Assembly (NCBI GenBank): GCA_030647555.1
Contig: JAUSJG010000024.1
Span: forward strand, 3,878 to 67,877
Reading direction: 5' to 3'
Source of the DNA: a bacterium
Lineage (GTDB): Bacteria > Patescibacteriota > Andersenbacteria > UBA10190 > CAIZMI01
DNA: 64,000 nt
Shown here: in pieces, positions 1-64,000 of the stretch
Position numbering within the stretch: the stretch's first letter is position 1
How the letters are laid out: each line of letters begins with the position of its first letter
Position numbers and translations under genes: made by a program
The notes under the pieces: model-generated
Database searches by the model: none
Told to the model about the DNA's origin: nothing
Seen by the model: the letters and a program-made list of their open reading frames with translations, nothing else

Positions 1-690
1 CAAACAGAATTACACCAACCAAACTTTCTTCAGCCAAGTAACTATCAATTTTTATTTGTGTTTGGCTAACTTCTACGGCTAAATCGTCCACAACCATTTT
101 TAAAACCGCATCAGGTACAGGGGCGTCTTCGGGAATAAGACTGGCAACAATTTTTTCCTCAGCCCCCTCAAGAAAATTGTCCCCCAAACTTAAAGACTCG
201 GTACCACTGACCACATTTTCATTAAATTCGGCCTGTATCGCATCCGCACTAGCCAACATTGTTCTCAAAATTCCATCAGTAAGCTTAATCGGTCTTCCAC
301 CGCGCATATAATCCCGACCCACAATCTCGGCAGCAAATACTAAATCATTCTGCCAGCTATTTAACAACTTTTGGGCTATTTCATTCGTTATCGTCCCCTG
401 TGAATTTAAAAATTGCAGTTCAGCGACCCGCTCGGCCGCGCTTTCCAAAAATACTTCCGCTCGAAAAGAGCCAATCCCGAAAGTAAAAACATTCTTTTGC
501 ACCCATTCATCAAAATTGTCAAGAAAATAAAAAGGACTTGTCGGCAGAACACCGGCATCGATGGTTAAGATTGGCGAACCAATTATTGTTGTTACGGCCA
601 CACCTGTTTGCGCAAAAGCTTGCGAACAAGAAAACAAAACCAGCAACAAAAACATTATCGGCAAAAATAACGTCTTTATTGTTTTTCTCA
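1..690 (-). CDS. hypothetical secreted protein, 3' end runs off window start (absent from ORF track because there is no in-window stop)
   Basis: Reverse-strand ATG at 690..688 opens a long frame to position 1. The N-terminus MRKTIKTLFLPIMFLLLVLFSCSQAFA is signal-peptide-like. The overlapping + ORF 538..738 is probably spurious. Confidence 0.45.
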
Positions 691-740
691 TCAAATACAT
701 TTTTGTTTTATTTAGCTAATTCTACCACACACCAATAATA

Positions 741-1385
741 CTATCCCAAATTAAAAGTACCGGAAATTATTGCGTCAGCGATTACTTTACCCCACCCCTC
801 CATACGATCTCGAAGTTCCGGAAGTTCAACGGGCGTTAAAAATTTACACTGATCATATTCATCATTATTGGGTGCCAGACTCACTTTGTCCGCCCGAACA
901 AGAACCTTATAAATTAAACCCAAATGAACGCGATCAAGCGCCGTTTCTTCGTACATCACAATTCCTGTCGGCACAGGCTTCGGAGAAACTTGAAAAGACA
1001 ACTCTTCGGAAAATTCACGCAAAATCTCATTATTAAAATACTGTTGATCACCAAAACAATCAGTTGGCTCTAAGTGTCCACCGGCCGCCAGACCGATTTT
1101 ATTATTATGGCGCGTCTCTTTAAATTCTCCATTCACACTTTGACGCTCTTTCCGCCAGAGTCCCAAAATACGACTGCCATCGGAAACCACCCCATATACT
1201 ATTGCCTGCAAAATCGTTTCGTCGTCTTCAACATCTTCTCGGGAAAGAAATTTCCCATTTTCACTGAAACACTTCGTGGCTTTACTGAAATAATCAGCGT
1301 TTACGGAAAACCCCTTAGGAATATTGCCCCCAAACACTTCTTCTAATTCCTTCCGCTTAATACATAGAACCAGTTTTTTTGACAT
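741..1385 (-). CDS. Nudix-like hydrolase (divergent Nudix box)
   Basis: GGHLEP...REFSEELSF resembles the REx2EExG Nudix helix, but the full GX5EX7REUXEEXGU motif is imperfect. Confidence 0.35.
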   Translation of the reverse strand: MSKKLVLCIKRKELEEVFGGNIPKGFSVNADYFSKATKCFSENGKFLSREDVEDDETILQAIVYGVVSDGSRILGLWRKERQSVNGEFKETRHNNKIGLAAGGHLEPTDCFGDQQYFNNEILREFSEELSFQVSPKPVPTGIVMYEETALDRVHLGLIYKVLVRADKVSLAPNNDEYDQCKFLTPVELPELRDRMEGWGKVIADAIISGTFNLG

Positions 1386-1420
1386 AGAAGTATCTTAGTA
1401 CATAATCAAGTCTCATAAAA

Positions 1421-1562
1421 GTGAAAATTTGAAATTTACAATTTTTAATTTGAAATCAATTTGAAAGATACAAATTTGAAATATCTATTACCGAGTTTTC
1501 AAATTAAAATATTAAGTTATTTCAAATTGATTAAAAATTTCAAATTTCAAATTAAAAATTTG
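1421..1562. repeat. palindromic TTGAAAT/ATTTCAA-rich element, copy A (MITE/REP-like), terminal inverted repeats tttttaatttgaaat / atttcaaatttcaaattaaaaa
   Basis: The same termini and several internal TTGAAA/TTTCAA units recur at 8548..8686. The right arm overlaps the stop of the thermonuclease gene. Confidence 0.6.
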
Positions 1563-2085
1563 TAGCCCCAGTTGCCACCCTCAATCTTTCCTCATACCTA
1601 ATATTCGGTTCTATCGTCATCAATACGGCCACTCCCGCTTTCAGCAATTCTTCATTCACCATTTTTCCGTCCACCCAAACATACGCCAGCGTTCTTCCGT
1701 ATTTATCGAATTCTTCCACGTCTTTTTCCAAAATTACTTTTTTTCCTAATACTAATTGCTGATTAAATTTTCGTGCCTCTATGGCTGTAATATTATAATC
1801 TGCTGTTTTCTTGTTTTCACCCGACCCTAACTCCGGAGTATCGATTCCGATATAACGCACATGTCGTCCATCTTGCAGAATAATCGTATCACCATCAATT
1901 ACGTATGTTGCTAAGACTTCCTCAAAATTATTTCCTACTGCTTCCGCGCTTGGCGCAGGAGTAGTTTTTTCTTTTTGAGCAACTGGTTGGTAAATTTGGG
2001 GTTGTAATGAATTCGCCCAAACCAAACAAACAGCCAAAAACACCGCAACGACCATCACGACTAACCAATACTGATACTTACGCAT
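1552..2085 (-). CDS. thermonuclease (staphylococcal nuclease-like), membrane anchored
   Basis: VIDGDTI...RYIGIDTPE motif typical of the SNase fold; N-terminal TM segment. Confidence 0.8.
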   Translation of the reverse strand: MRKYQYWLVVMVVAVFLAVCLVWANSLQPQIYQPVAQKEKTTPAPSAEAVGNNFEEVLATYVIDGDTIILQDGRHVRYIGIDTPELGSGENKKTADYNITAIEARKFNQQLVLGKKVILEKDVEEFDKYGRTLAYVWVDGKMVNEELLKAGVAVLMTIEPNIRYEERLRVATGATNF

Positions 2086-2092
2086 AATTTAT

Positions 2093-3103
2093 TTATTTAA
2101 GTGAGGCGATAACTTTTTTCAGTGATCCGCGTGCCAACCCAACAACTTTATCCGCCCCACCGTAATACATTAACAATTCGTCGCCACGCAACACTAGACC
2201 TTCCGGAAAAACAACACGCGGCACAATTCCTTCTTTTTCATATTTCTCCACCGGTTCAAAGGAGGGTTCAAAACTCCGACCCAAAACGCGCGATAGGTCT
2301 TTAAAATCCAAAAGCAAAAAACCCGCGCGGTAAACATTGTGGTGATCCGATCCATGATACAACACCAACCAACCTACATCTGTTTTTATCGGTGGCGCGC
2401 CGGTACCAATCCGGCGTTCATCCCAAAGCCCCGGTCGCGTATGTGTCACTTTTTCGTGCCCGTCCCAATCAACCAAATCATCCGAATAGGCCACCCAAAT
2501 ATCCGGTGGCAAGCGATGCAAAATCGCAAACTTGCCATTTACTTTCTCCGGAAAAAGAACGGCGTCTTTATTATCCATCTCCGGCAAAATCACCCCATGC
2601 CTCGAAAAACTTTTAAAATCTTTAGTTACCGCCAGCGAAACACGTACCCGCCACGGCTGATCCGGACCAAGCCATGGAGGCAATGGTTCGCCAATCTTAT
2701 ATTTGGATGCCGCGGTGTAGGTCATATAAAATTGCCCGTCCACACAAGATAAACGAGGGTCTTCAACACCTTTTTCTTCAAACTCATTATTTTCATCAGA
2801 TTCAAAAATTGGTTCCGTTGATCGATAATCGATGTGTTCACCGTTTTTTGTCCGAGCATAACCAAACCTACTAATGCCATCTTTGCCAATTGCGCGATAA
2901 ACAAGATGAATTATCCCGTCTTTATCTTCGGCCGCCGCAGGATTAAACACCGCTTCCGACTCCCACCAAAGATCCGTGGGCTTTAAAATTGGATTTGAAT
3001 TGGCACGCGTAAACAGGTCCGTCGCCTTCGACGAAAACGACTTAAATAAAATTCGCGCTGACCCAGTTTTTTTATCTGTTTTAAAGTTCGTAGTTTCTTC
3101 CAT
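2093..3103 (-). CDS. GH130/DUF377 family glycosidase or phosphorylase (beta-mannoside phosphorylase-like)
   Basis: NPILKP...WE..AVFNPAA..DGIIHLVYRA, EDPRL and GQFYMTYTA motifs match the GH130 pattern. Confidence 0.6.
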   Translation of the reverse strand: MEETTNFKTDKKTGSARILFKSFSSKATDLFTRANSNPILKPTDLWWESEAVFNPAAAEDKDGIIHLVYRAIGKDGISRFGYARTKNGEHIDYRSTEPIFESDENNEFEEKGVEDPRLSCVDGQFYMTYTAASKYKIGEPLPPWLGPDQPWRVRVSLAVTKDFKSFSRHGVILPEMDNKDAVLFPEKVNGKFAILHRLPPDIWVAYSDDLVDWDGHEKVTHTRPGLWDERRIGTGAPPIKTDVGWLVLYHGSDHHNVYRAGFLLLDFKDLSRVLGRSFEPSFEPVEKYEKEGIVPRVVFPEGLVLRGDELLMYYGGADKVVGLARGSLKKVIASLK

Positions 3104-3236
3104 TTACATCTTCAGGATGCCACAAAAATAGTATTCTGAAAAACACGACATTACTACCTTGCTGTTACACAAACTTGACAAATAAATGTGCCTAGTGTAT
3201 AAGAACTCCTTAATATATTTTTATTAAACCATCGGC

Positions 3237-4676
3237 ATGAAAACATTACAGATGAAGAAATTGGAACAAAGCAAGAATCTACTTATTAGTGGGGCGTTTT
3301 CCATTATTTTGGCGTTATTTGCCTTTGGAGCAAAAGCAAATAACTGCACGGAAAACGTACTAAGCATCGAAAATGTTCTCAATGGGGTGCAAAACAATCA
3401 AATAAGCATTTCCTTAACACCGAACCTCGGCGAAAACACTGCTACTGCGGTAATCTCGAATCGTGCTTGTGGCACAATACCGGTTAGTCTTTCCTCTTAT
3501 ACGATGATTGAGCCATACACTACGCGTGTTTCAACACAAGTATTCTTTGCCGGATCGGCATTAACAAACGTCCTTCCGGGCGAAACAAAATCACTTACAG
3601 TTGCGATAGCGAATTGTGCCACGCAAGTTGATTTCTGGTACGGACAATTTCCAACCCATTTACAGGATAATCATTCTTACGCCGATGTGTACCTTGCGGC
3701 TATTTTGCCCCGATCTGGCAACTGGTGTCCCGTCGCTACTCCAACACCGACGCCAACACCCGTTCCCGCGGCCAAACAATGTGCCAACGGTATCGATGAC
3801 GATGGTGACGGAAAAATAGATGTTGCTGATTCAAGTTGTCATACCGATTTCAATCCGGCCAACCCTGGGAGTTATGATCCAACTATCAACGACGAAGGTC
3901 GTGGTGGTAATGGCACTTGTAACGATTCCCGTGATAATAACGGCAATGGTTTAATTGATGGTGCTGACCCAATTTGTCACACGGATGGCAACGTGGGTAA
4001 CCCAAATTCATACGATGGAAATCGTAATGAAACAGGAACAACCGTAACTCCAACTTCTACTCCTACTCCAACTTCTACTCCTACTCCAGCAAACAACGTT
4101 ACAACAGTTACCGATCAAAAAATTACGGTTGTTGTCGCTGCGGATTCTTCCAAGAATGCAAAAGATAATATCGAATTTTCGAAAACTGATGATCGCGAAA
4201 CGGTTAAACAAGGAGAAACTTTAACCTACAAACTCCGTGTTCGAAACAACAGGGACAACGACATTACAAATGTAAAAATTGTTGATCGCTTACCAAGCTA
4301 CCTCATTCCATTTGCCACACAACCAACCGCACGCGCCGACGCAAAAAGCAGAACCATTACTTGGGACAACCAAACAATTTCCGCTAATTCCGAAGTAACA
4401 TTCTCATTACGTGTAAGAGTCGACTTGGATGCCCCGAACGGCTATTTGATTCAAAATTCCGCCATTGTTAACGGTGACGGGATAAGAGGTAACGCGACCG
4501 ATGCCACATTGATTCAAGGTATCGCCCCGCAAATTGCCAGCGCTTCAATCGCCCCAATCACGGCCGTACCGGTCACAGCCAAAACGGGATTACCTTTTGA
4601 TACATTTTCAATGTTACTCTCGTTGTCTGGAAGTCTAGCTACAGCCGGAACGCTAATAACAAAACGCTTTATCTAA
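3237..4676 (+). CDS. cell-surface protein: signal peptide, PT linkers, two Cys-flanked DxDxDG calcium-binding (dockerin/EF-hand-like) repeats, DUF11-like domain, C-terminal sorting signal
   Basis: N-terminal signal. TPTPTPTP linkers. CANGIDDDGDGKIDVAD and CNDSRDNNGNGLIDGAD repeats. C-terminal AKTGLPFDT, then hydrophobic stretch, then KRFI. Confidence 0.7.
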   Translation: MKTLQMKKLEQSKNLLISGAFSIILALFAFGAKANNCTENVLSIENVLNGVQNNQISISLTPNLGENTATAVISNRACGTIPVSLSSYTMIEPYTTRVSTQVFFAGSALTNVLPGETKSLTVAIANCATQVDFWYGQFPTHLQDNHSYADVYLAAILPRSGNWCPVATPTPTPTPVPAAKQCANGIDDDGDGKIDVADSSCHTDFNPANPGSYDPTINDEGRGGNGTCNDSRDNNGNGLIDGADPICHTDGNVGNPNSYDGNRNETGTTVTPTSTPTPTSTPTPANNVTTVTDQKITVVVAADSSKNAKDNIEFSKTDDRETVKQGETLTYKLRVRNNRDNDITNVKIVDRLPSYLIPFATQPTARADAKSRTITWDNQTISANSEVTFSLRVRVDLDAPNGYLIQNSAIVNGDGIRGNATDATLIQGIAPQIASASIAPITAVPVTAKTGLPFDTFSMLLSLSGSLATAGTLITKRFI

Positions 4677-4694
4677 ACGTCAGATTCAAAAAAA

Positions 4695-4728
4695 AGCACC
4701 GTCCGACAAAGGCGGTGCTTTTGTGTTA
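4695..4728 (+). terminator. rho-independent terminator (agcaccg-loop-cggtgct + TTTTGTGTT), A-run upstream makes it potentially bidirectional
   Basis: Hairpin gcaccgtccgacaaaggcggtgc followed by a T-tract directly after the stop at 4676. Confidence 0.7.
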
Positions 4729-4821
4729 TGGAGAAAGAGAAATGACTTTTTTTTCACATATAATAAACTCCAAATATGGCTTCATTGACATTTATTTGGT
4801 TTTGGTGTAGAATAACCCCTT

Positions 4822-5559
4822 ATGTTTTCTACATCAGCAACCCTAATTCACGAAGAAAGAGGGCCGGTAGTCTCGGCAAACCTTTTTTTGACGATCTTGC
4901 CCATCATTCTTTTTGTGGCGTTTATTGCCGGTGCCACCACCTTTTTGTTTGGTCAAGACCCGCCCGCCACGACGAACGAAAGACACGCAAAACTCCCGGT
5001 TGCGGGCGATCGCTTTATCACCGGCAGTCAGTTGAAAGCGGTAGCCGGCATACCATTAGTCGCTTATGCCGCAAAACCGACTAATCCTCTCACAGCGGTC
5101 AGAACCGCTGAAGATGGTAATTGGGTGAGAATTCCCGCTCTGAAAGTAAACGTTCCCGTGTCTGAAGCCATGTCCATGCAAGACAAAGACGTTCTGAATA
5201 CGCTCGCCACCGGTGTTGCCATGTATCCCAACGGCGTTCATCCCGGGGAAAACGGCAATGTGTTTATCGCGGGCCACAGTACCGGCGAACCATGGAAGGG
5301 GCCGTACCGTTTTGCATTTATGAATATTAACAAACTTAAACCTGACGATACAATTCTCATCGATTATAACGGCAATCGTTACACTTACGTGATTACCGAC
5401 TCGCGCATAATTAATCCCCAGGATACGCGTTTCATCGAATCAACAGGATCCGCGCCCACTCTTTCCCTAATGGCCTGCTGGCCACTTTGGACCGCAAAAA
5501 ATAGAATGATCATCGAATCGAAACTTGTGACAATTAACCCATTAATTATTATTAAATAA
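4822..5559 (+). CDS. sortase family transpeptidase (class E/D-like), membrane anchored
   Basis: FIAGHS His motif, TLSLMACWP (TLxTC-like catalytic Cys) and a downstream conserved Arg (NRMIIE). N-terminal TM segment. Confidence 0.75.
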   Translation: MFSTSATLIHEERGPVVSANLFLTILPIILFVAFIAGATTFLFGQDPPATTNERHAKLPVAGDRFITGSQLKAVAGIPLVAYAAKPTNPLTAVRTAEDGNWVRIPALKVNVPVSEAMSMQDKDVLNTLATGVAMYPNGVHPGENGNVFIAGHSTGEPWKGPYRFAFMNINKLKPDDTILIDYNGNRYTYVITDSRIINPQDTRFIESTGSAPTLSLMACWPLWTAKNRMIIESKLVTINPLIIIK

Positions 5560-5563
5560 TAAT

Positions 5564-6886
5564 ATGACAATTATTCAAAAAACTTTAACCGGCCTTTTTG
5601 TACTTATGTTGCTTTTTGATACTGCACCTGCTTTTGCGCAAAGCCCGGATCCATTTGGCAATCGCGCCCAGGCCGATACTTCTATTTCCTATAGCCCCCC
5701 GGCTATTTATGTGACAAAAATAAACCTAGAGCCAATATCCGCTACCAATGAAATTAAAGGGAAGTTTATGGTATGGAACAACGACAAAGAAACGATCGGC
5801 GGACTGCTTTATCGCATCGACTTACTTGATCCGCTTCCGGAACCCGATCCCAACACCGGCAGTGTGGAAGATAATTCAGCACTTTATGACCGTTTTGTTT
5901 CAAGCGACCAATTTTCGCTTTCGCCAAACGAACGAAAAGAAATCGCTTTCTCCTACAATCCGCCGGCATTACCGGAAGGAAAATATCGCATTCAAATTAC
6001 CGCCACCAATTCCCGTGGTCGCGATATGGGCTGGTGGAACGAGGACGTTTCTCTGTCCAGTCAAAAAACGGGTTTTATTAAATTAGTTACGGGTCCATTG
6101 CTTTCGCCGGAATATCCTGACCGAAAATTCCCCTCACAAGCCGGACCAAATATTACGCCCGGAAAGTATATCAATCTAAATGTTTCCGCGCTAAATAATT
6201 TCGAAACGCCGGCAAATATTATTCCTGTCCTCTATATTTATGAGTTCGATATCGCGCGCGGTCTATTTGATAAAATTAAAATTCCTGCGGTAAAAATTCC
6301 TGCCGGCGATGCAAAAAATATCAGCTTTCCTTTACAAGTTGCATCCAAACCAGGTGTTTATTACGGCCTCCTGACACTTGAAGATTTCACTTCGAATCAA
6401 AAAGTATCTAATCTCGCCGAATACCGCTGGGTGGTAAAAGGCGAACACGCGGAAGTAATTTCGATGCGAATAATTAAAAACGCGACAAAAAAAGACCAAG
6501 AAATGATGGTGCGTGTCGATTTGGTAGGATCAGCCGATGCTTTTACAAAAACAAAAGTTGATCTGAATGTTGCCATCAAAGACAGCGATGGAATTGTCGG
6601 CAACATCGACGTCAAAAGCGCGGAACTGACGGATGGCGTCGCCACGACGCAAGGCCCAATTAAACTAACGCGCGATCTTAAGAATAACTCTGAAATTATT
6701 GCGACCATCAAAGATCAAAAAGGAAATCAAATTGATCAATATATTATTCCATTGACTGAAAATTCGACTCCCACAATACCACCAAAGTCTTACAAATCAA
6801 TACAGATCGGGGTCGCAATAATTCTATTGGCTGGAGCGGGATTATATGGCATAAAAAACATTTTCAAGAAAATAAAAAAGATGTAA
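5564..6886 (+). CDS. secreted/cell-surface protein with C-terminal TM anchor and basic tail
   Basis: Signal peptide ending AFAQ. C-terminal IGVAIILLAGAGLYGI + KNIFKKIKKM. Confidence 0.55.
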   Translation: MTIIQKTLTGLFVLMLLFDTAPAFAQSPDPFGNRAQADTSISYSPPAIYVTKINLEPISATNEIKGKFMVWNNDKETIGGLLYRIDLLDPLPEPDPNTGSVEDNSALYDRFVSSDQFSLSPNERKEIAFSYNPPALPEGKYRIQITATNSRGRDMGWWNEDVSLSSQKTGFIKLVTGPLLSPEYPDRKFPSQAGPNITPGKYINLNVSALNNFETPANIIPVLYIYEFDIARGLFDKIKIPAVKIPAGDAKNISFPLQVASKPGVYYGLLTLEDFTSNQKVSNLAEYRWVVKGEHAEVISMRIIKNATKKDQEMMVRVDLVGSADAFTKTKVDLNVAIKDSDGIVGNIDVKSAELTDGVATTQGPIKLTRDLKNNSEIIATIKDQKGNQIDQYIIPLTENSTPTIPPKSYKSIQIGVAIILLAGAGLYGIKNIFKKIKKM

Positions 6887-6999
6887 TAAATATTTTAAAT
6901 CGAGTTGACATAAATATCTAATTGTTGTCTGACATAAACATACCATTGACAAAAATAACCATATAAACTATGTTTATCCGTTAACTAATAATTATCTAT

Positions 7000-8436
7000 A
7001 TGACCGATTTAATCAAAGGACGGTTGCAAAAAACAGTACTGGTCGCAGGAATATTGCTTTTTGTAATCGGACTCGTCTCGTTTAACATTAATAACGCGAA
7101 TGCCGCCGGTAGCGGTAATGGCATTGAAGTGCTTTCCCCTGTTACCGCAGGTGCTGTGCGTAGCAATTTTTGGAATTTTGTTGGTAACGCCCAACCGGTA
7201 GTACAAGTTTTTGTAAACCAACCGACGCATAACGCGCCGGCCGGCACTTACGAAAAGACCAATGTTCCCTACGCTTATCGCGTGGACTGGATCGCTTGCG
7301 CCAACAAATTTGCCGTCGCGCGTGCGATTGTCCGTTATGACAAAAATGGTGGCCGTCAATCGACATTACAAGGCGAAAACAGTAATTGGCAGGTACTCGA
7401 AGACAATGTGATCAATGATGTAAATTGTGGTGGTTACGCTTGTATTGCAACACGCAGTTTCTCGGGCAACTATAATCTCTCCGGGTTAGACGCAAGCGCC
7501 TGTAATACTACGATCCAATTCGTCGTCAAATGGAATTGGTCCGAATGCGGATTACGCGGCGACTACACACCGACCAGTTCTGTCGATGCCGGTGATGCCC
7601 TCATCGCGAAAGGTCAAGCGCACGCGGTCAACGTTTGGGTGAACTTTGTTTGCCCAACGCCAACGCCTGTCCCGACGCCTACACCTACGCCAACGCCGGT
7701 TCCTACACCTACTCCAACACCTACACCAACACCTACGCCTACGCCTACACCAACACCTACGCCTACGCCTACGCCTACGCCTACGCCTACGCCTACGCCG
7801 GTTCCTCCAACCCCAACTCCTACGCCGGTCCCACCGACACCAATGCCACAAAACAATGTGCAAGTGGTAACGGAACAAAAGATCGTTGTCGTTGTCGCTG
7901 ATACGAAGAAAGAAAATAAGAACAATATTGAGCTTTCCAAGACGGATAATCGCGAAACGATTAAGCAAGGTGAAACTTCGACCTACAAAATCTCGGTGCG
8001 TAACAATCGCGATTCCGATATCACAAATGCTAAAATTGTTGACCGACTTCCATCTTATCTGATTCCCTTGTCCACAAAACCAAATGCTTCCACGAACGAA
8101 TCAAATCGTACCATCACTTGGGACCACCAAACGATTTCCGCAAACTCTGAAGTAACCTACGCGGTAAAAGTCCGAGTCGCGCTCGACGCTCCAAAAGGTT
8201 ACCTTCTGCAAAACGTCGTTATCATCAATGGCGATGGCATTCGCGCCACTGCGGTTGACACAACCCTCATTGAGGGAATTGTGCCCCAAATCGCCGCCGC
8301 GACGATTACGGCGCCAATACCGGTACCGGTCAGTGCGAAAACAGGACTACCGTTCGACACAATTTCAATGCTTCTTTCCTTCTCCGGTTCAGTCGCAACA
8401 GCGGGAACACTGATCACGAAGAAACTGATTAAGTAA
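7000..8436 (+). CDS. cell-surface protein with ~65-residue (PT)n linker, DUF11-like domain and the same C-terminal sorting signal as the 3237..4676 protein
   Basis: Long PTPTPT run. The DUF11 segment is paralogous to 3237..4676 (KIVDRLPSYLIP, RTITWD.QTISANSEVT). C-terminal AKTGLPFDT, then hydrophobic stretch, then KKLIK. Confidence 0.7.
   Translation: MTDLIKGRLQKTVLVAGILLFVIGLVSFNINNANAAGSGNGIEVLSPVTAGAVRSNFWNFVGNAQPVVQVFVNQPTHNAPAGTYEKTNVPYAYRVDWIACANKFAVARAIVRYDKNGGRQSTLQGENSNWQVLEDNVINDVNCGGYACIATRSFSGNYNLSGLDASACNTTIQFVVKWNWSECGLRGDYTPTSSVDAGDALIAKGQAHAVNVWVNFVCPTPTPVPTPTPTPTPVPTPTPTPTPTPTPTPTPTPTPTPTPTPTPTPTPVPPTPTPTPVPPTPMPQNNVQVVTEQKIVVVVADTKKENKNNIELSKTDNRETIKQGETSTYKISVRNNRDSDITNAKIVDRLPSYLIPLSTKPNASTNESNRTITWDHQTISANSEVTYAVKVRVALDAPKGYLLQNVVIINGDGIRATAVDTTLIEGIVPQIAAATITAPIPVPVSAKTGLPFDTISMLLSFSGSVATAGTLITKKLIK
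7663..7850 (+). repeat. in-frame tandem hexanucleotide repeat (acgcct/acacct)n encoding the PT linker
   Basis: Near-perfect CCTACG/CCAACA hexamer repeats. It generates spurious poly-GV, poly-R and poly-YA ORFs on other frames. Confidence 0.8.
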
Positions 8437-8488
8437 TTCGTCGTCTTTGCGAGGCCTTTCATGGCCGAAGCAATCTCCCGTTTCAAAG

Positions 8489-8518
8489 AACAACCCCGCG
8501 TAAATCGGGGTTGTTTTA
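8489..8518 (+). terminator. rho-independent terminator after the surface protein gene
   Basis: aacaaccccg-cgtaaat-cggggttgtt stem (10 bp) followed by TTTTAGTTT. Confidence 0.65.
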
Positions 8519-8547
8519 GTTTATGATAATTTATACTTCCTTTACGC

Positions 8548-8686
8548 TAATTTTTAATTTGAAATTTGAAATTTTTAATCAATTTGAAATATCGTAATAG
8601 CTTAATTTTAAAAACGCGGAATTATTTCAAATTTATTTATTAAAAATTGATTTCAAATTACAAATTTTAAATTTCAAATTAAAACC
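8548..8686. repeat. palindromic TTGAAAT/ATTTCAA-rich element, copy B
   Basis: Same terminal inverted repeats as copy A. Lies between convergent genes. Confidence 0.6.
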
Positions 8687-9119
8687 ATATAAATACCTTG
8701 CCGATCCTTTACTACTATTTTTACTACCAGAAACAAAGCGGGGAATGTCTATTTTGCCCGTTTCCATTGACACGCCGTGAAAGAAATCCTTGCCATATCC
8801 TGTACTACCTATAGAATTAAGCGCATCGTTCTTTCATTGGCGCAAATAATATTCGAATTACCGACAAAACTATTTGGGGGCGGGCTGTTGCTGGAAAAGA
8901 GATAATTAGAAACAAAGCAAGAACATCTATTTTTTAGACAGAGTGTTTTGTGTTCTAAGGGACCTCAACTTCAACAATAACCCCCGTTGCTGTACGAATT
9001 TGCGATGGTAGCTGGAGGGCTTGCGGAAAAAGATATTTTTGCGAGGGTAAATTGCTCTTTTGAGTTATATAGGCACATAAAGTCAAGGACGCTTGGCTTT
9101 TTGTGCTGTTCGTTCTATC

Positions 9120-10139
9120 TCATATTTTTACCAAATCGCGAACGGCTTGAGCAATTGTTTCTGAATCAATTCCGACTTTTTTTATTAAGTCTTGATAACT
9201 GCCTGATTCGCCAAATTGGCGTAATCCTAAACGGCGCAGTTTTCCGACATTGTTTTCCGCCATAACTTCCGCTACCGCCGAACCAAGACCTCCGTTAACA
9301 CTATGATCCTCCACTGTCACGACACGGCCGGTTTTTCGCGCGGATATTAAAAGTGTCATTTCGTCCAGTGGTTTGATTGTTGGTACCGCGATCACTTCCG
9401 CATCAATGTTTTCTTTCGCCAAATTTGCGACGGCCACTAACACTTCTGCAACTTGCGGACCCGTGGCCACAATAGAAACATCTTTCCCTTCCTTTAACAC
9501 ATTCGCTTTTCCAATCACAAACTCGGCATCAGTTTTTGTAACCTGCGCCGTAGGTTCACGATACAAACGCAAATAGACCGGCCCCGGATAATTTATCGCC
9601 ACCACCAAGGCTTTCTTTGCTTCGTTGTAATCGGAAGGATTAATAATCGTCATATTCGGCAACGCCCGCATATAAGCGATATCCTCCAGCGCGTGCGCCG
9701 ACCCGCCGTCTGGCGCGTTGCTAACTCCTCCATGAGAGCCAACTATTATGACGTGCAAGCCACTTGAAAAAGATGAACTGCTATCTTCAGGGCCTGCCCC
9801 GCGCTGCGCCCTTCCGTAGCCTTGCGCGGAGGAGGGAAGCTTTAGTGAAGTGGGGTTCTGACAAATTTGCAAACGAATGTGATCAAATGCCCGAGTAAGA
9901 AAAACTGCGAATGAACCCGCAACCGGAATGTACCCACCCAATGCTAACCCGGCCGCCACGCCGGCCATATTTGCCTCTGCCACACCAGTATCAATAAAAC
10001 GGTCAGGAAACTCTTCCATAATTTTTCCCATCTTCAAACTTTCTCCAAGATCTGCTGTAAGCGCAAAAATGCGCTCGTCTTTTTTCATTATTTCGTAAAG
10101 TGCCTCACCAAAAGCTTGTCGTGTAGAAAGAAGTTCCAT
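9120..10139 (-). CDS. transketolase, C-terminal (pyrimidine-binding) subunit
   Basis: TK C-terminal fold motifs (FAVFLTRAFDHIR..., ...GPVYLRL...). Carries a ~25-aa Ser/Gly/Ala-rich insertion. Confidence 0.85.
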   Translation of the reverse strand: MELLSTRQAFGEALYEIMKKDERIFALTADLGESLKMGKIMEEFPDRFIDTGVAEANMAGVAAGLALGGYIPVAGSFAVFLTRAFDHIRLQICQNPTSLKLPSSAQGYGRAQRGAGPEDSSSSFSSGLHVIIVGSHGGVSNAPDGGSAHALEDIAYMRALPNMTIINPSDYNEAKKALVVAINYPGPVYLRLYREPTAQVTKTDAEFVIGKANVLKEGKDVSIVATGPQVAEVLVAVANLAKENIDAEVIAVPTIKPLDEMTLLISARKTGRVVTVEDHSVNGGLGSAVAEVMAENNVGKLRRLGLRQFGESGSYQDLIKKVGIDSETIAQAVRDLVKI

Positions 10140-10144
10140 AAAAA

Positions 10145-11011
10145 TTATTTATCCATTAGTTCATTTTTTGCTTGCTCATACTGTTTTTCCGTTATTTTTC
10201 CGGCGTGCCAACTCGGATTGTTTTCCATAAACGACACACCTTTACCGCGCACTGTGTTTGCAATTATCGCAACCGAACGTCTATCGTCCTTTACATCCTC
10301 TACTTCCTTTAATGCTGACAAGATTTCGTCAAAATCATGCCCATTAATTTCCAGAACCCGCCAACCAAAAGCGCGATATTTTTCCGCCAGTGGATCAAGA
10401 CTTGGCATTACCTTGTTTGTCGCACCATCAATTTGCATCCCGTTTTTATCAATAATCGCAATTAAGTTATTTAGTTTTAATTTAGGCGCCAACATGATCG
10501 CCTCCCATGTTGATCCCTCCTCTTGCTCTCCATCACTCATCATGACATAGACTTTTTGGCCAGTATTCTTGAGGCGTGCGGCCTGCGCCAAACCAATCCC
10601 GACGGATAATCCTTGACCTAAACTGCCGGAACTAATTTCAATTCCGGGCAAAGAACCACGGTGCGGATGCCCCTGTGCACCGGCACCAAGTTGTCGTAAT
10701 TTTCCTAATTCTGTTTCCGCAAAATATCCAGCTTTCGCCAAAATAGCATAAAGCGCCGGGGCCGCATGGCCATTACTCATCAAAAAATAGTCGCGTTCAT
10801 TCCAGTCCGGCCTTGCTGAATCATATTTTAAAATCCCGCCGAAATAGAGTGCGGTAAGAATATCCATCGTGGAAAAAGTCGAGCCCGGATGACCAGATCC
10901 TGCTTTATAAAGCATTTCCAGTGCACTCAAACGCAACTCTCTGGAAACTTCAGCTAATTCAGCTGCGCTTTTGTCTTTTTGTGGTTCCATGATGTTGTTA
11001 TCATAGCTCAT
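10145..11011 (-). CDS. transketolase, N-terminal (TPP-binding) subunit
   Basis: SGHPGSTFS TPP motif. Adjacent to the C-terminal subunit with a 5 bp gap, as in split-transketolase organisms. Confidence 0.85.
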   Translation of the reverse strand: MSYDNNIMEPQKDKSAAELAEVSRELRLSALEMLYKAGSGHPGSTFSTMDILTALYFGGILKYDSARPDWNERDYFLMSNGHAAPALYAILAKAGYFAETELGKLRQLGAGAQGHPHRGSLPGIEISSGSLGQGLSVGIGLAQAARLKNTGQKVYVMMSDGEQEEGSTWEAIMLAPKLKLNNLIAIIDKNGMQIDGATNKVMPSLDPLAEKYRAFGWRVLEINGHDFDEILSALKEVEDVKDDRRSVAIIANTVRGKGVSFMENNPSWHAGKITEKQYEQAKNELMDK

Positions 11012-11029
11012 TCAGTGCATCCCCGTCAT

Positions 11030-14000
11030 TTATCCCCGTCTCATCCCCACCTCGAAGGCCAACGCCCGTGTCGTCGTCTTGATCACCAACTGATTCGCCT
11101 GATAAGGAAGATACCCTTCTTTGGTAACGGTAAGGTTATATTTCCCGGGGGTAGTAAGGAGCATAAACTTGCCGGTGTCGGTAGTGGCTTTGGTGGTAAG
11201 GAGACGATTGGTGGTTGCGTCATAGAGACGGATGATCGCCAGTCCGATGCCTTCGGATGTTTCTTTGTCTGTCACAAGTCCCAGTGTTTGTTTGAACTTG
11301 TTTTTGATGATGATTTTGATCGTGGCAATGATGAGGTAGATAAAGAAGATAACGATGGAAGTGATTGATTTGGTACTGAAGAAGACGAAGGTGTTGATGG
11401 TGAAACCGAGCAGAATAACCGGCCAGGAGATGGCATTGAAGAAGGTTTCCAGATGGCTTAATCCTTTGAGCAGTTGCTGTTTGAGTTTGGAAGGAAGATC
11501 GGTGATCGGTTTGAGGGCAAGGACAAGGGCGATGACGGCTTCCGCTTTCACGGTGATGGCGGATCCAATGTAACGTTGTTCGGATTTGTTTGTCGCAAAG
11601 GATGATTGCTCGGTTGTTAATGTGTAGCCTTGGTTCACAATCCGGAAGAGATACTGTCCGGCCGGTAAGAAGGAAGCAAAGTAACCTTCTTTGTCGGTGT
11701 ACTCCTGGGCTTTCACTTTGCCACCGGTGGCATCGATAATTAAGACAAGGGTTCTCGCTACTCCCGTACCGGTATAGAAATTAATCACTCTGCCCCAGCT
11801 TCTGCGCTTCTTGCCGATGGAGAAGATACCGGAGAAGAGATGGAGGAGGTATTGGAAGAGATACGGTAGGCTTTCAAATAAGCCGATGATACTGGAGACG
11901 GCAGAAAGGGCGGCGAGAACGGTAAGAACGGCGAGACCGGTGGTTGCCGCGTCCAGGATGCGGATATTTTTGTCCTGCATGAGGAAGCCGAAGAGACCTT
12001 TGAGCGGATTAAAATAAATTTCGGGAAGAGGCGGGAAGACAGTGGCGGGAAAGGGACTGGGGATAAGCTTTTTTATCAGGTCCGAAAGATTCGGAATGGT
12101 GATCAGTGGAGCAAGCGGGGTGGCGGCAGGAGTAGACCTTGGCGTCGGATATGTTATACCGACATTATTATTTCCACTGCCACTTGTTTCTGTTGTGGTG
12201 GTGGTTGGTGTCGACGTTGAAGTCGGCGTGGCTGGTGTTGTCAATGTTGTCTTCTTGGTCAGTTCCAGTGTCTTCTCGTTGCCATACATATCAGAGGCTT
12301 TGAGAATAAAGTAGTAGCCGGTAGCGGAGAGGAGATCGGTGACGGTGGTTTCTTTGGTGTCTTTGATAAGCAAGTTCTTGTCCGAGACACTGTTCCAACT
12401 GTCGTTACACTTCTTGGCGTTGCTTAAGGTTAGTCCCAGACAAATCTCATACTCGCGGAAGTTTGCTTCACCGTTGGGTGTACCCCAACTAAAGGAAACT
12501 TGGTTGTCTTTGATTGTTGTGGTGTTGAAGCCGGTGATTTGGGGGGCTCTTCCGTCATAGGCAAAGGAATCAGATGTATTTATCTCTCCGTCGGTGATGC
12601 CGTCGTACGGGGTAACTCTAAGGTAGACGCTTCCCAGTTCGGTTTCTTCCAGATCCTTGAAAGCGTCCCAGGTAACGATGAGATTGTTACTGCCTTCATC
12701 AGTATTGATAGAACTTAATTGTCTTAGATTGTCATTATTAAAGTCCGGTGTTCCACGTGTTCCTTCCACCTTCTTCACGGTGACTTTGGACCAATCTTTA
12801 TTGTTTTTGGAGTACTCTAGTTTAAGACTGGTCTTTTGCAGATCACTGTCTGACACAGAGACTTTGAAAGAGACATAGTTGGTGCCGTCGGTCGATTCTT
12901 TAATCTCGGTAATATCGGTGGAGACGGGAGCGACGTTATCGGGAGTGAGATTGATAATGTATGTTTCTGTCATCACTGCCGATTCATTAGTGGCCGTGTC
13001 TACCGCCATTACTTTGAGGGTCAGAGAGGAAGTGATACTGATGGCGCCGGCATAAAGCGTGGAACTTGTTGTTGGAATATCTCCGTTGGTTGTGTAGTAG
13101 ATGGCGCTACTGCCGGCGGAGGTAAGAGTGACGGATTGTGCTGCAGTGTATGTGCCTCCAATGGGGGTGGCAGATGGGACATCCGGATTGGTTTTATCGT
13201 ATTTGATAATGAAGGTGCGTTCAGTTCCCCAAGTGCCCGCGCCGTTTTTCGGTCTGACGTGGAAGTAATTGGTGCCTTCAGTAATGGTGATACTGTCTAT
13301 GTATGGATTGGCTGTGGTTGATTCGTCACCTGTGATGGTGCTTCCTGAACTGGCGTTGAGTTCGTAGTAGAACGTGTCGTCGGAGACGGATGAAGGATCT
13401 GTCCATGAGAATGATACTTGATCGTCTGATCCTGTGTTTGAGTATTTAAACCAAGTGTTGGAGGTGAGTGATGTTCTGTCTCCTGAACTGGCGCCGGCAT
13501 CGATTGCGACGATGTCGGGGATGGTGGTGTCTAAGATGAAGCTCCCCATACTTGTCCAAGCTGATTGTGCTACTCCATCATCATTTTGAGCACACCAGTA
13601 ATAGGTGGCGTCACTGCCAATTGAAGAACCCGGAGTCCATGATGTATTTTCATTATTTGTAACAGTTGTTGATGATGTTCCACTGGCTACTGTTGTACCT
13701 CCTGTGCAATTTACTGAACTGGTGGCAATTCGATAATTAGTGGTGCCTACATCTCCTGTGTCTGAATCAGAATAGCTGGCAGATAAAGTTGGAGTGGAAT
13801 CTGCTGTGTTTGAACTATTGGCAGGAGAAACTAAAACTGGAATACTTGGCGTAACATTAAAACCTGCCCAGTTCAAATTGTTACCCGAATTTACAGTATT
13901 TGTGTTTGCAATTTCACGCCCTAGTGATGCATCTGAATCTTTTACATCTACATAATCAACTGCAAATGTAGTGCTAGTATTTGAAACATTAAGTCCCCAT

Positions 14001-17000
14001 TTTGGATCTCCTGCTGTGAGTGTTCCGCTGGCATCACAACCTCGAAGCGTTAAAATTTTTGCCAAGCCACCTTTCAAGGTAAGTGTTCCACTAGCTGCTA
14101 TTGCTTGTGTGTTGCTTTGTTGAAAGTATAATGAGTCTGCTGAGGCTGCGGAAATATCTTTTGTAAGGTTGTAGAAAGTGTTGGTGCCTAATACTTTTTG
14201 GTCTGTGCCATTGAGGGTGACTGTGCCTGTGCCGGGAGTGAAGGAAGCGGAGTTGGTCCAGTTGCCGGCCAGGGTGATGTTTTGATTGTTGGCGTCTAAC
14301 GTACCGGCGCTGTTGGTGAGGTTGCCGGCGAGGGTGAGGTTGGTTATTACTGCGCCGGATTGAGTTAAGTATCGAATAATAACAATACCGGAACCGCCCT
14401 TACCGCCAGTAAAAGTACCACGACAACCACCTCCGCCTCCACCCGTGTTATCTGTACCTATATTACCATTGGCCGACGCATTATTACCGTTACCACCTCC
14501 AGCTGTGGCTGTACCCGGAGTACCACTATTATAGGTAGCACCACCTCCTCCACCACCAATCCAGCGAGTTCCACCAACATCAACACCGGCATTAGCAGCA
14601 ATCAAAAGTGAAGAATAAGTACTTACACCTGCTCCACCATTACCAGCGATGCCTCCAGTTGCACCTGGTGAACCTACTGCACCAGCACCTCCACCGCCAC
14701 CCCCAGGATAAGGAGAAACAATACTGCCCGTAGCTCCACCATCATACCCCTGTCTTGGTGATAAATAATCAGCGTCACCGCCTAACCTGCTACCAGCCCC
14801 TGATGACTGACCACCTCCACCGCCAGAACCACCCGCACTACCACTTTGTCCATCGTAACCACCCCCACCGCCACCACCTACTGCTGTTATTGTATCAAAT
14901 GTAGAGTTTACGCCGTTAACACCATTGCCATTGCTAGGTGCAACAATAGCACCATTTCCACCAGTACCGATAGCAACAGCATGAGCCCTTTCGGTCACTG
15001 CAAAAGTTGCATTGTATACTATACCTCCAGCACCTCCGCCGCCTCCAGCACCTCCGCCGCCTCCAGCTATTACAAGAGCCTCAACAGTAGAAATACTTGC
15101 GGAAGGCGTGAATGTTCCATCTGTTGTAAAAGTGTGAATTGTATAACCACCACTATACGTAATTGTTCCGCCGGTTCCGTCTGACAATGGAATTGCATTT
15201 ACGGTTAGCGTTCCTGCTCCGGAGTGAGTTATATTATTAAAAGTTCCCGTCGCCACAATTGTCTGTGCCGAACCACTATTAAAATCAACTGTACCCGAAT
15301 TATGAGTAAATGTTGAATTTAGTTGACTATAATTTCCCCCGACAATCAAACTACCTTTTGTAGAAGTGAAAGTACCGCCGGATAATGTGACATTTCCCGT
15401 ACTGGTGATATTGGCCGGGGTACCTGCGGTTGAATCGCCGGTAAATGTTCCACCGGATTGTGTGATTGAAGCGGTTGATATTGCGTTGTTACCTTGCACT
15501 AAGGTGCCATTAGTAATTGTTAGTGCGTTTGTTGTTGTTAAGGCGTCTTGCGTTGTCCATACGCCACCGACTCCGTTAACTGTAAGGTTGTAGAAAGGAG
15601 AGCTTCCGCTGGTGATTGTTTTTCCTATAGCTGTGCCATCTAAAGTTACAGTGCTTGTACCAGGTGTATAGGTACCACCATTTTTAAGCCAACTACCCGC
15701 CACTGTGCTGTTATAATTGGCGGTATTAAAAATACCATTTGTTAATGTGAAGTCTCCACCAAGATCAAGGGCTGTTGTTTGATTAAAGGTTGCACCTGAT
15801 CCGTTAATTGTTAGTCCTCCGTAGCCATAATTCTTTAGGTTGTATGGACCAGTTGTACCGTCATAGGTAACAGTGGTGCCTGATGTGAATGATGGGTAGT
15901 TGGTGTTGGCGGTGATCGTTTCTCCACCTTGTAACTGGAGATTACCTGTGCCGTTAACAACCAGCGTACCTGATGAGCCGTTGACGGTAAGGTTTTGACC
16001 GTTGAGATCAAAGGTGCCTGCTTGAATGGTGAGATCCTGACTGGCAGCGTCCATTACGAGCGCCGATAGCAAATTTACTTGGCCGCCGGATTTGTTAACG
16101 GTGATATCAGCATCAAATAGACCAGTAGCGCCCGTAAGATCAAAAGTTTGAACCGCAGAACCGGAAAAAAGCATTGGAGAAGTACCACCATCAAAAGTGG
16201 AGGCGACCACAACATTCCCTTGAGGGTTAAAAGTGCCGGTGTTAACAATGCCTTCGGTTAAAGTTAAGGTATTTGTTGTAACAAGAGTATCTCCACTGGC
16301 AATAATAATTGTATTCGCACTCCATCCGGCAAATGTTATATTATAAAATGTTTCCGATGTTGCGACATCAATGGTGTAGTTCTTATAAGCAAACGTTACG
16401 GTTCCTGTGCCTTCGTTGAAGGTGCCCGCGGACTTGGTGAAACCGCCGGAGATAGTTAAAGAAGGAGGAGCAATGAATGTTCCTGAGGCTTGCGTAAAGC
16501 CTCCTAAATCAATAGTGACTGCGTATGGACCAGATCCATTACCGTTGTAATTAAATGGCACAGCATTGCTGTCTATTGGATCGGTGGTATCAAAATTTGA
16601 TGTAATTTCAAGACCATAAAGAGTACTTGCTGCATTAAATACTACAAAGTCGTTGGCGTCACTGGCGTCATCAAAGCGTAAGTTCGGACCAGTCCCTCCA
16701 TTAATTGTATAAGTTTGTACTACTGCGTTATCACCAAAATCAATGGTGGCAGTTCCTCCGTCAAAAGTTGAAGCTTGAGTTATATTTCCTCTGGCATCAA
16801 TAGTGCCGGTATCAACATAGCCATCGGTTAAAGTTAAGGTACCTGCGACAACCATCGTATCACCGGAAGTAATGGTAAGAATACTTCCTCCAGCGGTCAG
16901 GTTTATTGTTACGTTGTTAAATGTTTCTGTGGTGGCAACGTTATAAGAATTAGTTATTCCTGTAAATGTTATTAGTCCTGTGCCCTCTACAAATGTCCCC

Positions 17001-17449
17001 GCGGTTTTAGTGAAACCACTTGCAATGGTTAAGTTTTCTGTGGCTTGATAAGTTCCATCGGCTTGCGTGTATGTACCTATGGCAATGGCTACGCCCCCCG
17101 TTTGAGTGATTGTTCCAACATAGCCTGTATTGATAGTTAATGATGCGTCTCCTAAAGTACTGTTAATATTTGCTCCATTGTCACAGTCGGCATCAAAGAT
17201 AGCTGTGTCTCCAGCTGTTGGCGCAGCACTGGCATCACCGCTTCCACAACCTGCGGGATCGGTGGTTTTCCAATTTGTGGCGATAGAGGTATTAGCTCCA
17301 TCGGCTCCTACCCAATACTTGTTAGCGGCGGAAGCGGATTTTACTGATAAGAACAAGAAAAGACATAACGAAAGGAGCGTTAATGAGAAGATTGTTTTTA
17401 GGCTTTTGTTTGCTATTAAAAGCTTTAATGTTGATGTCAGGTTGAACAC
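11030..17449 (-). CDS. giant (2139 aa) cell-surface protein: signal peptide, beta-helix-like repeats, Gly-rich low-complexity region, chitobiase/Fn3-like segments, PT/ST linker, TM segments flanked by CarboxypepD_reg-like domains
   Basis: N-terminal signal. Many GTxT.TxTLTG-type repeats. GGGGGAGGGGGAGG region. YYTTNGDIPTTSS (CHB_HEX_C-like). C-terminal GYFASFLPAGQY and GKYNLTVTKEGY (CarboxypepD_reg-like) plus hydrophobic helices. Confidence 0.7.
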   Translation of the reverse strand: MFNLTSTLKLLIANKSLKTIFSLTLLSLCLFLFLSVKSASAANKYWVGADGANTSIATNWKTTDPAGCGSGDASAAPTAGDTAIFDADCDNGANINSTLGDASLTINTGYVGTITQTGGVAIAIGTYTQADGTYQATENLTIASGFTKTAGTFVEGTGLITFTGITNSYNVATTETFNNVTINLTAGGSILTITSGDTMVVAGTLTLTDGYVDTGTIDARGNITQASTFDGGTATIDFGDNAVVQTYTINGGTGPNLRFDDASDANDFVVFNAASTLYGLEITSNFDTTDPIDSNAVPFNYNGNGSGPYAVTIDLGGFTQASGTFIAPPSLTISGGFTKSAGTFNEGTGTVTFAYKNYTIDVATSETFYNITFAGWSANTIIIASGDTLVTTNTLTLTEGIVNTGTFNPQGNVVVASTFDGGTSPMLFSGSAVQTFDLTGATGLFDADITVNKSGGQVNLLSALVMDAASQDLTIQAGTFDLNGQNLTVNGSSGTLVVNGTGNLQLQGGETITANTNYPSFTSGTTVTYDGTTGPYNLKNYGYGGLTINGSGATFNQTTALDLGGDFTLTNGIFNTANYNSTVAGSWLKNGGTYTPGTSTVTLDGTAIGKTITSGSSPFYNLTVNGVGGVWTTQDALTTTNALTITNGTLVQGNNAISTASITQSGGTFTGDSTAGTPANITSTGNVTLSGGTFTSTKGSLIVGGNYSQLNSTFTHNSGTVDFNSGSAQTIVATGTFNNITHSGAGTLTVNAIPLSDGTGGTITYSGGYTIHTFTTDGTFTPSASISTVEALVIAGGGGGAGGGGGAGGIVYNATFAVTERAHAVAIGTGGNGAIVAPSNGNGVNGVNSTFDTITAVGGGGGGGYDGQSGSAGGSGGGGGQSSGAGSRLGGDADYLSPRQGYDGGATGSIVSPYPGGGGGGAGAVGSPGATGGIAGNGGAGVSTYSSLLIAANAGVDVGGTRWIGGGGGGATYNSGTPGTATAGGGNGNNASANGNIGTDNTGGGGGGCRGTFTGGKGGSGIVIIRYLTQSGAVITNLTLAGNLTNSAGTLDANNQNITLAGNWTNSASFTPGTGTVTLNGTDQKVLGTNTFYNLTKDISAASADSLYFQQSNTQAIAASGTLTLKGGLAKILTLRGCDASGTLTAGDPKWGLNVSNTSTTFAVDYVDVKDSDASLGREIANTNTVNSGNNLNWAGFNVTPSIPVLVSPANSSNTADSTPTLSASYSDSDTGDVGTTNYRIATSSVNCTGGTTVASGTSSTTVTNNENTSWTPGSSIGSDATYYWCAQNDDGVAQSAWTSMGSFILDTTIPDIVAIDAGASSGDRTSLTSNTWFKYSNTGSDDQVSFSWTDPSSVSDDTFYYELNASSGSTITGDESTTANPYIDSITITEGTNYFHVRPKNGAGTWGTERTFIIKYDKTNPDVPSATPIGGTYTAAQSVTLTSAGSSAIYYTTNGDIPTTSSTLYAGAISITSSLTLKVMAVDTATNESAVMTETYIINLTPDNVAPVSTDITEIKESTDGTNYVSFKVSVSDSDLQKTSLKLEYSKNNKDWSKVTVKKVEGTRGTPDFNNDNLRQLSSINTDEGSNNLIVTWDAFKDLEETELGSVYLRVTPYDGITDGEINTSDSFAYDGRAPQITGFNTTTIKDNQVSFSWGTPNGEANFREYEICLGLTLSNAKKCNDSWNSVSDKNLLIKDTKETTVTDLLSATGYYFILKASDMYGNEKTLELTKKTTLTTPATPTSTSTPTTTTTETSGSGNNNVGITYPTPRSTPAATPLAPLITIPNLSDLIKKLIPSPFPATVFPPLPEIYFNPLKGLFGFLMQDKNIRILDAATTGLAVLTVLAALSAVSSIIGLFESLPYLFQYLLHLFSGIFSIGKKRRSWGRVINFYTGTGVARTLVLIIDATGGKVKAQEYTDKEGYFASFLPAGQYLFRIVNQGYTLTTEQSSFATNKSEQRYIGSAITVKAEAVIALVLALKPITDLPSKLKQQLLKGLSHLETFFNAISWPVILLGFTINTFVFFSTKSITSIVIFFIYLIIATIKIIIKNKFKQTLGLVTDKETSEGIGLAIIRLYDATTNRLLTTKATTDTGKFMLLTTPGKYNLTVTKEGYLPYQANQLVIKTTTRALAFEVGMRRG

Positions 17450-17823
17450 TAGTAATGCATGATAATTCTAGCAGAAAAAAACCATCTTACCCACTGTGTC
17501 AAAGGTTACTTTCTTTATTTTTATCCAGGCATATGTTGACAGTGCTCCAGCAGAAGCAATTCAAAGACGGAGCAACAGGTTCTTTAACCTAATTCACTTT
17601 AATAATTTAAACGAGGGAGTCGATAGAAACTTGGGGGGATCTGTTTACTCTCTCACCAAACGCAAGAGGGCTTTACTGCCCTTTTGTTGCGTTATAATTG
17701 TAAGTTGAATAAATAGCCATTTACTGCTAATATTACCTTAGGCGACGGGAGGGTACGTTTGCCCGCTCTATTGAAAACCGAATAAATTCAGAACTTGTCA
17801 CAACAACGCGAAAGGAACGAAAA

Positions 17824-20703
17824 GTGTCAAAAAGCAACATCCACAAGTTTCTAATTCAGGACGAAAGAAACCAGAAAGGAAAGGATCTACTGCGAGAGAT
17901 CAAAGCAACGCTGGGAATCGGGAGTATCACATCAGTCAACACTCGACAGATATACCGTCTGGAAGGTTTGACTCAAGAACAAGCATATGATTTTGCGATG
18001 AGAATTCTTTGTGAACCACTCATCCAAACATGTTCGACGACACTTCCAGAAACAGAAGATGATGCCCCCTTGTTGTGGTATGAAGTCGCTTACAAGCGCG
18101 GTGTCATGAACCCGGCGGCGGCATCGATTGTTAAAACAGCGCATGATGACGGCTTAGCGAACCTGATTGCGGCCGACACCAGTTGGACGTACTGCTTTCA
18201 CGGCAACCCGACCCAAGAAGAACTTGAGCGCATTTTTTCACGCCTCCTGGTGAACGCGACTGTTGAACAGTTAGTCACCGAGGAGCCACTGTCTCTTTTG
18301 ACCGCAGTTATCCCGGGACCAATTGAACTAGTCGCAATCAGGGAAATGACGGATGAGGAACTGACAACGCTTTCTTCGAACCGCAGTCTTTTTCTCAACC
18401 TTGAAGAAATGCGCGTCATCAGACAGTATTTCATCGAATTGGGACGCGATCCCACTGACGGCGAAATCGAGATGCTTGCCCAAACCTGGAGCGAGCACTG
18501 CTGTCACAAGATTGCTCGAGCCAAACTTAAGGATGCGGAAACAGGCGCGATGAAAGAACCGCTTCTGAGGCGCCTAAGAGAGGAATCTGCAAAGTATCCG
18601 GATAATGTTTTGTCGTCTTTTGTGGACAACTCCGGCGTCATCCTTTTCTACGATGGCTGGGCTATTTGCGCCAAAATCGAAACCCACAACGCACCCAGCG
18701 CTTTGGAACCGTATGGTGGTGCAAACACCGGAACCGGTGGCGTCATTCGCGACCCGATGGGCACCGGCCAGGGAGCCAAGACGATTTTGTCTGTCGACGT
18801 TTTTTGTGTGGCCCCACCTGATTTACCGTCTTCCGAACTGCCCGAAGGATGCTTGCCTCCCCGTTATCTTTTCCAACGCGTTGTTGCCGGCGTTCGCGAC
18901 TATGGCAATCGCATGGGAATTCCGACCAGCAATGGCTCGGTTCATTTCCATCCCGATTTTCGTGCTAAACCGTCGGTCATTGTTGGCGCTGTTGGGATCC
19001 TACCCGAAGATAAGTGCCAAAAAGGGGAACCTGAACCAGGTGACCTTATTTTGGTTCTGGGTGGCAGAACCGGACGCGACGGCATTCACGGCGCTACTTT
19101 TTCCAGCGGAATGATGACAGATAGCACGACGAGAATTAACGGCAGTGCCGTCCAAATCGGCAACGCGATCGAAGAAGAACGGCTTGAAGACGCGATTCTG
19201 GATTGCCGAGACGCAAATTTGACGCGCGCACTTACGGATTGTGGCGCGGGAGGTCTTTCTTCGGCAATCGGCGAAATGGGAGCGACAGTAGGAGCGGAGG
19301 TGTGGTTGGAAAAAGCCCCACTCAAATACTCCGGCCTTGCTCCCTGGGAGATTTGGATTTCGGAATCACAAGAACGCATGGTCGTTTGTTGCAAAGAAGC
19401 CGACGCTCCGACTATCCTTCAGTTTTGCAAGGCACGCAATGTCGAAGCAACCGTAGTCGGCAAATTCACCGGCAACAGCAGGATCCTGGTTACGCACAAC
19501 GACAACAGTCTTTGCGACCTTTCGATGGACTTTCTACACAACGGCCTTCCCCAGCGCGTCATGACAATGCGACGACGTGCCAAGCAGGAGATAGAGCGGC
19601 TAGAAGTTGATGAGCCCGGATCTTCTACAGAGTGGGAAAAGTTGTACGCGAGGGTCATGGCACATGGCAACGTCTGTTCGAAAGAACCGATTGTGCGCAT
19701 GTACGACCACCGCGTCCAAGGTTCGAGTGCACTAATGCCTTTTTCGGGTCCGTCACAAGCGGGTCCGAACGATGCAACAGTACTCTGCCCAATTCTCGGG
19801 AAACCGTACGGTGTCGTTTTTTCACATGGTCTCAACCCCGTTCTCAACCGTATTGATCCCTACCATGGCGGTCTTTGGGCGGCGGTAGAAGCTCTGTCGA
19901 ATTATGTTGCGGTAGGTGGTGATTACCACGAGGCCGCACTGATCGACAACTTCATCTGGCCGTATCCGGACGAAGAGTACCTTTGGGATTTGGATCAGTC
20001 TTTTGAAGCATGTATCACGGCGATGCGGTTGTTCGGGATTCCTTTCGTTTCCGGCAAGGATAGCCTCTCTAGCACCTACAAGAAACGAGGTCTAGTGATT
20101 CACGTTCCGCCCGTTCTGTGCGTATCCGTGTTTGGCAAAATTCCTGACGTTTCCAAAACGGTCACTGCTGACCTTAAGCGAAACGACTCTCTCCTCTTTC
20201 TTGCGGGAGAGCTCGACACGCAAAACCTCGGTGGCTCCGCATATTACGATGTGCTTGGTGTCGCTGGCGGAGGAGTACCTTTGGCAGACTATCTCAAACT
20301 GCCAACCCTCTTCGACTGGCTCCACCGGCATATTGTGACTGATGACATTCTCTCTTGCCATGACATTAGCGAGGGCGGACTTGGTGCCGCGATCGCCGAA
20401 ATGTGCATTGGCGGAGAAGTGGAAGCCGAAATATGTGTCCCCGAGAATTTCAACGGTCGACCCGACCATTGGTTCTTCAGTGAGACTTCGGGATGTTTTG
20501 TCCTAGAAGTATCGCGCGAAAAAGCTGGGCAGCTAATCGAGGACGCGGCCCGGCTGACAATTCCTTTAGCACTGATCGGCCGAGTCAGCTCCGACCAGGA
20601 CATCTGGCTCAAACACAGTGACGGTCAGCTGCTTTTTGTCTCTTCTCTTCGAGAACTCAAACAAAGTTGGCAGCAGCCAATGAAGGAGGTGTTCGGTGAA
20701 TAG
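17824..20703 (+). CDS. purL: phosphoribosylformylglycinamidine synthase, PurS-PurL fusion (FGAM synthase II with N-terminal PurS-like domain), GTG start
   Basis: PurL AIR-synthase-like domains. ~200-aa N-terminal extension resembling PurS. SD aaaggaa upstream. Confidence 0.85.
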   Translation: MSKSNIHKFLIQDERNQKGKDLLREIKATLGIGSITSVNTRQIYRLEGLTQEQAYDFAMRILCEPLIQTCSTTLPETEDDAPLLWYEVAYKRGVMNPAAASIVKTAHDDGLANLIAADTSWTYCFHGNPTQEELERIFSRLLVNATVEQLVTEEPLSLLTAVIPGPIELVAIREMTDEELTTLSSNRSLFLNLEEMRVIRQYFIELGRDPTDGEIEMLAQTWSEHCCHKIARAKLKDAETGAMKEPLLRRLREESAKYPDNVLSSFVDNSGVILFYDGWAICAKIETHNAPSALEPYGGANTGTGGVIRDPMGTGQGAKTILSVDVFCVAPPDLPSSELPEGCLPPRYLFQRVVAGVRDYGNRMGIPTSNGSVHFHPDFRAKPSVIVGAVGILPEDKCQKGEPEPGDLILVLGGRTGRDGIHGATFSSGMMTDSTTRINGSAVQIGNAIEEERLEDAILDCRDANLTRALTDCGAGGLSSAIGEMGATVGAEVWLEKAPLKYSGLAPWEIWISESQERMVVCCKEADAPTILQFCKARNVEATVVGKFTGNSRILVTHNDNSLCDLSMDFLHNGLPQRVMTMRRRAKQEIERLEVDEPGSSTEWEKLYARVMAHGNVCSKEPIVRMYDHRVQGSSALMPFSGPSQAGPNDATVLCPILGKPYGVVFSHGLNPVLNRIDPYHGGLWAAVEALSNYVAVGGDYHEAALIDNFIWPYPDEEYLWDLDQSFEACITAMRLFGIPFVSGKDSLSSTYKKRGLVIHVPPVLCVSVFGKIPDVSKTVTADLKRNDSLLFLAGELDTQNLGGSAYYDVLGVAGGGVPLADYLKLPTLFDWLHRHIVTDDILSCHDISEGGLGAAIAEMCIGGEVEAEICVPENFNGRPDHWFFSETSGCFVLEVSREKAGQLIEDAARLTIPLALIGRVSSDQDIWLKHSDGQLLFVSSLRELKQSWQQPMKEVFGE

Positions 20704-21484
20704 ACCGAGGGTTTGCACCCTTTTAACAGACGGAATAAATTGCGAAAAAGAAACCGGCTATGCATTTGAAAAGGCCGGCGGACAATCGCAACTAGTTCAC
20801 ATCAATCAGCTTCGAAACCGTTCCGTCTCGCTCATGGATTTCGACATTCTCGCAATTCCCGGTGGCTTCTCTTACGGTGATGACATTGCCGCCGGAGTGG
20901 TTCTTGGAAACGAATTGATGTCATTCCTGCGAGATCAGTTACTCGCCTTTGTTGAAGCGAAACGTTTGGTACTTGGAATTTGCAACGGATTCCAGGTGCT
21001 TGTGAGGACGGGCTTACTCACACCATCAAATGCGAGTCTGCAATCCCCACGCATTGCACTCGTCGCAAATGACTGCGGCAAGTTCGTATGTCGCTGGGTG
21101 TCGATGACGGTATGCCAAGAATCCCTTTGCGTATTTACGCAGGGAATCGACAACATACCATTTGAGGCGCCGGCGGCACATGCGGAAGGAAAACTAGTCG
21201 CAGACGAACCCACCCTCCAGTGGATTACGGATCACCACCTGGCACCGTTACGCTACTGCGAGGCGGATGGAAATAACACGATGCGCTATCCCGCAAATCC
21301 CAATGGGTCACGTCTTTCCATAGCAGGAGTGTGTAATGACAAAGGAACGGTGTTCGGGATGATGCCACATCCCGAGGCCAACATTGAGCCTCATCACTAC
21401 TTCAACTGGCGCCGTCGGCCTCAAAACTCAAGGCCGCACGGGCTAAAGATCTTTGAAAACGCAATCCGCTACGCGCGGACATAG
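20696..21484 (+). CDS. purQ: phosphoribosylformylglycinamidine synthase I, glutaminase subunit PurQ
   Basis: ILAIPGGFSYGDD and LGICNGFQVL class-I amidotransferase motifs. GTGA overlap with purL. SD aaggagg. Confidence 0.85.
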   Translation: MNRPRVCTLLTDGINCEKETGYAFEKAGGQSQLVHINQLRNRSVSLMDFDILAIPGGFSYGDDIAAGVVLGNELMSFLRDQLLAFVEAKRLVLGICNGFQVLVRTGLLTPSNASLQSPRIALVANDCGKFVCRWVSMTVCQESLCVFTQGIDNIPFEAPAAHAEGKLVADEPTLQWITDHHLAPLRYCEADGNNTMRYPANPNGSRLSIAGVCNDKGTVFGMMPHPEANIEPHHYFNWRRRPQNSRPHGLKIFENAIRYART

Positions 21485-21487
21485 CCA

Positions 21488-21513
21488 CTGGCATTCCCAA
21501 TGCCAGTTTTTTT
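21488..21513 (+). terminator. rho-independent terminator after purQ
   Basis: ctggcatt-ccc-aatgccag stem followed by T7. Confidence 0.7.
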
Positions 21514-22759
21514 ATTGATCAAATACCAACTTCGCCGCTCCTAACGCCGTTCCGTCAAAAATTTTTTGGGGCACAATTTTTATTCCGGAAATTTCTTCTT
21601 GAAATTTTCCAACAATTCCATCGCGCATCACCCCACCATCTATCACAATTTCCGTCGGTTTATGCGGTAACTTCTTAATTACTTTATCTACATCAATCGC
21701 GATTTCTTTCAGATATTTTTTAAGCGCCGGTTTATCGGCCAACAATTTCAAAACTTCCTTGGCCCCGCGATCCATTTTTGCTTCAATCGCGAAGTTTTCG
21801 CCACCGGCCGTGATTGTTGTAAAAAATCCTTCACGTAACAAAAACTCTTTGCCGATAATTTGCATGATGAATGTGCCCGTCCCGTATGTAATTTTTGTCG
21901 TCCCTTCCGTGTCCCCCGCCGCATAAAGACTGGCTTGCTGATCGCCACAGACTGTAAGAATTGGTAGAGAAAATCCTAATATATCTTTTTTTAGATTTCC
22001 AAAGTGACCCTGCGTTTTTTTAATTTCCGGCAGAATTTCTATATTAACATTAAACATATTCAATAATTCATCGTCCCATTGTTTGGTTTTGATATTACAA
22101 AGCAGGGTGCGTGTGGCATTTGTCACGTCGGTGCTAAACACCTGTTCTTCAGTCAAATTCCATAAAAGCCAGGAATCTACTGTCCCGCAAGCCAAACAAT
22201 TTTTCTCTGCTGCTAATTTTACTTCCGGCACGTTATCTAAAAGCCAGCTGATTTTTGACGCAGAAAAATACGGAAGAATCGGCAAGCCGGTTTTTTGCAA
22301 AACCACTTCTCCAAATTTTTTTGCCAATTCCTGACAATATTCATTCGTGCGCGTGTCTTTCCAAACAATCGCCGGATAAAACGGCCAAGCTGTTTTCTTG
22401 TCCCAAGCAATAATCGTTTCCCGTTGGTTGGTGATGCTCATTCCCAAAAAATCTTCTTCCTTTATTTTACTGGCGCTTACTGCCTCCGCTAAAACTTCTT
22501 TGCTCAATTGAATAATTTCAGCGGGGTCTTGTTCCACGTGCCCGGGATGCAACCTTATTTCTCCGATTGTCCGATTGGCCTTCGCAACAATATCGCCACC
22601 CCTGGAAAATACAAACGCCTTGATACCCGTCGTGCCGACATCCAAAACTAAAACAAATTTATTTTCGAGGGATTTCACAAACCAGTTGTTTAGCGTCCGT
22701 GGTGCCACACGCGCAGATCGCCAAAGGAAAATATTCGACAATCGATTTTTTTTCAACAA
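21512..22759 (-). CDS. FGGY-family carbohydrate kinase, glycerol-kinase-like (short form); the true start probably lies downstream of the listed one, near VKSLENKFVLVLDVGTT
   Basis: LDVGTTGIKAFVF, HVEQDPAEI, ITNQRETIIAWDK and WKDTRT motifs. The listed N-terminus overlaps gpsA by ~100 bp, so an alternative start is likely. Confidence 0.65.
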   Translation of the reverse strand: MLKKNRLSNIFLWRSARVAPRTLNNWFVKSLENKFVLVLDVGTTGIKAFVFSRGGDIVAKANRTIGEIRLHPGHVEQDPAEIIQLSKEVLAEAVSASKIKEEDFLGMSITNQRETIIAWDKKTAWPFYPAIVWKDTRTNEYCQELAKKFGEVVLQKTGLPILPYFSASKISWLLDNVPEVKLAAEKNCLACGTVDSWLLWNLTEEQVFSTDVTNATRTLLCNIKTKQWDDELLNMFNVNIEILPEIKKTQGHFGNLKKDILGFSLPILTVCGDQQASLYAAGDTEGTTKITYGTGTFIMQIIGKEFLLREGFFTTITAGGENFAIEAKMDRGAKEVLKLLADKPALKKYLKEIAIDVDKVIKKLPHKPTEIVIDGGVMRDGIVGKFQEEISGIKIVPQKIFDGTALGAAKLVFDQ

Positions 22760-23594
22760 TTACCAAGTGCAAAATATTCAACAACGGATAACGAGAATAT
22801 TTTCCCAGACGCTTACAGATTTGGGCAATTGATTTCGTCCCCTCGCTGGTCATCGCGGAGGCAGGATCTTTCACCAAGCTCACGCCGGTTTGATGATTGT
22901 GAGAATCATTACTAAAACCGGTCGCCACTAAATCGCCAATACCGGATTGTCCGTAAACAGTCACCTTCTTTCCCCCCAATTTTGGCACAATTTCACTCAT
23001 TTCCAAACAAGCTTGCGCCACATACCAACCGCGAAAATTACTACCCAGTTCCAAACCATGGGTAATCCCCAAGCCAACCGAATAAATATTTTTCAAAACA
23101 CCCGTTAGTGCGACCCCGCGCATGTCGGTAGAAAAAGTAAGTCGTAAATCATGGCAACGGAATAAGGGAATTACTTTTTTAGCCATTCCGGCAGAATATG
23201 CCGCCAAAACTGCCGCTGTTCCTTTTCCCGCACTTATTTCTTCCGCAATCATCGGACCGTATAACAACATTCCTCTTTTTCGCCCCAAATACTCCTTGAG
23301 AACTTGATCCATCGTTTTGCCTGTATTTGCTTCTAATCCCTTGGCCAAAACAATCACGGGAACACTTCTGCCCACCTCGTCGGAAATATCACTCAAAACG
23401 GCACGTACCGCTTTTGAGGGAATGGCTAAAAAAATGACGTCCGCGTTAGGTACCAATTCCCGAAGATTTTTTTGTTTTGGCACTTTCTTTGGCTCGCTAT
23501 CCCAAAAATCGACTGTGCACTTATTTGCTTTAACGAGAATTTTCGCAATCGCCTGTCCAATCTCTCCCGCGCCAATAATAAGAACTTTTTGCAT
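22659..23594 (-). CDS. gpsA: NAD(P)H-dependent glycerol-3-phosphate dehydrogenase
   Basis: IIGAGEIGQAIA Rossmann motif and GpsA-like core (KNIYSVGLGI...). Confidence 0.8.
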   Translation of the reverse strand: MQKVLIIGAGEIGQAIAKILVKANKCTVDFWDSEPKKVPKQKNLRELVPNADVIFLAIPSKAVRAVLSDISDEVGRSVPVIVLAKGLEANTGKTMDQVLKEYLGRKRGMLLYGPMIAEEISAGKGTAAVLAAYSAGMAKKVIPLFRCHDLRLTFSTDMRGVALTGVLKNIYSVGLGITHGLELGSNFRGWYVAQACLEMSEIVPKLGGKKVTVYGQSGIGDLVATGFSNDSHNHQTGVSLVKDPASAMTSEGTKSIAQICKRLGKYSRYPLLNILHLVIVEKKSIVEYFPLAICACGTTDAKQLVCEIPRK

Positions 23595-23601
23595 AAATCA
23601 A

Positions 23602-24330
23602 TTATAGCTTAAAACCGCCCGAAACGTTTGCTTTTGCCCATTGATTCAGCCATTTTACCTGTCCCTCACTCACGCCACCTTGAAACGCGCGGGATTCTTC
23701 AATTGCTTTATCCATTGGCCAGCCTTGCACGGAATAACGATACAGAACAACCATTGTTCCAGCCCTGCCAATGCCACCACGACAATGCACGTGCACCGGT
23801 TGATTAGCGGGATTTGTCACAAAAGTCAAAAATTCTTTCGCCTGTGCATCCGTTGGTGGTGATCCGTCGGCAATCGGAAGTGCTAAATAATTTAACCCCA
23901 AAGCATTAAACCCAGGAATCTTACGATCATCACCCACTTCGCCACGTTCGCCATCGACACGCAGATCAATATCGCTTTTCCAGCCATTCTCTTTCATCCA
24001 CTTAAACCCAGATAATAACGGCTGTCCAGAACGTGATAAAATATTCGGCACCGGCATCGCAAACGACCAGAGGCCATAATCTTTCGGGGCATTGCTTGGA
24101 ATCCCCTGCCTTGGTCCCACAAAAACAATGTTTGGCGCCGTACTAGGAACGACCGTCTGGACAGCCAGTTCATTCTTTTGTGAGACAGACGATGAAACAG
24201 GCAATTTTGTCGGATTTGTAATTTCCAATGGCAAAGACAACTTATTGTCTTTAGGGCGCAATCCAAACCAAACGCCAAGAATTACAACAACCAAGACCGC
24301 TAAACCAATAATTATTTTATTCTTTTTCAT
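23602..24330 (-). CDS. membrane-anchored protein tyrosine/dual-specificity phosphatase (CX5R)
   Basis: VHCRGGIGRAGT P-loop. N-terminal TM helix. Confidence 0.65.
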   Translation of the reverse strand: MKKNKIIIGLAVLVVVILGVWFGLRPKDNKLSLPLEITNPTKLPVSSSVSQKNELAVQTVVPSTAPNIVFVGPRQGIPSNAPKDYGLWSFAMPVPNILSRSGQPLLSGFKWMKENGWKSDIDLRVDGERGEVGDDRKIPGFNALGLNYLALPIADGSPPTDAQAKEFLTFVTNPANQPVHVHCRGGIGRAGTMVVLYRYSVQGWPMDKAIEESRAFQGGVSEGQVKWLNQWAKANVSGGFKL

Positions 24331-24401
24331 ACTTGTATTCTAGCACTTTAAGGATCACCCCTAAAGTCAGCGTTCATAAATCATATATCATCAATCATTA
24401 T

Positions 24402-25451
24402 TCACGGACTATTCTGATCAATCGCGATTGTTGTGACGTATCCTAATTTTTTATATTCATTGACCAGTTTGCCGGTAGTCGGCGTCACTTCCAAAACACC
24501 TCCGGAAATAGCGATTAAAACATTGCCATTCCCCAACTTAACTACATCCGTCGGGTGGTTGATTTTGCGACCACCTTCTAAAGTACTTAGCGTCCAAAGA
24601 ATTTTTCCTTGCTTATCAACTTCAAAAACTTCATTTTTATTCCTATCTTCCATGACGAAGGTGTCGGTGTTTGTCGGCCAAACGTGTTGAATCCACCCTG
24701 CATCCGGTTTCGTCCATTCCCAAACAATATTTTTTGTGGCTCGATCAATAATCAAAACCTTCTTCTGTAGGGTATCTGTAATAAGAATTTGTTTGCCCCC
24801 ATCCAATGGAACAGTATTTGTTCCCGCCATCAACATTCCCGGTTTCGTCCCCATTTTCAAAGTCTCGCCATATTGCCAGACAATTTTATTGGTATTTTGA
24901 TCGACGATAATTACGCGACGATTGTTGCCGTCGTTAATCAAAACTTCGTGGTCGTTAATCTTAAATGTTTTATCCGGCTGATGCAGATAACCATCCGAGT
25001 AACCCTGAATATCTTTTTTGCCATATTGCCAAACCAACTGGTGCGTTTTTCGATCGATTTCTTGCACGAACATTCCTTCGCCGTCCGAAACAATTAAATT
25101 GCCGTTTGAAGCAACAGTTACATATTCGGTATGCGTGGAATAACCGCTTGGGGGGAGTGGTGGCGCATCCATGTGCTGAATCCACACTTGTTTTCCCGCT
25201 CGATCGATCCCAACAACCCGTTTTCCATCAAAATCCGTATACCAAAGTGTGACAAAATCCAGGGGCACTGGAGTTGTTGCCAATGTCACAATCTGATTTT
25301 TTGCCGCCGGCAACCGTTTTCCTGCGAGTTTTAAAATATAATTGGCTACCCTGGAAGCATCTTTCCCACTACCGACATACAAACTACCGACACCGGCAAT
25401 TATCGCTGTGACAACAAGCACTGTGGTTATCGAAACTTTTTTATTAGCCAT
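24402..25451 (-). CDS. membrane-anchored beta-propeller repeat protein (ASST/PQQ-like)
   Basis: Roughly 50-aa periodic repeats with (I/L)VWQYG / IVWEWTK / ILWTLS. Confidence 0.45.
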   Translation of the reverse strand: MANKKVSITTVLVVTAIIAGVGSLYVGSGKDASRVANYILKLAGKRLPAAKNQIVTLATTPVPLDFVTLWYTDFDGKRVVGIDRAGKQVWIQHMDAPPLPPSGYSTHTEYVTVASNGNLIVSDGEGMFVQEIDRKTHQLVWQYGKKDIQGYSDGYLHQPDKTFKINDHEVLINDGNNRRVIIVDQNTNKIVWQYGETLKMGTKPGMLMAGTNTVPLDGGKQILITDTLQKKVLIIDRATKNIVWEWTKPDAGWIQHVWPTNTDTFVMEDRNKNEVFEVDKQGKILWTLSTLEGGRKINHPTDVVKLGNGNVLIAISGGVLEVTPTTGKLVNEYKKLGYVTTIAIDQNSP

Positions 25452-25512
25452 ACCAAAACATAGAAATACCTATTCCATAGTTTAGCATTATTTTATCTCT
25501 TTCACTAACCAA

Positions 25513-26106
25513 CTACTCAATGACAACGCCTTCTTCCAGCAAGATTTGATAGTGAACAGGGGATTGGCGAAAAAGATACTCCACCACCTTGCCACGAACG
25601 GAAGCAAGCTTAAGGTCGTGCTTTGACGCAAAACTCACGATTTGCTTTTCCGCGTCTTTCGTTCCCGCAACATCATCAATCAAAAGCTCTACCTCGGCCA
25701 GCGCGTAACCAAAATCGCACGCATCAATGTCAATATTAAATTGTTCTTTTTTGAATTTTTCACGCCGTGTAGTAATAGTAACAAATGGAACATACCCCGC
25801 CGTCTTTAAATCGATCAGAAATTCCCCACCCTTGGGGATATTTAACATCTGACGCACTTCTTCCTCCGCAGTAAACTCCTCATAACGATTACACAAGTGT
25901 TCGTTCTTTTCTTCCGTTTCCAACGGCATTTTCAATTCCACCTGTTTATCGCGCATTCGAAGCCAAATATCATTTTTAGTAAGTTCGTAATTGTGTTTAT
26001 CGAAATAGGTGTCAGTAAAAACTTTCTCGCCCAAAAATTTCGCACCCTTCTTCAAGCGTTTTTCCTGCGCAGGAGTCAACAAAAACTTCTTTTCAATTTC
26101 AATCAT
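25513..26106 (-). CDS. CYTH-domain protein (triphosphate tunnel metalloenzyme, CyaB/ThTPase-like)
   Basis: N-terminal EIEKKFLL (ExExK) signature. Confidence 0.75.
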   Translation of the reverse strand: MIEIEKKFLLTPAQEKRLKKGAKFLGEKVFTDTYFDKHNYELTKNDIWLRMRDKQVELKMPLETEEKNEHLCNRYEEFTAEEEVRQMLNIPKGGEFLIDLKTAGYVPFVTITTRREKFKKEQFNIDIDACDFGYALAEVELLIDDVAGTKDAEKQIVSFASKHDLKLASVRGKVVEYLFRQSPVHYQILLEEGVVIE

Positions 26107-26135
26107 AAATCGGATGATACAGGACTTTTTAAGTT

Positions 26136-26735
26136 TTATCTATTATTTTTGTGGGATTTGGAAACTAGCCATTTAACCAATGCAATAATTCCAACGATAC
26201 CCAATACCCACCAAATCACGGTAAATAGACTACCCGCTCCACCACCGTAAGAATAGCCAAAATTCATCATAGAATTATAACCGCGTCCCGAACTATTAAA
26301 CGTTCCACTTCCGCCCATCATATTCATCATCGACATAAATCCGACATCTTGCGCCGGAAAAGCGACCATCGTATCACAACCGCTGAAACGTTTACCCATC
26401 ACAATGTGCATTTGTTCTTCGCCGGACTTTCCCATCATCCTCTGCATCATTTCGTTCATCACGATGTGCCTTTGTGTATCACCGATCGATTGACCCATAA
26501 AATATTCACCAATTTTTTCAAAGTTGTCATCCGTAAGTTGAGAACAATTGATGGTTTTTTGACTTAATTGATCCAAAAACTTTTTCCCGTCTTGTTCTTC
26601 TTGTTGCTGACTCTGTACAACCGAGCTATCTGCCGTTTGATTTATATATCCCATCATCCCCTGCGCAAGAGTTGCGCTTGGTAGGAATACTGCCAAGCCT
26701 AACGCAACTAAACCGATTAAAAATATTTTATTCAT
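26136..26735 (-). CDS. secreted Met-rich protein with C-terminal TM anchor, putative copper-binding
   Basis: Signal peptide. MMQRMMGKSGEEQMHIVMG and MSMMNMMGG Met-rich motifs. Sits in the copper island. Confidence 0.5.
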   Translation of the reverse strand: MNKIFLIGLVALGLAVFLPSATLAQGMMGYINQTADSSVVQSQQQEEQDGKKFLDQLSQKTINCSQLTDDNFEKIGEYFMGQSIGDTQRHIVMNEMMQRMMGKSGEEQMHIVMGKRFSGCDTMVAFPAQDVGFMSMMNMMGGSGTFNSSGRGYNSMMNFGYSYGGGAGSLFTVIWWVLGIVGIIALVKWLVSKSHKNNR

Positions 26736-26759
26736 TTAGATTGTAATTAATTGTAAACT

Positions 26760-27017
26760 TTAATGACAGCTACTGTTGTGTTTTGAATCACTGTCGTCTT
26801 TCGTGTCAGAATTTTCTTGATCGTTTTTGGGAGCAGAATGCTTTTTGTGCATCCAAAAATGCAACACCAAAAAACCGCCGATAAAAATCGGCCATAAATA
26901 CCACCGCGAAAGCCACTGGCCGGCACCAGGAATAAGAACCAACAGCGGAAAAAGACAACACAGCATCATCAGCCACATCATTGGCGAACTGCTATCGCCG
27001 TGTTTATGATTTGACAT
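26760..27017 (-). CDS. small His/Cys-containing membrane protein (DUF2933-like)
   Basis: MMWLMMLCCLFPLLVL TM region with His-rich termini; co-located with heavy-metal ATPases. Confidence 0.4.
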   Translation of the reverse strand: MSNHKHGDSSSPMMWLMMLCCLFPLLVLIPGAGQWLSRWYLWPIFIGGFLVLHFWMHKKHSAPKNDQENSDTKDDSDSKHNSSCH

Positions 27018-27020
27018 AGT

Positions 27021-27290
27021 TTATTTGTTCCTTTCTTCAAGGCTGGCATTAAACATCCAAACCATATAACAACCATAAATAACAGAAAAAACCAATACGT
27101 ATGCGGTACCCAAAATTACACTTCCAAAATTTATCCAAGTAAATCCAGGTAACGTCTCAAAAAGGGCATGGTGTAATTCCATCCCTTGGGTAGACCGCAA
27201 CGGAAGAAACCCGCCGAGCAAACAAACAGCATAAACTATTTCACCACCCAAGACACAGCGCCAAACGTACTTAACTAACGATAATTTCAT
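27021..27290 (-). CDS. small integral membrane protein (start taken at the internal MKLSL to avoid overlap with the ATPase)
   Basis: Two or three predicted TM helices; the ORF-track start at 27374 overlaps the upstream gene. Confidence 0.35.
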   Translation of the reverse strand: MKLSLVKYVWRCVLGGEIVYAVCLLGGFLPLRSTQGMELHHALFETLPGFTWINFGSVILGTAYVLVFSVIYGCYMVWMFNASLEERNK

Positions 27291-27318
27291 ATTTTTAAAA
27301 TATTTATAAATAAATTTT

Positions 27319-29526
27319 TTACTTTCCCAGCTTTTTTTCGACACGCTTAAGTAGCACGGCGTTACTAGCCACAATAATCGAGGAGGCGGACATTAACAAC
27401 GCGGCAACTTCGGGCCGTAACGAAATGCCAAACGATGAATAAAATACACCCGCCGCAACAGGAATAGCCAGGATATTATAAATCGCCGCCCAAAATAGAT
27501 TCTGCTTCATTTTTGTCACCGTCGCTTTGCTTAGAATAATCGCCGAAACAATGTCTGCCGGATCAGACTTCATTAAAACAATATTGGCCGTTTCTATCGC
27601 CACATCCGTTCCCGCACCAATGGCAATGCCGATATCGGCTTGTGCCAAGGCCGGCGCGTCATTAATCCCGTCCCCCACCATCGCGACAAATTTTCCTTCC
27701 CCTTGCAGTTGCTTAACGTGTTTTGCTTTATCACCCGGTAGCACTTGGGCGAAGTAGCGTTGAATATTCAATTCAACGGCAACTTTTTTTGCCACTGCTT
27801 CCAGATCTCCCGTAATCATTACCACATCAATCCCCATTTTTTGCAATTGAGTCACGGCGGATTTTGCCGTCGATTTAATTTTATCGGCAACTCCAATCAC
27901 GCCCGCAATTTCGCCATCCAACGCGAGAATACTGATTGTATTACCGCCATTTGCCAAACGATCCATCTCCGCCTTAAGTGACAAAACATCAACCCCGTTT
28001 TTTTCCATCAGACGCTCCGTTCCGGCCAATACCGTTCGCCCATCAATTGTCACCGCAATGCCGTAGCCGCCAATGGAATTAAAATTTTCCACTTTTCTAT
28101 TCATTTCAACTTTACGTTTTTTTGCTTCTTCAATTATAGCCGCACTGATTGGGTGATTGGAGTTTTGTTCCGCCACTGCGGCAAAAGACAACATTTCTTC
28201 CACTGCAAGTCCTTGACGCGCCACAATTTCCGTTACCTGCGGTTTACCTTCAGTCAGCGTACCGGTTTTGTCCAAAACAATCGCTGTTAATTTGGAGGTA
28301 TTTTCCAACGTTGCCGCGTCTTTAATTAAAATATTATGCTTGGCGCCAATCCCCGTCCCCACCGCCACCGCCGTAGGGGTAGCTAACCCCAAAGCGTCCG
28401 GACAAGCAATCACAACCGCAGAAACGGCAAATGTGAGTGCTGTCATTAAAGTTGCGCCAGCGATAAAATACCAACCGAAAAAAGTGGCGATGCCGGAACC
28501 GATCGCCAATACCACCAACCACGCCGCGGCCTTGTCCGCAATTCTTTGCCCTGGCGCTTTTGAGTTTTGGGCGGTCTCCACCATTTTTATAATCTGCGCC
28601 AAAACAGTGTCACTTCCGACTTTTACCGCTTTAAATTTAATCGCTCCTGTTAAATTAATTGCTCCCCCAATGACTTTGTCGCCGATTTTTTTCGTTACCG
28701 GAATTGATTCACCCGTTACCAGCGATTCATCGATAGAAGACTCCCCTTCGGTCACTTCACCGTCAACCGGAATTTTATCGCCAGGCTTCAGGATTACCGT
28801 GTCTCCTTCAACAATTTCGGCACTTTGGATCATAACTTCTTTGCCAGCCCGTAAAACCCGCGCTTGCGGAGGAACTAAATCAAACAAGGCCCTTAGAGAA
28901 TCCGAGGTTCCTCGACGCGACTTCATTTCCATCCAATGCCCAAACAAAACAAATGTAACCAACAGGGCAGCGGCCTCATAAAAAGTTTCCGCGCCGCCCA
29001 ACAGTGTTAAGACGACACTAAAAATATAGGCAGCTAAAACACCAGTCGAAATTAAGACAGACATGTTTAGCTTCCTTACTTTCAGGGAATAGTATGTTCC
29101 AGTGATAAAAATTGATCCCGCCCAAAAAACTATCGGCGTTGTAAGGATAAACAACAGCCAATTAACCGGAATAGGGGTTGGCAAATTAAGCTTAAAAAAA
29201 TTAATCCCTACCGGTGAATACAAAAATATCGGGATAGATAAAATTAGTGATATCAAAAAACGGCGGCGCATGTCCGCCTCCATTTTTTTTGCCAACTGCG
29301 GGTTTGTCATTGCCGATTCGTGATCTTGATGATTCATCTTTGACATATCTTCCTTTTTTGATTCACCCGGCATCTTCATATCACCCATCTTGTGATCACT
29401 TTTACCGCCTGGTTTATTTTTAGGAATCAACTCCATTCCGCAAGCAGGACAGCGACCAGGTTCGTCCTTCAAAACTTGCGGATGCATCGGACATGTATAA
29501 ATTATCGTGTTTGTTTTGTGATTCAT
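27319..29526 (-). CDS. P1B-type heavy-metal ATPase with N-terminal CxxC...CxxC zinc-ribbon/YHS-like domain, His/Met-rich linker and an unusual CPD transmembrane motif
   Basis: [17 protein letters not shown] and TGES-like motifs. YTCPMHPQVLKDEPGRCPACGM. TM6 reads IACPDALG where CPC/CPH is usual. Confidence 0.85.
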   Translation of the reverse strand: MNHKTNTIIYTCPMHPQVLKDEPGRCPACGMELIPKNKPGGKSDHKMGDMKMPGESKKEDMSKMNHQDHESAMTNPQLAKKMEADMRRRFLISLILSIPIFLYSPVGINFFKLNLPTPIPVNWLLFILTTPIVFWAGSIFITGTYYSLKVRKLNMSVLISTGVLAAYIFSVVLTLLGGAETFYEAAALLVTFVLFGHWMEMKSRRGTSDSLRALFDLVPPQARVLRAGKEVMIQSAEIVEGDTVILKPGDKIPVDGEVTEGESSIDESLVTGESIPVTKKIGDKVIGGAINLTGAIKFKAVKVGSDTVLAQIIKMVETAQNSKAPGQRIADKAAAWLVVLAIGSGIATFFGWYFIAGATLMTALTFAVSAVVIACPDALGLATPTAVAVGTGIGAKHNILIKDAATLENTSKLTAIVLDKTGTLTEGKPQVTEIVARQGLAVEEMLSFAAVAEQNSNHPISAAIIEEAKKRKVEMNRKVENFNSIGGYGIAVTIDGRTVLAGTERLMEKNGVDVLSLKAEMDRLANGGNTISILALDGEIAGVIGVADKIKSTAKSAVTQLQKMGIDVVMITGDLEAVAKKVAVELNIQRYFAQVLPGDKAKHVKQLQGEGKFVAMVGDGINDAPALAQADIGIAIGAGTDVAIETANIVLMKSDPADIVSAIILSKATVTKMKQNLFWAAIYNILAIPVAAGVFYSSFGISLRPEVAALLMSASSIIVASNAVLLKRVEKKLGK

Positions 29527-30545
29527 TTTTGTAGTGAGTGGCTTATTATTTCAATATTACAACTACTGTGCTCCTTGCACCACTGCTCACATTTTTTCAT
29601 CCATTCTATGTCTTCATACCAAAGTTTACATTCAGGACACTGATACAGTTCCCCCTGTATTTCTTTTGAATTATTATTAATTGATAAATTTATGTTATTT
29701 TTTTCATCGTCCTTTTTTACTAACACAACAAAACGATAAACAAGATAAACCAAGCCCAAACCAACCACAATATTTGCCAGTGGCCAGCGTTCCGTCCACC
29801 TCGTAACCGCCCAGGCGACATTATTAACGATTGGCGATGGTCCTACGGGCATTGCTAATTTTCCGGTAAACACCAACCCGAGGGTAACGAAACCAACTCC
29901 GAAAAACATAATCGCCGCCAAAAGATTAGTGATTAACACTGGATACTTATTACCACCCAAACTAATTATGAATAGTTGTTTGCGAAAAATTGGCCGGGCG
30001 AGAAAATTCCCGCGTTCAATAAATAAGGCGGCTAGATACAGCGGTGCCACCATTCCCAACACATAAGCCAATCCAACAGACAAGGCCTGTAACAGCGACC
30101 CCGAAAGCGAGCTAATTGTTAAAACTCCCACCAGAACCGGCGCGCAACATGCCGAAGTCACACCCGCCACTAAACCAAGTACGAATGTCGACAAAATATC
30201 CGTACCTCCTTTTGGCCGATTAAAATGCGGCATCGGCAACTTAATACCAAACAGGGCAAAAAATGCGGTAGCCACCATTAAAACACCGCCAACAATATAG
30301 GTCTGATCATGAAACCGGAAGAAAAATTCAGACAATATCTTGGCGCCCAAAACAATCGGTAAAATTACGGCAAATATTCCTAAAGCATAAATGCCTGTCA
30401 TCAATAAAATTTTTCTTTTTTCTTTAAAGACATTGCCCAAATACGCTGGTAACAAATACGATATGCAACAGGGCGCAAAGAGTGCCACCATTCCGGCAAC
30501 AAACGCTGCAATCAACGAAACTTGATATAAAGCTGTCGGGTTCAT
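29523..30545 (-). CDS. DsbD/CcdA-family thiol-disulfide transporter-like membrane protein with C-terminal Cys4 zinc-ribbon tail
   Basis: FAPCCISY and TSACCAP Cys pairs in TM helices. C-terminal CPECK...CEQWC. Confidence 0.55.
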   Translation of the reverse strand: MNPTALYQVSLIAAFVAGMVALFAPCCISYLLPAYLGNVFKEKRKILLMTGIYALGIFAVILPIVLGAKILSEFFFRFHDQTYIVGGVLMVATAFFALFGIKLPMPHFNRPKGGTDILSTFVLGLVAGVTSACCAPVLVGVLTISSLSGSLLQALSVGLAYVLGMVAPLYLAALFIERGNFLARPIFRKQLFIISLGGNKYPVLITNLLAAIMFFGVGFVTLGLVFTGKLAMPVGPSPIVNNVAWAVTRWTERWPLANIVVGLGLVYLVYRFVVLVKKDDEKNNINLSINNNSKEIQGELYQCPECKLWYEDIEWMKKCEQWCKEHSSCNIEIISHSLQK

Positions 30546-30557
30546 AATTATTATTGA

Positions 30558-31514
30558 TTAAGCGCCACAAGCGGCACCGGCACCACCAACGCCCGGCGTA
30601 TTGCCTATTTTTGCCTTGATCGCTTTATATCCGGCTGCTGAACTATACTCAGATGACAAAACTTGCTTGGAATCAACATCCGCCCACGTTGTGTTGTTGT
30701 TTTTCTGAAAATAATACGCAAGGTCAACATACGTTTGGCTAAACCAATACGAATTAAATGCCAACACCGCGCGGTAAATTTCTTCTTCGGAAAAATTCTG
30801 ACTAACCATCAACTCCACAAGTCCAAGTGCTGCCATACCGTGATTACAATCCGGAAACGCCGTCGAATTGTTGCAACAGGGTCGATAAATACCGGCACTT
30901 ATTTTCTTCACTGTTTCTTGTTGAACGACAGTCAGTGGAATAATCGTTTCCTTACCATATAATTCAAGTGCTGGTTTTGCACCCAGCGTCCACCCGCCTG
31001 TCGACGCTAAGTTGCCAAGATCTCTTGGGTAATTTTTTTTCATGTCTTCCAAAACCAAAGACTGCTGATTAAGACCCAAGGCCCACAACGTGTTTACCCA
31101 AAAATAGGCATTATCCGCATTGACCGTAATGCCATCATTTTTTTCTTCCGTTAGATATGTCATATCATCCTTGTATTTTTCATCCATATAGTTTTTACGA
31201 AATTTTTCCAGATCAATTGCGCCATTTTCAACTAATTTTTTTCCAGTATTTCCCCATTTAACACTGAATTTAAAGCCGTCTTTGGGAACAACCGTTTCCT
31301 GTATTTTGTTCATCGTCTCTTTTTCTTCCGCTGTTGGAGCATTCACCTCAACAATATTTTTTTTCGGGTTATCTGCTTTTACCGTTACTTTCTTGTTTAC
31401 AGGCGTACCTGCTTTCAAAACAAAAACAAGAATAAGCACAGCAACACCGACATAAAATAAAATTATCAAGAAGGGAACTGGCTTTACTCTAAATAAACTA
31501 TTTGGCGTGGTCAT
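30558..31514 (-). CDS. membrane-anchored hypothetical protein with Cys cluster (CCNNSTAFPDCNHG) and Gly-rich C-terminus
   Basis: N-terminal TM helix. Located inside the copper operon. No family recognised. Confidence 0.4.
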   Translation of the reverse strand: MTTPNSLFRVKPVPFLIILFYVGVAVLILVFVLKAGTPVNKKVTVKADNPKKNIVEVNAPTAEEKETMNKIQETVVPKDGFKFSVKWGNTGKKLVENGAIDLEKFRKNYMDEKYKDDMTYLTEEKNDGITVNADNAYFWVNTLWALGLNQQSLVLEDMKKNYPRDLGNLASTGGWTLGAKPALELYGKETIIPLTVVQQETVKKISAGIYRPCCNNSTAFPDCNHGMAALGLVELMVSQNFSEEEIYRAVLAFNSYWFSQTYVDLAYYFQKNNNTTWADVDSKQVLSSEYSSAAGYKAIKAKIGNTPGVGGAGAACGA

Positions 31515-31516
31515 GG

Positions 31517-32011
31517 TTAGCGCGCTACGAATGCGGTCAAAGAAAATGATAACTGCGAATTATTCGTATCATTTGTACTCACTAATACGCGGCGCGAAAT
31601 TGCCCCCACACCGTTTGGTCCGTGAAACGCGGGGTCAAAAACCACTTTCAGCTCCGCTTTTTTCCCCACCGGAACAACCATCACGTACGGCGATTTCGTG
31701 TTCATTCCAAACAACGGCGATGATTCCCCGTCAAGCAACAACTGAGCGGTTGTACAGTGACATGAGGTGTTTGCGTTATATAATTTCAAATCGGACGTCC
31801 CCGTGTTTTCGATATTAAATTTCGCCTCTACCTTGCCATTTTGCATACTGATATTGCCCCAGTCGTAAACAGACTTATCGACACGCAATTTTGCATCATT
31901 GTTGAATGACACATTCTGCGGCGTGGAAACTTTTGCGTTGATAAACAGTCCACCCACCATTATCGCCACACTAACTGCGATCACTCCAATTATTAATTTT
32001 TTGTCACTCAT
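31517..32011 (-). CDS. DUF1573-domain protein, membrane anchored
   Basis: SCHCTTAQ motif characteristic of DUF1573. Confidence 0.65.
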   Translation of the reverse strand: MSDKKLIIGVIAVSVAIMVGGLFINAKVSTPQNVSFNNDAKLRVDKSVYDWGNISMQNGKVEAKFNIENTGTSDLKLYNANTSCHCTTAQLLLDGESSPLFGMNTKSPYVMVVPVGKKAELKVVFDPAFHGPNGVGAISRRVLVSTNDTNNSQLSFSLTAFVAR

Positions 32012-32046
32012 ATTTTTTTGTTAGAAACAATAACGTTGAAGTTTCT

Positions 32047-34989
32047 TTATCGGCCGACTTTATTTTTCACGCCTTGCTCCTGTTTTGTAACATTTGGTTT
32101 TTCAGACATATCCGAACTCAAACGCGCAAACTCAATAAACAAACCGGTGAAAAGCAATACCATAACTATCGGAGCAATAATTGATAACCAATTTTTTCTA
32201 CTCGGCTTAAATCTTCGCAGTAACATCGAATTGGCAACGACGGAAATAGAACTCAAAGCCATTGCCAAGCCGGCCAATTCTGGCTTCAATACTAAACCGA
32301 GCCCCATAAATACTCGCGCCGCCACCGGAATCCCAATAACATTATAAAACAGGGCGAAAAACATATTCTGACGGATTTTACCCATCGTTTCGCGCGAAAG
32401 TTCCATTGCCGTCACAACATCGCGTAAATCGTTTTTAATTATGACGATTCCACCTGTTTCCATGGCCACGTCGGTACCCGAACCCATAGCAATCCCCAAG
32501 TTAGCTTGTGCCAATGCCGGTGCGTCATTGATGCCGTCACCCACCATCGCCACCACTTTTCCTTGTTCTTGCAGTTTTTTCACTTCGTTGGCTTTATCTT
32601 GCGGAAGCACTTCGGCCAAGACATTCGTAATCCCAACCTGCTTAGCAATAACTACCGCCGTTCGACTGTTATCGCCTGTAATCATGTAAACAGCAATACC
32701 TCGCTTCTTTAACTTAGTTACCGCCTCCAGCGAAGTATCTTTAATCGTATCTGCCACGGCGACAGCGCCCAAAATTTCTTTCTCGTCCGCCAAAATCATC
32801 ACGGTTTTCCCTTGTTCTTCCGTCTTAGAAATTTTTCTGTTTATTTTTTCCGTACTCAAACCAACCACGTCGGTCATCAATTTTCTATTACCAAAATAAT
32901 ACTTCTTACCGCCAATACGACCTTCCACGCCATGGCCGGGAATAGCACTGAAATCGGTTACTTCATCAATATCGATTTGTTCTTCCTCGGCGTACTTGCA
33001 AACGGCTTCTGCCAAAGGATGCTCTGATAATTTTTCGAGAGAAGCCGACATACGAATCACTTCTTCTTCATCCATTTGCGCGAGTGTGAGAATATCCGTT
33101 ACTTCCGGTTTGCCGTTCGTTAATGTCCCGGTTTTATCGAAAACAATGGCATTAATTTTTTCGGCCGCCTCCAACGGTTCACCGCCTTTAATGAGAATAC
33201 CGTGTTCGGCACCCTTACCGGTGCCAACCATCACTGCCGTCGGCGTGGCCAAACCCAATGCGCAGGGGCAAGCAATTACAATCACGGCCGTAAACGCCAT
33301 TAAGGAAAAGCCGATGGTCGCGCCCAGCACGAAATACCAAATGACAAACGTGAGTATGGCGATACCGATAACCACCGGGACAAACACCGCCGAAATACGG
33401 TCGGCAAAAGCCTGGATCGGCGCTTTGGAAGACTGCGCGTCTTCAATTAATTTGATAATTTGCGAAAGCGTCGTTTCTGAACCGATTTTTGTCGCGCGAA
33501 ATTCAAAACTACCTGTTTTATTAATCGTTGCGCCAATAACGACATCGTCGACCCGCTTTTCCACCGGCAAACTCTCTCCCGTAATCATCGATTCGTCCAA
33601 TGCCGATGAACCTTTGGTAATAACACCATCCACCGGTACTTTTTCTCCGGGACGCACCATGATAATATCGCCATGTATAAGATCATCGACAAGAACATCA
33701 ACTGTCTTACCGTCACGGACAACGCGCGCGGTTTTAGGCTGTAACCCAACCAATTTTTTAATCGCATCGCTCGTTCTGCCCTTGGCTTTCATTTCCAACC
33801 ATTTACCAAGCAAGACAAAAGTAATCAAGAAGGCGGCTGTCTCAAAATAAAGATCCGGTATTTTACCCCCGTTAATACCCAAGATTGTTCCAAAGTTATA
33901 TTTGAACGCCACAAAATTAAATAGACTGTAGAAGAAAGCAGTGGACGTACCGATGGCGATTAAGCTGTCCATGTTAAATGTCTTCATTTTCAGCGAAGAC
34001 CACATTCCTTTATAAAAACCCGCGCCGGCATAGAACTGAACCGGCAATGTGAGCGCTAACGAAATTATTCCAACATAGGGTGGGAAGACGTTGCCCCCGG
34101 GTAGCCACTTGAAAAAGTCCAACAACATGAAATAAAACATCGGTAGCGACAGCACAAAACTGAACATGAACTTGTCGAATAGGCTTTTCGTTTCCAATGC
34201 CCGCTTTTTTTGTTCAAATTCACTGTCCTTGGTATCTATTTCCGATGCCCGATAACCGGCTTTTTTTACCGCATTAATGAGCTCAGCGATACCGGCCGAA
34301 TTTTCATCAAACGTTATCGCGGCTTTTTCCGCGGCAAAATTCACACTGGCCTGTTTCACGCCCGGCACCTTCTTTAAAGTTTTTTCAATTACCCCCGCGC
34401 ATGATGCACAGTGCATACCGGAAAGAGAAAGATTAATCCTTCGGTTGGCATTTTTACCTTCTGTCTTTTTTACCGTAATCTCATTTTCTGTGCGTTTTTC
34501 TGCATCAACACTGCCCAACATTTGCGGTACTCCCAACGCTTCCATGCTTTTCAGCATCCGTTCAGCAAAGTTTTTCAAATCGGCCTGTTCCGGAAAAACA
34601 AACTCTCCCGTTTTATTGTTTCGTATTTTTCCATGGAAACTCGGTTGACCTTTTTCATCGTTTACAATAACACCTTCCGCTTCAATTTGCGTTTCCAGTT
34701 TTATCTTCACGTTTTTTCCTTCGACTTTTTCCAATTCAATGTTTTCTTTTTTATCATCACCAATAGCAACATCCGTCGTAATTTCAGCCGTGTAATTATT
34801 CTCTTTGATTACCGCCAATATTTTTTCCGTACTTACTTTTTCAGTATCCAACAAAACATCCGCGCTTTTCTTTTCAAAACTTACTTCCACTTTTTCAACC
34901 CCTGGGAGTTCACTAATCGCCAGTTGCAATATCTTCTCACAGGAAGCACAGTGCATCCCGGAAATTTTTAGACCAATTTGTTGCTTCAT
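32047..34989 (-). CDS. copA: copper-translocating P1B-type ATPase with two N-terminal HMA domains
   Basis: Two GMHCASC motifs, canonical CPC ([12 protein letters not shown]), DKTGTLT and [10 protein letters not shown]. Confidence 0.9.
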
Positions 34990-34993
34990 ATGA

Positions 34994-35194
34994 TTAAGAA
35001 ACCTTATAGCTCAAGGTTGCGAGCGCCGTCTGCAACTCATCTTTTGAAACTTCGCGATTCGCGGTAACGGCGCCGTTACCAGCCAAATCGACAGTAATTC
35101 CTTGTATTCCGTTTACTTTTTCCAAGGACTTTTCAATCAGCTTTACGCACGATTGGCAGGTCATTCCTGAAACTTTGAAATTTGTTGTATACAT
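34994..35194 (-). CDS. copZ: copper chaperone CopZ (HMA domain)
   Basis: GMTCQSC motif; 66 aa. Confidence 0.85.
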
Positions 35195-35271
35195 TGATTT
35201 GGTGAAGGTTATTGAATTATTATACCTATACCTAGGGTACAGGTACCCTATAAATATGTCAACCCCCCCCC
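35195..35271 (-). promoter_or_regulatory. copZ-copA promoter region: TTGACA and TATAAT-like hexamers flanking a perfect inverted repeat TAGGGTAC-ag-GTACCCTA (candidate CsoR operator), abutted by a C9/G9 homopolymer
   Basis: Minus-strand reading: ggggggggg TTGACA tatttaTAGGGTACctGTACCCTAggtataggTATAAT ...24 nt... ATG. The GC-rich pseudo-palindrome plus G-tract resembles described CsoR operators. Confidence 0.5.
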
Positions 35272-36990
35272 TTAGATGACCACGATAACTCCTCGCGGGA
35301 CGCCCATGGCACAGGTAATCTGATACGACCCTTTTTCGGGCGTAAAATTAAACCTGACCGTCTTCCCCTTCTCAAGAAACGTCGGACTATCAACCAAGCC
35401 TGGAATCATAATCGTACTCATACAACCCTGCCCATCCGCCTTTACATCAACATCAAATTGCACCGGCTTTCCGGCCGTAACTGTAAATTGGTTAGGATAA
35501 ATGTCTTCCTGTGGCGAAAGAAATGTGGTTTTGATTAACTGGACACCGGGAATAGAAGCACTATTTTGAGCCTCAATTGTCGGTACTGGAGAAACAACAG
35601 GCTGTTTTGTCACGGCACTTGTTTTTTGTCCCCCAACTGCACTTTCAACGACATTGAATTTGCCAGTAAACATCCCCATAGAGCACGTAAACTTTATTTC
35701 TCCAACCTCTTTCGGTGTAAACTCAATCGTGTTTGCTCCCGGTTGAAGCTGTTTTCGGATACCCAATTTGGGAATCATAAAACTTGCGGCGCAAGTGTTG
35801 ACATTTTCCGAATTAATGACCAAGCGCACCGGTACGCCTTTTTTGATCGTGAACGAGTTGGGTGAATACCCTAATGCTCCCTGCTTCATTTGCAGAACCT
35901 GAAAGCCGTTTTCCGTGGTCGCAACGTCACCATTTGCTGTTGTCCCACTGCCACTGAACTTCCAGAAACTCGGCCAACCGGTTAAATTGTAGCCGTTCGC
36001 AATATTCAAAAAAGCTAACCCGACAACAACCACACCGGCAAATTTGAAAAACTTTTTAGCAAAAGACCCCTTAATTAGCGAAGTAAAACCACCCACACCA
36101 AGTAGTCCTGGAGCCGTTCCCAACGCAAAGGTACCCATAATCATCGCCCCCGAAGTAAAACTTCCCGTACTCATTGCAAATAGTTGCATCGCTTGCGTGA
36201 AACCACAAGGCAAGAAAAATGTCAGCGCGCCGATCAACGCGGAATTACCATGACTATATTCTTTCTCATGCCGACCACGCAGTCCCAATAACTTAGCAAT
36301 TCCGGACGGTAAAGTCAGTCCGGTAGCGGAAAGCCGTGGAAAAATTTCCGTGAGTTGTGCCCCCAAAACAAACATTACAACCCCCACAACAATCATCATA
36401 ATTCCCAAAGACGGTCCGGAAAATTGAAAAGCCTTACCCAAAATACCAATCACACCACCCAATAACGTATAAGAAATAATTCGACCCAGATTGAAAAAGA
36501 AGTGCGGTCGAAATTTTTGCATTGGTGTTGCTTCCGGGTGCTTCTCGGCATGACGTGCAGAAACACCCAAAACCAGACCACCAACCAGAGCCATACATGT
36601 TGATACCCCAGCCGTTAAACCAACCATTAGAACAACTAAAAGACTAGAAGGGTTACTGCCGGAGCCAACATTCAAATTTAGCAGTCCCGCCCACTTTGCC
36701 AGAAAAAACAATACACCTGTCAGAACAACCGCATCCAATAACTCACGATAATCTTTAGGATTACTACTAAGCCAATTTTTTGCATCATCTTTTCCAACCG
36801 CGTACCCGGCATCACTAACGGCCCGTCGCACTTTTTCCATGTCTAACAACTCACTGGAGTGAATAGTTGCTTCCTTGCTACGAACACTAACCTCTACCTG
36901 GTTAACCCCGGGAACAGTTCGCAAATTATCCCCAACTAAAATTTCACACGAACGACAATGCATTCCCTTAATCGGAACAATGGTTTTCAT
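35272..36990 (-). CDS. HMA-domain / multi-pass permease (TauE/DsbD-like) / tandem cupredoxin-like domain fusion protein
   Basis: N-terminal GMHCRSC; ~8 TM helices; C-terminal FTCSMGMFTGKFNVVE and ITCAMGVPRGVIVVI cupredoxin-like motifs. Confidence 0.65.
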   Translation of the reverse strand: MKTIVPIKGMHCRSCEILVGDNLRTVPGVNQVEVSVRSKEATIHSSELLDMEKVRRAVSDAGYAVGKDDAKNWLSSNPKDYRELLDAVVLTGVLFFLAKWAGLLNLNVGSGSNPSSLLVVLMVGLTAGVSTCMALVGGLVLGVSARHAEKHPEATPMQKFRPHFFFNLGRIISYTLLGGVIGILGKAFQFSGPSLGIMMIVVGVVMFVLGAQLTEIFPRLSATGLTLPSGIAKLLGLRGRHEKEYSHGNSALIGALTFFLPCGFTQAMQLFAMSTGSFTSGAMIMGTFALGTAPGLLGVGGFTSLIKGSFAKKFFKFAGVVVVGLAFLNIANGYNLTGWPSFWKFSGSGTTANGDVATTENGFQVLQMKQGALGYSPNSFTIKKGVPVRLVINSENVNTCAASFMIPKLGIRKQLQPGANTIEFTPKEVGEIKFTCSMGMFTGKFNVVESAVGGQKTSAVTKQPVVSPVPTIEAQNSASIPGVQLIKTTFLSPQEDIYPNQFTVTAGKPVQFDVDVKADGQGCMSTIMIPGLVDSPTFLEKGKTVRFNFTPEKGSYQITCAMGVPRGVIVVI

Positions 36991-37012
36991 AAGTTTGTAT
37001 TTTGGTTAAGCA

Positions 37013-37285
37013 CTATTTGTTAACTAGAGTTGTCACACGGAGAATTTCTTCCACCATTTCTTGTTTTTTCTCCTCGTTACTGGTCTTCATCGCATTCTTA
37101 AAACAAGTATTCAAATGGCCCTCCATTAGCATTTGATGAGCGGATTTAAGCAGGCCAATGACAGCCAAATTTTGTTGCATAATATCAACACAATATTCGC
37201 CATCTTCGATCATTTTAATGATGTTATCGAGATGAGTACGCGCCTTCTTGAAGTTGATGATGGTTTTTTCGTGATATTGATCCAT
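37013..37285 (-). CDS. csoR: CsoR/RcnR-family metal-sensing transcriptional repressor
   Basis: 90 aa with a YCVDIMQQ...H...H...C ligand pattern. It is the first gene of the copper cluster. Confidence 0.8.
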   Translation of the reverse strand: MDQYHEKTIINFKKARTHLDNIIKMIEDGEYCVDIMQQNLAVIGLLKSAHQMLMEGHLNTCFKNAMKTSNEEKKQEMVEEILRVTTLVNK

Positions 37286-37375
37286 AAAAAGTTGGGTTTA
37301 AGGTTCTTGTGTACACCCACCTATGGTGGAGGTTTACCATTGAGAATAAGTCCCTTCGTTCTTTCTGTCAAACTA

Positions 37376-38146
37376 TCACTCCGTCCTTTCCACCACAATC
37401 ATGACTTTTTCAATTTTTATTATTTCTTCCTTATAACCGCTAGGATATTTCCTAATCGCCTCAAATAAAATTTTTTCTTTATATCGATACCCATTCCCTT
37501 TCCCAATACCTGGATCATTGGTGATAAATTCCCCAGTTCCTACGTCATAGCCCTTAATTACCAGCATATGTTCCGTCGGCCCCGGTTGTGTAAAATATGG
37601 GTTGCCTAATTTTTGACCATTCACGGGCACTAACACCAGATTCCCCTTAAAAAGTTCTGCTTTGATATCCACCGTTTGAATATTCGCCTGGTACCTTACG
37701 TTTGGATATTTAAAATAATCGCGCATTAGTTTAGCCAAATCCTCCGCCGATTGATCCAAATAAAATCCGTAATGCGCTTTTGAATAATCGGAAATTTTTT
37801 GTATTTCCACGAACGCTTCTTCACTGGTTAGCGACTTGCCTTCCACCCACCGCATCGCCATCAAAATACTGGCCTCCTCGCAAGCGTTTTGATAAACAGG
37901 ATCTTTCCAATTGTGGCGTGGCGCTTGAACAATAAACGGTACATCAAACAGAACACTCTTTGTTTGATTTGGTACCAACGTTGGAGGGGTTGTCGGCCGA
38001 TTAGTTAGTTTCGGTGAAACAAGCAAAACGGGTTCTGTTTTAGAAGTCGCTTGAATATTAATTTTTTCTTGAGTCATTCTTGGCACAAACAGCCAAACAA
38101 CGATAATTATCACCGCAATTAACCCGGCAACAATTAATTTCTTCAT
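37376..38146 (-). CDS. membrane-anchored peptidase_C39-like domain protein
   Basis: VPFIVQAPRHNW...QNACEEASILMA resembles the C39-like Gln/Cys motif. Start set at MKKLIV. Confidence 0.5.
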   Translation of the reverse strand: MKKLIVAGLIAVIIIVVWLFVPRMTQEKINIQATSKTEPVLLVSPKLTNRPTTPPTLVPNQTKSVLFDVPFIVQAPRHNWKDPVYQNACEEASILMAMRWVEGKSLTSEEAFVEIQKISDYSKAHYGFYLDQSAEDLAKLMRDYFKYPNVRYQANIQTVDIKAELFKGNLVLVPVNGQKLGNPYFTQPGPTEHMLVIKGYDVGTGEFITNDPGIGKGNGYRYKEKILFEAIRKYPSGYKEEIIKIEKVMIVVERTE

Positions 38147-38162
38147 TAATTCAGTATTACAC

Positions 38163-38206
38163 AAAAAACCACAATTAAGGTCCGACCTTTATAGGTCGGA
38201 CCTTAA
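38163..38206 (-). terminator. perfect 13-bp-stem hairpin TTAAGGTCCGACC-tttata-GGTCGGACCTTAA followed on the minus strand by a T-run; member of a repeated hairpin pair
   Basis: Seen directly in the sequence. A second copy of the same stem lies at 39721..39753. Confidence 0.55.
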
Positions 38207-38223
38207 TGCGACGCTTTAATTTC

Positions 38224-38787
38224 TTAAGCTGTTTTTTCTTTTTCTCTAAACCCGTACCAACCGGCTACCAATACCAACACAAACAAGGCAATCACCGTCA
38301 CCAGCCGCATCAGTTCCGCCGAAAGCATCCAAAGTTGGGTAATAGAAATGAAGAAAGAGACAATTCCACCCAAAACCAGCCCAACTGGAAGCACTCTTAT
38401 TTGGCGCATAAAAGCACTGGATGCGACGGCCAAAGCGCCACCAATCGCAAAAACAAACAGTGAGACTTGTGTACTCTTTTCCGATTGAATATCCCGTGCT
38501 CGTTCAAAACTAAGCGGCCCCTGACAATAAGGTTGTGGTTTTTCGTTTGGCGCGACCGGCATGGCATTCTTCCCGCCAACGTCCTGCGAAACCGTCACCC
38601 AACGACCACCAGCCACAGAACACTTTTCCTGTGTACTGATATCCGGATAAGGTTCATTCACTGGTGATGGCGGAGGCGCGATTTGCGTCGCGATACTCCG
38701 CAGTACCAGCAAAAATAATAACCCTACGGCGACGGCATAAGCGCCACCCAAGAAACCCCCGCCTATTTTCTTAATATTGGTATCCAT
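38224..38787 (-). CDS. hypothetical integral membrane protein
   Basis: Start taken at MDTNIKK. Several hydrophobic helices. No family recognised. Confidence 0.45.
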   Translation of the reverse strand: MDTNIKKIGGGFLGGAYAVAVGLLFLLVLRSIATQIAPPPSPVNEPYPDISTQEKCSVAGGRWVTVSQDVGGKNAMPVAPNEKPQPYCQGPLSFERARDIQSEKSTQVSLFVFAIGGALAVASSAFMRQIRVLPVGLVLGGIVSFFISITQLWMLSAELMRLVTVIALFVLVLVAGWYGFREKEKTA

Positions 38788-38880
38788 GGGGTAGATTATA
38801 CACCCCATTTCAAATAATATTCTATGTCGACAACGGCAGGGTTGTAACACTAAATTAGCTCCAAAATTTTCAATGATCAA

Positions 38881-38993
38881 TTCCCAATTTTCAATTAATT
38901 ATCAATGACTCAATTATCAATTACGACGTCGTTGTTTGATAATTTAAGAATTGATCATTAATTGATAATTGGTCATTGAAAATTGATAATTTT
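38881..38993. promoter_or_regulatory. ~110-bp imperfect dyad built from AATTATCAAT(g/t) boxes (x2) and AATTGATAATT boxes (x3) around a central ACGACGTCGT
   Basis: Intergenic between two minus-strand genes. Repeated TTATCAA/TTGATAA units occur in inverted arrangement. Confidence 0.4.
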
Positions 38994-39695
38994 TCAGTCT
39001 ATCACCAATTTATGTCCATGTTCCCTTAGCCACTGTCTCTGTTTCCTGAAACTCGGTTCCATCTTTTCCACAAATTTCCAAAATCTTTTTGAGTGGTTGT
39101 GATGTTCCAAATGCGCCAACTCGTGCACAACCACATATGCCACCACTTCTTCCGGTGCCATTATCAACCGCCAAGAAAAACTCAAGTGGCCACGATTGGT
39201 ACAAGACCCCCAACGCGTTCTTGCACCACTAAACCGAAGTTTTTTAAACGTTAGAGTATTATCTTCCGCGAATCGATTCACTATCGGTGTAATCACCGCT
39301 TTCGCTCTTTCGATATACCAGCGTGTAAAAATAGCCGGCGCACGGTGCCTTTGCAAAGCGGAAAGCTCAAAATAATCCGTTAAAACAAGGGGCGGTCTTT
39401 TTCTTGTTACCAACAGCAGGCCATAATTCTTACCCAGATATAAAAAATTCTCACCGGCCAAAAATTGTCGCTTCGGTTTTTCCGCGACGCGCTTTTTAAT
39501 AATTGCTTGTTTCTTCTTGATCCATCCCTTTTTCTCACTAACGAATTTAGCGATTTTTCGTTCCGAAAAAAGATAAGGCGCACGAATAACCACCTTGCCC
39601 TCTCTTGTAATCTCCAAAGACATCGTCCGCCGATGCGAGCGAATCACCTTGATACCCAAAAGCGCTACTGCCGGTTCTTTTTTCCCGAATAACAT
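38994..39695 (-). CDS. DUF45/YgjP-family predicted metal-dependent hydrolase (SprT/WLM-like, HExxH)
   Basis: TRWGSCT...HLSFSWRL and HELAHLEHHNHS motifs. Confidence 0.7.
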   Translation of the reverse strand: MLFGKKEPAVALLGIKVIRSHRRTMSLEITREGKVVIRAPYLFSERKIAKFVSEKKGWIKKKQAIIKKRVAEKPKRQFLAGENFLYLGKNYGLLLVTRKRPPLVLTDYFELSALQRHRAPAIFTRWYIERAKAVITPIVNRFAEDNTLTFKKLRFSGARTRWGSCTNRGHLSFSWRLIMAPEEVVAYVVVHELAHLEHHNHSKRFWKFVEKMEPSFRKQRQWLREHGHKLVID

Positions 39696-39720
39696 AAAAA
39701 CCAGTATAGCGCATTACGCA

Positions 39721-39753
39721 TTAAGGTCCGACCTCTTAGAGGTCGGACCTTAA
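39721..39753. repeat. perfect 15-bp-stem hairpin TTAAGGTCCGACCTC-tta-GAGGTCGGACCTTAA (second copy of the 38175..38206 hairpin)
   Basis: Same stem sequence as at 38175..38206. Lies between the Nudix stop and the DUF45 start. Confidence 0.55.
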
Positions 39754-39778
39754 TCGGTCAACAGAAACAGAAACTGTA

Positions 39779-40210
39779 TCAATTGCCATTTTTGATAAAT
39801 TTCAAATACTCCTCAAAGACCTTAATTTCATCATCAATTAAAGCGTAATTTTTATAATCCTCCGGACTAATCCACTGAAAATCATCGTGGTCCGAACTTA
39901 ATTTGACATCGTTATTTTCCGCAAAACACTCAAAAAATATCGCCGTGATTTGCCAATTTTCGCCACGCACAACAGGGCGCCATTCACTCACAAAAAATGG
40001 CCTGCCGATTGTGATCTTTAATCCCGCTTCCTCCATCACTTCTCGCCTTAAACAATCGTCAAAACGTTCGCCCGGATTTATCCGCCCTCCCGGTACACCA
40101 TATTTTTTTACATTTATTCCGTCTTTGTACTCACCGGATTCGCGCACAATCAAGATTTTTCCTTCGTGCACAATAAATCCTTTTGTGGCGGTAAACTGCT
40201 TTATTTCCAT
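39779..40210 (-). CDS. Nudix hydrolase
   Basis: GGRINPGERFDDCLRREVMEEAGL matches GX5EX7REUXEEXGU well. Confidence 0.8.
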   Translation of the reverse strand: MEIKQFTATKGFIVHEGKILIVRESGEYKDGINVKKYGVPGGRINPGERFDDCLRREVMEEAGLKITIGRPFFVSEWRPVVRGENWQITAIFFECFAENNDVKLSSDHDDFQWISPEDYKNYALIDDEIKVFEEYLKFIKNGN

Positions 40211-40255
40211 GTTTTTATATTAGCACCATAAACAAACAAGGAAAATAAACAATCA

Positions 40256-40314
40256 CCCCACTTCGCTCACCCTCCGCATAAAGCTACGGAGTGGCGCAGT
40301 AAAGCTTCGTGGGG
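40256..40314. repeat. 59-bp repeat element copy 1 (CCCCACTTCGCTCACCCTCCGCATAAAGCTACGGAGTGGCGCAGTAAAGCTTCGTGGGG)
   Basis: Second copy at 40700..40758 (~90% identity, direct orientation). A shortened relative lies at 45742..45774. Confidence 0.6.
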
Positions 40315-40364
40315 TTATTTTATTATAGATAATCCTTTGTAAAGGATTATCTATAATAAAATAA
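40315..40364. repeat. 50-bp near-perfect palindrome (23-24 bp arms) TTATTTTATTATAGATAATCCTTT-gt-AAAGGATTATCTATAATAAAATAA
   Basis: Seen directly in the sequence. Confidence 0.7.
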
Positions 40365-40390
40365 AAAACGGGGAGCCTCAAGGGCTCCCC
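40362..40390 (-). terminator. strong rho-independent terminator on minus strand (ggggagcc-tcaag-ggctcccc with A7/T7 tract)
   Basis: 8-bp GC-rich stem. The T-tract is on the minus strand. It sits ~390 bp downstream of the EEP gene stop with no ORF between. Confidence 0.6.
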
Positions 40391-40699
40391 TGTCATATCT
40401 GCGCCTCCTAATGGAAGTTTGTTGTAACAAGAACGCAGTTACGACACCGGTTACTGCCTTTTTTGCAGAAAAATCCGCATAGGGCTGCAACTTCCGGATA
40501 TTGCGGAAGACAACAGCAAACCCAGAGCTAACCAGCGCCGTAAGATAAAGTGACCACCCCCTTTCTACTCAAGAACAAACTCCAGAAAATGCAACAGAAA
40601 ATGCGAGATCTTCATGATGTTCTCCTTTCGTTGAGTAGGGGCTTTGAGGTGAAAAAGTACGAACGCAATTACATTATAATCGGGGACCGTCCCTGTCGT

Positions 40700-40758
40700 C
40701 CACACTTCGCTCACCCTCCGCATAAAGCTACGGCGTGACGCAGTAAAGCTACGAGGGG
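40700..40758. repeat. 59-bp repeat element copy 2, enclosed by a 13-bp inverted repeat (GACCGTCCCTGTC ... GACAGGGTCGGTC)
   Basis: Direct repeat of 40256..40314. Flanking inverted repeats at 40685..40697 and 40762..40774. Confidence 0.6.
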
Positions 40759-40783
40759 CAGGACAGGGTCGGTCACCGATTAT

Positions 40784-41542
40784 TCAAATTTCCAACACCG
40801 CCACTAACGGCACGTGATCCGTCACGTCTTCATTTGTCGAATAATGTTCCAACACTTTGATATTCGGACTGACGTAAATCATATCCACCACCGCACCGGC
40901 AAATCCGGAACCAGCCGGCTTATGACGCATATTAAATGATGTTTTTATTTCACCCTTAAAAATATTTTTTAAATCCTTCTCAAAATTAGCCATCGATTTG
41001 GTATTTTCTTGCGTATTAAAATCTCCACAAAGAATCGTATTTTCCTTGCCCTTATATGCCTCACGAATCGTATCGCTCATTTTTAATCGCCGTTCATTAT
41101 CATCACCGTCGAAACCCCAAATACCTTGCGTGTTAAAAACATTTAACTTTTGTTCTCCCGTATCAATTTCGACATGTTCCAAATTGCGCGGAGAAAACGA
41201 AAAATCGTTCATCTCCGCATAGTTATCGTCATATGGGACATCAAAAAAAATAGCTTCACCTTTTACAATAGGATACTTGGACAAAATAGCATTCCCAAAT
41301 TCCGCCTTCGGCATATCAGGACGCGTTCCCACAAACGCCGGCGCATTGTGACAATATGGAAAATTAAAAATCTTCCGCAACTCTTCCAGTGTTCGATAAT
41401 TGGGCGGTAATTTCTGGTCATCACTTTTCATCACTTCCTGCAATGCCAAGATATCGGGATTCTCTTTGCGGATAAACGCCACCACGTTATCCCATAACTT
41501 TCCACCGTACCAAAGATTGAGACAGACAAGTTTTAGTTGCAT
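40784..41542 (-). CDS. endonuclease/exonuclease/phosphatase (EEP) family protein
   Basis: ILALQEV, ILCGDFN and TDHVPLVAVLEI motifs. Confidence 0.75.
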   Translation of the reverse strand: MQLKLVCLNLWYGGKLWDNVVAFIRKENPDILALQEVMKSDDQKLPPNYRTLEELRKIFNFPYCHNAPAFVGTRPDMPKAEFGNAILSKYPIVKGEAIFFDVPYDDNYAEMNDFSFSPRNLEHVEIDTGEQKLNVFNTQGIWGFDGDDNERRLKMSDTIREAYKGKENTILCGDFNTQENTKSMANFEKDLKNIFKGEIKTSFNMRHKPAGSGFAGAVVDMIYVSPNIKVLEHYSTNEDVTDHVPLVAVLEI

Positions 41543-41551
41543 TGAAATACT

Positions 41552-42358
41552 TTAAGGGTAATCCTTAAAGCCCACTTTCCTTGCTAATATTCCCATAAAA
41601 AGCGGAATTTCTTTCCGACTTTTATTTTCCCTTGATGCCACGCCACCCTCGCTTTTTTTATCCGAAACCCATTCCTCTATTTTCTCAATCACAAACCCGG
41701 CTTCCGCCAAATAACCGCTCAATTCGGAAAGTGAAAAATGCATTGACATAGTTACGGGCGATTTCTCTCCCTGACTGGGATGCGCCGCCACCGGAATTTT
41801 CATCGCGGTCATATAACTGCTCACGCGTCGGTATTGCACGTTTTGTTTTTCGTCGATACCCCAAGCGGATTGGCGCGGAATCCGAAAACAGGGGTGGTTG
41901 ATTACCAACACCAACCGACCGTTTTCTTTAAGATGTTTCATTGCGTTTTCAATCACCACCTGCGGTTTATCCGTGTTTTGCAAAGCCAAAAGGCAAACTG
42001 CCACATCAAAATCCTTTTTGTCCAAAGATAATTCCTTGGCAATATCGGCAACCTTGTATGAATGGTTTTTGGCGGGATCATTTTTCTGTGCAAAGCTAAC
42101 CAGACTACTCGCTAAATCAACACCCAAATAATCAACTTTAGCGTCAATGAATCGTCCAAAAACACCCTGCCCGCAACCCAAATCCAAAACGGAACTATAA
42201 GGCTGAACACTCAAGAGCCGTGTAACACCGGGCAAAACAACGTGCTGGTGATAGTAGGAACCGCGTTCGCCAACAACATCTTTATACCATCCCGCCACTC
42301 CTTGCCAAGAGGTGTCTTTTGTGTAATTATTTTTTCTTCCTTGATTCGGCATTATCAA
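41552..42358 (-). CDS. class I SAM-dependent methyltransferase
   Basis: VLDLGCGQGVFG motif I; 268 aa. Confidence 0.75.
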   Translation of the reverse strand: MIMPNQGRKNNYTKDTSWQGVAGWYKDVVGERGSYYHQHVVLPGVTRLLSVQPYSSVLDLGCGQGVFGRFIDAKVDYLGVDLASSLVSFAQKNDPAKNHSYKVADIAKELSLDKKDFDVAVCLLALQNTDKPQVVIENAMKHLKENGRLVLVINHPCFRIPRQSAWGIDEKQNVQYRRVSSYMTAMKIPVAAHPSQGEKSPVTMSMHFSLSELSGYLAEAGFVIEKIEEWVSDKKSEGGVASRENKSRKEIPLFMGILARKVGFKDYP

Positions 42359-42464
42359 CTAACATATCACAGAATTAAGAATTTTTGTCAGATATCTTCC
42401 GTAAATTTACTGAACGTTTCATTAATATGACAACCTAGTCATGTTAATGAAACGAAAAATACAT

Positions 42465-43823
42465 TTATTTTTTTAATGCTCCTTGATTTTGCAACCACTT
42501 GGCCAAATATCCCTCCGCGGCCAATTCTGCCACCCATTCTTCCCTGCCGGGATATTTATCTTCGTTTTTGTATAAATACGTTCGACCGTCTTTTGATCTA
42601 AGTTGCATTGTCTTTACCGCATTTGCGTGGAGATTCGCCCAATAGTCCCCCTTTTTTGTCGCCGAGTAGTCAAAGCCAAACACATCTGCCTCGATATCCA
42701 ATGTGGCAAAATTCATTCTTCTCGCCGTACCCAAAACCGTGCCACGCGGATAATTTATTTTTGATTGTCCGTTAACATAAATATTTGAATTAAAAAATTT
42801 ACCATCAGATAAGGCTTTATAAATAATATCCGCGTTATAAGTTGCAGTTTTGGGAACAGGCAATCCGGCCAAAGCATATGTCATCGCCGCTTGAATATTT
42901 AATGAAACAGTCGTCATATAGTCGGGGTGCAATCGACCCCGATTAATCAACGTTCCATCATTAATAAGATTAGATCCTTTCAACCACTGCGACAACGTTT
43001 TCCCATCTACAATTTCTCGACTTGTTATATCCAATGGACGCGCAAACGAAGAAATCATCAGTTGCAACATCTTTATCCGCCAAATTTGATTGTTTGGATG
43101 GTTAGGCATCATCGCCGTCGCCAGTTGCAAAATAGTACTATTCCAAGCATTTTCTTCCGCCTTGGTATCGCCAGGATAATTAATTTTCCCGTTTGGATCG
43201 CGGTAGTAAGGGGGCGGATACGTATTAAATCTGTTCGCTTCATAAATCACCATATTCTGAATATATTTTCTTTCTTGAAGCGACAAATCGTCCCATATCA
43301 ACCACCCGGCCTGACCGGCTCGACTCGCCCACAACGCACTCTGCCAGGCGTTACCCCAACCATCCTTTGTTGTGACCTTATGATGAAACGCCAAAGAAAC
43401 GACCATTTTTTTAAGCCTTTGTTCAGCGGTGGATTTTTCTACTCCGGTAATTTTGCTGTCATAAGCCTTAGTTTTTAACGAAACCGCTAAAGCAAAAGCT
43501 TCATCGGCAACAGGACGAATGTTATTTTCCTCATTACCAAAAAAATTGAGGTACGCCTCTTTTTGTGTCGCGTAGCCTCGCTTCTGCCACCACGTAGTAA
43601 GAGCATATTTGTTAGCATTATTGAGAATATCCCGAAACAATGATCCTTGTTGATCTTGCGGACGCTGATTACTAAACCTATCCCAATTAATGGGAACCAC
43701 CGCGGTGCTCGATGCCAGTGCGACTAATGGTAATTGGCCGAACAAAACAATCAACGCTAAGATGACCGCAAGATGTCTACCTGCTCGACAAAATATTCTA
43801 CACAGCTTTCCTTCAAACAACAT
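42465..43823 (-). CDS. secreted hypothetical protein, possibly a polysaccharide lyase partner of the GH88 gene
   Basis: Signal peptide. Divergently adjacent to a GH88 gene. The lyase assignment is inference only. Confidence 0.35.
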   Translation of the reverse strand: MLFEGKLCRIFCRAGRHLAVILALIVLFGQLPLVALASSTAVVPINWDRFSNQRPQDQQGSLFRDILNNANKYALTTWWQKRGYATQKEAYLNFFGNEENNIRPVADEAFALAVSLKTKAYDSKITGVEKSTAEQRLKKMVVSLAFHHKVTTKDGWGNAWQSALWASRAGQAGWLIWDDLSLQERKYIQNMVIYEANRFNTYPPPYYRDPNGKINYPGDTKAEENAWNSTILQLATAMMPNHPNNQIWRIKMLQLMISSFARPLDITSREIVDGKTLSQWLKGSNLINDGTLINRGRLHPDYMTTVSLNIQAAMTYALAGLPVPKTATYNADIIYKALSDGKFFNSNIYVNGQSKINYPRGTVLGTARRMNFATLDIEADVFGFDYSATKKGDYWANLHANAVKTMQLRSKDGRTYLYKNEDKYPGREEWVAELAAEGYLAKWLQNQGALKK

Positions 43824-45011
43824 GTTGGCAATTATAAACTAATCTTGATTATTTTTCTTGTTTTCGGATTGATATCACCTTTTTGCGCGGACGCGATAAC
43901 TCCGAACATTCTGACAAAAAATGAAATCATAAAAACATTCGAAACAATAAAGAAACAAGTAGCCGGTTCACTCAAAGTTATTCCCCGCAATCGTTTTCCG
44001 ATACAAACTGACACTAACGGAAAATGGCAAACTACTACCGCCAGCGGTTGGACCAGTGGCTTTTACCCGGGAATTTTGTGGTTACTTTATGAACAATCGG
44101 GAAATAAATTATACGCAAAAGAAGCCCGCCTTCGCGAAACTTTTATAACATCACAACAATTCAATACCGTCACACACGATGTGGGTTTTATGATTTTTAA
44201 TAGTTTTGGTAATGCCTATCGCATATCAAAAAATAGTAGTGACAAAAAAATTGTCCTGCGAACCGCCCAATCTCTTGCCACAAGATACAACCCAAAAGTG
44301 GGACTGATAAAATCCTGGGATGGTGATCAAAAATCCTACCAAGTAATTATCGACAACCTTATGAACCTGGAATTACTTTTTTGGGCGTCTAAAAATGGTG
44401 GCGATCCAAAACTAATGGAAATAGCGAAAACTCACGCTAAAAATACCGCACGGGATTTTGTCAGAAAAGATGGAAGCACCTTTCACCTGGTAAACTACAA
44501 TCCCGCCAACGCCAAGATTCTTAGTCGCACCACAGCTCAAGGTTACGCCCCAACTTCAACATGGGCACGGGGTCAAGCTTGGGCAATTTATGGGTTTACG
44601 ATCGCTTACCGTGAAACAGGCGATAAATATTTTTTGACCACCGCTAGAAAAACGGCGGATTTTTACATAAATAACTTACCGGCAGATTTTGTCCCCTACT
44701 GGGATTTTAGCGTTCCAAACAAAATGAAAGAACCGCGCGATAGTTCGGCGGCCGCGATCGCCACATCCGGACTATTAGAATTGGCCAAGCTGGAGATCAA
44801 TCCGGTGAGGAGTGTCGCTTATCGTAACACCGCCGGCAGTACGCTTGCTTCACTATCTTCCAATAACTACCTCAACCAAAACATAAAACAAGATGGTATT
44901 TTGTTACACGGAACATACAATAAAAAAGACGGCAATTTCGACCGTGGGACTGTTTGGGGCGACTACTACTTTATTGAAGCGCTGTTGAAATACCGAGCAT
45001 TGACCAAATAA
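43773..45011 (+). CDS. glycoside hydrolase family 88/105 (unsaturated glucuronyl/rhamnogalacturonyl hydrolase)
   Basis: WARGQAWAIYGF and DDxxWxxxD-like motifs. Start uncertain; it overlaps the divergent neighbour by ~50 bp. Confidence 0.7.
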   Translation: MSTCSTKYSTQLSFKQHVGNYKLILIIFLVFGLISPFCADAITPNILTKNEIIKTFETIKKQVAGSLKVIPRNRFPIQTDTNGKWQTTTASGWTSGFYPGILWLLYEQSGNKLYAKEARLRETFITSQQFNTVTHDVGFMIFNSFGNAYRISKNSSDKKIVLRTAQSLATRYNPKVGLIKSWDGDQKSYQVIIDNLMNLELLFWASKNGGDPKLMEIAKTHAKNTARDFVRKDGSTFHLVNYNPANAKILSRTTAQGYAPTSTWARGQAWAIYGFTIAYRETGDKYFLTTARKTADFYINNLPADFVPYWDFSVPNKMKEPRDSSAAAIATSGLLELAKLEINPVRSVAYRNTAGSTLASLSSNNYLNQNIKQDGILLHGTYNKKDGNFDRGTVWGDYYFIEALLKYRALTK

Positions 45012-45092
45012 TCGGCTTATAGTAGAGTATAAGTCTCGTTAAGGGTGTTTTTGTGCTGTTGAGTTGTTCTTTTTCAAATCGGAGAGTATGCG

Positions 45093-45359
45093 ATGCTTTG
45101 GAAAACTGGAAAAATAGTTTTTGCCTCTCTTAGTATTTTGACAGTAATTACTGCACTTACCGCGTCTTTCTGTGTCCTTAAACCGGCTTCGTTTCTGGGG
45201 TACGGGACATGCGTGGCCTGCGGATCTGTTTTAGCCGTCCCCTTTCTTTGCTTATTCGCCAACGGTTTTCTTTACTGCAAAAAAAGGCTCGAGAAACCAA
45301 TGGCGTCTTTGAAAATTCGCCGCAACAAACGAGACGACATCTCTCTCGATGCTATCTAG
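45093..45359 (+). CDS. small membrane protein
   Basis: 88 aa with two hydrophobic helices and Cys pairs. Confidence 0.4.
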   Translation: MLWKTGKIVFASLSILTVITALTASFCVLKPASFLGYGTCVACGSVLAVPFLCLFANGFLYCKKRLEKPMASLKIRRNKRDDISLDAI

Positions 45360-45363
45360 TTAA

Positions 45364-45392
45364 CCCGCCCGCCCGTCACCCGCGGGTTTTTT
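45364..45392 (+). terminator. GC-stem hairpin + T6 terminator
   Basis: cccg...cggg stem followed by tttttt directly after the stop at 45359. Confidence 0.55.
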
Positions 45393-45442
45393 ATATTATA
45401 TTAGGGAGTATCCCGCGAAGGGATACTCCCTAATATAATATA
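45392..45442. repeat. 51-bp perfect palindrome (23-bp arms, loop gcgaa): TATATTATATTAGGGAGTATCCC-gcgaa-GGGATACTCCCTAATATAATATA
   Basis: Seen directly in the sequence. Confidence 0.75.
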
Positions 45443-45477
45443 TCCCCCAAAGCTTTAGCGACGGGGGATGTTTCTCT

Positions 45478-45669
45478 TTACTGCCCAACCAGCATCTCCT
45501 CGATCTTCTCGGAGATTTTGTTCTGCGCTTTATCATCAAGAGCGTTCATTTGATCACCGTGATCACCCAAGAAATGATCAATCATCAACTGACGAATCCC
45601 GTCGGCAGTTTCGTCTTTGGCCGAAAACGGACACTCCCACCCGCTGACATCTTTGCAATTTATTTCCAT
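45478..45669 (-). CDS. DUF1059-like small protein
   Basis: MEINCKDVSGWECPFSA...DHFLGDHG resembles the DUF1059 pattern (CxDxG.xC.F.A....EE). Confidence 0.5.
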   Translation of the reverse strand: MEINCKDVSGWECPFSAKDETADGIRQLMIDHFLGDHGDQMNALDDKAQNKISEKIEEMLVGQ

Positions 45670-45741
45670 AATGGTTGTTTATTAACAATTTAACCACTTT
45701 TATATTAGCGCAAGTTTCAAAATGTTTAAAGAATCAAATAT

Positions 45742-45826
45742 CCCACTTCGCTCCGCGTTGCGGAGCTTCGCGGGATTGTTTTCTTTTGTAAAAGAAAACA
45801 AAAAAAACCGCCCTTGAGGAGCGGCT
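45742..45826 (-). terminator. composite terminator/repeat module: CCCACTTCGCTCCGC-gtt-GCGGAGCTTCGCGGG hairpin + GTTTTCTTTT-gta-AAAGAAAAC hairpin + A9 + ccgcccttgaggagcgg hairpin
   Basis: Lies downstream of the 45831..46370 gene. The GATTGTTTTCTTTTnnnAAAGAAAACAAAAAAA core recurs at 47056..47090. Confidence 0.5.
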
Positions 45827-45830
45827 GGAT

Positions 45831-46370
45831 TCACGAACGACACTTCGTGAAAATGTGTTGAATGGTATTCGTTGGTATTACCCATACTAGTTGCATAGGC
45901 TGAACCGACATTGAATGGTAATTCAACTCATGCACATCAAGTTGCCATTTCAAGGAAAGCGTCTGAAAATGCGCCAGCTTTGTGATATTGTCTGCTCCTT
46001 GTTCCAGAAGATCCCCTTTCTCCAGGTGCGGGATTGACAGACCCCAATTACACTCACTGACACGCTCTTCAATTGTCCGACGCGCCGCCTCGATTGTGTC
46101 GGCACAAAATTCTTCAAACGCGATATCCGCCGTTGCAACTTGTGTCTGCAAATTACGCGGAATGTTCTCACGACCCAGCCGGTTGGCAAATTCAATCCGT
46201 TCATTTCCTGAAAAACCGGAAAGAATCAACTGCGGTCTGTCGCTCCACAATTCACCCACTGAAAGAACCACGCCTTGCGGCCTAATCCCAAACAACGGCT
46301 GCAGGTATTGTTGCAATCGATCAACGTTCATTGTTCTACCTCCAAAAAGAAAAGGACATTTCGACGCCAA
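45831..46370 (-). CDS. hypothetical protein (GC-rich; possible true start at MNVDRL, 46331)
   Basis: Long ORF with GC-rich codon usage unlike its neighbours. No family recognised. Confidence 0.4.
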   Translation of the reverse strand: MASKCPFLFGGRTMNVDRLQQYLQPLFGIRPQGVVLSVGELWSDRPQLILSGFSGNERIEFANRLGRENIPRNLQTQVATADIAFEEFCADTIEAARRTIEERVSECNWGLSIPHLEKGDLLEQGADNITKLAHFQTLSLKWQLDVHELNYHSMSVQPMQLVWVIPTNTIQHIFTKCRS

Positions 46371-46478
46371 AATACATTAACATTAAATATATAAAAGTCA
46401 AGCCCGGAAACACAAAATCGTCTCATCATTCATAAATCATTATTCATCATTCAAACTATAAAAATTACCGCACTATCA

Positions 46479-46913
46479 ATGACAGCTGAATTTGATATAA
46501 TCACTATATTATTTATAAACAACACTCTCATGGGCTTCGTAACCAACATCGAAAAAGAGACTTTGGAAAACGAGAATTTCCGTAAAGTTTTATTTACCGC
46601 AAAACACAGCCAATTGGTCGTGATGCATCTGCAACCAGGCGAAGAAATCGGCGAAGAAACGCACACCCTCGACCAATTTATTCGCGTCGAAATGGGAAAT
46701 GGTAAAACAATTATGGACGGCACAGAAACCAATATTATGGATGGTAGCGCATTTGTGATTCCGGCCGGCACAAAACACAACGTAATCAATACATCGCAAA
46801 CCGAACCGATGAAAGTTTACACAATTTATTCCCCACCGGAACACCGCGACGGCACAATTCATAAAACAAAAGCGGACGCAGTGGCCGACGAAGGCGACCA
46901 CTATAACGGGTAA
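46479..46913 (+). CDS. cupin-domain protein (likely start at internal MGFVTN)
   Basis: Cupin_2-like HxH...E...H pattern (EETHTLDQF...GTKHNVIN). Confidence 0.55.
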   Translation: MTAEFDIITILFINNTLMGFVTNIEKETLENENFRKVLFTAKHSQLVVMHLQPGEEIGEETHTLDQFIRVEMGNGKTIMDGTETNIMDGSAFVIPAGTKHNVINTSQTEPMKVYTIYSPPEHRDGTIHKTKADAVADEGDHYNG

Positions 46914-47083
46914 GTTTTAGAAAAGAAAAAATTAATTTAAACAATCAACAGCCCAACCACTCCCGCCAACAAAACATAAATCACGCAATACGGAAATACA
47001 ATTTTTATTACTTGATGCTCTCTGTTTTTCAAACGCCCTGTTGGGCGGGCTATGGGGGATTGTTTTCTTTTACGAAAGAAAAC

Positions 47084-47112
47084 AAAAAAAGAGTACGAAC
47101 GAATTCGTACTC
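47084..47112 (-). terminator. rho-independent terminator of the nadE-containing operon (gagtacgaa-cgaa-ttcgtactc + T7 on minus strand), followed by a GTTTTCTTT...AAAGAAAAC hairpin
   Basis: 9-bp perfect stem with the T-tract on the minus strand, immediately 3' of the nadE stop. Confidence 0.65.
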
Positions 47113-47139
47113 CTGCCAAAGAACAACCTTGGTTCACTC

Positions 47140-49266
47140 TTACGGCACGCGATCGCAGTCCGCTTGCCACTCGTCGTCACAACCCTCCGTCGGCCACACA
47201 AAGTCCCCACCAAGCGGTGATAGCGACAAGAGGCCCAACTTCACACTGTCCGGCACGCAGTTGCGTTTATACTGACCGTCAAAAAACCGCCGCCAGAAAA
47301 CCTTTTGCCACTTCACAATCTCCGGCAACGAAAAACTTGGTTCTCCCTCCGAGAAAACTTCCCAAACGGCGCGATTGATCCAGCTGGGACGCCGTCCAAA
47401 GCGTAACCCCCAAAACAAAAAGAATTCGCGCAAGATTTCCGGACCGATAATCTCATCCGTAATCTGAACTCGCTTACCGCCCACTAAGCGCGTCAACTCC
47501 GGTGATGGCGCCAATCCGGCCACTGCTCGAAATGCATCCCGCACGAGCGGTTGACCCACAAACACATGATCCGCCATCCAAAGCAGAACATGTTTTTCCA
47601 AACTCTTGGGCATCGAAGCATTCGGATTGAAATGACTGGCCCCGTCACCATGCATCGTAAACCACCCCACGGCGGCTTCCGTCATCGTGCCGGTACCGAT
47701 AAACATGCCAATCTCGCGTGCCCCGATGGTCAAAGCTAAAACCGTTCTCAACCAGGCCTGCGCGTTTTCAAATGCCAAATCCTCTTTCAAACCATCGTGG
47801 CCGGAGAGAAGAAGAAGCATTTCTGCCAGACCCAACACTTGTTCTGGTCTATCCGAAAGAGGTACATCCAAACTGGAACCATTCTTGGCAATCGGAATTT
47901 CGCGGAAATCAAATCCAAACGCCTCGCCGATTGTTCGCGCCAGATCGCGCGTTTCATCGGTTGTTCCAAACCCCGGAATCGACAAACAAACAACATCGTC
48001 ATGATCGTAATGGAGTAGATCCGCCGCGTGCGCGATCACTCCGGCAACATTTACCGAATCGCGCCCGCCGGAAAGATTGAACAACAACTTCACTTTGCGT
48101 TGTTGCTTCTCCTGCATGTAGCGCCAACGACAAGCTAGCGCGTGCGTTTGAATCCGGTGCACCGTTTCGCAGGCATAAGTAAGTTCCGCCGGATCCTCCG
48201 GCACGAAAGGTGTACGAGAAATCTTTCGCTTTAGAACATACTGGGGAGAGTGTTCGCCCCGATTCGCAAAAGTAACACCAGGACAAGATACTGGCGATTG
48301 ATCCAACCACCCAAACTCTTGCACTCGGAAATCAACAGCCCCGGGGCGCAACATGTTTTCAATCCATGCCTTGTTATCACTAAACGTGTGTTGCTCCAAA
48401 CGATCTTGCACGCAAGAACCAAGATCGACATCGTGCGTAAGATGAGACGACTCGAAACCGAAACGTTGCTCCCCTTGCGCAATAATGTTGCCCCGTTCCG
48501 CCACAAGAATCTGGTTGTCCCAAGCAAGTCCCCGATTTCCTTCTCCGGGACCAGCGGAAACATACAAATAGACATTGTTGTTTTTTCCGGAAGCGACTTT
48601 GACCAAGTCCTGCCGAAACAAATCTTTACCAATTGTAATGTTACTGGCCGAGAGATTCATCTCCACCATCGCTCCCCAGAGGGCGGCAAAGGCGGAAGGA
48701 CTGATGGGTACCCACATGTCCTCGCACAGTTCGTGATGCAAAATGAAGTCTTCGCAAAACTTGTGCTTGAGCAAAATGTCCCAACCACAGGGAATTACCG
48801 TTCCCAACAACCGCATCTGCCGTAAGGTTGACCGATAGCCGGGAATAAAAAACTTGTGCTCCAAGAACTCGCGATAGTTTGGCAAGAAACTTTTGATGTG
48901 CCCCGACAAGGGGCGCCCGCCGTAAAACGAAATTGCGCAGTTATACAAATCCGTACCTTGCACGATTGGCGCGCCAACTGTGATGAGCATCGGAAAATTG
49001 CGTGTCTTTTCGGCCAATTCGGCCAATGTTTCCAGTGTCGCCTCTTGCAACGTTTCGCTCTGAAACATTTTGTCACAGCTGTAGCCGGTAATGGAAAGCT
49101 CCTGAAAACCGGCAAATTGCGAACCTTCCTGCTTCATCTGTTGTAAAACCTGCATGTGTTCATCGAGATTCTTACGCGGTGCACCAATGTGCGTCCGTGT
49201 TACACCCAACGAGACACGTGCAAAACGATGATGACGCAAATCGTACCAGTCGTAATTGTTCTTCAT
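47140..49266 (-). CDS. nadE: glutamine-dependent NAD+ synthetase (N-terminal CN-hydrolase/nitrilase domain + NAD synthase PP-loop domain)
   Basis: FARVSLGVT...IGAP..N...ELSITGYS nitrilase-like N-terminus. NLSGGRDS PP-loop. 708 aa, like long-form NadE. Confidence 0.85.
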   Translation of the reverse strand: MKNNYDWYDLRHHRFARVSLGVTRTHIGAPRKNLDEHMQVLQQMKQEGSQFAGFQELSITGYSCDKMFQSETLQEATLETLAELAEKTRNFPMLITVGAPIVQGTDLYNCAISFYGGRPLSGHIKSFLPNYREFLEHKFFIPGYRSTLRQMRLLGTVIPCGWDILLKHKFCEDFILHHELCEDMWVPISPSAFAALWGAMVEMNLSASNITIGKDLFRQDLVKVASGKNNNVYLYVSAGPGEGNRGLAWDNQILVAERGNIIAQGEQRFGFESSHLTHDVDLGSCVQDRLEQHTFSDNKAWIENMLRPGAVDFRVQEFGWLDQSPVSCPGVTFANRGEHSPQYVLKRKISRTPFVPEDPAELTYACETVHRIQTHALACRWRYMQEKQQRKVKLLFNLSGGRDSVNVAGVIAHAADLLHYDHDDVVCLSIPGFGTTDETRDLARTIGEAFGFDFREIPIAKNGSSLDVPLSDRPEQVLGLAEMLLLLSGHDGLKEDLAFENAQAWLRTVLALTIGAREIGMFIGTGTMTEAAVGWFTMHGDGASHFNPNASMPKSLEKHVLLWMADHVFVGQPLVRDAFRAVAGLAPSPELTRLVGGKRVQITDEIIGPEILREFFLFWGLRFGRRPSWINRAVWEVFSEGEPSFSLPEIVKWQKVFWRRFFDGQYKRNCVPDSVKLGLLSLSPLGGDFVWPTEGCDDEWQADCDRVP

Positions 49267-49297
49267 TTTGGTTTCCTCTATGCTTTGGTTTCAGAAA

Positions 49298-50272
49298 CTA
49301 GTTTTCGAAATAACTCCGCACCGCCAAGATCTGCTTGGAGATATCGCAGTCAAGTGGCAAAACTTCAAACGGATGACAATCATCTGCCTCCCTTAGGGCG
49401 TTAATCGTCCATGGACAGGAATTCGTCGTCCAGAAATGTTCAATCGGAAAATCCGCGTTGCAGATTTTGGTCCAAGACTGATTTGGTGCAACAAGGTGGG
49501 TCGCGTACATACTGATTTTTTTGGCACCACCCCTAATAAGCACCTCACCACATTTCAGTTGTGTACCAAAGGTTTGAGCAAGATCATCAACGACCACGCA
49601 GTGACGACCACGCGGTTCACCTTCTTTAATCGTCACGATCCTCCGATTACCTTCCCTGTGTTTATCGCAAATAATCAGAGGCCACTCGCTAAACATTTCC
49701 CCGAAGCGTTTTTTTGCGCCCTCGTCGGGAAATACGACAGATACGTTGTTACGATCAGGCAATCCACGCAAATGTTTCTGAAGCATCGGAATCGCGCTTG
49801 TCAAAATAGGCAACATATTTGTTCCTTCGAAAATAAACCATTCCGACAAGGCATGCATATCCCAAATCACCACACGATTCTTCAAGGAAACACAAGATGG
49901 AATACTCGACAAATCACGCGCCATTGATTTGGCCGTGACAATCCGACCTTGCCGATCCATTCGCTCCATTGTCCCGGTTGGGAAAAAGGGAAGAATAATC
50001 GTGAGCGAACGCGCTTGGTAATACGCGAAAGCACTCATTACCCAGCGTTGCGTGACACTGTCCTGTGGATTTTCAAAGGCCGCCAAAAACGCCACGTCGC
50101 GCCCCCTCAAGGAGTTTTCATCTTTCATCACAATGTGAAAGTCCGGCCAACTGTCGGCAAAACGGCCCCATTGAATGTTTCCTCGCACCATCCCGGAACC
50201 GACGCCGGTAATCGACCGCGCCATCTGTTCCATTGCCTCACAATAATAGACAATAATCGGTTTCATCATCAA
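49298..50272 (-). CDS. ribose-phosphate pyrophosphokinase (Prs)-family protein, divergent
   Basis: Collinear with Prs: DMHALSEWF (DLHA.QIQGFF), VVFPDEGAKKR (VVSPDAGG.KRA), GRHCVVVDDLAQTFGT (GRDCVLVDDMIDTGGT), YATHLV. The substrate-loop residues are altered (FFPTGTMER, QTFGT). Confidence 0.7.
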   Translation of the reverse strand: MMMKPIIVYYCEAMEQMARSITGVGSGMVRGNIQWGRFADSWPDFHIVMKDENSLRGRDVAFLAAFENPQDSVTQRWVMSAFAYYQARSLTIILPFFPTGTMERMDRQGRIVTAKSMARDLSSIPSCVSLKNRVVIWDMHALSEWFIFEGTNMLPILTSAIPMLQKHLRGLPDRNNVSVVFPDEGAKKRFGEMFSEWPLIICDKHREGNRRIVTIKEGEPRGRHCVVVDDLAQTFGTQLKCGEVLIRGGAKKISMYATHLVAPNQSWTKICNADFPIEHFWTTNSCPWTINALREADDCHPFEVLPLDCDISKQILAVRSYFEN

Positions 50273-50438
50273 TCTCCTTCTCTACTTATGTAGTTGTGAA
50301 AAAACCATCCGACACAAACTGTAAACTTCCGTTGCAATGGCCGAACAATTTTGTTGTTCAGCTGCTGCAAAAAAGGGCCGCGTAAAATTGCACTTGGTGC
50401 AATTACGCGGCTGGATTTTGGTTACTTTCAAAAGGGAG

Positions 50439-51683
50439 CTAAACCCGGCAAACTTCCGTGTCGTTATGCGTGTGTCCGTAGATACGCTTAGCACGCGCGA
50501 TGTCTTCCAACCTTCCAACAGCCTTCGCAAGATTATCGGAAAGTTTTACCGGCCAGCGACCGTTGGCACGGATAATTTTGGCAACGAGCGAGATCGGATC
50601 GATCCCCAAATCATTCCCTAAATCCGTCCCCCACCCGTAGCAGGTACCGAGCCGGTTCTCAAAATGAAGATAGAGTTCAATGATTCTCTCCGCCCACAGA
50701 CCGTCCGAAAACACACCAAGCTTGGTAAGTGGATTAACACCGAACCCCTTGTAAAACTGAATCGCCCGCTCACCCCACTTGAAGGGGTCACCCGAATCCT
50801 GACGCAACCCTTTCCAGAGCATCGCTTGTTCTCGCGTCATATCCCGGAAGAAAAAATCACTGCCGAAAGTATCGGTTAAAGCGATTGAGAGCGACTCGCC
50901 GTACAAATCCCACCAATCTTTCAGCATTTGCTGATGCGATTGCCGGATCGAATCGTCATCATCTCCAAATAGGCAAGCATAGACCATGTCAAGCTCGTGC
51001 GCTTGCGTCCCTTGGACTTTCAAACCTTGTTCCATCGCAATCCACACGTTGGAGGTACCGGTCAGCTGCTCAGGTTTCAATTCATTCATAAGTCGACAAA
51101 TTACTTTTTCTTGCCAATCAAGACAACAACGCCGGCGTGTACTAAACTCCATGATCCGAATTCCGGGATACTGCGAAATCATCTCCAATTTTCTTCCCAA
51201 CCGGAGATGTCCTTCCTTGTACAAATCCTGCAACGTCATATCCTGCGCTCGCAACACAAATTGGTTGCGAAGTTGGTTGACAATGGTAATACCAATCGTT
51301 TCCCAAGGACTCGCTTCTTCCCATGCGCCTGGAAACCGCAAATCGTACTGCCCGTCCAATCCAACCTCTAACTCATAGGGGGGCAACTGAAATTCGCGCA
51401 GATAATCCACAAACTCTGGCGCATACTGCGGCCGTCCATCAGAAAGACGAAAGCTTCGCAGATAGTCCAATTCGCGATCGGTAAACCGCAATGTTCGACA
51501 ATGGTCAAGCTGGGCCTGCAGTTCGCTAATGGGGATAATATCCGCCAACCGCACGCTCTTTGTGCGGTTGTTCATCGCAAGAACCACCGGCACACCCCGC
51601 CGTTTACTCCAAATCAATTGTTGCATGTTGAGTTTATAGACGTCCAAATCGGTCAAGTGATTGATAATCGGTTTTTCTTTCAC
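50439..51683 (-). CDS. pncB: nicotinate phosphoribosyltransferase (type II PRTase, PncB-like)
   Basis: N-terminal LTDLDVYKLNMQQLIW matches the PncB LLDTDAYKLHMQQAV signature. ~400-aa length. Confidence 0.75.
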   Translation of the reverse strand: MKEKPIINHLTDLDVYKLNMQQLIWSKRRGVPVVLAMNNRTKSVRLADIIPISELQAQLDHCRTLRFTDRELDYLRSFRLSDGRPQYAPEFVDYLREFQLPPYELEVGLDGQYDLRFPGAWEEASPWETIGITIVNQLRNQFVLRAQDMTLQDLYKEGHLRLGRKLEMISQYPGIRIMEFSTRRRCCLDWQEKVICRLMNELKPEQLTGTSNVWIAMEQGLKVQGTQAHELDMVYACLFGDDDDSIRQSHQQMLKDWWDLYGESLSIALTDTFGSDFFFRDMTREQAMLWKGLRQDSGDPFKWGERAIQFYKGFGVNPLTKLGVFSDGLWAERIIELYLHFENRLGTCYGWGTDLGNDLGIDPISLVAKIIRANGRWPVKLSDNLAKAVGRLEDIARAKRIYGHTHNDTEVCRV

Positions 51684-51721
51684 TGCTCATTCCTTTTCTA
51701 AAATGGGTTTTAGAGAAACAA

Positions 51722-52339
51722 CTAGCTCACACGGTACAACCCGCGTGACAGAATGTAATCGGCCGATTGAGGATTAACATGTTCTATCAAAGCTGCACGA
51801 TCACCACTGGCAGCTGCCTCGCGCGCCGCGGTAGAACTTTCGTCTTTTCCGTCTACTCCTAATACTTGTGATTCAGGCGGATAATCTTCTTCGTCTATTT
51901 CATATCCGACCCGCAGGATAACGTAAAATGGAAACGTCACCCACAACAAAGGACCCTGAATCCAATCTAAACAGATTTTCGATCCCGAAAAACCGCCTCG
52001 CACCAGATCCGCTCCGACAGCCAGCCAGAGCTCAACAGCGCCTACGGTTGTATCTTGCAAAAATTGCATTTGTTGAAAGGTGGCCTTTCGCTTGACTTGG
52101 TTCATTCGCGTTAAATCGGATAGATCCAAAACAACATTGTTCGGTAAGTTTGGAAAAGCCAACACCGCCAATGCCGCGCGTTCGCTGGGATACAAAGTTC
52201 TTGAAGAAGACTTATCATCCCGCGGACCGCACACGGCAACAATCAACTGGTCGCACAAGGTGGCCAACCGCCGAACAATGCGCTCGTGCGCCAAAGTTCC
52301 CGGATTACAGCTCAAACCGTAACGAATTATTTTCGTCAT
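51722..52339 (-). CDS. nicotinate/nicotinamide mononucleotide adenylyltransferase (NadD/NMNAT-like nucleotidyltransferase)
   Basis: YGLSCNPGTLAHERIV corresponds to the GxFxPxH/TxxH motif. ~205-aa size. Confidence 0.55.
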   Translation of the reverse strand: MTKIIRYGLSCNPGTLAHERIVRRLATLCDQLIVAVCGPRDDKSSSRTLYPSERAALAVLAFPNLPNNVVLDLSDLTRMNQVKRKATFQQMQFLQDTTVGAVELWLAVGADLVRGGFSGSKICLDWIQGPLLWVTFPFYVILRVGYEIDEEDYPPESQVLGVDGKDESSTAAREAAASGDRAALIEHVNPQSADYILSRGLYRVS

Positions 52340-52497
52340 TAACTTGTTCCTTTAAGTAACCAAAATTGTCATAGAACATGATTTCAAAACGCTTTTGAAA
52401 CCAGAGAAATATTGTCGAAAATTCAACAACAGTTCTCTAAAAAATTCGGCGCGGGAAGCAGGTTTCTTCCCGCGCCAACGAACTTACTTCCTAATAT

Positions 52498-53268
52498 CTA
52501 TTGACCTAGTACAAGGTTCCCGACGATGTTCTTAACAATCGTGCACGCACTGTCATTTTGCAGTAAAAACATCATCAACGCGGCGAAAGCTTTTCCGTCC
52601 GTAATTGCACCGAGTTGCAGATGCGCAAGAAATTGCTCGACAGTGAGAAACTCTACCGCGATTTCTTCGTTCTCTTCATCAACGCCACGCAGATATTTCG
52701 CGATTGTTCCCATCTTTCGCCTGGAAACACGGATCGTCACCGAGAAGCAAGTGATCTGCTCATCGCAACCGCCCGCGGACGGCGTAAATTTGCCCAGTTT
52801 CCGGAGTTTTTCTTTCTTGCGCCGATTGATGTGTAAACCGGTTTCTTCGTCAAGTTCAGCAAGCGCGCGGGAGTTGACTTCATCATCATCCAACATTCCC
52901 GCCGGAATCTCGATGAATCCTGCACTACCGAGGGGAACTCGAGCCTGTTTCGTTGTGACAACGAAAATCTCACCTGTTTCCTTACAAACAACGAAGACTA
53001 ACATCGTTACCGAATCCCCGCGCAGAAAGACAATGCCCGGCACTGGTTTCTTGCTCCGACGTTTCACGACATCAGTTTTCATTTTCACAAATGCGACCCG
53101 CGCGCCAAAAATGTCGGAGGACTGAATCTCAATACCACGCAGTTGAAGATTTTCATGATCAAACTTGCGATTTAGCCAGTCATTAAAAACAGGGCTTTCA
53201 ACAACTTCGACTGCGCCCCTACCGCAAACTCTGACAACGTCGCCCTTTCTTGTCGTCACTTTAATCAC
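52498..53268 (-). CDS. ADP-ribose pyrophosphatase-like Nudix hydrolase (NudF-like, with N-terminal domain)
   Basis: AGMLDDDEVNSRALAELDEETGL aligns to NudF AGMIEEGESVEDVARREAIEEAG. Preceding RGDSVTMLVF resembles NudF RGHAAVLLPF. Confidence 0.6.
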   Translation of the reverse strand: MIKVTTRKGDVVRVCGRGAVEVVESPVFNDWLNRKFDHENLQLRGIEIQSSDIFGARVAFVKMKTDVVKRRSKKPVPGIVFLRGDSVTMLVFVVCKETGEIFVVTTKQARVPLGSAGFIEIPAGMLDDDEVNSRALAELDEETGLHINRRKKEKLRKLGKFTPSAGGCDEQITCFSVTIRVSRRKMGTIAKYLRGVDEENEEIAVEFLTVEQFLAHLQLGAITDGKAFAALMMFLLQNDSACTIVKNIVGNLVLGQ

Positions 53269-53451
53269 TGCAAATCCCCCAAAATTTGAGAAAGTTTTTG
53301 TAAAACAACACTACTCGGTTTCCCCGAGAGAGCTTGCGCCAAAATTATATTATAATTTTAGTCCAAATTCTCTTGAGAAAAAATTTGGAGAGGAACGCAG
53401 TAAATACTGCGTTCCTCTCCTCGCTATTGCGATTCTAGATCACACCAGTTG

Positions 53452-53718
53452 TCATCTTCGACGACCGGTGTTTTGTTCTTGAACGATCGCTTCCTTCACG
53501 ATTGCCCGATACTTTCCTTTCCACGACGCGTTCACCTGCGGCCAAAACTTTTCCAGATTTACCGCCGCAACGTCTGACCGCGTAGCCAAACGGTGCGCCA
53601 AATAAACCTGTTCTGCCGCTTCTCCGACAAACGCATCATCGAGATTTCTTCCGCCAGCATTCGCCAACCGAACAAGTTCACATGCTTTCGGAAGCAAAGT
53701 CGTGTCCCGAATTTTCAT
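53452..53718 (-). CDS. small hypothetical protein within the operon
   Basis: 88-aa ORF sitting 16 bp after the vWA gene. No motif recognised. Confidence 0.3.
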   Translation of the reverse strand: MKIRDTTLLPKACELVRLANAGGRNLDDAFVGEAAEQVYLAHRLATRSDVAAVNLEKFWPQVNASWKGKYRAIVKEAIVQEQNTGRRR

Positions 53719-53734
53719 CGTTTCACCTTACTCC

Positions 53735-54724
53735 TTAAGCAAACGAGTCATCATCGCCCGCGCCACTTCCCGCCCCGGCCGGAACGGCATTCTGCGTCGC
53801 CAGCGGTACCGTCGCCTTGATCTTGCCGGCCGAAGCCCGCAAGACCGATGACGACATCCGGAAACCGAGAACACTCATCAATGTATCCGGGTCACTTGGG
53901 AATGCTTGCACCACGGTCTTGAGAAAGCCCATGCCACCAACGACCGTTTGAGGATCAAGACGCTTCATCGCTTGCTCCACTTCAGGATCGTTCTCGCAAG
54001 CCACACATTGGAAAATCCGCAAATCCAAAGCTTCGCGCTCCGCATCGTTATGCAAAACGAGACCCATATTCGAGGCCATCATGTCACGAAGATTTTCGTC
54101 CATGAAACCGTAGAATTGGAAGCTCCATTTCTCGGATAACGCTTTAGTGGCGACGTAAGTTTTCAACTGCTCCCGGTGACCGGGGGCACTTTCGTTGTCG
54201 AAGCCGTCGGAGACGACTACGACCACGCGTCGCACATCGTTGCCGTCCTTTTCCAGCGCCGCGGCCAGCAATTCGCATGCCGCCGTGCCCTGCCGAACCG
54301 GTTCGTAAATCATCGTCGTACCGGAAGGATAATAGACCTGTTCGGTAATTTCCGGCAGACAGTGGGGATCGCCTTTGAGTGCCGTCATAAACGGCACGTC
54401 CGGCCCGTGTGGCTCCCAGGCTTTCCACTTGCTATTGAAGAAAATCACGCGAATGTGCATCTTCCGCCGCTCGTGCGACTTCATCAGCACTTCGCGAAAC
54501 GAATTCAGACCTTTTCGCACAGCTTGTGCTTTTCCAGAAAGAGAACCGGACATGTCCACCACCACCACCAACGCTGTCGCCTCGCCTTCCTGCGTTTCCG
54601 CTTGTTGGGCATAGGAAACAATCGCTTGTGGCAAATGTGCCCCGGCGATCGTACCGAGCACCATCTGTTGATCGTCGACTGTATCGGCGTCATAGAAGGG
54701 AGCCACCACTTGAGAATTACTCAT
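53735..54724 (-). CDS. von Willebrand factor A (vWA) domain protein, TerY-like (start set at MSNSQ)
   Basis: VVVVDMSGSLSG (DxSxS MIDAS) and VVVVSDGFDN motifs. Confidence 0.7.
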   Translation of the reverse strand: MSNSQVVAPFYDADTVDDQQMVLGTIAGAHLPQAIVSYAQQAETQEGEATALVVVVDMSGSLSGKAQAVRKGLNSFREVLMKSHERRKMHIRVIFFNSKWKAWEPHGPDVPFMTALKGDPHCLPEITEQVYYPSGTTMIYEPVRQGTAACELLAAALEKDGNDVRRVVVVVSDGFDNESAPGHREQLKTYVATKALSEKWSFQFYGFMDENLRDMMASNMGLVLHNDAEREALDLRIFQCVACENDPEVEQAMKRLDPQTVVGGMGFLKTVVQAFPSDPDTLMSVLGFRMSSSVLRASAGKIKATVPLATQNAVPAGAGSGAGDDDSFA

Positions 54725-54834
54725 CTTTCTATACCTTTCTAATGGAGTCCAGAAAAACAGAAACAAGAGAAAAAGAAGTGATGCCACGACACACTGTCGC
54801 GACACCACTAACAAACCAACCAGAAACTCGATAC

Positions 54835-56817
54835 CTATCCGCAGAGCGAGAACGACTCGGTCGTCTCGAACCGCACACCCAACTTGCGCATTTCGGCTTC
54901 TGCTGTTCGCGCATTCTTTTCGAAACCGGGGATGTCACAGCTGGTATCCCAAAGATACACCATCCGCTCTAACAAATCTTTCCGCCCGGAAGCAATACAC
55001 TTTTCCATGGCTTGCTGCATACTGCGCAAAACACAGTGCGTACGCGCCTGGCCGGACACTACCACCAGATCGAACGGCGGAATGCCCAATTCGGGAAATC
55101 CCTCGAACAACTGGAGAATGGAAAAAGTAGCTTGAGCGTTGGGATCGGTCGTAATTTCATACTCCGGTCCGAACACACCATAGAACTCCGTGCGCCACGA
55201 CATCCCCTTCGGGAAAAACATGGGCTCGGTTTCGATTGTCCCCCGCAAAAAGTTGCGGTGGTACATCGCCGCCATCACCAGCGGATCCAGCGTGGAACCG
55301 TAGGTAAACCGGTGGCAATGCTTGGTCCACAAAACCACAAACCCCAACTTGTTCACGTAATCCCAGGTCTCGTCGAGAAACTCTTGGGATCGCGTAATCG
55401 GTTGGTACCAACCATCCGGATTGTGCTGGGGATGCCAGCACGAACTGGGCAAAACAACCGGAAACGGCTTGTCCGCTCCATCAATAAACAGGTGCGGATG
55501 CGCACCGGCCGGCAACCCGAACGGGTTATTCGCCCGCAGTTGCCAGTAGTGCATATCAAACCGTGCCGTCAATGGATGGAAATCAATCGTATATCCGTCG
55601 CCGGTAATCGCCGCCGCGTTTCGCAGATCCCATTCGACTGAACGAATGGTTCCACTCCACGCGTTGGGCACACTCAAATGCCCACCCATCACCGACAAAC
55701 TTTGGAAACAACTCCCCGCTTCGGGATCATCCGTCCAGACAACCCGATTGCGCGGATTTTTTCCACCCTCTTTCCACCAATCCGGCACATCCAAAGTATC
55801 CCGGAAAACGTGAGGTAACACGCGAGTGACACACCCGGTCTTCACATCCACCGTCGTAAACGGCGACAAGAAGTCCGTCTGTTCATCCACATGCAATCGG
55901 AAAACCCGCGGAGAGTCTTTGCCCGTCTTTCTGACACCGTACTTACCGGCCATCCGGTATGCCTCCGCCTGGATCACATCCGCGTTGGGTTGGAACCAGG
56001 GGTTGACGCACAACGACCGATCGTACCAACCCGGCAACGGCAATTGCGGAACACTCGTCAACGGCGACTTTTTCGTAAAGATCGGCGCCGCATCCGCAAC
56101 CGCTTGCTTGGTCGGCGGAATTTCTGCTTCGAACGGAAACAACTCGTGTTCACCCACTTTCGAAATCGGCAAGTTGGCGATGGCATATTCCTTCACGCCA
56201 CGCTGTCCCTGATCGTCGTAGGTGTAGCCGTCACCTTTGTACGTCTCACGCAGGTGTACCGAGAAGTACAAGAACTGCCGAAACGCCACCAGGTCACGAC
56301 CACTCATCAAATAACGCTCGTAGGTCATAAACCTTGGATCGTCTTGGCTCTTGTTCGTGACCTTCACCTCGACGTCCAACCACTTGTAGCCCGAACGCGT
56401 CTGCAGCGTTGCGAACTCCGTGGACTTCAACTGTTGGCGATGCCGTTTTACATCAACGGCCAGATCCGGATAAGCATCGACAACAACATCGAGCATCCCG
56501 TCCCATGTCGCCAATCGGGCTTTCGTCCCCGTTTCCGGGAAAACGATCGTCTGGACTTTGTAACCGGCCAGCAGTTTTTCCCTGGCGTAATCCTCGTTCC
56601 AACCGATCGCCATCAACACCTCCCAGCCGGACAAGCCAATCAAACCCGCCAGACCGTTACTGTCCACCAGCATCACGATCTTGCGGTTGACGTCGTCCGC
56701 CATGGTTTCGAAATCTTTCGGCGACTTGCCTCGCAGCACGCGACCGCAAAGGCCAGTCACGGAATCACGCTTGCCGCTCAAAAAAGCTTTTCTGTACTCG
56801 CTAATCGTTCGAATCAT
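54835..56817 (-). CDS. fusion protein: ~300-aa N-terminal domain of unknown function + C-terminal isochorismatase/nicotinamidase (PncA)-like cysteine hydrolase domain
   Basis: RLHVDEQTDF resembles the isochorismatase N-motif (VIDMQNDF). LVVVSGQARTHCVLRS resembles the catalytic-Cys motif (V.G...CV..T). Confidence 0.5.
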   Translation of the reverse strand: MIRTISEYRKAFLSGKRDSVTGLCGRVLRGKSPKDFETMADDVNRKIVMLVDSNGLAGLIGLSGWEVLMAIGWNEDYAREKLLAGYKVQTIVFPETGTKARLATWDGMLDVVVDAYPDLAVDVKRHRQQLKSTEFATLQTRSGYKWLDVEVKVTNKSQDDPRFMTYERYLMSGRDLVAFRQFLYFSVHLRETYKGDGYTYDDQGQRGVKEYAIANLPISKVGEHELFPFEAEIPPTKQAVADAAPIFTKKSPLTSVPQLPLPGWYDRSLCVNPWFQPNADVIQAEAYRMAGKYGVRKTGKDSPRVFRLHVDEQTDFLSPFTTVDVKTGCVTRVLPHVFRDTLDVPDWWKEGGKNPRNRVVWTDDPEAGSCFQSLSVMGGHLSVPNAWSGTIRSVEWDLRNAAAITGDGYTIDFHPLTARFDMHYWQLRANNPFGLPAGAHPHLFIDGADKPFPVVLPSSCWHPQHNPDGWYQPITRSQEFLDETWDYVNKLGFVVLWTKHCHRFTYGSTLDPLVMAAMYHRNFLRGTIETEPMFFPKGMSWRTEFYGVFGPEYEITTDPNAQATFSILQLFEGFPELGIPPFDLVVVSGQARTHCVLRSMQQAMEKCIASGRKDLLERMVYLWDTSCDIPGFEKNARTAEAEMRKLGVRFETTESFSLCG

Positions 56818-56868
56818 TTCAGATCCTCTCTCTTACTAAGGGTTCACAAGAAACACGAAACACAAACT

Positions 56869-58752
56869 TCACTTCTTCTTTGTCGTGAGCAAACCCAACG
56901 TGTTGCCTTTCACGACAACAATCGTCGAGCCGTCAATCAGCTGAATTGCGTCACCTTCGGAAACGGCGTCGACCGTTCCTTCTCGAACTACCGGATCTCC
57001 TCCTTTCTTCCAAATCATCAACCCGTCATCCGCCGAGAACAAGATTGTTCCCTTTAGATATGCGGCCTGATTGATTACCCCGGAAAACTGCGCGGATTGC
57101 ACAACATCGGTTAAGACCTCAAATCGATCAACCAATGTTACTTGCTTGCCACGTGTGTTTTCCAGTACCCGAAACACCACTAATTCACTTTTGTCGAAAG
57201 CGGCAACGTGCTGGCGTTGTTGAAAATACCCGCGCGGAATGCCTTGGACGGCAATCTTTTTTCGCGCGAAACCCTGCAACACCGACCATTCATAGACGCC
57301 GCTCGCGTAGGCCATAATCACCAGACCAGCCAGACATTCTCCCAACCAAGTGGCACCAATCGGCATTCCTTGCACAACTGGTTTATATACCCAGTTGCCA
57401 ACGATGGATTGCCAACGCATCACCTGCGCACCGACGCAACGATGGAAGAATTCACCGACACCAAACGACGGTTTTCCCAGAAAATTGTTCGTCGTCGTCG
57501 TTTCAATTTTTTCTCCAGAATGATTGAAAATTTGGACGCTTTCAGAATCCGCCACCACCACCAGTTCTTTTCCGATAGCAACGGAATAATCCGCACCACT
57601 TTGAATTTCGAACTGAAGGAAGTTTTCTTTTTCGACTTTTCCGCTTTCACTCAACACACTCAATCTGAAACGCTTTCCTTCACGCACTACCATGAGAACT
57701 TGTCTTGCGACAATCGCAGTAGCGACGATCGGATAACGCGTCTTGAAGATGTCGGGAGTATATTGCACTGCAAACACTCCTACCGGTTGAGGCATAAACA
57801 CCTGTTTTTGACAAAACGGACACTTGGCACGCGCGAACTCGTTGTGGCAATGGGGGCACTCTTGGAACTTGAGCTCAAACATCCAGTCGGGCAGAGATTT
57901 CTCCGCTCTTTTCATCTGGACTAACTCTTGCTCCAAGAGTTGCAACGCTTCATCCGGCAGAATTTCAATCGGCAAGGCGTTGCCGATCGTTTCCGCCTTC
58001 GGATGAAAGCGGGACAATCCCGCCAGAACCCGTTCGGGAATATCCATCCCCGTCGTGGCTTTCTTAAACCATTGACCGGCCGCCCGAAATGGGTGACCAC
58101 CGCGCGTTATCCCCGTGATATAGTGGATACGTAATGACCACTCGTCATCTTCCGGCAGAAATGGCACCAACCCAGCAGCCAAATCACGGTTGTAAAGCCG
58201 TGGCGCGCCGTAGGCAAAATGAATCTCCCTGCCATTGAAACCGGGAACTTGGTAAGAATCGGCGTCACAGCCCAAGACCTTCCCAAACTGTGAAAAGTGA
58301 AACATGGCATTGCCGGGATTGAAATCGCAAATAACCAATCCGGCCACGTGAATCAGGTTTTTCAGGGCGTTCAATCCCTTAAGAACTTTCAGCGCGCGAC
58401 TTGGCGTGATCAATTGCCTCGCCCAAAATTGCGGCGAGTAAAGTTCGGCTAACGCCCCATACCCTTTTGGCATCAGTTCCATGATGAAACCTTGAAAGAC
58501 ATCTTGCCTATCGGTAATCACTTTTTCCGGTGGCAAAATTTCCTTAGGCAAATTCATGGTGACCATCCGCGGAATCTTCTGCGCCCTTACCTCCCGCATC
58601 GTTTCTTTATCCGGATCACCATCGTAAACGAAAATCTTCGCCGCTTTCGGTTTTCCTTGAACATCACAGCGATAGACACTCGCCATCGCCCCCTGTCCGA
58701 GCATTTCTTTCAGCTGAACAGGTTTTCCGTCAACGTAAACGATATCGCTCAT
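56869..58752 (-). CDS. eukaryotic-like Ser/Thr protein kinase domain + CxxC...CxxC zinc ribbon + C-terminal beta-rich domain
   Basis: LGQGAMASVY (Gly loop), AAKIF (VAIK-like), VICDFNPGN (catalytic loop), GCDADS (DFG-like), CPHCHNEFARAKCPFC. Confidence 0.65.
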   Translation of the reverse strand: MSDIVYVDGKPVQLKEMLGQGAMASVYRCDVQGKPKAAKIFVYDGDPDKETMREVRAQKIPRMVTMNLPKEILPPEKVITDRQDVFQGFIMELMPKGYGALAELYSPQFWARQLITPSRALKVLKGLNALKNLIHVAGLVICDFNPGNAMFHFSQFGKVLGCDADSYQVPGFNGREIHFAYGAPRLYNRDLAAGLVPFLPEDDEWSLRIHYITGITRGGHPFRAAGQWFKKATTGMDIPERVLAGLSRFHPKAETIGNALPIEILPDEALQLLEQELVQMKRAEKSLPDWMFELKFQECPHCHNEFARAKCPFCQKQVFMPQPVGVFAVQYTPDIFKTRYPIVATAIVARQVLMVVREGKRFRLSVLSESGKVEKENFLQFEIQSGADYSVAIGKELVVVADSESVQIFNHSGEKIETTTTNNFLGKPSFGVGEFFHRCVGAQVMRWQSIVGNWVYKPVVQGMPIGATWLGECLAGLVIMAYASGVYEWSVLQGFARKKIAVQGIPRGYFQQRQHVAAFDKSELVVFRVLENTRGKQVTLVDRFEVLTDVVQSAQFSGVINQAAYLKGTILFSADDGLMIWKKGGDPVVREGTVDAVSEGDAIQLIDGSTIVVVKGNTLGLLTTKKK

Positions 58753-59651
58753 TAAGTCACCTCTCTTTCAATAAAAACACCGCTGATATCATCATCAAAA
58801 ATCACCGATCCGTCCGGCATCGTATTTTTTTTCACCAACAGACGCGCCAAATCGTCCACCTCTTCGGGATGATAAACGTTCCACGCATCATCACTCGACA
58901 AGATAGTTAGATCCTCGTCCTCTCGTCGGTTGTTGAGATCCAACAGCCAAGTTTCAAACTTGCGCCACTTCCAACGCCCAAACGGATTAGCCGGCGCATG
59001 ATGCCAAGGCCAACCATCGGTCGTAACTCCCAACTTTTGAAAATTCGGTGGCACACGAATTACTTTGGAATGTAGATCGGCTGGATCGCCAGGGTATTCC
59101 TGACCCTTGATCGCCAACATGTAACCCAAATAGGGCGGCATGTCATTGTAGTCAAAGATGCTTAATTTCCCGTCCAAGGAAACTTTTGCATCACCACGAA
59201 CCAAAACCAATCCTCCTTCATCTTCATGCACACAAACCCCCAGAACGGTTGCTTGATACATTTCTGCAATCGCGGCATAAACCAAGTAGTTATCCGACTC
59301 CATCAGATCAACTGCACGGTCGTAAACCGTAAGTTCCGACAGAAATTGTGCTCCACCCGGATAAGCGGCAATGGCATTCATCAGATATCGCTGTAACAAC
59401 CGGTCGTAGGCGCCGGGAAAAATATCCCAGGACACACCCAGTTTGACCAGTTGCCACATCGCCTGCGTGGCGGCATGACACAGCTGCGCCGCACCGGCCT
59501 CACTTTTACTGCTTGCAGAACAACCATCGGCAACAGAGGCGACGATCATTTTGTCGCGCCGAAAGGAAAAAACCATATCCTGGCAGTTCTTTCGGCGATT
59601 GTAATGCGTCGGACCAGGTTTTGCCGCCGAACCACACCATACTCTTCCCAT
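58752..59651 (-). CDS. PP2C-family Ser/Thr phosphatase
   Basis: NCQDMVFSF...IVASVADGCSAS resembles the PP2C N-motif (NQD...AVADGMGG). TAATG stop/start overlap with the kinase gene. Confidence 0.7.
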   Translation of the reverse strand: MGRVWCGSAAKPGPTHYNRRKNCQDMVFSFRRDKMIVASVADGCSASSKSEAGAAQLCHAATQAMWQLVKLGVSWDIFPGAYDRLLQRYLMNAIAAYPGGAQFLSELTVYDRAVDLMESDNYLVYAAIAEMYQATVLGVCVHEDEGGLVLVRGDAKVSLDGKLSIFDYNDMPPYLGYMLAIKGQEYPGDPADLHSKVIRVPPNFQKLGVTTDGWPWHHAPANPFGRWKWRKFETWLLDLNNRREDEDLTILSSDDAWNVYHPEEVDDLARLLVKKNTMPDGSVIFDDDISGVFIEREVT

Positions 59652-59835
59652 TTTGTCACTCCTTGTACTTATTATCTAGAATCGCAAGTTGTCAAAACAA
59701 CCAACCAAACCGCACCCTTTTGACCCTACGAGGATCATCCGGAGCAAGGGGTAAAGGTATATCACATCTATAATTCTTGTCAAGCAAAAAATCGGCTTGT
59801 TTTGACACATCAAAACGGCCATACTGACCGCTAAT

Positions 59836-60381
59836 ATGAATAATATTATTGATGCTCAAAATGGCGACGAGACGGCATTTGCTGAATTGGTTAAACAAAA
59901 CTTGCCACTAATTTACCGCTACATATTTCGATTAACGGGAAACGTGGCCACGGCCGAGGATTTAACCCAAGAAACATTCGTGCGCGTTTGGAAAAACTTG
60001 TCGCGTTTTGACACCAAAAAACCTTTTCGCCCGTGGCTTTACCGCATTGCGCGCAACTGCGCTTTCGATTTCTTGCGCAAGAAAAATACCGTGCCGTTTT
60101 CTTATTTGTCGGAGCAGGAGCAACTAAAATTGGGAACCCTGCCGGACAATAGTACTTCTCCGGCCGATGCACGCGATAGCACTTCGCAAATCGTTTTGTT
60201 GACAACAGATACAACCTACGAAAAGACGACAACCGCCACACAAGGTGATTTTCAAACAAGTGCCTCGGTAGTAATAAACGGCAAATCCAATCCGGATGGT
60301 TCAGTCACCGCCACATCCGTCCAAACCGCGCCGGCAAATTTAGGACAAGGTCAAAATCAAGGTCGACTAATAAGTCAGTAA
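59836..60381 (+). CDS. ECF sigma-70 region-2-only protein (no region 4) with Thr/Ser/Gln-rich C-terminal tail
   Basis: DLTQETFVRVWKNLSRFD...FRPWLYRIARNCAFDFLRKK is clear sigma region 2. No HTH/region 4 follows in any frame. Confidence 0.5.
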   Translation: MNNIIDAQNGDETAFAELVKQNLPLIYRYIFRLTGNVATAEDLTQETFVRVWKNLSRFDTKKPFRPWLYRIARNCAFDFLRKKNTVPFSYLSEQEQLKLGTLPDNSTSPADARDSTSQIVLLTTDTTYEKTTTATQGDFQTSASVVINGKSNPDGSVTATSVQTAPANLGQGQNQGRLISQ

Positions 60382-60397
60382 ATATCTAAACAGAAAA

Positions 60398-60419
60398 AGT
60401 GTCAACTACTGTTGACACT
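60398..60419. terminator. perfect 9-bp hairpin AGTGTCAAC-tact-GTTGACACT flanked by A5 (5') and TTTAAAAAAA (3'); possible bidirectional terminator
   Basis: Seen directly. The T-run is stronger on the minus strand. Confidence 0.45.
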
Positions 60420-60514
60420 TTAAAAAAATACCCCTAAAATACGAACACATCCCCCTGGGATCGTCCCCGAGTGATGTGTTCGTTTCTCTCGAGAACTTCA
60501 GAAGGGAGTCTCTC

Positions 60515-60781
60515 ATGCAACGGTTTTTGGTTGTAGTGGCGTCGATGATTTTTTTTGTCTCAATCATTTCGGCCGGCAACGCGTTTGGCGATGCTTTCCG
60601 GCTTGGTTGCGGATGCGGACGCGGAGCCGACCCGTCGGTTTGCGTGGCCACCACGACACCGCCCACCACGCACGAAGTTGCCCAAGTGGCCGTTCCCAAG
60701 CAACCCAACGCCGGTTGCGCGGGAAAAGCGTGTAAGCAACGCCTCGGATCGCGATTGGCGGCTCGCCTCCGACATCGCTAG
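60515..60781 (+). CDS. small secreted Cys-rich peptide (88 aa) with strong Shine-Dalgarno
   Basis: aagggag 7 nt upstream of the ATG. MQRFLVVVASMIFFVSIISAGNAFG signal peptide, then GCGCGRG...C...CAGKAC. A GC-rich region with overlapping ORFs lowers confidence. Confidence 0.35.
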   Translation: MQRFLVVVASMIFFVSIISAGNAFGDAFRLGCGCGRGADPSVCVATTTPPTTHEVAQVAVPKQPNAGCAGKACKQRLGSRLAARLRHR

Positions 60782-60954
60782 ACGCCTGATGTCTGCGACC
60801 CGGCACGTTTTCGTACTACCAAGTACGGAAACGTGCTCTTTTTTAATCCCCATTAACGTCTTCCTGATCACACGCAATAGTGGGATAGTTTCAGTAAAGC
60901 GATATTCCTTTAAGCCATTTTTACCACATCGGAGGTACCACTTCCGGGATCGGA

Positions 60955-61971
60955 TTAGTAACTGTGAATAATTTTCAATATATTGCTTGAAAGACTTTCA
61001 AATTCTTCTTTAGATTTTTCAATGTTTTCTTTTGTTCCCTGATGATGATCCGCAACCTGCGCGGGGTCCAAGTTGAAAATAGCCGTCCCAATCTCCTGAC
61101 ACTTTGATGGAATTCTTCCATAATCCTGAACAGTTTGTAATGGATTTCTCCAACTACTCTCCACAAGCCCGTTCCGGCAATGCTTTTCCGACAAATATTC
61201 TCTCACCTTGCCGGGAATTTTCTGCATCCACGCACGATGATCGGCGATTGGCTGTTCACCATAAACATTATATGAATTGACAATATAACCGATAAAAAGA
61301 GGGTCGCCCTGCAAAACAAATTTCGTTTCAGTGTTTCCGGCCAGTGCCTTCGCGCTATTCCTCCAATTTATTTTCCACTTTTCATAAACGATACCAAGAT
61401 TTTCAATTCCCTGAACACTGAAAGCATCAGGCAACACCGGAACAACGAAATAATCCGCGCCAAGCAAAATCATTTGATTAAGCAAACCCAAACTTGGCGA
61501 AGTATCAATCACAAAAACATCAACTTGATCGCTTAATCCTTTTTCCCTCAAAAAACGATCAATCGCGCTTGTCTGAAAATATCCTATTTGCTGACCGGAT
61601 GCCGCTTGGCCATAGGCAGTGATTAATAAACCCTCATAAACAGACAAATTCAAGTCCCCTTTCAATAAAAACAAGTTAGAATTTTCCCTAACTCGCAAAA
61701 ATTGCACGCCAAGATTGATATCGGAACCACCCTCGACCACACCTTTTAATACGTCAAAAATTGTCTTTTCATCTCCCGAAAAAAGATTCTTAACGTAAAA
61801 CTCCTCGCCCATCGCAAGACGACTAAGATTGCACTGCGGATCCAAATCGATCAACACTGTCTTATAACCTTTTTCCGCAAAAGCTACCGCACAATTATAG
61901 GCAAGGGTTGTTTTTCCTACACCGCCTTTATTGTTGGAAAAAATTACTTTTTTCGACCGCGGAAACTTCAT
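60955..61971 (-). CDS. ParA/MinD-family P-loop ATPase with long C-terminal extension (orphan; no parB seen)
   Basis: NNKGGVGKTT deviant Walker A; 338 aa. Confidence 0.75.
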   Translation of the reverse strand: MKFPRSKKVIFSNNKGGVGKTTLAYNCAVAFAEKGYKTVLIDLDPQCNLSRLAMGEEFYVKNLFSGDEKTIFDVLKGVVEGGSDINLGVQFLRVRENSNLFLLKGDLNLSVYEGLLITAYGQAASGQQIGYFQTSAIDRFLREKGLSDQVDVFVIDTSPSLGLLNQMILLGADYFVVPVLPDAFSVQGIENLGIVYEKWKINWRNSAKALAGNTETKFVLQGDPLFIGYIVNSYNVYGEQPIADHRAWMQKIPGKVREYLSEKHCRNGLVESSWRNPLQTVQDYGRIPSKCQEIGTAIFNLDPAQVADHHQGTKENIEKSKEEFESLSSNILKIIHSY

Positions 61972-62071
61972 AATTGCATTATGCCAGATGCGTCAAATAT
62001 ATCAAAATCAAAACAACTACACAAACAAAAAACCATTTGCCAAAGCCTGCTTTACACATTACACCATAGCT

Positions 62072-64000
62072 ATGACTTTACTCTCGCCTGATATTATTAA
62101 TCGCTCCGCAAAGAAATACTTTGATTACGCCATTTTTCGCCGTGGCGAGGATTATTTTCAACGCGGACGGGTAAAAAATATCGATTTTGAGATTAGCGAG
62201 GATGACAAAACAGTACTGGTGACCGCGAAAGTCCGCGGTTCAAGAAGCTATGAATCTTCCGTAACGTTCAACGCGGAAAGCGGTGAAATTTTAGACGCAA
62301 CATGCACTTGCCCATATGATGACGCCTGCAAACATTGCGTTGCGACCGCACTGGCATTTGCCGAAAAAACCGCAATTACGAAGGTTTCGGGAGTAAACGA
62401 AGTAATAGTTAAAACGGCGTTGAAAAATATGGGCATTTCCGTCGAAAAAATGCCCGCGGATTTATTAAACCGCATTTTGGATTACCAAGAAGAAACCCAA
62501 AAACAACCACGTTTATTTGCGGTTCCGAAAAAGGTTTTGATGCCAAAAATACCTAAACCACCTCAACCGAAAAAGTTTTTTATCAAGCTTTCTCATTATC
62601 CTTATTATGCTCCAAGTTTATACAACGAAGATAACCCCCACCAACCCGCCAGTTTAAAAAGAACACTGGATTTACCACAAATAACGACAGCGCAATGTGA
62701 ACTGCTTTTACTTATTCAGGAGGGAAATTTCCAACAATACTCCTCCGCTCAACCGGACTACGGCAAATTATTGCCACTTCTTGCCAAGGCGGAATTCCCT
62801 GTTTATCGCGAAAACATTTATACCGAAGATACGCAACTTGATATTGTTATTGATCCGTCGCCCTTGCAGGCAACACTAAAACATTATTCCGTACGCCAAC
62901 AAATCGATAAAACAAAAGTACGGCACGACTTCTACCTGGAAATGCCCGCCAAATATTGGAAAACTGACGAATCTTTTTACGGCAATCCATTTTTAGCAAA
63001 TAATGATTGCGCCATTCGCGACACCGGAACAACTCTTGAACTGCATCGGCTTTCTCCGCTGTTGGCAAAATTAATTGCCCGAGCTCGTCGCGATTATTAT
63101 AGTGAAAGCAGTAAAATCACACCGCCGGTATGTACCGCAGAACTAACCGGAGATGAGGTGGCACAATATGAACAACTTACCGCCGATGTACAGCAGTTTT
63201 TGAAACTTTCCGCACCACTTCCGCCCCTTTCCGTTCACGTAGAAAAAAATACGCCCCGTCCGGTTTTTTTGGCGCACTTTAATAATGCGGAACAAGAAAT
63301 AAACGTAGCGCCCGCCATCGACTACGGATTTTACCAACAAGATATTTCAAAAGACATATATTTAAGTAGACGAAAATACGATAGCGGACTAAAACGAGTG
63401 GCACCATGGGAACACCCCGGTACACATATCGTTGATGTCAAAGATAACATAATTCATGTTGCGGAAATAAATGCTGATCTGGAAATTAACTTGTTTTCGG
63501 AAATCATGAAGAAAAACACTGAACTGGGTTTTTCTGAAAAATTAAGATGCAAAAAAATAGGAACCAAACCGCTTGAAAACTACCTGCGCGACGGTTGGCC
63601 CAAAGTATTGGCGTATGCCAATGAAAAAGGCTACGGAATAATTTTTACGCAAGATACACTACCAACGGAAGAAGAAATTTTTCGCGCCGATTTTGCGTCA
63701 CAAATAAACGCTGACAATGATTGGCTTTATTTCGATTTAAAGTGTTATTGCGGAGAAGAAAAAGTTACCCTAGAAAAACTACTTGAGTTCTTAAACAGTG
63801 GACAAAAATATTGGAAAAAAGATGACGGCACACTGGTAAACGTCGCCAACCGTGAGGAGCTGGAACGACTGGCGCGACTACTGGAAAGTTTTCACGCTAA
63901 AGAAAACGGCGGTTTCGAAGGGCGCCTGCACCACGCGGCGGAACTGGAATACGTGATGACCAGCTCACCCCACTACAATGCCGTTCGCGAAGAAAGCTTC
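62072..64000 (+). CDS. SWIM zinc-finger protein, probable N-terminal region of an SNF2-family helicase-associated protein; 3' end runs off window (absent from ORF track)
   Basis: Hand translation from the ATG at 62072 stays open for 643 codons. CTCPYDDACKHC is a SWIM CxC...CxH motif. Confidence 0.6.
   Translation, partial: MTLLSPDIINRSAKKYFDYAIFRRGEDYFQRGRVKNIDFEISEDDKTVLVTAKVRGSRSYESSVTFNAESGEILDATCTCPYDDACKHCVATALAFAEKTAITKVSGVNEVIVKTALKNMGISVEKMPADLLNRILDYQEETQKQPRLFAVPKKVLMPKIPKPPQPKKFFIKLSHYPYYAPSLYNEDNPHQPASLKRTLDLPQITTAQCELLLLIQEGNFQQYSSAQPDYGKLLPLLAKAEFPVYRENIYTEDTQLDIVIDPSPLQATLKHYSVRQQIDKTKVRHDFYLEMPAKYWKTDESFYGNPFLANNDCAIRDTGTTLELHRLSPLLAKLIARARRDYYSESSKITPPVCTAELTGDEVAQYEQLTADVQQFLKLSAPLPPLSVHVEKNTPRPVFLAHFNNAEQEINVAPAIDYGFYQQDISKDIYLSRRKYDSGLKRVAPWEHPGTHIVDVKDNIIHVAEINADLEINLFSEIMKKNTELGFSEKLRCKKIGTKPLENYLRDGWPKVLAYANEKGYGIIFTQDTLPTEEEIFRADFASQINADNDWLYFDLKCYCGEEKVTLEKLLEFLNSGQKYWKKDDGTLVNVANREELERLARLLESFHAKENGGFEGRLHHAAELEYVMTSSPHYNAVREESF

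Follow-up and report, generated by a model that had tools for sequence, protein, structure and literature searches.

Dual-function small RNAs combine a translated mini-ORF with a conserved structured domain. RPE-1-type Rickettsia palindromic elements are said to be selfish palindromic DNA that lies in frame within genes, essential ones included, and is translated into additional stretches of peptide. The CGTC-tagged REPs, which include RPE-4 and RPE-6 of Rickettsia and dRS3 of Neisseria, have a terminal CGTC, TGTC or CCTC tag, a stem of 8-9 bp that starts from two A-T pairs, a loop of 4-5 nt and a CCA tail (Di Nocera et al. 2013, PMC3733652).

The locus described here is the gap at 40211-40783 (570 bp) of a 64-kb stretch of DNA, which was analysed as a whole and is called the window. 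The order around it is methyltransferase, exo/endo/phosphatase, gap, NUDIX, YgjP, and eight orthologous loci have the same order, with exo/endo/phosphatase proteins 58-81% identical to that of the window. The largest ORF in the gap has at most 62 codons and no ORF there is kept in the relatives, in line with the original prediction of about 385 bp without a credible ORF. The other features that it listed were likewise all found where it had placed them: two direct 59-bp copies (about 90% identical as predicted, 92% as measured, 444 bp apart), a 50-bp palindrome, a strong minus-strand intrinsic terminator and a short relative at 45742..45774 that forms a clean hairpin (-24.7 kcal/mol, z -5.8, minus strand). 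The inverted repeat around the second copy is also present, but it measures 22 nt and not 13 nt. The repeats and palindromes of the gap are as follows.

40256..40314, minus strand: first of the two 59-nt compound hairpins (copy 1), which folds with -33.9 kcal/mol and z -5.6 (minus strand)
40315-40338 / 40341-40364, no strand: AT-rich perfect palindrome, 24+24 nt with a 2-nt spacer, 100% complementary
40700..40762, minus strand: copy 2 (40700-40758) with its CCTG tag, together 63 nt inserted into the older hairpin's loop (alignment A2, columns 39-101)
40676..40783, minus strand: older hairpin of 20-22 bp, arms 40676-40697 and 40762-40783, 20/22 complementary

We consider it probable that the gap between the exo/endo/phosphatase and NUDIX genes is a composite of an ancestral small-RNA gene and later REP-like hairpin insertions. 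The ancestral RNA gene and the inserted repeats are two unrelated things. Of the earlier interpretation, the proposal of a small-RNA locus gains comparative evidence, whereas that of a mobile-element scar is only half sustained.

The predicted minus-strand small RNA

The following features, all on the minus strand, define the unit and the start of the NUDIX gene beyond it.

40673..40702, minus strand: promoter-like site read from the sequence, -10 TATAAT (40678..40673) and -35-like TGGACG (40702..40697)
40363..40666, minus strand: predicted small-RNA transcript of ~300 nt, its 5' end placed from the -10 box
40565..40629, minus strand: Shine-Dalgarno GAAAGGAG and a 16-codon small ORF MKISHFLLHFLEFVLE, ATG at 40615, stop at 40567..40565
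40550..40564, minus strand: AAAGGGGGUGGUCAC box, immediately after the small-ORF stop; relatives read GGAGGUGAUC
40439..40543, minus strand: long-range helix of UUACGGCGCUGG (40543..40532) with CCGGUGUCGUAA (40450..40439), enclosing the 3' domain (helix 6)
40491..40509, minus strand: hairpin CUUCCG-CAAUAUC-CGGAAG with an invariant loop; its stem covaries (helix 7)
40363..40390, minus strand: intrinsic terminator GGGGAGCC-CUUGA-GGCUCCCC followed by G UUUUUU (GTTTTTT in the DNA); stem 40390..40370, 8 pairs, 7 of them G-C
40217..40222, minus strand: -10-like TAATAT, six bases 5' of the NUDIX ATG (40210), read from the sequence

Sequence comparison supports the ~300-nt unit at 40666..40363 as a small-RNA gene with a predicted promoter, 5' end and small-ORF translation. 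In eight related metagenomic loci, most of them without the repeats, the same gene pair encloses an equivalent unit, and this promoter-to-terminator conservation agrees with the candidate small-RNA locus proposed earlier. In all eight loci the unit is 295-333 nt long and contains a -10 box, a Shine-Dalgarno sequence with a 16-20 codon ORF, a GG(A/G)GGUGAUC box and a terminator; by sequence the loci form two groups, and the 3' domains of one group cannot be aligned with those of the other. The -10 box, as read from the sequences, is at the equivalent position in all relatives, and the terminator is equally placed in 8/8 loci, with compensatory changes in five of its eight stem pairs. The Shine-Dalgarno sequence and small ORF are also equally placed in 8/8 loci, and the amino-acid sequence of the ORF is not conserved.

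Downstream of the small ORF, GAAAGGGGGTG is invariant in alignment A1, and the GGAGGUGAUC box of the relatives is a perfect complement of the 3' end of 16S rRNA. The box at 40550..40564 also has a predicted pairing partner within the RNA itself, the 5' UUCACCUC (helix 2). Helix 6 has 11 pairs, two of them with compensatory change. The motif CCGCAA.AUCCG is invariant in 6/6 sequences, and the loop of the hairpin at 40491..40509 is a candidate interaction site. The fold of the window RNA has a z of -3.48, and the consensus fold of the 6-sequence alignment has 52 pairs, with 91.6% of cells paired vs about 52% (range 50-57%) in slid controls. Changes on both sides were seen in 14 pairs of this alignment, vs 0-8 in slid controls and 1/500 shuffles. 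Six related sequences underlie these statistics, and the structure tested was itself derived from this alignment.

Searches of RNA libraries gave no relevant family for the window, the gap region, the orthologous loci or the hairpin loci, so the Rfam scan that the original prediction had proposed yielded nothing. There were 0 matches to Rfam 15 at gathering score in the 64-kb window and five orthologous loci, and only chance-level matches in 40100-40900 and four hairpin loci. ARAGORN detected neither a tRNA nor a tmRNA in the window, and the small-ORF RNA is therefore not called a tmRNA. A metagenome scan for the box of the small RNA, AAAGGGGGTG..TATCTTRCGGCG, returned only two chance matches, in high-GC coding DNA.

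We infer that the gene would have its own sigma-70-type promoter and intrinsic terminator. The RNA would begin with an anti-Shine-Dalgarno-like stretch, UUCACCUC, followed by a well-placed ribosome-binding site and the 16-codon ORF; 3' of the stop there would come the 16S-complementary box, a domain closed by a 12-bp long-range helix, and the hairpin with the invariant CAAUAUC loop. Ribosomes that translate the small ORF may break up the pairing of the 5' stretch with the 16S-complementary box (UUCACCUC / GGGGGUGGUC), and this opening may switch the fold of an RNA that acts via the conserved loop.

Alternatively, the 300-nt unit could be a cis-acting leader of NUDIX (an attenuator or riboswitch with a leader peptide) or the mRNA of a tiny protein, both of which we regard as doubtful. 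The unit always lies directly upstream of NUDIX, with the terminator 40-60 nt before the ATG in relatives, and the Shine-Dalgarno sequence and short ORF at its start are like those of leader-peptide attenuators. However, more than 200 nt separate the small ORF from the terminator, unlike in classical attenuators, and in the window an insertion of ~120 nt parts the terminator from NUDIX, with neither disrupted. Furthermore, a TAnnAT box stands 6-8 nt 5' of the NUDIX ATG in six loci (the window, L122, L125, L127, L131 and L132) and the ATG has no Shine-Dalgarno sequence, which fits a separate leaderless promoter. Because of this -10-like box and the missing Shine-Dalgarno sequence, the NUDIX mRNA is probably leaderless, with its own promoter. 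As for a tiny protein, gene callers put ORFs of 79 and 81 codons here in L125 and L127, but these extend across the terminator and the window has nothing equivalent, and the small-ORF peptide is not conserved. The independent small-RNA gene is the reading that we prefer.

The hairpin family across genomes

Both 59-nt copies are compounds in which the loop of a short hairpin contains a second hairpin unit of 33 nt; copy 1 reads on the minus strand CCCCAC-GAA-GCU, then the 33-nt nested unit, then AGC-GAA-GUGGGG. In general terms, and on the minus strand of the window, the unit may be described as a 5' CYTG tag, a GC-rich stem of 6-7 bp, a symmetric GAA/G(A/U)A internal loop, and a GC-started second stem with its loop, the 59-nt form being one that would nest a 33-nt unit of the same kind.

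A search for further copies, as the original prediction had suggested, found a compound copy at 9792-9856 and a remnant at about 47035-47059 in the window, and an exact-pattern scan of species-representative genomes gave at least 120 loci, mostly in Patescibacteria. Among the matches listed there are ~110 true hairpins, and several genomes have multiple copies (3-6 contigs). Unit lengths range from 26 to 60 nt, with 30-45 nt for units that are not compound and 59 nt for the compound form. About eight matches in high-GC phyla are chance matches without a hairpin. We consider the labels outside Patescibacteria doubtful, because the SecA of a contig labelled Gammaproteobacteria resembles that of E. 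coli no more closely (46%) than a CPR SecA does (44%) and a contig labelled Rickettsiales has 72% GC; the spread of the family across phyla is uncertain. The family thus corresponds to a widespread REP, an outcome that the original prediction had set against its own reading; it applies to the repeats and leaves the small-RNA inference untouched. Queries of the literature with sequence strings and keywords turned up no account of the hairpin family.

In 100 copies among the matches listed, the tag has the consensus C63 T60 T67 G82 (copy 2 has CCTG), and the pair flanking the stem is C-G in 60/100 and T-A in 33/100. Of 76 distinct sequences, 87% have a Watson-Crick combination as the first pair beyond GCUC/GAGC, vs 29% expected, and all four pair types occur. 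Among the matches listed, about half of the copies lie outside long ORFs, and about one third are in-frame copies within genes: the length is a multiple of 3 in 30/36 copies deep in ORFs of at least 250 codons, vs 13/29 intergenic ones. Among the host genes are some that resemble SecA, Ile-, Val- and Leu-tRNA synthetases, NusA, RseP and TatD, identities read from conserved motifs. Comparison of SecA from L115 with that from L105 gave a 13-residue gap; in LeuRS (L062 vs L073) both copies are in variable linkers, and the empty-site comparison is ambiguous.

Nesting was seen in the window copies, the 9.8-kb copy, L072, L095, L097, L083, L030 and L047; a strict nesting descriptor found one nested pair only, the other cases being recognised by eye. 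Insertion into hairpin loops was rejected as a general rule, since the flanks of 100 genome copies form stems no oftener than random positions. The AT palindrome was also rejected as a general partner of the hairpin (7/123 copies among the matches listed), and its pairing with the hairpin is a feature of this lineage only. Since a scan of viral contigs gave 0 matches to the hairpin, there is no sign of phage carriage.

Our preferred reading is that the family would spread as selfish DNA that leaves no target duplication and that, within genes, would survive only where the reading frame is kept. It is unlikely, in our judgement, that the hairpins are instead functional host motifs in RNA or single-stranded DNA (terminators, stabilisers, processing signals or a protein-binding site) kept by selection. 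Their 12-nt arms are identical over many lineages while the inner stem covaries, and conservation extends to the GAA/GAA loop and to a wobble or mismatch that has a fixed place in the stem. Seven Peribacteraceae loci (six genomes) have in common one in-gene copy whose arms are perfectly conserved, which could reflect selection on sequence rather than pure selfishness, although here the exact-match scan is a source of bias. Against this, the genes that hold copies are unrelated and essential, with only frame preservation evident, and close relatives are without hairpins at the same sites.

Both orientations occur, in genes (23 vs 13) as well as between co-directional genes (10 vs 4, p 0.18), and therefore a transcript would bear either the GAA or the UUC form; no strong orientation bias was found relative to genes or to GC skew (split 69 vs 45). 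Copies 1 and 3 of the window precede T-rich runs on the plus strand, but the downstream flank of most genome copies is CAAG and not a T-run. The T-rich palindrome arms follow only these two window copies, on the strand opposite the neighbouring genes. As an intrinsic terminator the 59-nt hairpin was rejected, its flanks in genome copies being CAAG or CAGG with no direct U-run.

The hairpins are also enriched near tRNA genes (among the matches listed, 16 within 300 nt vs ~3-4 expected), and some abut the tRNA without a gap, their last base being position -1 or their first base the one just past CCA, with the tRNA-Arg of L028 as an example of a hairpin next to a tRNA; this exact abutment, too, would suit a functional motif. 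The 5' half of the hairpin (stem strand and G(U/A)AGCUC) resembles tRNA positions 1-13 and its GAGC resembles the return of the D-stem, so the hairpin may be a tRNA-derived mini-element.

The insertions in the window

The 31-nt core of the 59-nt repeat occurs exactly twice in the window vs 0 times in 100 shuffles. Model R1 has four matches in the window vs none below E 2.6 in 75 kb of relatives; copy 1 is matched at 40255-40319 (29.4 bits, E 5e-5), while copy 2, whose P1 has decayed (2 mismatches), gives 12.4 bits (E 0.64). Three further places in the window are concerned.

45740..45826, minus strand: terminator 45826..45806, AT palindrome 45801..45776 and short-form hairpin 45775..45741, the same architecture as the copy-1 region
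47035..47112, minus strand: truncated relative 47035-47059, near-identical AT palindrome 47060-47086 and terminator 47091-47112 (family D7)
9762..9856, plus strand: compound copy in the transketolase C-terminal-subunit gene (9120-10139, minus strand), a 31-codon in-frame insertion

The short-form hairpin at 45741-45775 is matched by R1 with 50.5 bits (E 4e-10), and L135 and L136 have neither the stretch 45740..45826 nor the accompanying 179-codon ORF between their cupin and DUF1059 genes. The 47-kb remnant belongs to family D7 (86% over 42 nt). In the transketolase gene, R1 matches 9792-9856 (16.5 bits, E 0.065); the insert encodes PTSLKLPSSAQGYGRAQRGAGPEDSSSSFSS, the Pfam domain Transket_pyr is split into two stretches in the interrupted protein, and the ortholog of L136 (66% identical) is without exactly these 31 residues. 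The copy holds the same 33-nt unit as copies 1 and 2, at a different unpaired position.

Within the gap, comparison with L131, whose flanking protein is 80% identical, shows both copy sites empty and the junctions precise. The older hairpin starts directly after the exo/endo/phosphatase stop codon and its 3' arm holds the -10 box of the small RNA; in L131 it reads, without insert, ATAATCGGTGACCGACCCTGT-ACGA-CAGGGACGGTCACCGATTAT. At the copy-2 site, L131 has CCCTGT directly joined to ACGACAGGG, while in the window 63 nt stand between CCCTGT and ACGACAGGG, with no duplicated bases; L132 has a 30-nt short form here (alignment A2). Copy 2 with its tag would thus have been inserted into the loop of an older hairpin that overlaps the small-RNA promoter, and the -35-like TGGACG is formed at the junction of the two. 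The clamping of copy 2 by its inverted repeat, as originally proposed, is hereby reversed in order: the hairpin predates the repeat, which was inserted into its loop.

The AT palindrome at 40315..40364 is the longest perfect palindrome in the 64 kb. It belongs to an insertion of ~120 nt that also carried copy 1, and both are absent from L131; L132 has a different AT palindrome and hairpin at this site. Copy 1 and the palindrome would have been inserted between the stem of the small-RNA terminator and its original T-tract, and the first arm of the palindrome, in the minus-strand reading, now provides the U-tract.

That the 59-nt repeats are the ends or attachment-site duplicates of one mobile element, with the 385 bp and the terminator as its cargo or scar, is highly improbable: although the two direct copies are 444 bp apart with no protein gene between them, and a Logan contig (L121) of the same organism, whose DNA occurs in Logan run SRR13727527, breaks inside copy 2, 72 nt past the stop codon, the inter-repeat sequence with its promoter and terminator is found in the repeat-free L131, L125, L127, L133, L122 and L128, the copies are at separate and precisely definable insertion sites, and in L132 a short form occupies one of these sites and a different hairpin the second. 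Judged by the sequences of these relatives, this reading is already contradicted; because the intervening DNA is ancestral, the copies are not two ends of one element. The earlier idea of a mobile-element scar is upheld insofar as the 59-nt copies are mobile-type palindromic repeats with empty orthologous sites in a close relative, and fails insofar as they are two independent insertions.

Movement of the hairpins would probably occur as a folded single strand, with the enzyme supplied in trans. In tblastn with the RayT of E. coli and an IS200 TnpA as queries, the window gave no match to a RayT- or IS200-type transposase. The 136 loci also searched include an ordinary IS200 in L004; the single RayT-like ORF in 872 kb of repeat-bearing loci is that of L108 (E 1e-7), which has a different hairpin at its flanks. 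The family was rejected as a MITE, with no target-site duplication at the copy-2 site and no related IS seen.

Comparison with known systems

Tentatively, we suggest as one possibility that the hairpin represents a third superfamily of tagged palindromes (CTTG, GAA/GAA) and the 300-nt RNA a new ribosome-sensing regulatory RNA. The hairpin would then be characteristic of Patescibacteria, with a machinery that recognises folded single strands and inserts into the unpaired parts of hairpins (its own kind too), beside terminator stems and exactly at tRNA ends, and essential genes would be colonised in frame.

For annotation, the gap would be neither one mobile element nor junk; it holds a conserved candidate small-RNA gene without a match in RNA libraries, in a lineage known only from metagenomes. 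The hairpin family is easily recognised, and it abounds in ultra-small (CPR) bacteria, whose genomes are minimal and are generally considered poor in selfish DNA. Its in-gene copies add 10-31 residues (transketolase and, by motif, SecA and tRNA synthetases) without breaking the proteins, with consequences for gene calling, protein alignments, phylogenomic markers and assembly, the same-organism contig that breaks inside copy 2 being a case of the latter. It also offers a tractable case of REP-like movement without an evident transposase, and the exact abutment to tRNA ends, if general, would be a testable clue to the mechanism.

With dual-function and leader-peptide small RNAs, the 300-nt unit shares a short, independently terminated transcript with a mini-ORF and a structured domain, all predicted here; it differs in having no Rfam 15 homology in the window and five relatives.

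RPE-1 elements, compared with the hairpin by description only, are reportedly ~100-150 bp long and restricted to Rickettsia, whereas the hairpin units are 26-60 nt and occur mainly in Patescibacteria.

GTAG-tagged REPs, which are mobilised by RAYTs (REP-associated tyrosine transposases, of the HUH-Y1 type), have in common with the hairpin imperfect palindromes of 20-40 nt in which, on one strand, a conserved tetranucleotide precedes the stem. Movement in the form of single-strand hairpins is assumed for them and they cluster downstream of genes, in which we liken them to our family, itself made of short, imperfect palindromes that recur in the genome, about half of them outside long ORFs. However, the hairpin has no terminal GTAG, G(T/A)AG being found only inside its internal loop. 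The tag likewise sets the hairpin apart from the GTAG type, being C63 T60 T67 G82 in the 100 listed copies, with no unpaired GTAG at the 5' end.

The CGTC-tagged REPs have in common with the hairpin an unpaired 4-nt tag at one end, occurrence in several phyla, many copies per genome, some translated copies within genes, no known dedicated transposase and, in some families, a position inside other palindromes. The hairpin, too, has in-frame gene copies (30/36 in frame; the transketolase insert), and no linked transposase was found in the window or the other loci searched. Furthermore, the gap of L127 has a CGTC-type unit, TGTC-ATTGC-GAG-GAGC..GCTC-CGAA-GCAAT-CCC, at the equivalent place, in which stem, purine loop and stem are arranged as in the hairpin. 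The hairpin differs from the CGTC-type REPs in having no CCA tail, the base after the element being T in 52% of the matches listed. It differs also in its tag, CTTG or CCTG, in a stem that starts with C or T followed by CCC, and in a conserved 3x3 GAA/GAA internal loop with a second stem of variable length.

Repeat insertions around an older core

The gap at 40211-40783, originally predicted to be a small-RNA locus or a mobile-element scar, is made up of a conserved candidate small RNA and, as a second layer, lineage-specific insertions of a widespread hairpin repeat resembling REPs (short palindromic repeats). The relevant features are:

39779-40210, minus strand: NUDIX gene bordering the gap
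40256-40314: copy 1 of the 59-nt direct repeat
40315-40364: perfect palindrome, 24+24
40390..40370, minus strand: strong terminator
40700-40758: copy 2 of the direct repeat, 92% identical to copy 1
40784-41542, minus strand: endonuclease/exonuclease/phosphatase gene bordering the gap
45741-45775: short relative of the 59-nt repeat, folding cleanly

We could thus confirm the two copies (predicted at about 90% identity), the 50-bp palindrome, the minus-strand terminator and the hairpin relative near 45.7 kb. ORFs in the gap reach 62 codons at most; the original prediction had seen no credible one between the copies. The inverted repeat around copy 2 also exists, with a length of 22 nt (20/22 complementary) instead of the predicted 13 nt. 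For a 31-nt core of the repeat, the window has two occurrences and shuffled sequences have none. Rfam, which the original prediction had proposed to scan, and ARAGORN gave no match in the gap or the window.

Contigs of relatives with matching gene order were reached through their exo/endo/phosphatase proteins (58-81% identical), and insertion sites were read from a three-way alignment of the window with its two closest relatives, L131 and L132. At the copy-2 site, the stop codon in L131 is directly followed by the hairpin ATAATCGGTGACCGACCCTGT-ACGA-CAGGGACGGTCACCGATTAT; in the window, this same hairpin holds 63 nt (CCTG tag plus copy 2) inserted in its loop, and no duplicated target bases were found in the window-L131 alignment. 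L132 carries a 30-nt short form in the same loop (CCTG-CCCCGC-GUA-GC-UUUA-GC-AAA-GUGUAG); the 59-nt form thus equals this short form with a further 33 nt nested in its loop. This 33-nt unit (CTGCGCC..CCGTAGC..GCGGAGG..) is also nested in a copy at 9.8 kb, where a different unpaired part of the outer hairpin harbours it, and is therefore a mobile unit by itself. Related compound forms were seen in genomes of Peregrinibacteria and Peribacteria (L072, L095, L097), and nesting of hairpins within their own kind recurs.

At the copy-1 site, the L131 terminator runs directly into its T-tract and then the promoter region of NUDIX. About 120 additional bases (the AT palindrome and copy 1) are present here in the window, and L132 has a different AT palindrome and a different hairpin. 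Since the L131 T-tract matches the window sequence downstream of copy 1, the insertion fell between the terminator stem and the old T-tract, bringing a new one. We conclude that both 59-nt copies are insertions and that the DNA between them is older, which refutes the view of the repeats as the ends or scar of a single mobile element. In an independent assembly of the same organism, the contig (L121, Logan contig SRR13727527_469353) breaks off within copy 2, 72 nt past the stop codon of the exo/endo/phosphatase gene, as would be expected if the repeat interrupted the assembly.

The order terminator stem, T-rich arm, A-rich arm, hairpin is found at four places (40.3, 45.8 and 47.06 kb, and L132), the palindrome at 47.06 kb being 86% identical to that at 45.8 kb. 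There, a 179-codon ORF without Pfam match (45831-46370, minus strand) is followed by terminator, AT palindrome and hairpin; this block of roughly 0.7-0.85 kb is missing between the cupin and DUF1059 genes of two relatives (L135, L136). Elsewhere in the family, AT palindromes rarely adjoin the hairpin (7/123).

Other features of the window include a second palindrome family, ATTAAGGTCCGACCT..AGGTCGGACCTTAAT, with perfect arms of 15-17 nt in two neighbouring intergenic gaps (38174-38207 and 39720-39754), which may act as a bidirectional terminator or operator. AT-rich AAATTTGAAATTT-type repeats lie in two intergenic regions (1426-1557 and 8549-8692), and runs of 12-18 nt CCTACG/CCAACG coding repeats are also present (3736-4087 and 7654-7809). 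An NAD salvage/synthesis cluster at 47140-51683 (NadE-like NAD synthase, PRPP-synthetase-like gene, nicotinate phosphoribosyltransferase), a few kb from NUDIX genes, may be relevant to NUDIX substrates.

The candidate small RNA

Comparison supports the small-RNA part of the original prediction: a conserved unit of 295-333 nt, which in the window lies between the repeats, is present in all eight orthologous loci. From 5' to 3', it comprises:

5' part: TATAAT-like -10 box, start region GCGUA, Shine-Dalgarno GAAAGGAG
putative ORF: 16-20 codons, amino-acid sequence not conserved
box directly after the ORF stop: A(A/G)GG(A/G)GGUGAUC, complementary to the 16S rRNA 3' end
3' part: about 200 nt of structured sequence, then a strong terminator

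Six of the eight loci align well (mean column identity 65%) and share the invariant blocks GAAAGGGGGUG, UCUU.CG and CCGCAA.AUCCG; the other two have only the 5' module in common. In the consensus fold, a 5' UUCACCUC stretch pairs with the GGGGGUG box; further elements are a long-range helix of 12 bp and a hairpin whose loop, CAA(A/U)AUC, is invariant. Paired cells amount to 91.6%, against 50-57% with slid partners, and both-side changes occur in 14 pairs, against 0-8 in slid controls and 1/500 shuffles; the window RNA alone folds with a z of -3.48. We consider support for this fold moderate, given the few related sequences and a structure derived from the same alignment.

The conserved unit might instead be a leader of the NUDIX gene. 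However, in the six loci read, this gene has its own TAnnAT box 6-8 nt before the ATG and no Shine-Dalgarno, which suggests a separate leaderless promoter, and for this reason we prefer an independent small RNA. The predicted -10 box of this RNA in the window falls within the 3' arm of the old hairpin, and a -35-like TGGACG arises at the junction with copy 2. Judged by sequence comparison, the candidate small RNA with its mini-ORF is conserved and new to Rfam.

A hairpin family in genes and beside tRNAs

Scanning one genome per species with the pattern CCCACTTCGCTC-N(8-38)-GCTTCGNGGG gave at least 120 loci. True hairpins account for about 110 of the matches listed, and about 8, from high-GC phyla, arose by chance; Patescibacteria make up the majority of records (Peribacteria, Peregrinibacteria, Saccharibacteria, Paceibacterota, Uhrbacteria and others), with 3-6 contigs from each of several genomes. 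Records labelled as other than Patescibacteria call for caution, as titles naming Gammaproteobacteria or Rickettsiales look unreliable: the SecA of a contig with the former label (L105) is only 46% identical to that of E. coli (44% for a Berkelbacteria SecA), and a contig with the latter label (L033) has 72% GC.

On the strand equivalent to the window's minus strand, the unit reads: CTTG tag, closing pair, CCC(G/U/A)C, GAA, GCUC, variable stem-loop, GAGC, GAA, GUGGG. In 100 copies, the tag positions are conserved as C63 T60 T67 G82 and the closing pair covaries (C-G in 60, T-A in 33). Among 76 distinct sequences, 87% open the variable stem with a Watson-Crick pair (29% expected), and all four pair types are used. 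A looser descriptor recovered sister subfamilies with outer stems CCUCC/GGAGG, CCGCC/GGCGG and CACGC/GUGUG, among others. No Rfam family matches the hairpin, a scan of 2.9 million viral contigs gave no match to its pattern, and we found no published description containing its sequence strings.

Further copies, whose search had also been proposed, were sought with a model built from 58 genome copies (R1), which gave four matches in the window and none below E 2.6 in 75 kb of syntenic DNA of relatives:

45740-45780: 50.5 bits, E 4e-10
40255-40319 (copy 1): 29.4 bits, E 5e-5
9792-9856: 16.5 bits, E 0.065
40699-40763 (copy 2): 12.4 bits, E 0.64

The 9.8-kb match lies in a transketolase C-terminal-subunit gene (9120-10139, minus strand), within a 31-codon in-frame insertion (9762-9856) made of the compound hairpin and a weaker palindrome of about 30 nt. 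In the L136 ortholog (66% identical), precisely these 31 residues are missing; the gap falls between AFDHIRLQICQN and LHVI.VGSHGG. Many other copies lie within long ORFs in both orientations, encoding peptides such as PTSL..ELRGA, PHFAP..GASRG, TPLRS..GSFAGQ and APRSS..RSEVG; by their conserved motifs, the hosts look like Ile/Val/Leu-tRNA synthetases, SecA, NusA, RseP and TatD. For copies located deep within ORFs of 250 codons or more, the length is divisible by three in 30/36 cases, against 13/29 for intergenic copies.

Hairpins are also enriched next to tRNA genes: of 84 hairpins, 16 have one of 45 tRNAs within 300 nt, where roughly 3-4 would be expected, either on the 5' side (L028, L067, L078, L093, L040, L083) or on the 3' side (L006, L044, L094), with L050 and L089 as further loci. 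Several abut the tRNA exactly, either finishing at position -1, with the stem closed by the tRNA G+1, or starting immediately behind the 3' CCA. In two genomes, a sequence partially duplicating the 5' part of the tRNA is found upstream of tRNA-Gln, directly followed by a hairpin. The hairpin 5' half resembles tRNA positions 1-13. Altogether, the family behaves like REP/RPE-type selfish DNA (RPE, Rickettsia palindromic element). REP/RPE precedents exist; the abundance in minimal genomes, the in-frame colonisation of essential genes and the exact abutment to tRNA ends merit specialist attention.

Mobility and relation to known REPs

Any mechanism of mobility is at this stage inferred. Hairpin orientation is not strict (23 vs 13 in genes, 10 vs 4 between co-directional genes), flanks of genome copies showed no general tendency to be hairpin loops, and RayT and approximate IS200 TnpA queries found no transposase linked to the hairpins in the window and 136 loci. 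As separate observations, one contig (L108, 1690-2190) has a RayT-like ORF (E 1e-7 to E. coli RayT) between inverted GAGCGGGYCTTCGRCCCGCG hairpins, like a REPtron with a different repeat, and in another (L004, 6500-7150) a hairpin and an ordinary IS200-type transposase gene are 1.1 kb apart.

In L127 (about 2880-2945), the stretch separating the stop codon from the sRNA promoter contains a different palindromic repeat of the CGTC/TGTC-tagged REP type (..GGGATTGCTTCGGAGCTAAGGCTCCTCGCAATGACAG), arranged as an inverted pair. It occupies the equivalent gap, with a layout (stem, purine loop, stem) comparable to that of the hairpin; the motif CTCGCAATGACR was also found in L113.

Among elements already described, the tagged REPs reported by Di Nocera et al. 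(PMC3733652) come closest, with comparable behaviour. GTAG REPs are linked to RAYT (REP-associated tyrosine) transposases. For CGTC REPs, among them Rickettsia RPE-4/6 and Neisseria dRS3, no transposase is known; they are found in several phyla, may be intragenic and in some species lie within other palindromes (PMC3733652). Unlike both, the present hairpins have a CTTG tag, an internal GAA/GAA loop and a two-stem layout, with neither an A-T stem start nor a CCA tail. Since they share the behaviour of REPs but fail the defining sequence features, we file them as a family of the REP kind outside the GTAG and CGTC superfamilies.

Follow-up and report, generated by a model that had tools for sequence, protein, structure and literature searches.

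Three described systems are closest to the locus considered here. Preiss-Handler clusters and NrtR regulons (Rodionov et al. 2008, cited through PMC9503650) bring together pncA-pncB-nadD-nadE, prs and an ADP-ribose pyrophosphatase. The TerY-P triad comprises a TerY-like vWA protein, a PP2C phosphatase and a Ser/Thr kinase whose C-terminus bears a Zn ribbon (Anantharaman et al. 2012, summarised in PMC11090510), and neighbourhoods of the kinase-Zn ribbon-beta-rich/PP2C/standalone-vWA type are reported in PMC7159879. Finally, 10.1101/2024.02.11.579819, PMC13464706 and PMC11662467 describe NARP1 (Adps and Namat), NARP2 (Nampt and NMNAT) and NARP3 (PnuC and NadR), as well as "NAD-jumbo phages" with pncB-nadD-nadE clusters.

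In a 64,000-nt stretch of DNA, the window, we find a GC-rich block that is predicted from its sequence to encode a complete Preiss-Handler NAD+ salvage route, together with a PP2C/kinase/vWA unit that has TerY-P-triad architecture and would resemble a phospho-switch. We propose, with a probability of roughly 0.6 that includes the salvage and switch roles set out below, that the block is a transferable NAD+ recycling cassette which this genome acquired by transfer, and not a plasmid or ICE remnant.

Extent and layout of the GC-rich block

Measured over 2 kb at a time, GC content is 0.41-0.45 in most of the window and 0.47-0.54 at ~47-61 kb, with a maximum of 0.54 at 54-57 kb. A 400-bp scan places the rise at ~47,000 and the fall at ~59,600, and detects a detached patch of 0.53-0.56 at 60,400-60,950. 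The block consists of nine contiguous genes, all on the minus strand (47,140-59,651; GC 0.48-0.55). GC3 ranges from 0.48 to 0.67 per gene with a mean of 0.55, against 0.43 +/- 0.04 in 35 backbone genes (Mann-Whitney p = 3e-5), and all codon classes are shifted, as seen in C/T-ending two-fold codons (0.44 in the block versus 0.34 in the backbone), G/A-ending two-fold codons (0.43 versus 0.26) and four-fold codons (0.62 versus 0.49). Tetranucleotide usage correlates with that of the backbone at 0.50-0.81 over 46-60 kb, compared with 0.90-0.96 elsewhere; a stretch at 10-22 kb, which contains the gene for a 2139-aa surface protein and purL/purQ (GC3 0.54), is equally deviant. An island of distinct composition had been predicted to span 45,700-64,000; its distinctness holds, but its limits are narrower, since the gene at 45,831-46,370 is raised only marginally (0.47) and 60-64 kb has tetranucleotide usage of the backbone type. 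We place the cassette, 12.6 kb in length, at ~47,050-59,700; its right-hand edge may lie as far out as 60,950. Long antisense ORFs are numerous inside the block, as had also been noted originally, whereas the salvage enzymes and the kinase/PP2C/vWA triad had gone unrecognised in that first description.

The nine genes fall into three units separated by terminators, with strong terminators 3' of the vWA, Nudix and NadE genes (Table 1). The first unit encodes the PP2C phosphatase, the Zn-ribbon kinase, a 660-aa protein and the vWA protein, the second the Nudix hydrolase, and the third the NMNAT-like enzyme, PncB, the Prs-like enzyme and NadE. A small ORF 3' of the vWA gene showed no conservation in the other cassette loci. 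Since a full-length homologue occupies the matching position in a related locus (L005), the divergent ECF-type sigma ORF may be a member of the cassette edge. Domain searches of the window found no integrase, as originally reported, no tRNA was found in the window, and neither a transposase nor an att-like repeat was present at the block edges.

Table 1. Features of the cassette and its right-hand neighbours (positions within the window)
Feature	Position	Strand	Remarks
Terminator-like hairpin and T-run	47089..47114	-	3' of NadE, left block edge; overlaps 42-nt repeat copy 47,049-47,090
NadE, glutamine-dependent NAD+ synthetase, 708 aa	47140..49266	-	Pfam CN-hydrolase and NAD_synthase
Prs-like, divergent PRPP-synthetase-like, 324 aa	49298..50272	-	weak Pfam Pribosyltran_N/Pribosyl_synth
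PncB, nicotinate phosphoribosyltransferase, 414 aa	50439..51683	-	Pfam NAPRTase 9e-41
NMNAT/NadD-like adenylyltransferase, 205 aa	51722..52339	-	Pfam CTP_transf_like, at cut-off
Strong terminator-like hairpin	52446..52478	-	3' of Nudix gene
Nudix hydrolase, ADP-ribose-pyrophosphatase-like, 256 aa	52498..53268	-	Pfam NUDIX
Strong intrinsic terminator	53387..53420	-	15-bp stem, 9 GC pairs; closes first operon
Small ORF, 88 aa	53452..53718	-	3' of vWA; status uncertain
Standalone vWA protein	53735..54814	-	weak Pfam VWA_2; MIDAS intact, D87-M-S-G-S
Nicotinamidase domain (PncA-like, isochorismatase fold)	54835..55920	-	C-terminal, 660-aa protein; AF2 model, pLDDT 82.5
N-domain, ~230 aa	56122..56817	-	N-terminal, 660-aa protein; AF2 pLDDT 96.7, pTM 0.90
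Ser/Thr kinase, 627 aa	56869..58752	-	weak Pkinase; CxxC...CxxC Zn ribbon 299-314; beta-rich C-terminal domain
PP2C-family phosphatase, 299 aa	58752..59651	-	Pfam PP2C_2 6.7e-11; stop overlaps kinase start
Divergent ECF-type sigma ORF	59836..60381	+	region 2 alone retained
ParA/MinD-like ATPase	60955..61971	-	Pfam AAA_31/CbiA; GC 0.40, GC3 0.39; outside block
SWIM zinc-finger ORF	62069..64000	+	GC 0.43, GC3 0.40; runs past window end; outside block

Salvage enzymes, nicotinamidase and the linked triad

Two of the salvage enzymes score above curated NCBIfam cut-offs, NadE with 500 bits against NF002730 (cut-off 473) and PncB with 381/379 for NF003704 and 276/269.6 for TIGR01514, and PncB also matches PDB 1ybe at 1.5e-88; the NMNAT-like, Prs-like and Nudix assignments lie below these thresholds. 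The NMNAT-like protein reaches E = 3e-5 with NadD models, under the cut-off, contains TLAH and SSTAAR motifs, and shares 35% identity with the N-terminal half of an NMNAT-NAD-kinase fusion in L003. The Prs-like protein, under every NCBIfam cut-off, matches Prs in the PDB (3e-17) and phrog_619 (2e-19) and has orthologues of 39-41% identity in L003 and L004; it could alternatively be an Adps-type ADP-ribose pyrophosphokinase. The Nudix hydrolase has weak matches to YffH/AdpP and ADPRase models and keeps the Nudix-box glutamates; NrtR was considered as its identity and rejected, as it has no similarity to NrtR.

The modelled nicotinamidase domain finds its best PDB matches in true nicotinamidases (2wt9, 3v8e and 3r2j; TM ~0.74 on the target), and the catalytic and metal-binding residues D311/K537/C595 and D412-x-H414/H500 are conserved. 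The N-domain has no Pfam model, a profile search of the PDB was empty, and Foldseek found no fold match (best E = 1.4 in the PDB and 0.34 in BFVD). With 552 clusters in a library of 1.84 billion proteins, it represents an uncharacterised family that appears to be undescribed.

The nicotinamidase gene always lies within a four-gene unit, alongside those for PP2C, the Ser/Thr kinase and the MIDAS vWA protein, a linkage that likewise appears not to have been described. The kinase-family profile matches the kinase domains of StkP and LRRK2 (4e-7), and G19/G21, K39, D143, N148, D163 and the four cysteines are conserved, leaving the catalytic residues intact. The vWA protein, which probably starts at M31, is homologous to the 264-aa vWA protein of other cassettes (hhalign 98%). 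None of the cassette proteins matched the PADLOC defence models, apart from a sub-threshold hit of the kinase domain to PD-T4-6 (E = 1.3e-3).

Distribution and origin of the cassette

The module is present in ~20 other cellular loci, mostly in CPR bacteria and also in Bdellovibrionota and Micavibrio, with gene set and order alike across L002-L027. In each of the 21 distinct loci where the N-domain is fused to the nicotinamidase, a kinase homologue lies at most 4 kb away, and NrtR is encoded upstream of the cassette in at least 14 loci (confirmed in L003 and L004 by Pfam NUDIX and WHD_NrtR), though not in the present copy. The viral contig L031 from IMG/VR (252,876 bp) carries PP2C, N-domain, NadE, PncB, kinase, nicotinamidase and vWA genes interspersed with genes for a GIY-YIG endonuclease, a Pif1 helicase and RNase H, and the huge phages LR756500.1 and LR756511.1 have distant nicotinamidase, vWA and kinase genes. 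Kinase identities across differently labelled phyla equal those inside one label, a comparison limited by unreliable MAG taxon labels (the kinases of L011, "Gammaproteobacteria", and L013, "Patescibacteria", are 96% identical).

That the cassette family has spread horizontally is well supported, because genomic contexts differ (the window, L005 and L006 have different flanking genes) and because, in each of the 14 other cellular loci compared, GC3 is higher inside the cassette than beside it. A recent arrival in this genome is no more than plausible. Searches recovered no close relative that covers the block site, and the recurrent GC3 excess means that the compositional contrast may be intrinsic to the cassette and not a mark of recency. 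The original prediction of horizontal acquisition is partly upheld by foreign usage in all codon classes, unrelated contexts, and sharing across phyla and with viruses, but weakened as to recency by that cassette-wide excess and by the lack of an integrase, tRNA or att site.

It is also possible, if doubtful, that the block is native to this genome, a housekeeping locus for NAD+ salvage passed on by vertical descent, and that its GC3 reflects not a foreign origin but a gene-specific bias, for example expression-related codon selection, or gene conversion favouring GC at an often-recombining locus. The excess over flanks at every other cellular locus compared (18 of 18 for GC) and the absence of mobility genes and att sites would fit such a history, as would purL/purQ, ordinary metabolic genes that equal the block in GC3. 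The nearest cassette homologues are found in CPR, and the backbone is itself CPR-like (sortase/DUF11, a split transketolase, and one Patescibacteria-named transketolase match). On the other hand, a shift that extends to G- versus A-ending codons is unusual for translational selection, and vertical descent accords poorly with unrelated flanks among the three closest cassettes and with a distribution that is patchy over phyla and also viral.

Proposed function and comparison with known systems

Under the transferable-cassette model, the nicotinamidase domain would convert nicotinamide to nicotinate, PncB would use PRPP to form NaMN, the NMNAT-like enzyme would yield NaAD, and glutamine-dependent NadE would complete NAD+. 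The Nudix enzyme may cleave ADP-ribose to AMP and ribose-5-phosphate, which Prs could turn into PRPP, such that NAD+ would be regenerated out of its own cleavage products. Gene linkage, our sole basis here, leads us to infer that the triad and N-domain control the nicotinamidase, gating the entry step by reversible phosphorylation, perhaps in response to a metal or nucleotide. Because NrtR is a repressor that senses ADP-ribose, the cassette in most other genomes would be transcribed when NAD+ is being degraded. Such a cassette would move horizontally among host-dependent bacteria (CPR, Bdellovibrionota and Micavibrio) and huge phages, and a phage-borne copy would counter NAD+ depletion.

The first operon might instead be a TerY-P-type anti-phage or conflict system, in which the switch activates a nicotinamidase effector on infection and starves NARP1 and NARP2 of nicotinamide, while the adjacent Preiss-Handler genes keep nicotinate usable for the host. 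We consider this unlikely. The triad does have TerY-P architecture, modules resembling TerY-P serve as defence systems in their own right and TerY-P triads are found alongside restriction systems (PMC11090510), both NARPs require nicotinamide, and a SWIM/SNF2-like gene with a DpdE-like N-terminus lies close by. Yet the four proteins of the unit yield at most the sub-threshold PADLOC kinase match, no recognisable defence-gene neighbourhood surrounds the module, and the module is usually under NrtR control jointly with NAD+ biosynthetic genes; moreover, it is carried with NadE and PncB by huge phages and the 253-kb viral contig, and therefore fits NAD+ supply better than host defence.

That all of 45.7-64 kb is a single plasmid, ICE or defence-island block, closed by ParA and SWIM/SNF2 genes as cargo or maintenance functions, is very improbable: both genes are real and do adjoin the GC-rich block, the SWIM ORF probably being the N-terminus of an SNF2-type protein with similarity to DpdE/PDC-S62, but their backbone composition excludes them from it, they accompany the cassette in no other locus, the window yielded no genes for a relaxase or an integrase and none for replication or conjugation, and a plasmid collection contained no relative of the marker protein save weak cysteine-hydrolase matches.

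The cassette shares with Preiss-Handler clusters and NrtR regulons its enzyme set and logic, including a dedicated Prs paralogue and a Nudix ADPRase adjoining the salvage genes, and most homologous cassettes have NrtR upstream, unlike this copy. In contrast to PncA, its nicotinamidase is ~3 times longer, with the N-domain and large inserts, and is locked in an operon with a kinase, PP2C and vWA protein. The triad is identical to TerY-P in its three-part architecture, with a Zn ribbon and beta-rich tail, an intact MIDAS and an apparently active PP2C; it differs in being tied to nicotinamidase and NAD+ biosynthesis rather than to ter, restriction or GTPase systems, in having no PADLOC sequence match, and in the position of the nicotinamidase between kinase and vWA. 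NARPs use Nampt/Namat or NadR, whereas the cassette takes the deamidated route through nicotinamidase, PncB and NadE. It further departs from NARPs and NAD-jumbo phages in its chromosomal, cellular location here and in its switch and N-domain, of which the papers checked (10.1101/2024.02.11.579819; PMC13464706; PMC11662467) make no mention. What it has in common with them is a mobile gene set making NAD+ from breakdown products or precursors, a PRPS-like enzyme, a phosphoribosyltransferase, and homologues in jumbo or huge phages.

Composition and limits of the GC-rich block

Sliding-window analysis placed GC content mostly at 0.41-0.45 across the window, with values of 0.47-0.54 at ~47-61 kb. 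At 400-bp resolution the rise falls at ~47,000 and the drop at ~59,600, and an additional GC-rich patch lies apart from the main block. The block consists of nine contiguous minus-strand genes (47,140-59,651) with GC of 0.48-0.55 and GC3 of 0.48-0.67, against a GC3 of 0.43 +/- 0.04 for backbone genes (Mann-Whitney p = 3e-5). The shift is present in pyrimidine-ending, purine-ending and four-fold codon classes alike, and tetranucleotide correlation to the backbone is 0.50-0.81 in the block compared with 0.90-0.96 elsewhere in the window. Quantitative GC and tetranucleotide analysis thus bears out the original prediction that composition is not uniform, with the caveat that 10-22 kb, where purL/purQ and the gene of a 2139-aa surface protein lie, deviates to the same degree; this stretch is also a tetranucleotide outlier and so represents a second compositional anomaly. 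The purL/purQ genes, at GC 0.52 and GC3 0.54, are as rich as the NAD cassette.

The limits of the block had been drawn more widely, from 45.7 kb to a ParA and SWIM/SNF2 pair taken as its end. Both genes do adjoin the block on the right, but their GC (0.40 for ParA, 0.43 for the SWIM ORF) is that of the backbone and they lie outside it as bystanders, as do the backbone-like genes to its left, at 45.8-46.9 kb. The remark that no integrase or att site is visible held: there is no integrase, recombinase or other mobility gene among the ORFs at 45-62 kb and no tRNA in the window, and the only notable repeat, of 42 nt, does not flank the block but lies on one side of it. The two direct copies are 86% identical, each combines an AT-rich hairpin with an A/T run and directly follows the 3' end of a gene on the minus strand, orf179 in one case and NadE in the other, and the pair brackets a 1.3-kb segment containing orf179 and a cupin gene. 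Terminator hairpins, each downstream of a gene, abut one copy and overlap the other. An att pair was considered and rejected; since both copies are on the left and sit at terminator hairpins, they are not an island boundary pair, and they look like duplicated or paired terminators.

The backbone is a bacterial chromosome, with purL/purQ, a split transketolase, two copper P-type ATPases, sortase and DUF11 proteins, and glycoside hydrolases. The closest relatives of the transketolase are metagenome proteins 75-79% identical to it, and one more distant match is labelled Patescibacteria. Surface genes such as the sortase/DUF11 set and the 2139-aa protein are typical of CPR-like bacteria. Several other backbone genes, listed in the table, may have nucleotide or NAD links.

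Gene content of the block and the 660-aa protein

Three strong terminator-like hairpins divide the genes of the block into units, which are listed with the other mapped features in the table.

Features of the window and of related loci
Feature	Location	Strand	Content or remark
Unit 1	59,651 to 53,452	minus	PP2C, 627-aa kinase protein, 660-aa protein, vWA, 88-aa ORF
Unit 2	between unit 1 and unit 3	minus	Nudix hydrolase, ADP-ribose-pyrophosphatase-like
Unit 3		minus	NMNAT/NadD-like adenylyltransferase, PncB, divergent PRPP-synthetase-like (Prs-like) protein, glutamine-dependent NadE
vWA with Ser-rich tail	53735-54814		see text
ECF-type sigma ORF	59836-60381		upstream of block; divergent, only sigma-70 region 2 left
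Additional GC-rich patch	60,400-60,950		GC 0.56; follows the sigma ORF
Small ORF in the patch	60476-60781		signal-peptide-like start
42-nt repeat copies	45765-45806 and 47049-47090		3' of orf179 and of NadE
Terminator hairpins at the copies	45,806-45,826 and 47,089-47,114		abutting and overlapping, respectively
Surface-protein genes	3237-8436		sortase between two DUF11 surface proteins
2139-aa protein	11030-17449		glycine-rich, with CHB_HEX_C
purL/purQ	17824-21484
Possible nucleotide/NAD genes	23602-26106 and 39779-40210		PTP-NADK-family dual-specificity phosphatase, CYTH protein, second small Nudix hydrolase
Copper-handling cluster	27319-36990		two heavy-metal P-type ATPases, DsbD-cupredoxin-HMA protein, DUF1573 protein
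Other cassette subtype	L003 12896-15351; L004 13045-14118		NMNAT fused to NAD kinase; ADP-ribosylglycohydrolase gene inserted
Huge-phage loci	L034, LR756500.1 63729-84508; L035, LR756511.1 112000-140000; MT837596.1		distant nicotinamidase, vWA and kinase genes

The PP2C gene of unit 1 (Pfam PP2C_2, 6.7e-11, 42.6 bits versus a cut-off of 24) has a stop that overlaps the start of the kinase gene. In the 627-aa kinase protein an N-terminal Ser/Thr kinase domain is followed by a zinc ribbon (CxxC...CxxC) and then by a tail rich in beta structure; its family profile matches the StkP kinase at 4e-7, and the kinase motifs and CxxC-x8-CxxC are kept in 13 of 14 homologues. The vWA protein matches VWA_2, with a MIDAS DxSxS at residue 87 and the downstream T and D present. 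In alignments of both cassette subtypes the C-terminal tail of the vWA is conserved and rich in Ser (…SSSVLRASAGK… / …FSQSAVRASQ…), which makes it a candidate site of phosphorylation by the kinase. The 88-aa ORF 3' of the vWA gene has a homologue in no other locus and was set aside as a system member. Upstream of the block, the place of the sigma ORF is taken in locus L005, one of the closest cassettes, by a full-length homologue of 218 aa. A 14-nt motif, TTGCGATTCTAGAT, shared by the sequence upstream of PP2C and the spacer between vWA and Nudix, was dropped as a putative operator, because one chance match is expected in 18 kb and no larger palindrome surrounds it.

The assignments in unit 3 are of unequal strength. 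PncB exceeds the cut-offs of two NCBIfam models (NF003704, 380.9 versus 379; TIGR01514, 276 versus 269.55) and matches PDB 1ybe at 1.5e-88, and NadE, with CN_hydrolase and NAD_synthase domains, reaches 500.3 with the NCBIfam model NF002730, whose cut-off is 473. The NMNAT-like protein has nucleotidyltransferase motifs and weak, under-threshold NadD matches; its orthologue in other cassettes is the NMNAT half of an NMNAT-NADK fusion. Cellular Prs and the phage family phrog_619, which contains Adps, are equally distant from the Prs-like protein, which could have ADPR-PP-forming activity. With the nicotinamidase domain of the 660-aa protein, and with an adenylyltransferase assigned from matches under cut-off, the block has a gene for each reaction of the deamidated route from nicotinamide to NAD+, together with enzymes that could supply PRPP.

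The 660-aa protein matched no Pfam or NCBIfam model at threshold, even over its nicotinamidase domain. Its 44 homologues include a few annotated as isochorismatase or nicotinamidase and several named CPR proteins, and their alignment revealed a strongly conserved N-terminal part of ~230 residues followed by a C-terminal isochorismatase-like domain. In the latter a catalytic triad (Asp311, Lys537, Cys595) and a metal site (Asp412-x-His414, His500) are conserved. The AlphaFold2 model (pLDDT 82.5) has nicotinamidases as its best PDB matches: Acinetobacter baumannii 2wt9, yeast Pnc1 and Leishmania PNC1.

The N-domain, modelled alone with AlphaFold2, reached a pLDDT of 96.7 and a pTM of 0.90. Foldseek returned nothing significant for it from either PDB or BFVD, and it has no PDB profile relative and no Pfam family. 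It belongs to an uncharacterised family, its predicted fold being unmatched in the two structure databases. An exhaustive search recovered 552 clusters at 50% identity, the majority of them standalone proteins of 220-260 aa, while some are joined to a nicotinamidase domain and a small number to phosphoesterases of the HD or calcineurin-like type. Standalone carriers include L019, L024 (Promethearchaeota), L025, L021 and L028; conserved neighbours were not found for such genes in the Asgard or other archaeal and bacterial loci. The HD fusion occurs in a giant-virus MAG (L033, protein P0041), and the calcineurin-like fusions in long proteins (P0288, P0320).

A cassette shared by cellular genomes and viruses

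Homologue look-up of the 660-aa protein and a scan of one genome per species yielded about 25 loci, which were mapped by tblastn. Common to these is a unit of PP2C, kinase, N-domain-nicotinamidase and vWA, which also occurs in the order nicotinamidase, vWA, PP2C, kinase, and all 21 distinct loci that have the fused nicotinamidase also have a kinase homologue within 4 kb. An NrtR gene (Nudix plus WHD_NrtR) is found upstream of the unit in at least 14 homologous loci; the 64-kb window has no NrtR-like sequence anywhere. Downstream, other loci carry an NMNAT-NAD kinase fusion, sometimes an ADP-ribosylglycohydrolase, and then PncB, Prs and NadE. The subtype with the fusion and the inserted glycohydrolase would have extra ADP-ribose-processing capacity; its short vWA is homologous to that of the window (hhalign 98%) and retains the MIDAS.

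Carriers are labelled Doudna-, Peregrini-, Colwell-, Moranii-, Falkow- and Parcubacteria, other Patescibacteria, Bdellovibrionota, Micavibrio and uncultured Gammaproteobacteria. These labels need caution, since the kinases of a 'Gammaproteobacteria' locus (L011) and a 'Patescibacteria' locus (L013) are 96% identical, reflecting either very recent cross-phylum transfer or mis-binning.

Viral genomes carry related genes. A 252,876-bp IMG/VR contig of GC 0.33 (L031) encodes, in order, a calcineurin-like phosphoesterase, PP2C, a standalone N-domain, an ammonia-type NadE, a SegE-like GIY-YIG endonuclease, PncB, kinase, a separate nicotinamidase, a Pif1 helicase, RNase H and vWA. Its kinase is 42-47% identical to type-B cellular kinases and about 25% identical to those of the window's subtype. 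Two huge phages in GenBank, LR756500.1 (462 kb) and LR756511.1 (595 kb), have distant nicotinamidase, vWA and kinase genes, which in LR756500.1 are adjacent, with NadE nearby.

The cassette has probably spread horizontally. Its composition is foreign, the flanks of the three closest cassettes (the window, L005 and L006) are unrelated, carriers are scattered patchily over labelled phyla and viruses, and kinases with different labels are no less alike than those sharing a label. No close relative spanning the site was recovered: a metagenome scan with the SWIM ORF gave no match, and the 452-aa flank protein matched only one 2.9-kb contig. GC is higher in the cassette than in its flanks in all 18 other loci compared, and GC3 in all 14 other cellular loci, by 0.004 to 0.25; the viral contig L031 is an exception, with a fully ameliorated GC3 of 0.245 versus 0.252 in its flanks. 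The contrast thus accompanies the cassette repeatedly in cellular genomes, and by itself it cannot date acquisition here. It may stem from frequent transfer, from GC-biased gene conversion or from codon selection. A plasmid or ICE remnant, as first supposed, does not fit the content, which is that of a recurrent NAD+ cassette, and a plasmid collection returned only weak cysteine-hydrolase matches. The original prediction misread what the block contains, although the compositional block itself is real: the 'island' is a recurrent, compositionally odd cassette.

A proposed function and its relation to known systems

In the proposed pathway, the Nudix hydrolase would convert ADP-ribose to AMP and ribose-5-phosphate and the Prs-like enzyme would produce PRPP, while nicotinamide would be deamidated and then processed by PncB, the adenylyltransferase and NadE. 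Both products of NAD+ cleavage would thus be rebuilt into NAD+. NrtR, which fronts most cassettes, would allow induction while NAD+ is being degraded; the window's copy is without it. The obligatory gene linkage of the nicotinamidase to an apparently active kinase, PP2C and MIDAS-bearing vWA suggests that the entry step, nicotinamide deamidation, is under reversible phosphorylation control, in which the N-domain would serve as sensor or acceptor.

Depleting NAD+ is central to how bacterial immunity fights phages. Since 2024, three pathways by which phages restore NAD+ have come to light; they use amidated or riboside routes, and we know of no dedicated regulator for any of them. We tentatively propose, at a probability of about 0.3, that the conserved unit together with PncB, NadE, Prs and Nudix forms an undescribed, phosphorylation-gated system for NAD+ reconstitution by the deamidated route, common to huge phages and episymbiotic or predatory bacteria, that permits survival of NAD+ depletion by the exploited cell or its immune NADases, and in which a signal derived from NAD+ reaches the switch through the N-domain acting as sensor or acceptor. 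The cassette would then represent a fourth logic: a complete Preiss-Handler loop with its first enzyme under a eukaryote-like kinase/phosphatase/vWA switch, carried by huge phages and by reduced-genome bacteria dwelling on other cells. If this proposal is correct, the widespread and functionally obscure TerY-P-type triad would gain a metabolic target, NAD+ salvage would gain a regulated step, and an N-domain family of more than 500 clusters (50% identity) with no annotation or known fold would gain a role; it would also help to explain how CPR bacteria secure NAD+.

The phage routes to NAD+ known so far are NARP1 and NARP2 (10.1101/2024.02.11.579819) and NARP3, which consists of PnuC and NadR (PMC13464706). 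NARP1 comprises Adps, a PRPS-like ADPR pyrophosphokinase, and Namat, a Nampt-like transferase. The Prs-like protein of the cassette may be a Prs or an Adps; its transferase is a clear PncB and not Nampt-like. Nampt, which NARP2 pairs with NMNAT, is absent among the cassette proteins, as are the PnuC and NadR of NARP3. Clusters of pncB-nadD-nadE are known from jumbo phages, without kinase, PP2C or vWA (PMC11662467). In the literature searched, a nicotinamidase-kinase-PP2C-vWA module is not described and nicotinamidase is not tied to such a triad. The PADLOC defence library gave no match for vWA or PP2C and only PD-T4-6 for the kinase (E = 1.3e-3), and neither the cassette nor its homologues showed any ter or restriction genes.

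Each half of the cassette does have clear counterparts. The metabolic half matches Preiss-Handler clusters and also NrtR regulons, whose repressor is de-repressed by ADP-ribose (as cited in PMC9503650). The triad has the same architecture as TerY-P, which combines a TerY-like vWA, PP2C and a kinase with a zinc ribbon (PMC11090510), and it also matches the kinase-ZnR-beta-rich/PP2C/vWA neighbourhoods of PMC7159879. The block is thus best classified as an NAD+ salvage cluster joined to a TerY-P-like switch and an uncharacterised domain.

Follow-up and report, generated by a model that had tools for sequence, protein, structure and literature searches.

A putative nicotinamidase is the constant fourth member of a TerY-P-like kinase, phosphatase, and vWA module beside NAD-salvage genes

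Introduction

Within the isochorismatase-like hydrolase superfamily, an Asp-His-His metal site is typical of nicotinamidases. In the solved PncA and Pnc1 proteins (A. baumannii, 2wt9; yeast Pnc1, 2h0r and 3v8e; M. tuberculosis PncA, 3pl1), this site is combined with an Asp-Lys-Cys triad in a chain of ~180–215 residues, and the enzyme acts upstream of nicotinate phosphoribosyltransferase (NAPRT). Control of NAD salvage in bacteria is known to be mainly transcriptional, by NadR, NiaR, and NrtR. Organisms such as CPR bacteria, predators, and episymbionts presumably rely on precursors that they scavenge. Phages can also encode NAD+ reconstitution pathways, of which NARP1, NARP2, and NARP3 use the gene pairs Adps and Namat, Nampt and Nmnat, or PnuC and NadR (bioRxiv 10.1101/2024.02.11.579819; PMC13464706).

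A TerY-P triad comprises a TerY-like vWA protein, a PP2C phosphatase, and a Ser/Thr kinase with a C-terminal zinc ribbon (PMC11090510); for this definition, which goes back to Anantharaman et al. (2012) and Gao et al. (2020), we rely on the summary given in that article. TerY-P-like triads have been reported both as defense systems in their own right and as additions to restriction systems (PMC11090510). Our search of the literature for a triad associated with a nicotinamidase or with NAD salvage found no description of such an arrangement. Here we analyze a gene from a bacterial genome that brings the two together, using profile searches, structure prediction, and comparison of related loci.

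Results

The fusion gene

The window, by which we mean the whole 64,000-nucleotide stretch of DNA analyzed, contains an intact open reading frame for a 660-residue protein (54835–56817, minus strand, stop codon included), which starts with ATG, has an AGGA-type ribosome-binding site 7 nt 5' of the start, and sits between the genes for a Ser/Thr kinase and a vWA protein. A preliminary description had reported such a protein at this place, with the motifs RLHVDEQTDF (residues 307–316) and THCV (residues 593–596), and the reading frame, both motifs, and the flanking genes were all confirmed. The protein has 44 homologues, with a best E-value of 1e-211 covering 99% of its length, and the gene is therefore not a chance open reading frame. 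An identical protein, MDO8512613.1, has been deposited from a metagenome-assembled genome (MAG) as a "hypothetical protein". Searches with the full-length sequence against the Pfam, NCBIfam, PHROG, and PADLOC models and against PDB sequences were all negative, and profile and structure methods were needed to place its C-terminal half.

The protein consists of an N-terminal domain (residues 1–232; 56122–56817), a Pro/Ala/Lys-rich linker that is missing or variable among the aligned homologues (residues 233–262; 56032–56121), and a C-terminal domain (residues 263–660; 54838–56031), all encoded on the minus strand. Mis-assembly can be ruled out as the source of the fusion, because the same architecture recurs in 48 cluster representatives.

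A nicotinamidase-type C-terminal domain

Family profile and AlphaFold model both identify the C-terminal domain as an isochorismatase-fold domain of the nicotinamidase type. The best matches of a profile built from 38 homologues were solved nicotinamidases (2wt9, 1.6e-12; Pnc1, 6.7e-12; Mtb PncA, 1e-8), and when the AF2 model of the domain (pLDDT 91.7) was used in Foldseek, nicotinamidase structures filled the top 19 matches (2wt9: E = 1.6e-9, target TM 0.75). In both sequence and fold, nicotinamidases outrank biuret, triuret, and carbamoylsarcosine amidases. The earlier assignment of this half to the isochorismatase/nicotinamidase family is thereby borne out; the isochorismatase fold, whose absence had been named as grounds for abandoning that assignment, is present in the AF2/Foldseek comparison.

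The predicted catalytic triad, D311 (codon 55885–55887), K537 (55207–55209), and C595 (55033–55035), and the predicted metal ligands D412 (55582–55584), H414 (55576–55578), and H500 (55318–55320), all on the minus strand, are invariant in the alignment of 38 homologues. These residues fall in motifs that align with DVQNxF, DWH, WPxHC, KG, and xxCV of solved nicotinamidases. Fold, triad, metal site, and the place in the pathway ahead of NAPRT are shared with PncA/Pnc1.

The domain differs from these enzymes in several respects. With ~400 residues, it is roughly double the size of canonical PncA and contains two large insertions (about residues 321–375 and 430–450). The metal-site motifs of the window protein read TIDFH and WTKHC, the latter being an alteration of the WPxHC of PncA/Pnc1 that is found in its clade, and the protein lies below the Pfam threshold: PF00857 gave no match to it at E ≤ 1 and matched 8 of the 44 homologues at E ≤ 0.01. 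Unlike PncA/Pnc1, moreover, the domain is fused to a 232-residue uncharacterized domain, and its gene is part of a kinase/phosphatase/vWA operon. The 38-homologue alignment shows no invariant Ser or Thr in the C-terminal domain, which is therefore not obviously a phospho-acceptor.

The kinase, phosphatase, and vWA genes

Upstream of the fusion gene, the operon encodes a PP2C-family phosphatase (58752–59651, minus strand; PF13672, E = 6.7e-11, above the Pfam cut-off), in which the DG motifs are conserved and whose stop codon overlaps the start of the kinase gene. The latter (56869–58752, minus strand) encodes a Hanks-type Ser/Thr kinase (Pkinase, E = 8.7e-5) with the residues K39, D143, N148, and D163, of which K39, D143, and D163 are invariant, followed by a nearly invariant CxxC...CPxC zinc ribbon (C299, C302, C311, C314) and a C-terminal part of ~300 residues with no assigned function. 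Its profile matches StkP and PknA at 1e-8; the kinase profile search returned six proteins, and a kinase-seeded metagenome scan a single 2-kb fragment. Downstream of the fusion gene, the vWA protein (53735–54814, minus strand; VWA_2, E = 2e-4, short of the Pfam cut-off), the true start of which is probably the ATG at 54724, has an intact MIDAS site (D87-x-S-x-S91, T167, D203). All 24 sequences compared retain D87, T167, and D203, and 21 of them retain S91. Judged by these residues, the switch parts (kinase, zinc ribbon, MIDAS, and PP2C) look functional. The last reading frame of the operon, of 88 residues (53452–53718, minus strand), is doubtful as a gene, since it is not conserved at related loci. 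A strong terminator-like hairpin with a 15-bp stem and a T-run (53387–53420, minus strand) closes the four-gene unit.

The three domain types, the zinc ribbon after the kinase, the intact MIDAS site, and the arrangement in one operon are all shared with TerY-P. However, TerY-P has three genes, whereas here a nicotinamidase gene is added between those for the kinase and the vWA protein; the kinase has the extra C-terminal domain; and the associated genes belong to NAD salvage rather than to tellurite resistance, restriction, or DNA processing. Unlike TerY-P of the defense type, the module proteins matched no PADLOC TerY-P model at E ≤ 0.1.

A conserved module beside NAD-salvage genes

Directly downstream of the module, on the same minus strand, are the genes for a NUDIX hydrolase extended at its N terminus by ~88 residues (52498–53268), which is followed by a terminator-like hairpin (52446–52478), an NMNAT/NadD-like nucleotidyltransferase (51722–52339), NAPRT (50439–51683; NAPRTase_N and NAPRTase), PRPP synthetase (Prs; 49298–50272), and glutamine-dependent NAD synthetase (NadE; 47140–49266; CN_hydrolase and NAD_synthase). 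An Rfam E-value scan of 46500–60500 found no riboswitch. On the best reading of the sequence, the protein provides the PncA step of a Preiss-Handler pathway that is linked to its operon; the preliminary description had raised a PncA step in the NAD route as one option, and this fits the adjoining NAPRT, NMNAT-like, NadE, Prs, and NUDIX genes.

The arrangement is not confined to the window. At 21 distinct fusion loci, from Patescibacteria, Gammaproteobacteria MAGs, Micavibrio, and Bdellovibrionota, the PP2C and kinase genes are always present and the vWA gene is present at 19, the contigs of the other two ending first. NAD genes lie within 10 kb of many of these loci (NAPRT 13/21, NMNAT 12/21, NadE 8/21). 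Loci L003, L038, and L039 have the four-gene set with a nicotinamidase that lacks the N-terminal domain; L038 and L039, which were retrieved via the kinase alone, have the order PP2C-kinase-nicotinamidase-vWA, and the downstream gene is NAPRT at one and a QRPTase_N-type phosphoribosyltransferase at the other. Across 24 loci, the nicotinamidase-like gene is the constant fourth member. The fusion, which occurs in at least 48 protein clusters, is hence not the unusual insertion into a triad that it had first been taken for: kinase, PP2C, vWA, and nicotinamidase form a conserved four-gene module that adjoins NAD-salvage genes in many bacteria with small genomes.

Two described systems of NAD metabolism resemble this neighborhood in part. 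As in NARP1–3, clustered genes may rebuild NAD+ from breakdown products, and a 253-kb IMG/VR jumbo-phage contig carries PP2C, the kinase, the N-terminal domain, a PncA-like gene, NAPRT, and NadE. However, the window is predicted to use the deamidated, Preiss-Handler type of route (PncA, NAPRT, NadD-like, NadE); the window contains NAPRT (NAPRTase_N), NadE, Prs, and NMNAT-like genes instead of the NARP1–3 gene pairs; and sets of its type are found mostly in cellular genomes and with a signaling triad attached. A blastn search with 53000–60000 gave no match to phage genomes. The second resemblance is to NrtR-type regulons, since locus L002 begins with an NrtR-type gene (NUDIX and WHD_NrtR) ahead of the module and the NAD genes (NrtR-PP2C-kinase-fusion-vWA-NAD kinase-ARH-NAPRT-Prs-NadE). 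In contrast to NrtR, the NUDIX protein of the window showed no match to a winged-helix domain, and while NrtR controls transcription, the module implies control at the protein level.

The N-terminal domain

The N-terminal half was previously said to match nothing, and comparisons with Pfam, the PDB, and BFVD, including those made with its very confident AF2 model (pLDDT 95.7), are in agreement. No Pfam model matched it, and a high-E-value scan of 31 members yielded no recurrent weak family; its profile gave only spurious short matches against PDB sequences; and the best Foldseek E-values were 1.1 in the PDB (MbcT, probability 0.04), which we treated as noise, and 0.25 in BFVD, with no fold match. 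The uncharacterized family to which it belongs has at least 882 clusters. R26, W105, R180, G195, G197, and E210 are invariant in 247 members, as are the further polar positions R45, D196, T199, and N215, with residues 195–197 reading GDG. Assignments as ART-type R-S-E, LOG PGGxGTxxE, PD-(D/E)xK, and ligase KxDG were rejected for misfits of spacing, register, or conservation. Stand-alone proteins make up ~70% of the family. Apart from nicotinamidase, the fusion partners are HD, metallophosphoesterase, and IMPase-family phosphoesterase domains, with the domain at either terminus of the partner and tandem duplicates also found. One of the IMPase fusions is located in a housekeeping context.

It is possible, if doubtful, that the domain is an enzyme that frees nicotinamide from NMN, NR, or NAD, in which case the fusion would be a bifunctional two-step catabolic enzyme. 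Consistent with this are the many invariant polar residues (R26, R45, W105, R180, D196, T199, E210, and N215), the prevalence of stand-alone members, as is common for enzymes, fusions to enzymes that would precede it (HD, metallophosphoesterase, and IMPase-type phosphoesterases) or follow it (nicotinamidase), and an ADP-ribosylglycohydrolase near the N-domain gene at L002 and L006. However, the PDB, BFVD, and Pfam comparisons tie it to no known glycosidase or NADase, a Pfam census of 69 proteins neighboring stand-alone genes revealed no recurrent or NAD theme, and the module exists without the domain at L003, L038, and L039. Another tentative reading is an allosteric sensor that binds an NAD-related metabolite and thereby tunes the hydrolase to which it happens to be fused. 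Its use with four unrelated hydrolase classes, at either terminus and in tandem, would suit a sensor, and the Arg-rich invariant positions suggest phosphate binding, but most members stand alone with no conserved partner, and Foldseek found no likeness to known sensor folds in the PDB or BFVD. The domain is unlikely to couple the enzyme to the triad, because the module exists without it at the three loci just named.

Discussion

From domain identities, catalytic residues, fold, and conserved synteny, all of which are observed directly, we infer the enzyme activity, its regulation by phosphorylation, and the role of the N-terminal domain. The C-terminal domain would be a metal-dependent nicotinamidase, and the nicotinate that it makes from nicotinamide would pass to the adjoining Preiss-Handler enzymes, NAPRT, then the NMNAT/NadD-like protein, then NadE, with Prs as the likely PRPP supplier and the NUDIX enzyme possibly recycling ADP-ribose. 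PP2C, the zinc-ribbon Ser/Thr kinase, and the MIDAS-containing vWA protein would constitute a TerY-P-like phospho-switch with the fusion protein as its fourth component. Most likely, this switch gates, at the post-translational level, the flow of nicotinamide into NAD salvage. The N-terminal domain would be a separate, widespread module, an accessory rather than a link to the triad, whose most likely ligand or substrate is a nucleotide or nucleoside derived from NAD. Taken as a whole, a nicotinamidase fusion that feeds the Preiss-Handler pathway and is gated by a TerY-P-like phospho-switch appears moderately probable. In its most far-reaching form, in which the four-gene set is the first dedicated protein-level control of bacterial NAD salvage and is common to a jumbo phage and bacteria that depend on hosts (CPR, Micavibrio, Bdellovibrionota, and others), the N-terminal domain a new family of nicotinamide-releasing enzymes, and the fusion a two-step Preiss-Handler channel, we regard the model as rather unlikely.

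The four genes could instead be a TerY-P-type conflict system for anti-phage defense or counter-defense, with the nicotinamidase-like protein serving not in housekeeping salvage but as an effector or sensor directed at NAD-derived signals or at NAD-derived pools. TerY-P-like triads have been reported as stand-alone defense systems and restriction add-ons (PMC11090510), the jumbo-phage contig with parts of the module, NAPRT, and NadE recalls phage NAD reconstitution, and the fusion and vWA genes are richer in GC (0.54–0.55) than their neighbors (0.48–0.51). Against this, the vWA and PP2C proteins match no defense family in PADLOC and the kinase gives only weak PD-T4-6 and mad6 matches; the Preiss-Handler synteny is stable over distant phyla whose genomes are reduced; NAD is not depleted by a nicotinamidase; and the vicinity of the module contains no nuclease, TIR, or SIR2-type effector. 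We therefore consider a conflict system improbable. An isochorismatase-fold amidohydrolase for another substrate, such as NMN, NR, or another amide, is likewise a poor prospect: the large insertions, the WTKHC of this clade, and the weak Pfam score would allow it, and the long form could have another substrate because small, canonical-size PncA-like paralogues lie at some related loci (L003, L021, L027, and L029 in one homology-labeling run, L003 not being reproduced later), but the invariant Asp-His-His site is typical of nicotinamidases, these are also the best matches in sequence and fold, and the next pathway gene is NAPRT, which needs nicotinate.

If the nicotinamidase model is correct, a kinase/phosphatase/vWA module at the nicotinamidase step adds a post-translational layer to the control of NAD salvage. 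To our knowledge, the targets of TerY-P-like triads are mostly unknown, and the protein would offer them a concrete, assayable partner enzyme. The N-terminal domain brings to attention an unannotated family, at least 882 clusters in size, whose fold is predicted with confidence, and the jumbo-phage copy suggests that phages may possess Preiss-Handler-type NAD rebuilding distinct from NARP1–3. The carriers of the module include CPR bacteria, predators, and episymbionts.

The fusion gene and its surroundings

The 660-residue fusion protein is encoded by an intact open reading frame with an ATG start (54835-56817, minus strand), and inspection of the sequence reveals a ribosome-binding site, GAGAGGA, 7 nt 5' of the ATG. 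On the same strand, genes for a PP2C phosphatase (58752-59651; PF13672, E=6.7e-11) and a 627-residue kinase (56869-58752; Pkinase, E=8.7e-5) lie upstream, and a gene for a vWA protein (53735-54814; VWA_2, E=2e-4) lies downstream, confirming the preliminary description, which had placed a 660-residue gene between the kinase and vWA genes. The motifs quoted there are likewise borne out, with RLHVDEQTDF at residues 307-316 and THCV at 593-596. The deposited entry (MDO8512613.1, from an NCBI MAG) is annotated 'hypothetical protein', and the 660-residue sequence alone had no match in Pfam, NCBIfam, PHROG, PADLOC or the PDB sequences. The GC content is 0.548 for the fusion gene and 0.541 for the vWA gene, 0.50 for the kinase and PP2C genes, 0.48-0.51 for the NAD genes and 0.453 for the window.

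The mechanically called vWA frame begins with TTG and carries a hydrophobic leader of 30 residues. The real start is probably the ATG at 54724, because it is preceded by an AAAGG ribosome-binding site and gives 329 residues, compared to 333-343 in the homologues. Between the fusion stop (54835) and this ATG lies a hairpin (54777-54809, minus strand) that has a stem of 15 bp and ends in a T-rich tail; it overlaps a sub-threshold Rfam match to the sRNA BTnc201 (E=0.18) and could act as an internal attenuator or stabilize the mRNA. Running divergently from the PP2C gene, 185 bp upstream of it, is a gene for a small sigma-70-family (ECF-like) factor (59836-60381, plus strand), and the intergenic region between the two contains promoter-like hexamers on both strands.

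NUDIX, NMNAT-like, NAPRT, Prs, and NadE genes follow on the same strand, 3' of the module. Three terminator-like hairpins on the minus strand (53420-53387, 52478-52446, and 47114-47089) suggest three transcription units, namely PP2C-kinase-fusion-vWA-88 aa, NUDIX alone, and NMNAT-NAPRT-Prs-NadE. An Rfam scan of this region (46500-60500) detected no riboswitch. The NUDIX protein (52498-53268), whose gene is flanked by terminator-like hairpins, has an N-terminal extension of ~88 residues; as no winged-helix match was found, it is not an NrtR-type regulator, unlike the situation in the related locus L002, where an NrtR gene precedes the module.

The window is cellular rather than viral DNA, since it encodes PurL, glycerol kinase, and heavy-metal P-type ATPases. 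A copper or heavy-metal handling cluster (27319-36990) encodes two P-type ATPases (735 and 980 residues, with HMA/HMBD domains) and a 572-residue DsbD_2-cupredoxin-HMA protein. Elsewhere, a 2139-residue product (11030-17449, minus strand), probably a large surface protein, combines a Gly-rich domain with CHB_HEX_C, Fn3_assoc, and a phage tail tip-J-like Ig domain.

The C-terminal domain is of the nicotinamidase type

A database search returned 44 homologues of the fusion protein, most with the same two-domain layout. Of these, 38 were aligned, and D311, F316, D412, H414, H500, K537, G538, and C595 (window numbering) are invariant; these residues correspond to the Asp-Lys-Cys catalytic triad and the Asp-His-His metal site. 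Such a metal site is typical of nicotinamidases within the isochorismatase-like superfamily. The first matches to the profile of this alignment are solved nicotinamidases (Acinetobacter baumannii 2wt9, 1.6e-12; yeast Pnc1 2h0r, 6.7e-12; Mycobacterium tuberculosis PncA, 1e-8), with the DVQNxF, DxH, WPxHC, KG, and xxCV motifs aligned. An AlphaFold2 model of residues 263-660 (pLDDT 91.7) was compared with the PDB using Foldseek, and the top 19 matches are all nicotinamidases (E=1.6e-9, TM 0.75 normalized to the target), ranking ahead of biuret, triuret, and carbamoylsarcosine amidases. The isochorismatase/nicotinamidase reading of this half is therefore upheld, including at the level of the predicted fold. 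The domain is atypical in its length (~400 residues), in its two large insertions, and in having WTKHC in place of WPxHC, and only 8/44 homologues reach PF00857 at E<=0.01. Judged by predicted structure and catalytic residues, it is a nicotinamidase-type domain, although it falls short of the Pfam threshold.

The N-terminal domain defines a widespread family

Conservation is higher across residues 1-232 (31-49% identity to the window protein) than in the C-terminal domain (~22-26% outside the window's own clade). The very confident AlphaFold2 model (pLDDT 95.7, pTM 0.89) predicts an alpha+beta fold in which a six-helix insert is flanked by N- and C-terminal strands. An exhaustive profile search yielded 882 clusters at 50% identity, 311 of them at E<=1e-30. 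The 246 family members collected comprise 171 stand-alone proteins (~220-270 residues), 48 fusions to a nicotinamidase, and 27 others, including tandem N-domains and fusions to HD, metallophosphoesterase, and IMPase-family phosphoesterases. R26, W105, R180, G195, G197, and E210 are conserved in >=99% of 247 sequences, and G72, G30, R45, T199, N215, and D196 in 88-98%. Every named member is annotated by its source as a hypothetical protein; this is a real, widespread, and unannotated family. The stand-alone members include some from Lokiarchaeota/Promethearchaeota MAGs, and a giant-virus MAG contig carries an HD fusion.

Two readings of the domain carry about equal weight. On one, it would be an enzyme with a pyridine nucleotide or nucleoside as substrate, in keeping with its fusion partners, which correspond to the steps on either side of nicotinamide release; on the other, it would be a regulatory module that binds a ligand. 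Stand-alone genes elsewhere have no triad nearby, and no theme recurs among their neighbors (NUDIX twice, HAD twice, ARH once); an IMPase fusion is surrounded by housekeeping genes. In three loci (L014, L020, and L027), the operon also holds a second, stand-alone paralogue, directly after vWA or the kinase.

A conserved four-gene module

Open reading frames were called in all fetched loci and labelled through iterated profile searches seeded with the window proteins. PP2C and the long kinase accompany the fusion gene in 21/21 distinct loci and vWA in 19/21, the remaining two loci ending inside the fusion gene. The order is either PP2C-kinase-fusion-vWA or fusion-vWA-PP2C-kinase, and 13/21 loci have NAPRT within 10 kb, 12/21 an NMNAT-like gene, and 8/21 NadE. 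The preliminary reading is refined accordingly: the fusion gene is the constant fourth element of a conserved module adjoining NAD salvage genes. Its hosts span many Patescibacteria classes, uncultured Gammaproteobacteria, Micavibrio, and Bdellovibrionota. Precomputed annotations agree with our labelling, and for L002 they give NrtR-PP2C-kinase-fusion-vWA-NAD kinase-ADP-ribosylglycohydrolase-NAPRT-Prs-NadE.

Three loci, L003 and two retrieved from the kinase alone (L038 and L039), read PP2C-kinase-nicotinamidase(402-407 aa)-vWA, and no N-domain occurs anywhere in their flanks. Because they keep the module without it, the triad's invariable companion is the long nicotinamidase rather than the N-domain. 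The NMNAT-like product has 460-482 residues in L002, L013, L014, L021, and L027; the L002 copy carries an NAD-kinase domain (PF01513), which points to a possible NMNAT-NAD kinase fusion. One labelling run marked a small PncA-like paralogue (207-275 residues) in L021, L027, L029, and L003, the last of which lost this label in a later run.

On a jumbo-phage contig from IMG/VR (L004/L034; IMGVR_UViG_3300033143_006101, 252,876 bp), the module parts are unfused: PP2C, a stand-alone N-domain, NadE, NAPRT, the long kinase, and a PncA-like protein (340 residues). These could be Preiss-Handler-type NAD-rebuilding genes, distinct from the phage NAD+ reconstitution pathways NARP1-3.

Proposed mechanism and relation to known systems

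The switch components look functional from their sequences. The kinase retains its catalytic residues (K39, D143, N148, and D163), has a CxxC...CPxC zinc ribbon, and matches StkP and PknA in profile searches; the MIDAS residues D87, T167, and D203 of the vWA protein are kept in 24/24 homologues and S91 in 21/24; and the DG motifs of PP2C are conserved. The kinase's zinc ribbon is followed by a beta-rich C-terminal domain of ~300 residues (~320-627; 56869-57800), which is conserved, had no match in the PDB or Pfam, and is absent or unrecognizable in the kinases of loci ordered fusion-vWA-PP2C-kinase. The alignment of 38 homologues contains no invariant Ser/Thr in the C-terminal domain of the fusion protein as a candidate phospho-acceptor.

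In the pathway we propose, the C-terminal domain would deamidate nicotinamide to nicotinate, which NAPRT would convert to NaMN with PRPP made by Prs; the NMNAT/NadD-like enzyme would then form NaAD and NadE NAD. The NUDIX enzyme could turn ADP-ribose into AMP and ribose-5-phosphate, the latter for Prs.

The module has all three TerY-P domain types, zinc ribbon included, but differs from the TerY-P triad in having four genes and in its association with NAD metabolism; the PADLOC TerY-P models did not match its proteins. Nor is it NARP1, NARP2, or NARP3. Within the full-text literature covered, which leaves out most subscription journals, no paper was found linking such a triad to a nicotinamidase or NAD salvage. 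By analogy, the module would work like PncA and a TerY-P triad combined, plus an unannotated domain family. TerY-P-like triads have been proposed to act as metal-sensing, phosphorylation-dependent switches (PMC11090510), and here the triad most plausibly gates the nicotinamidase step.
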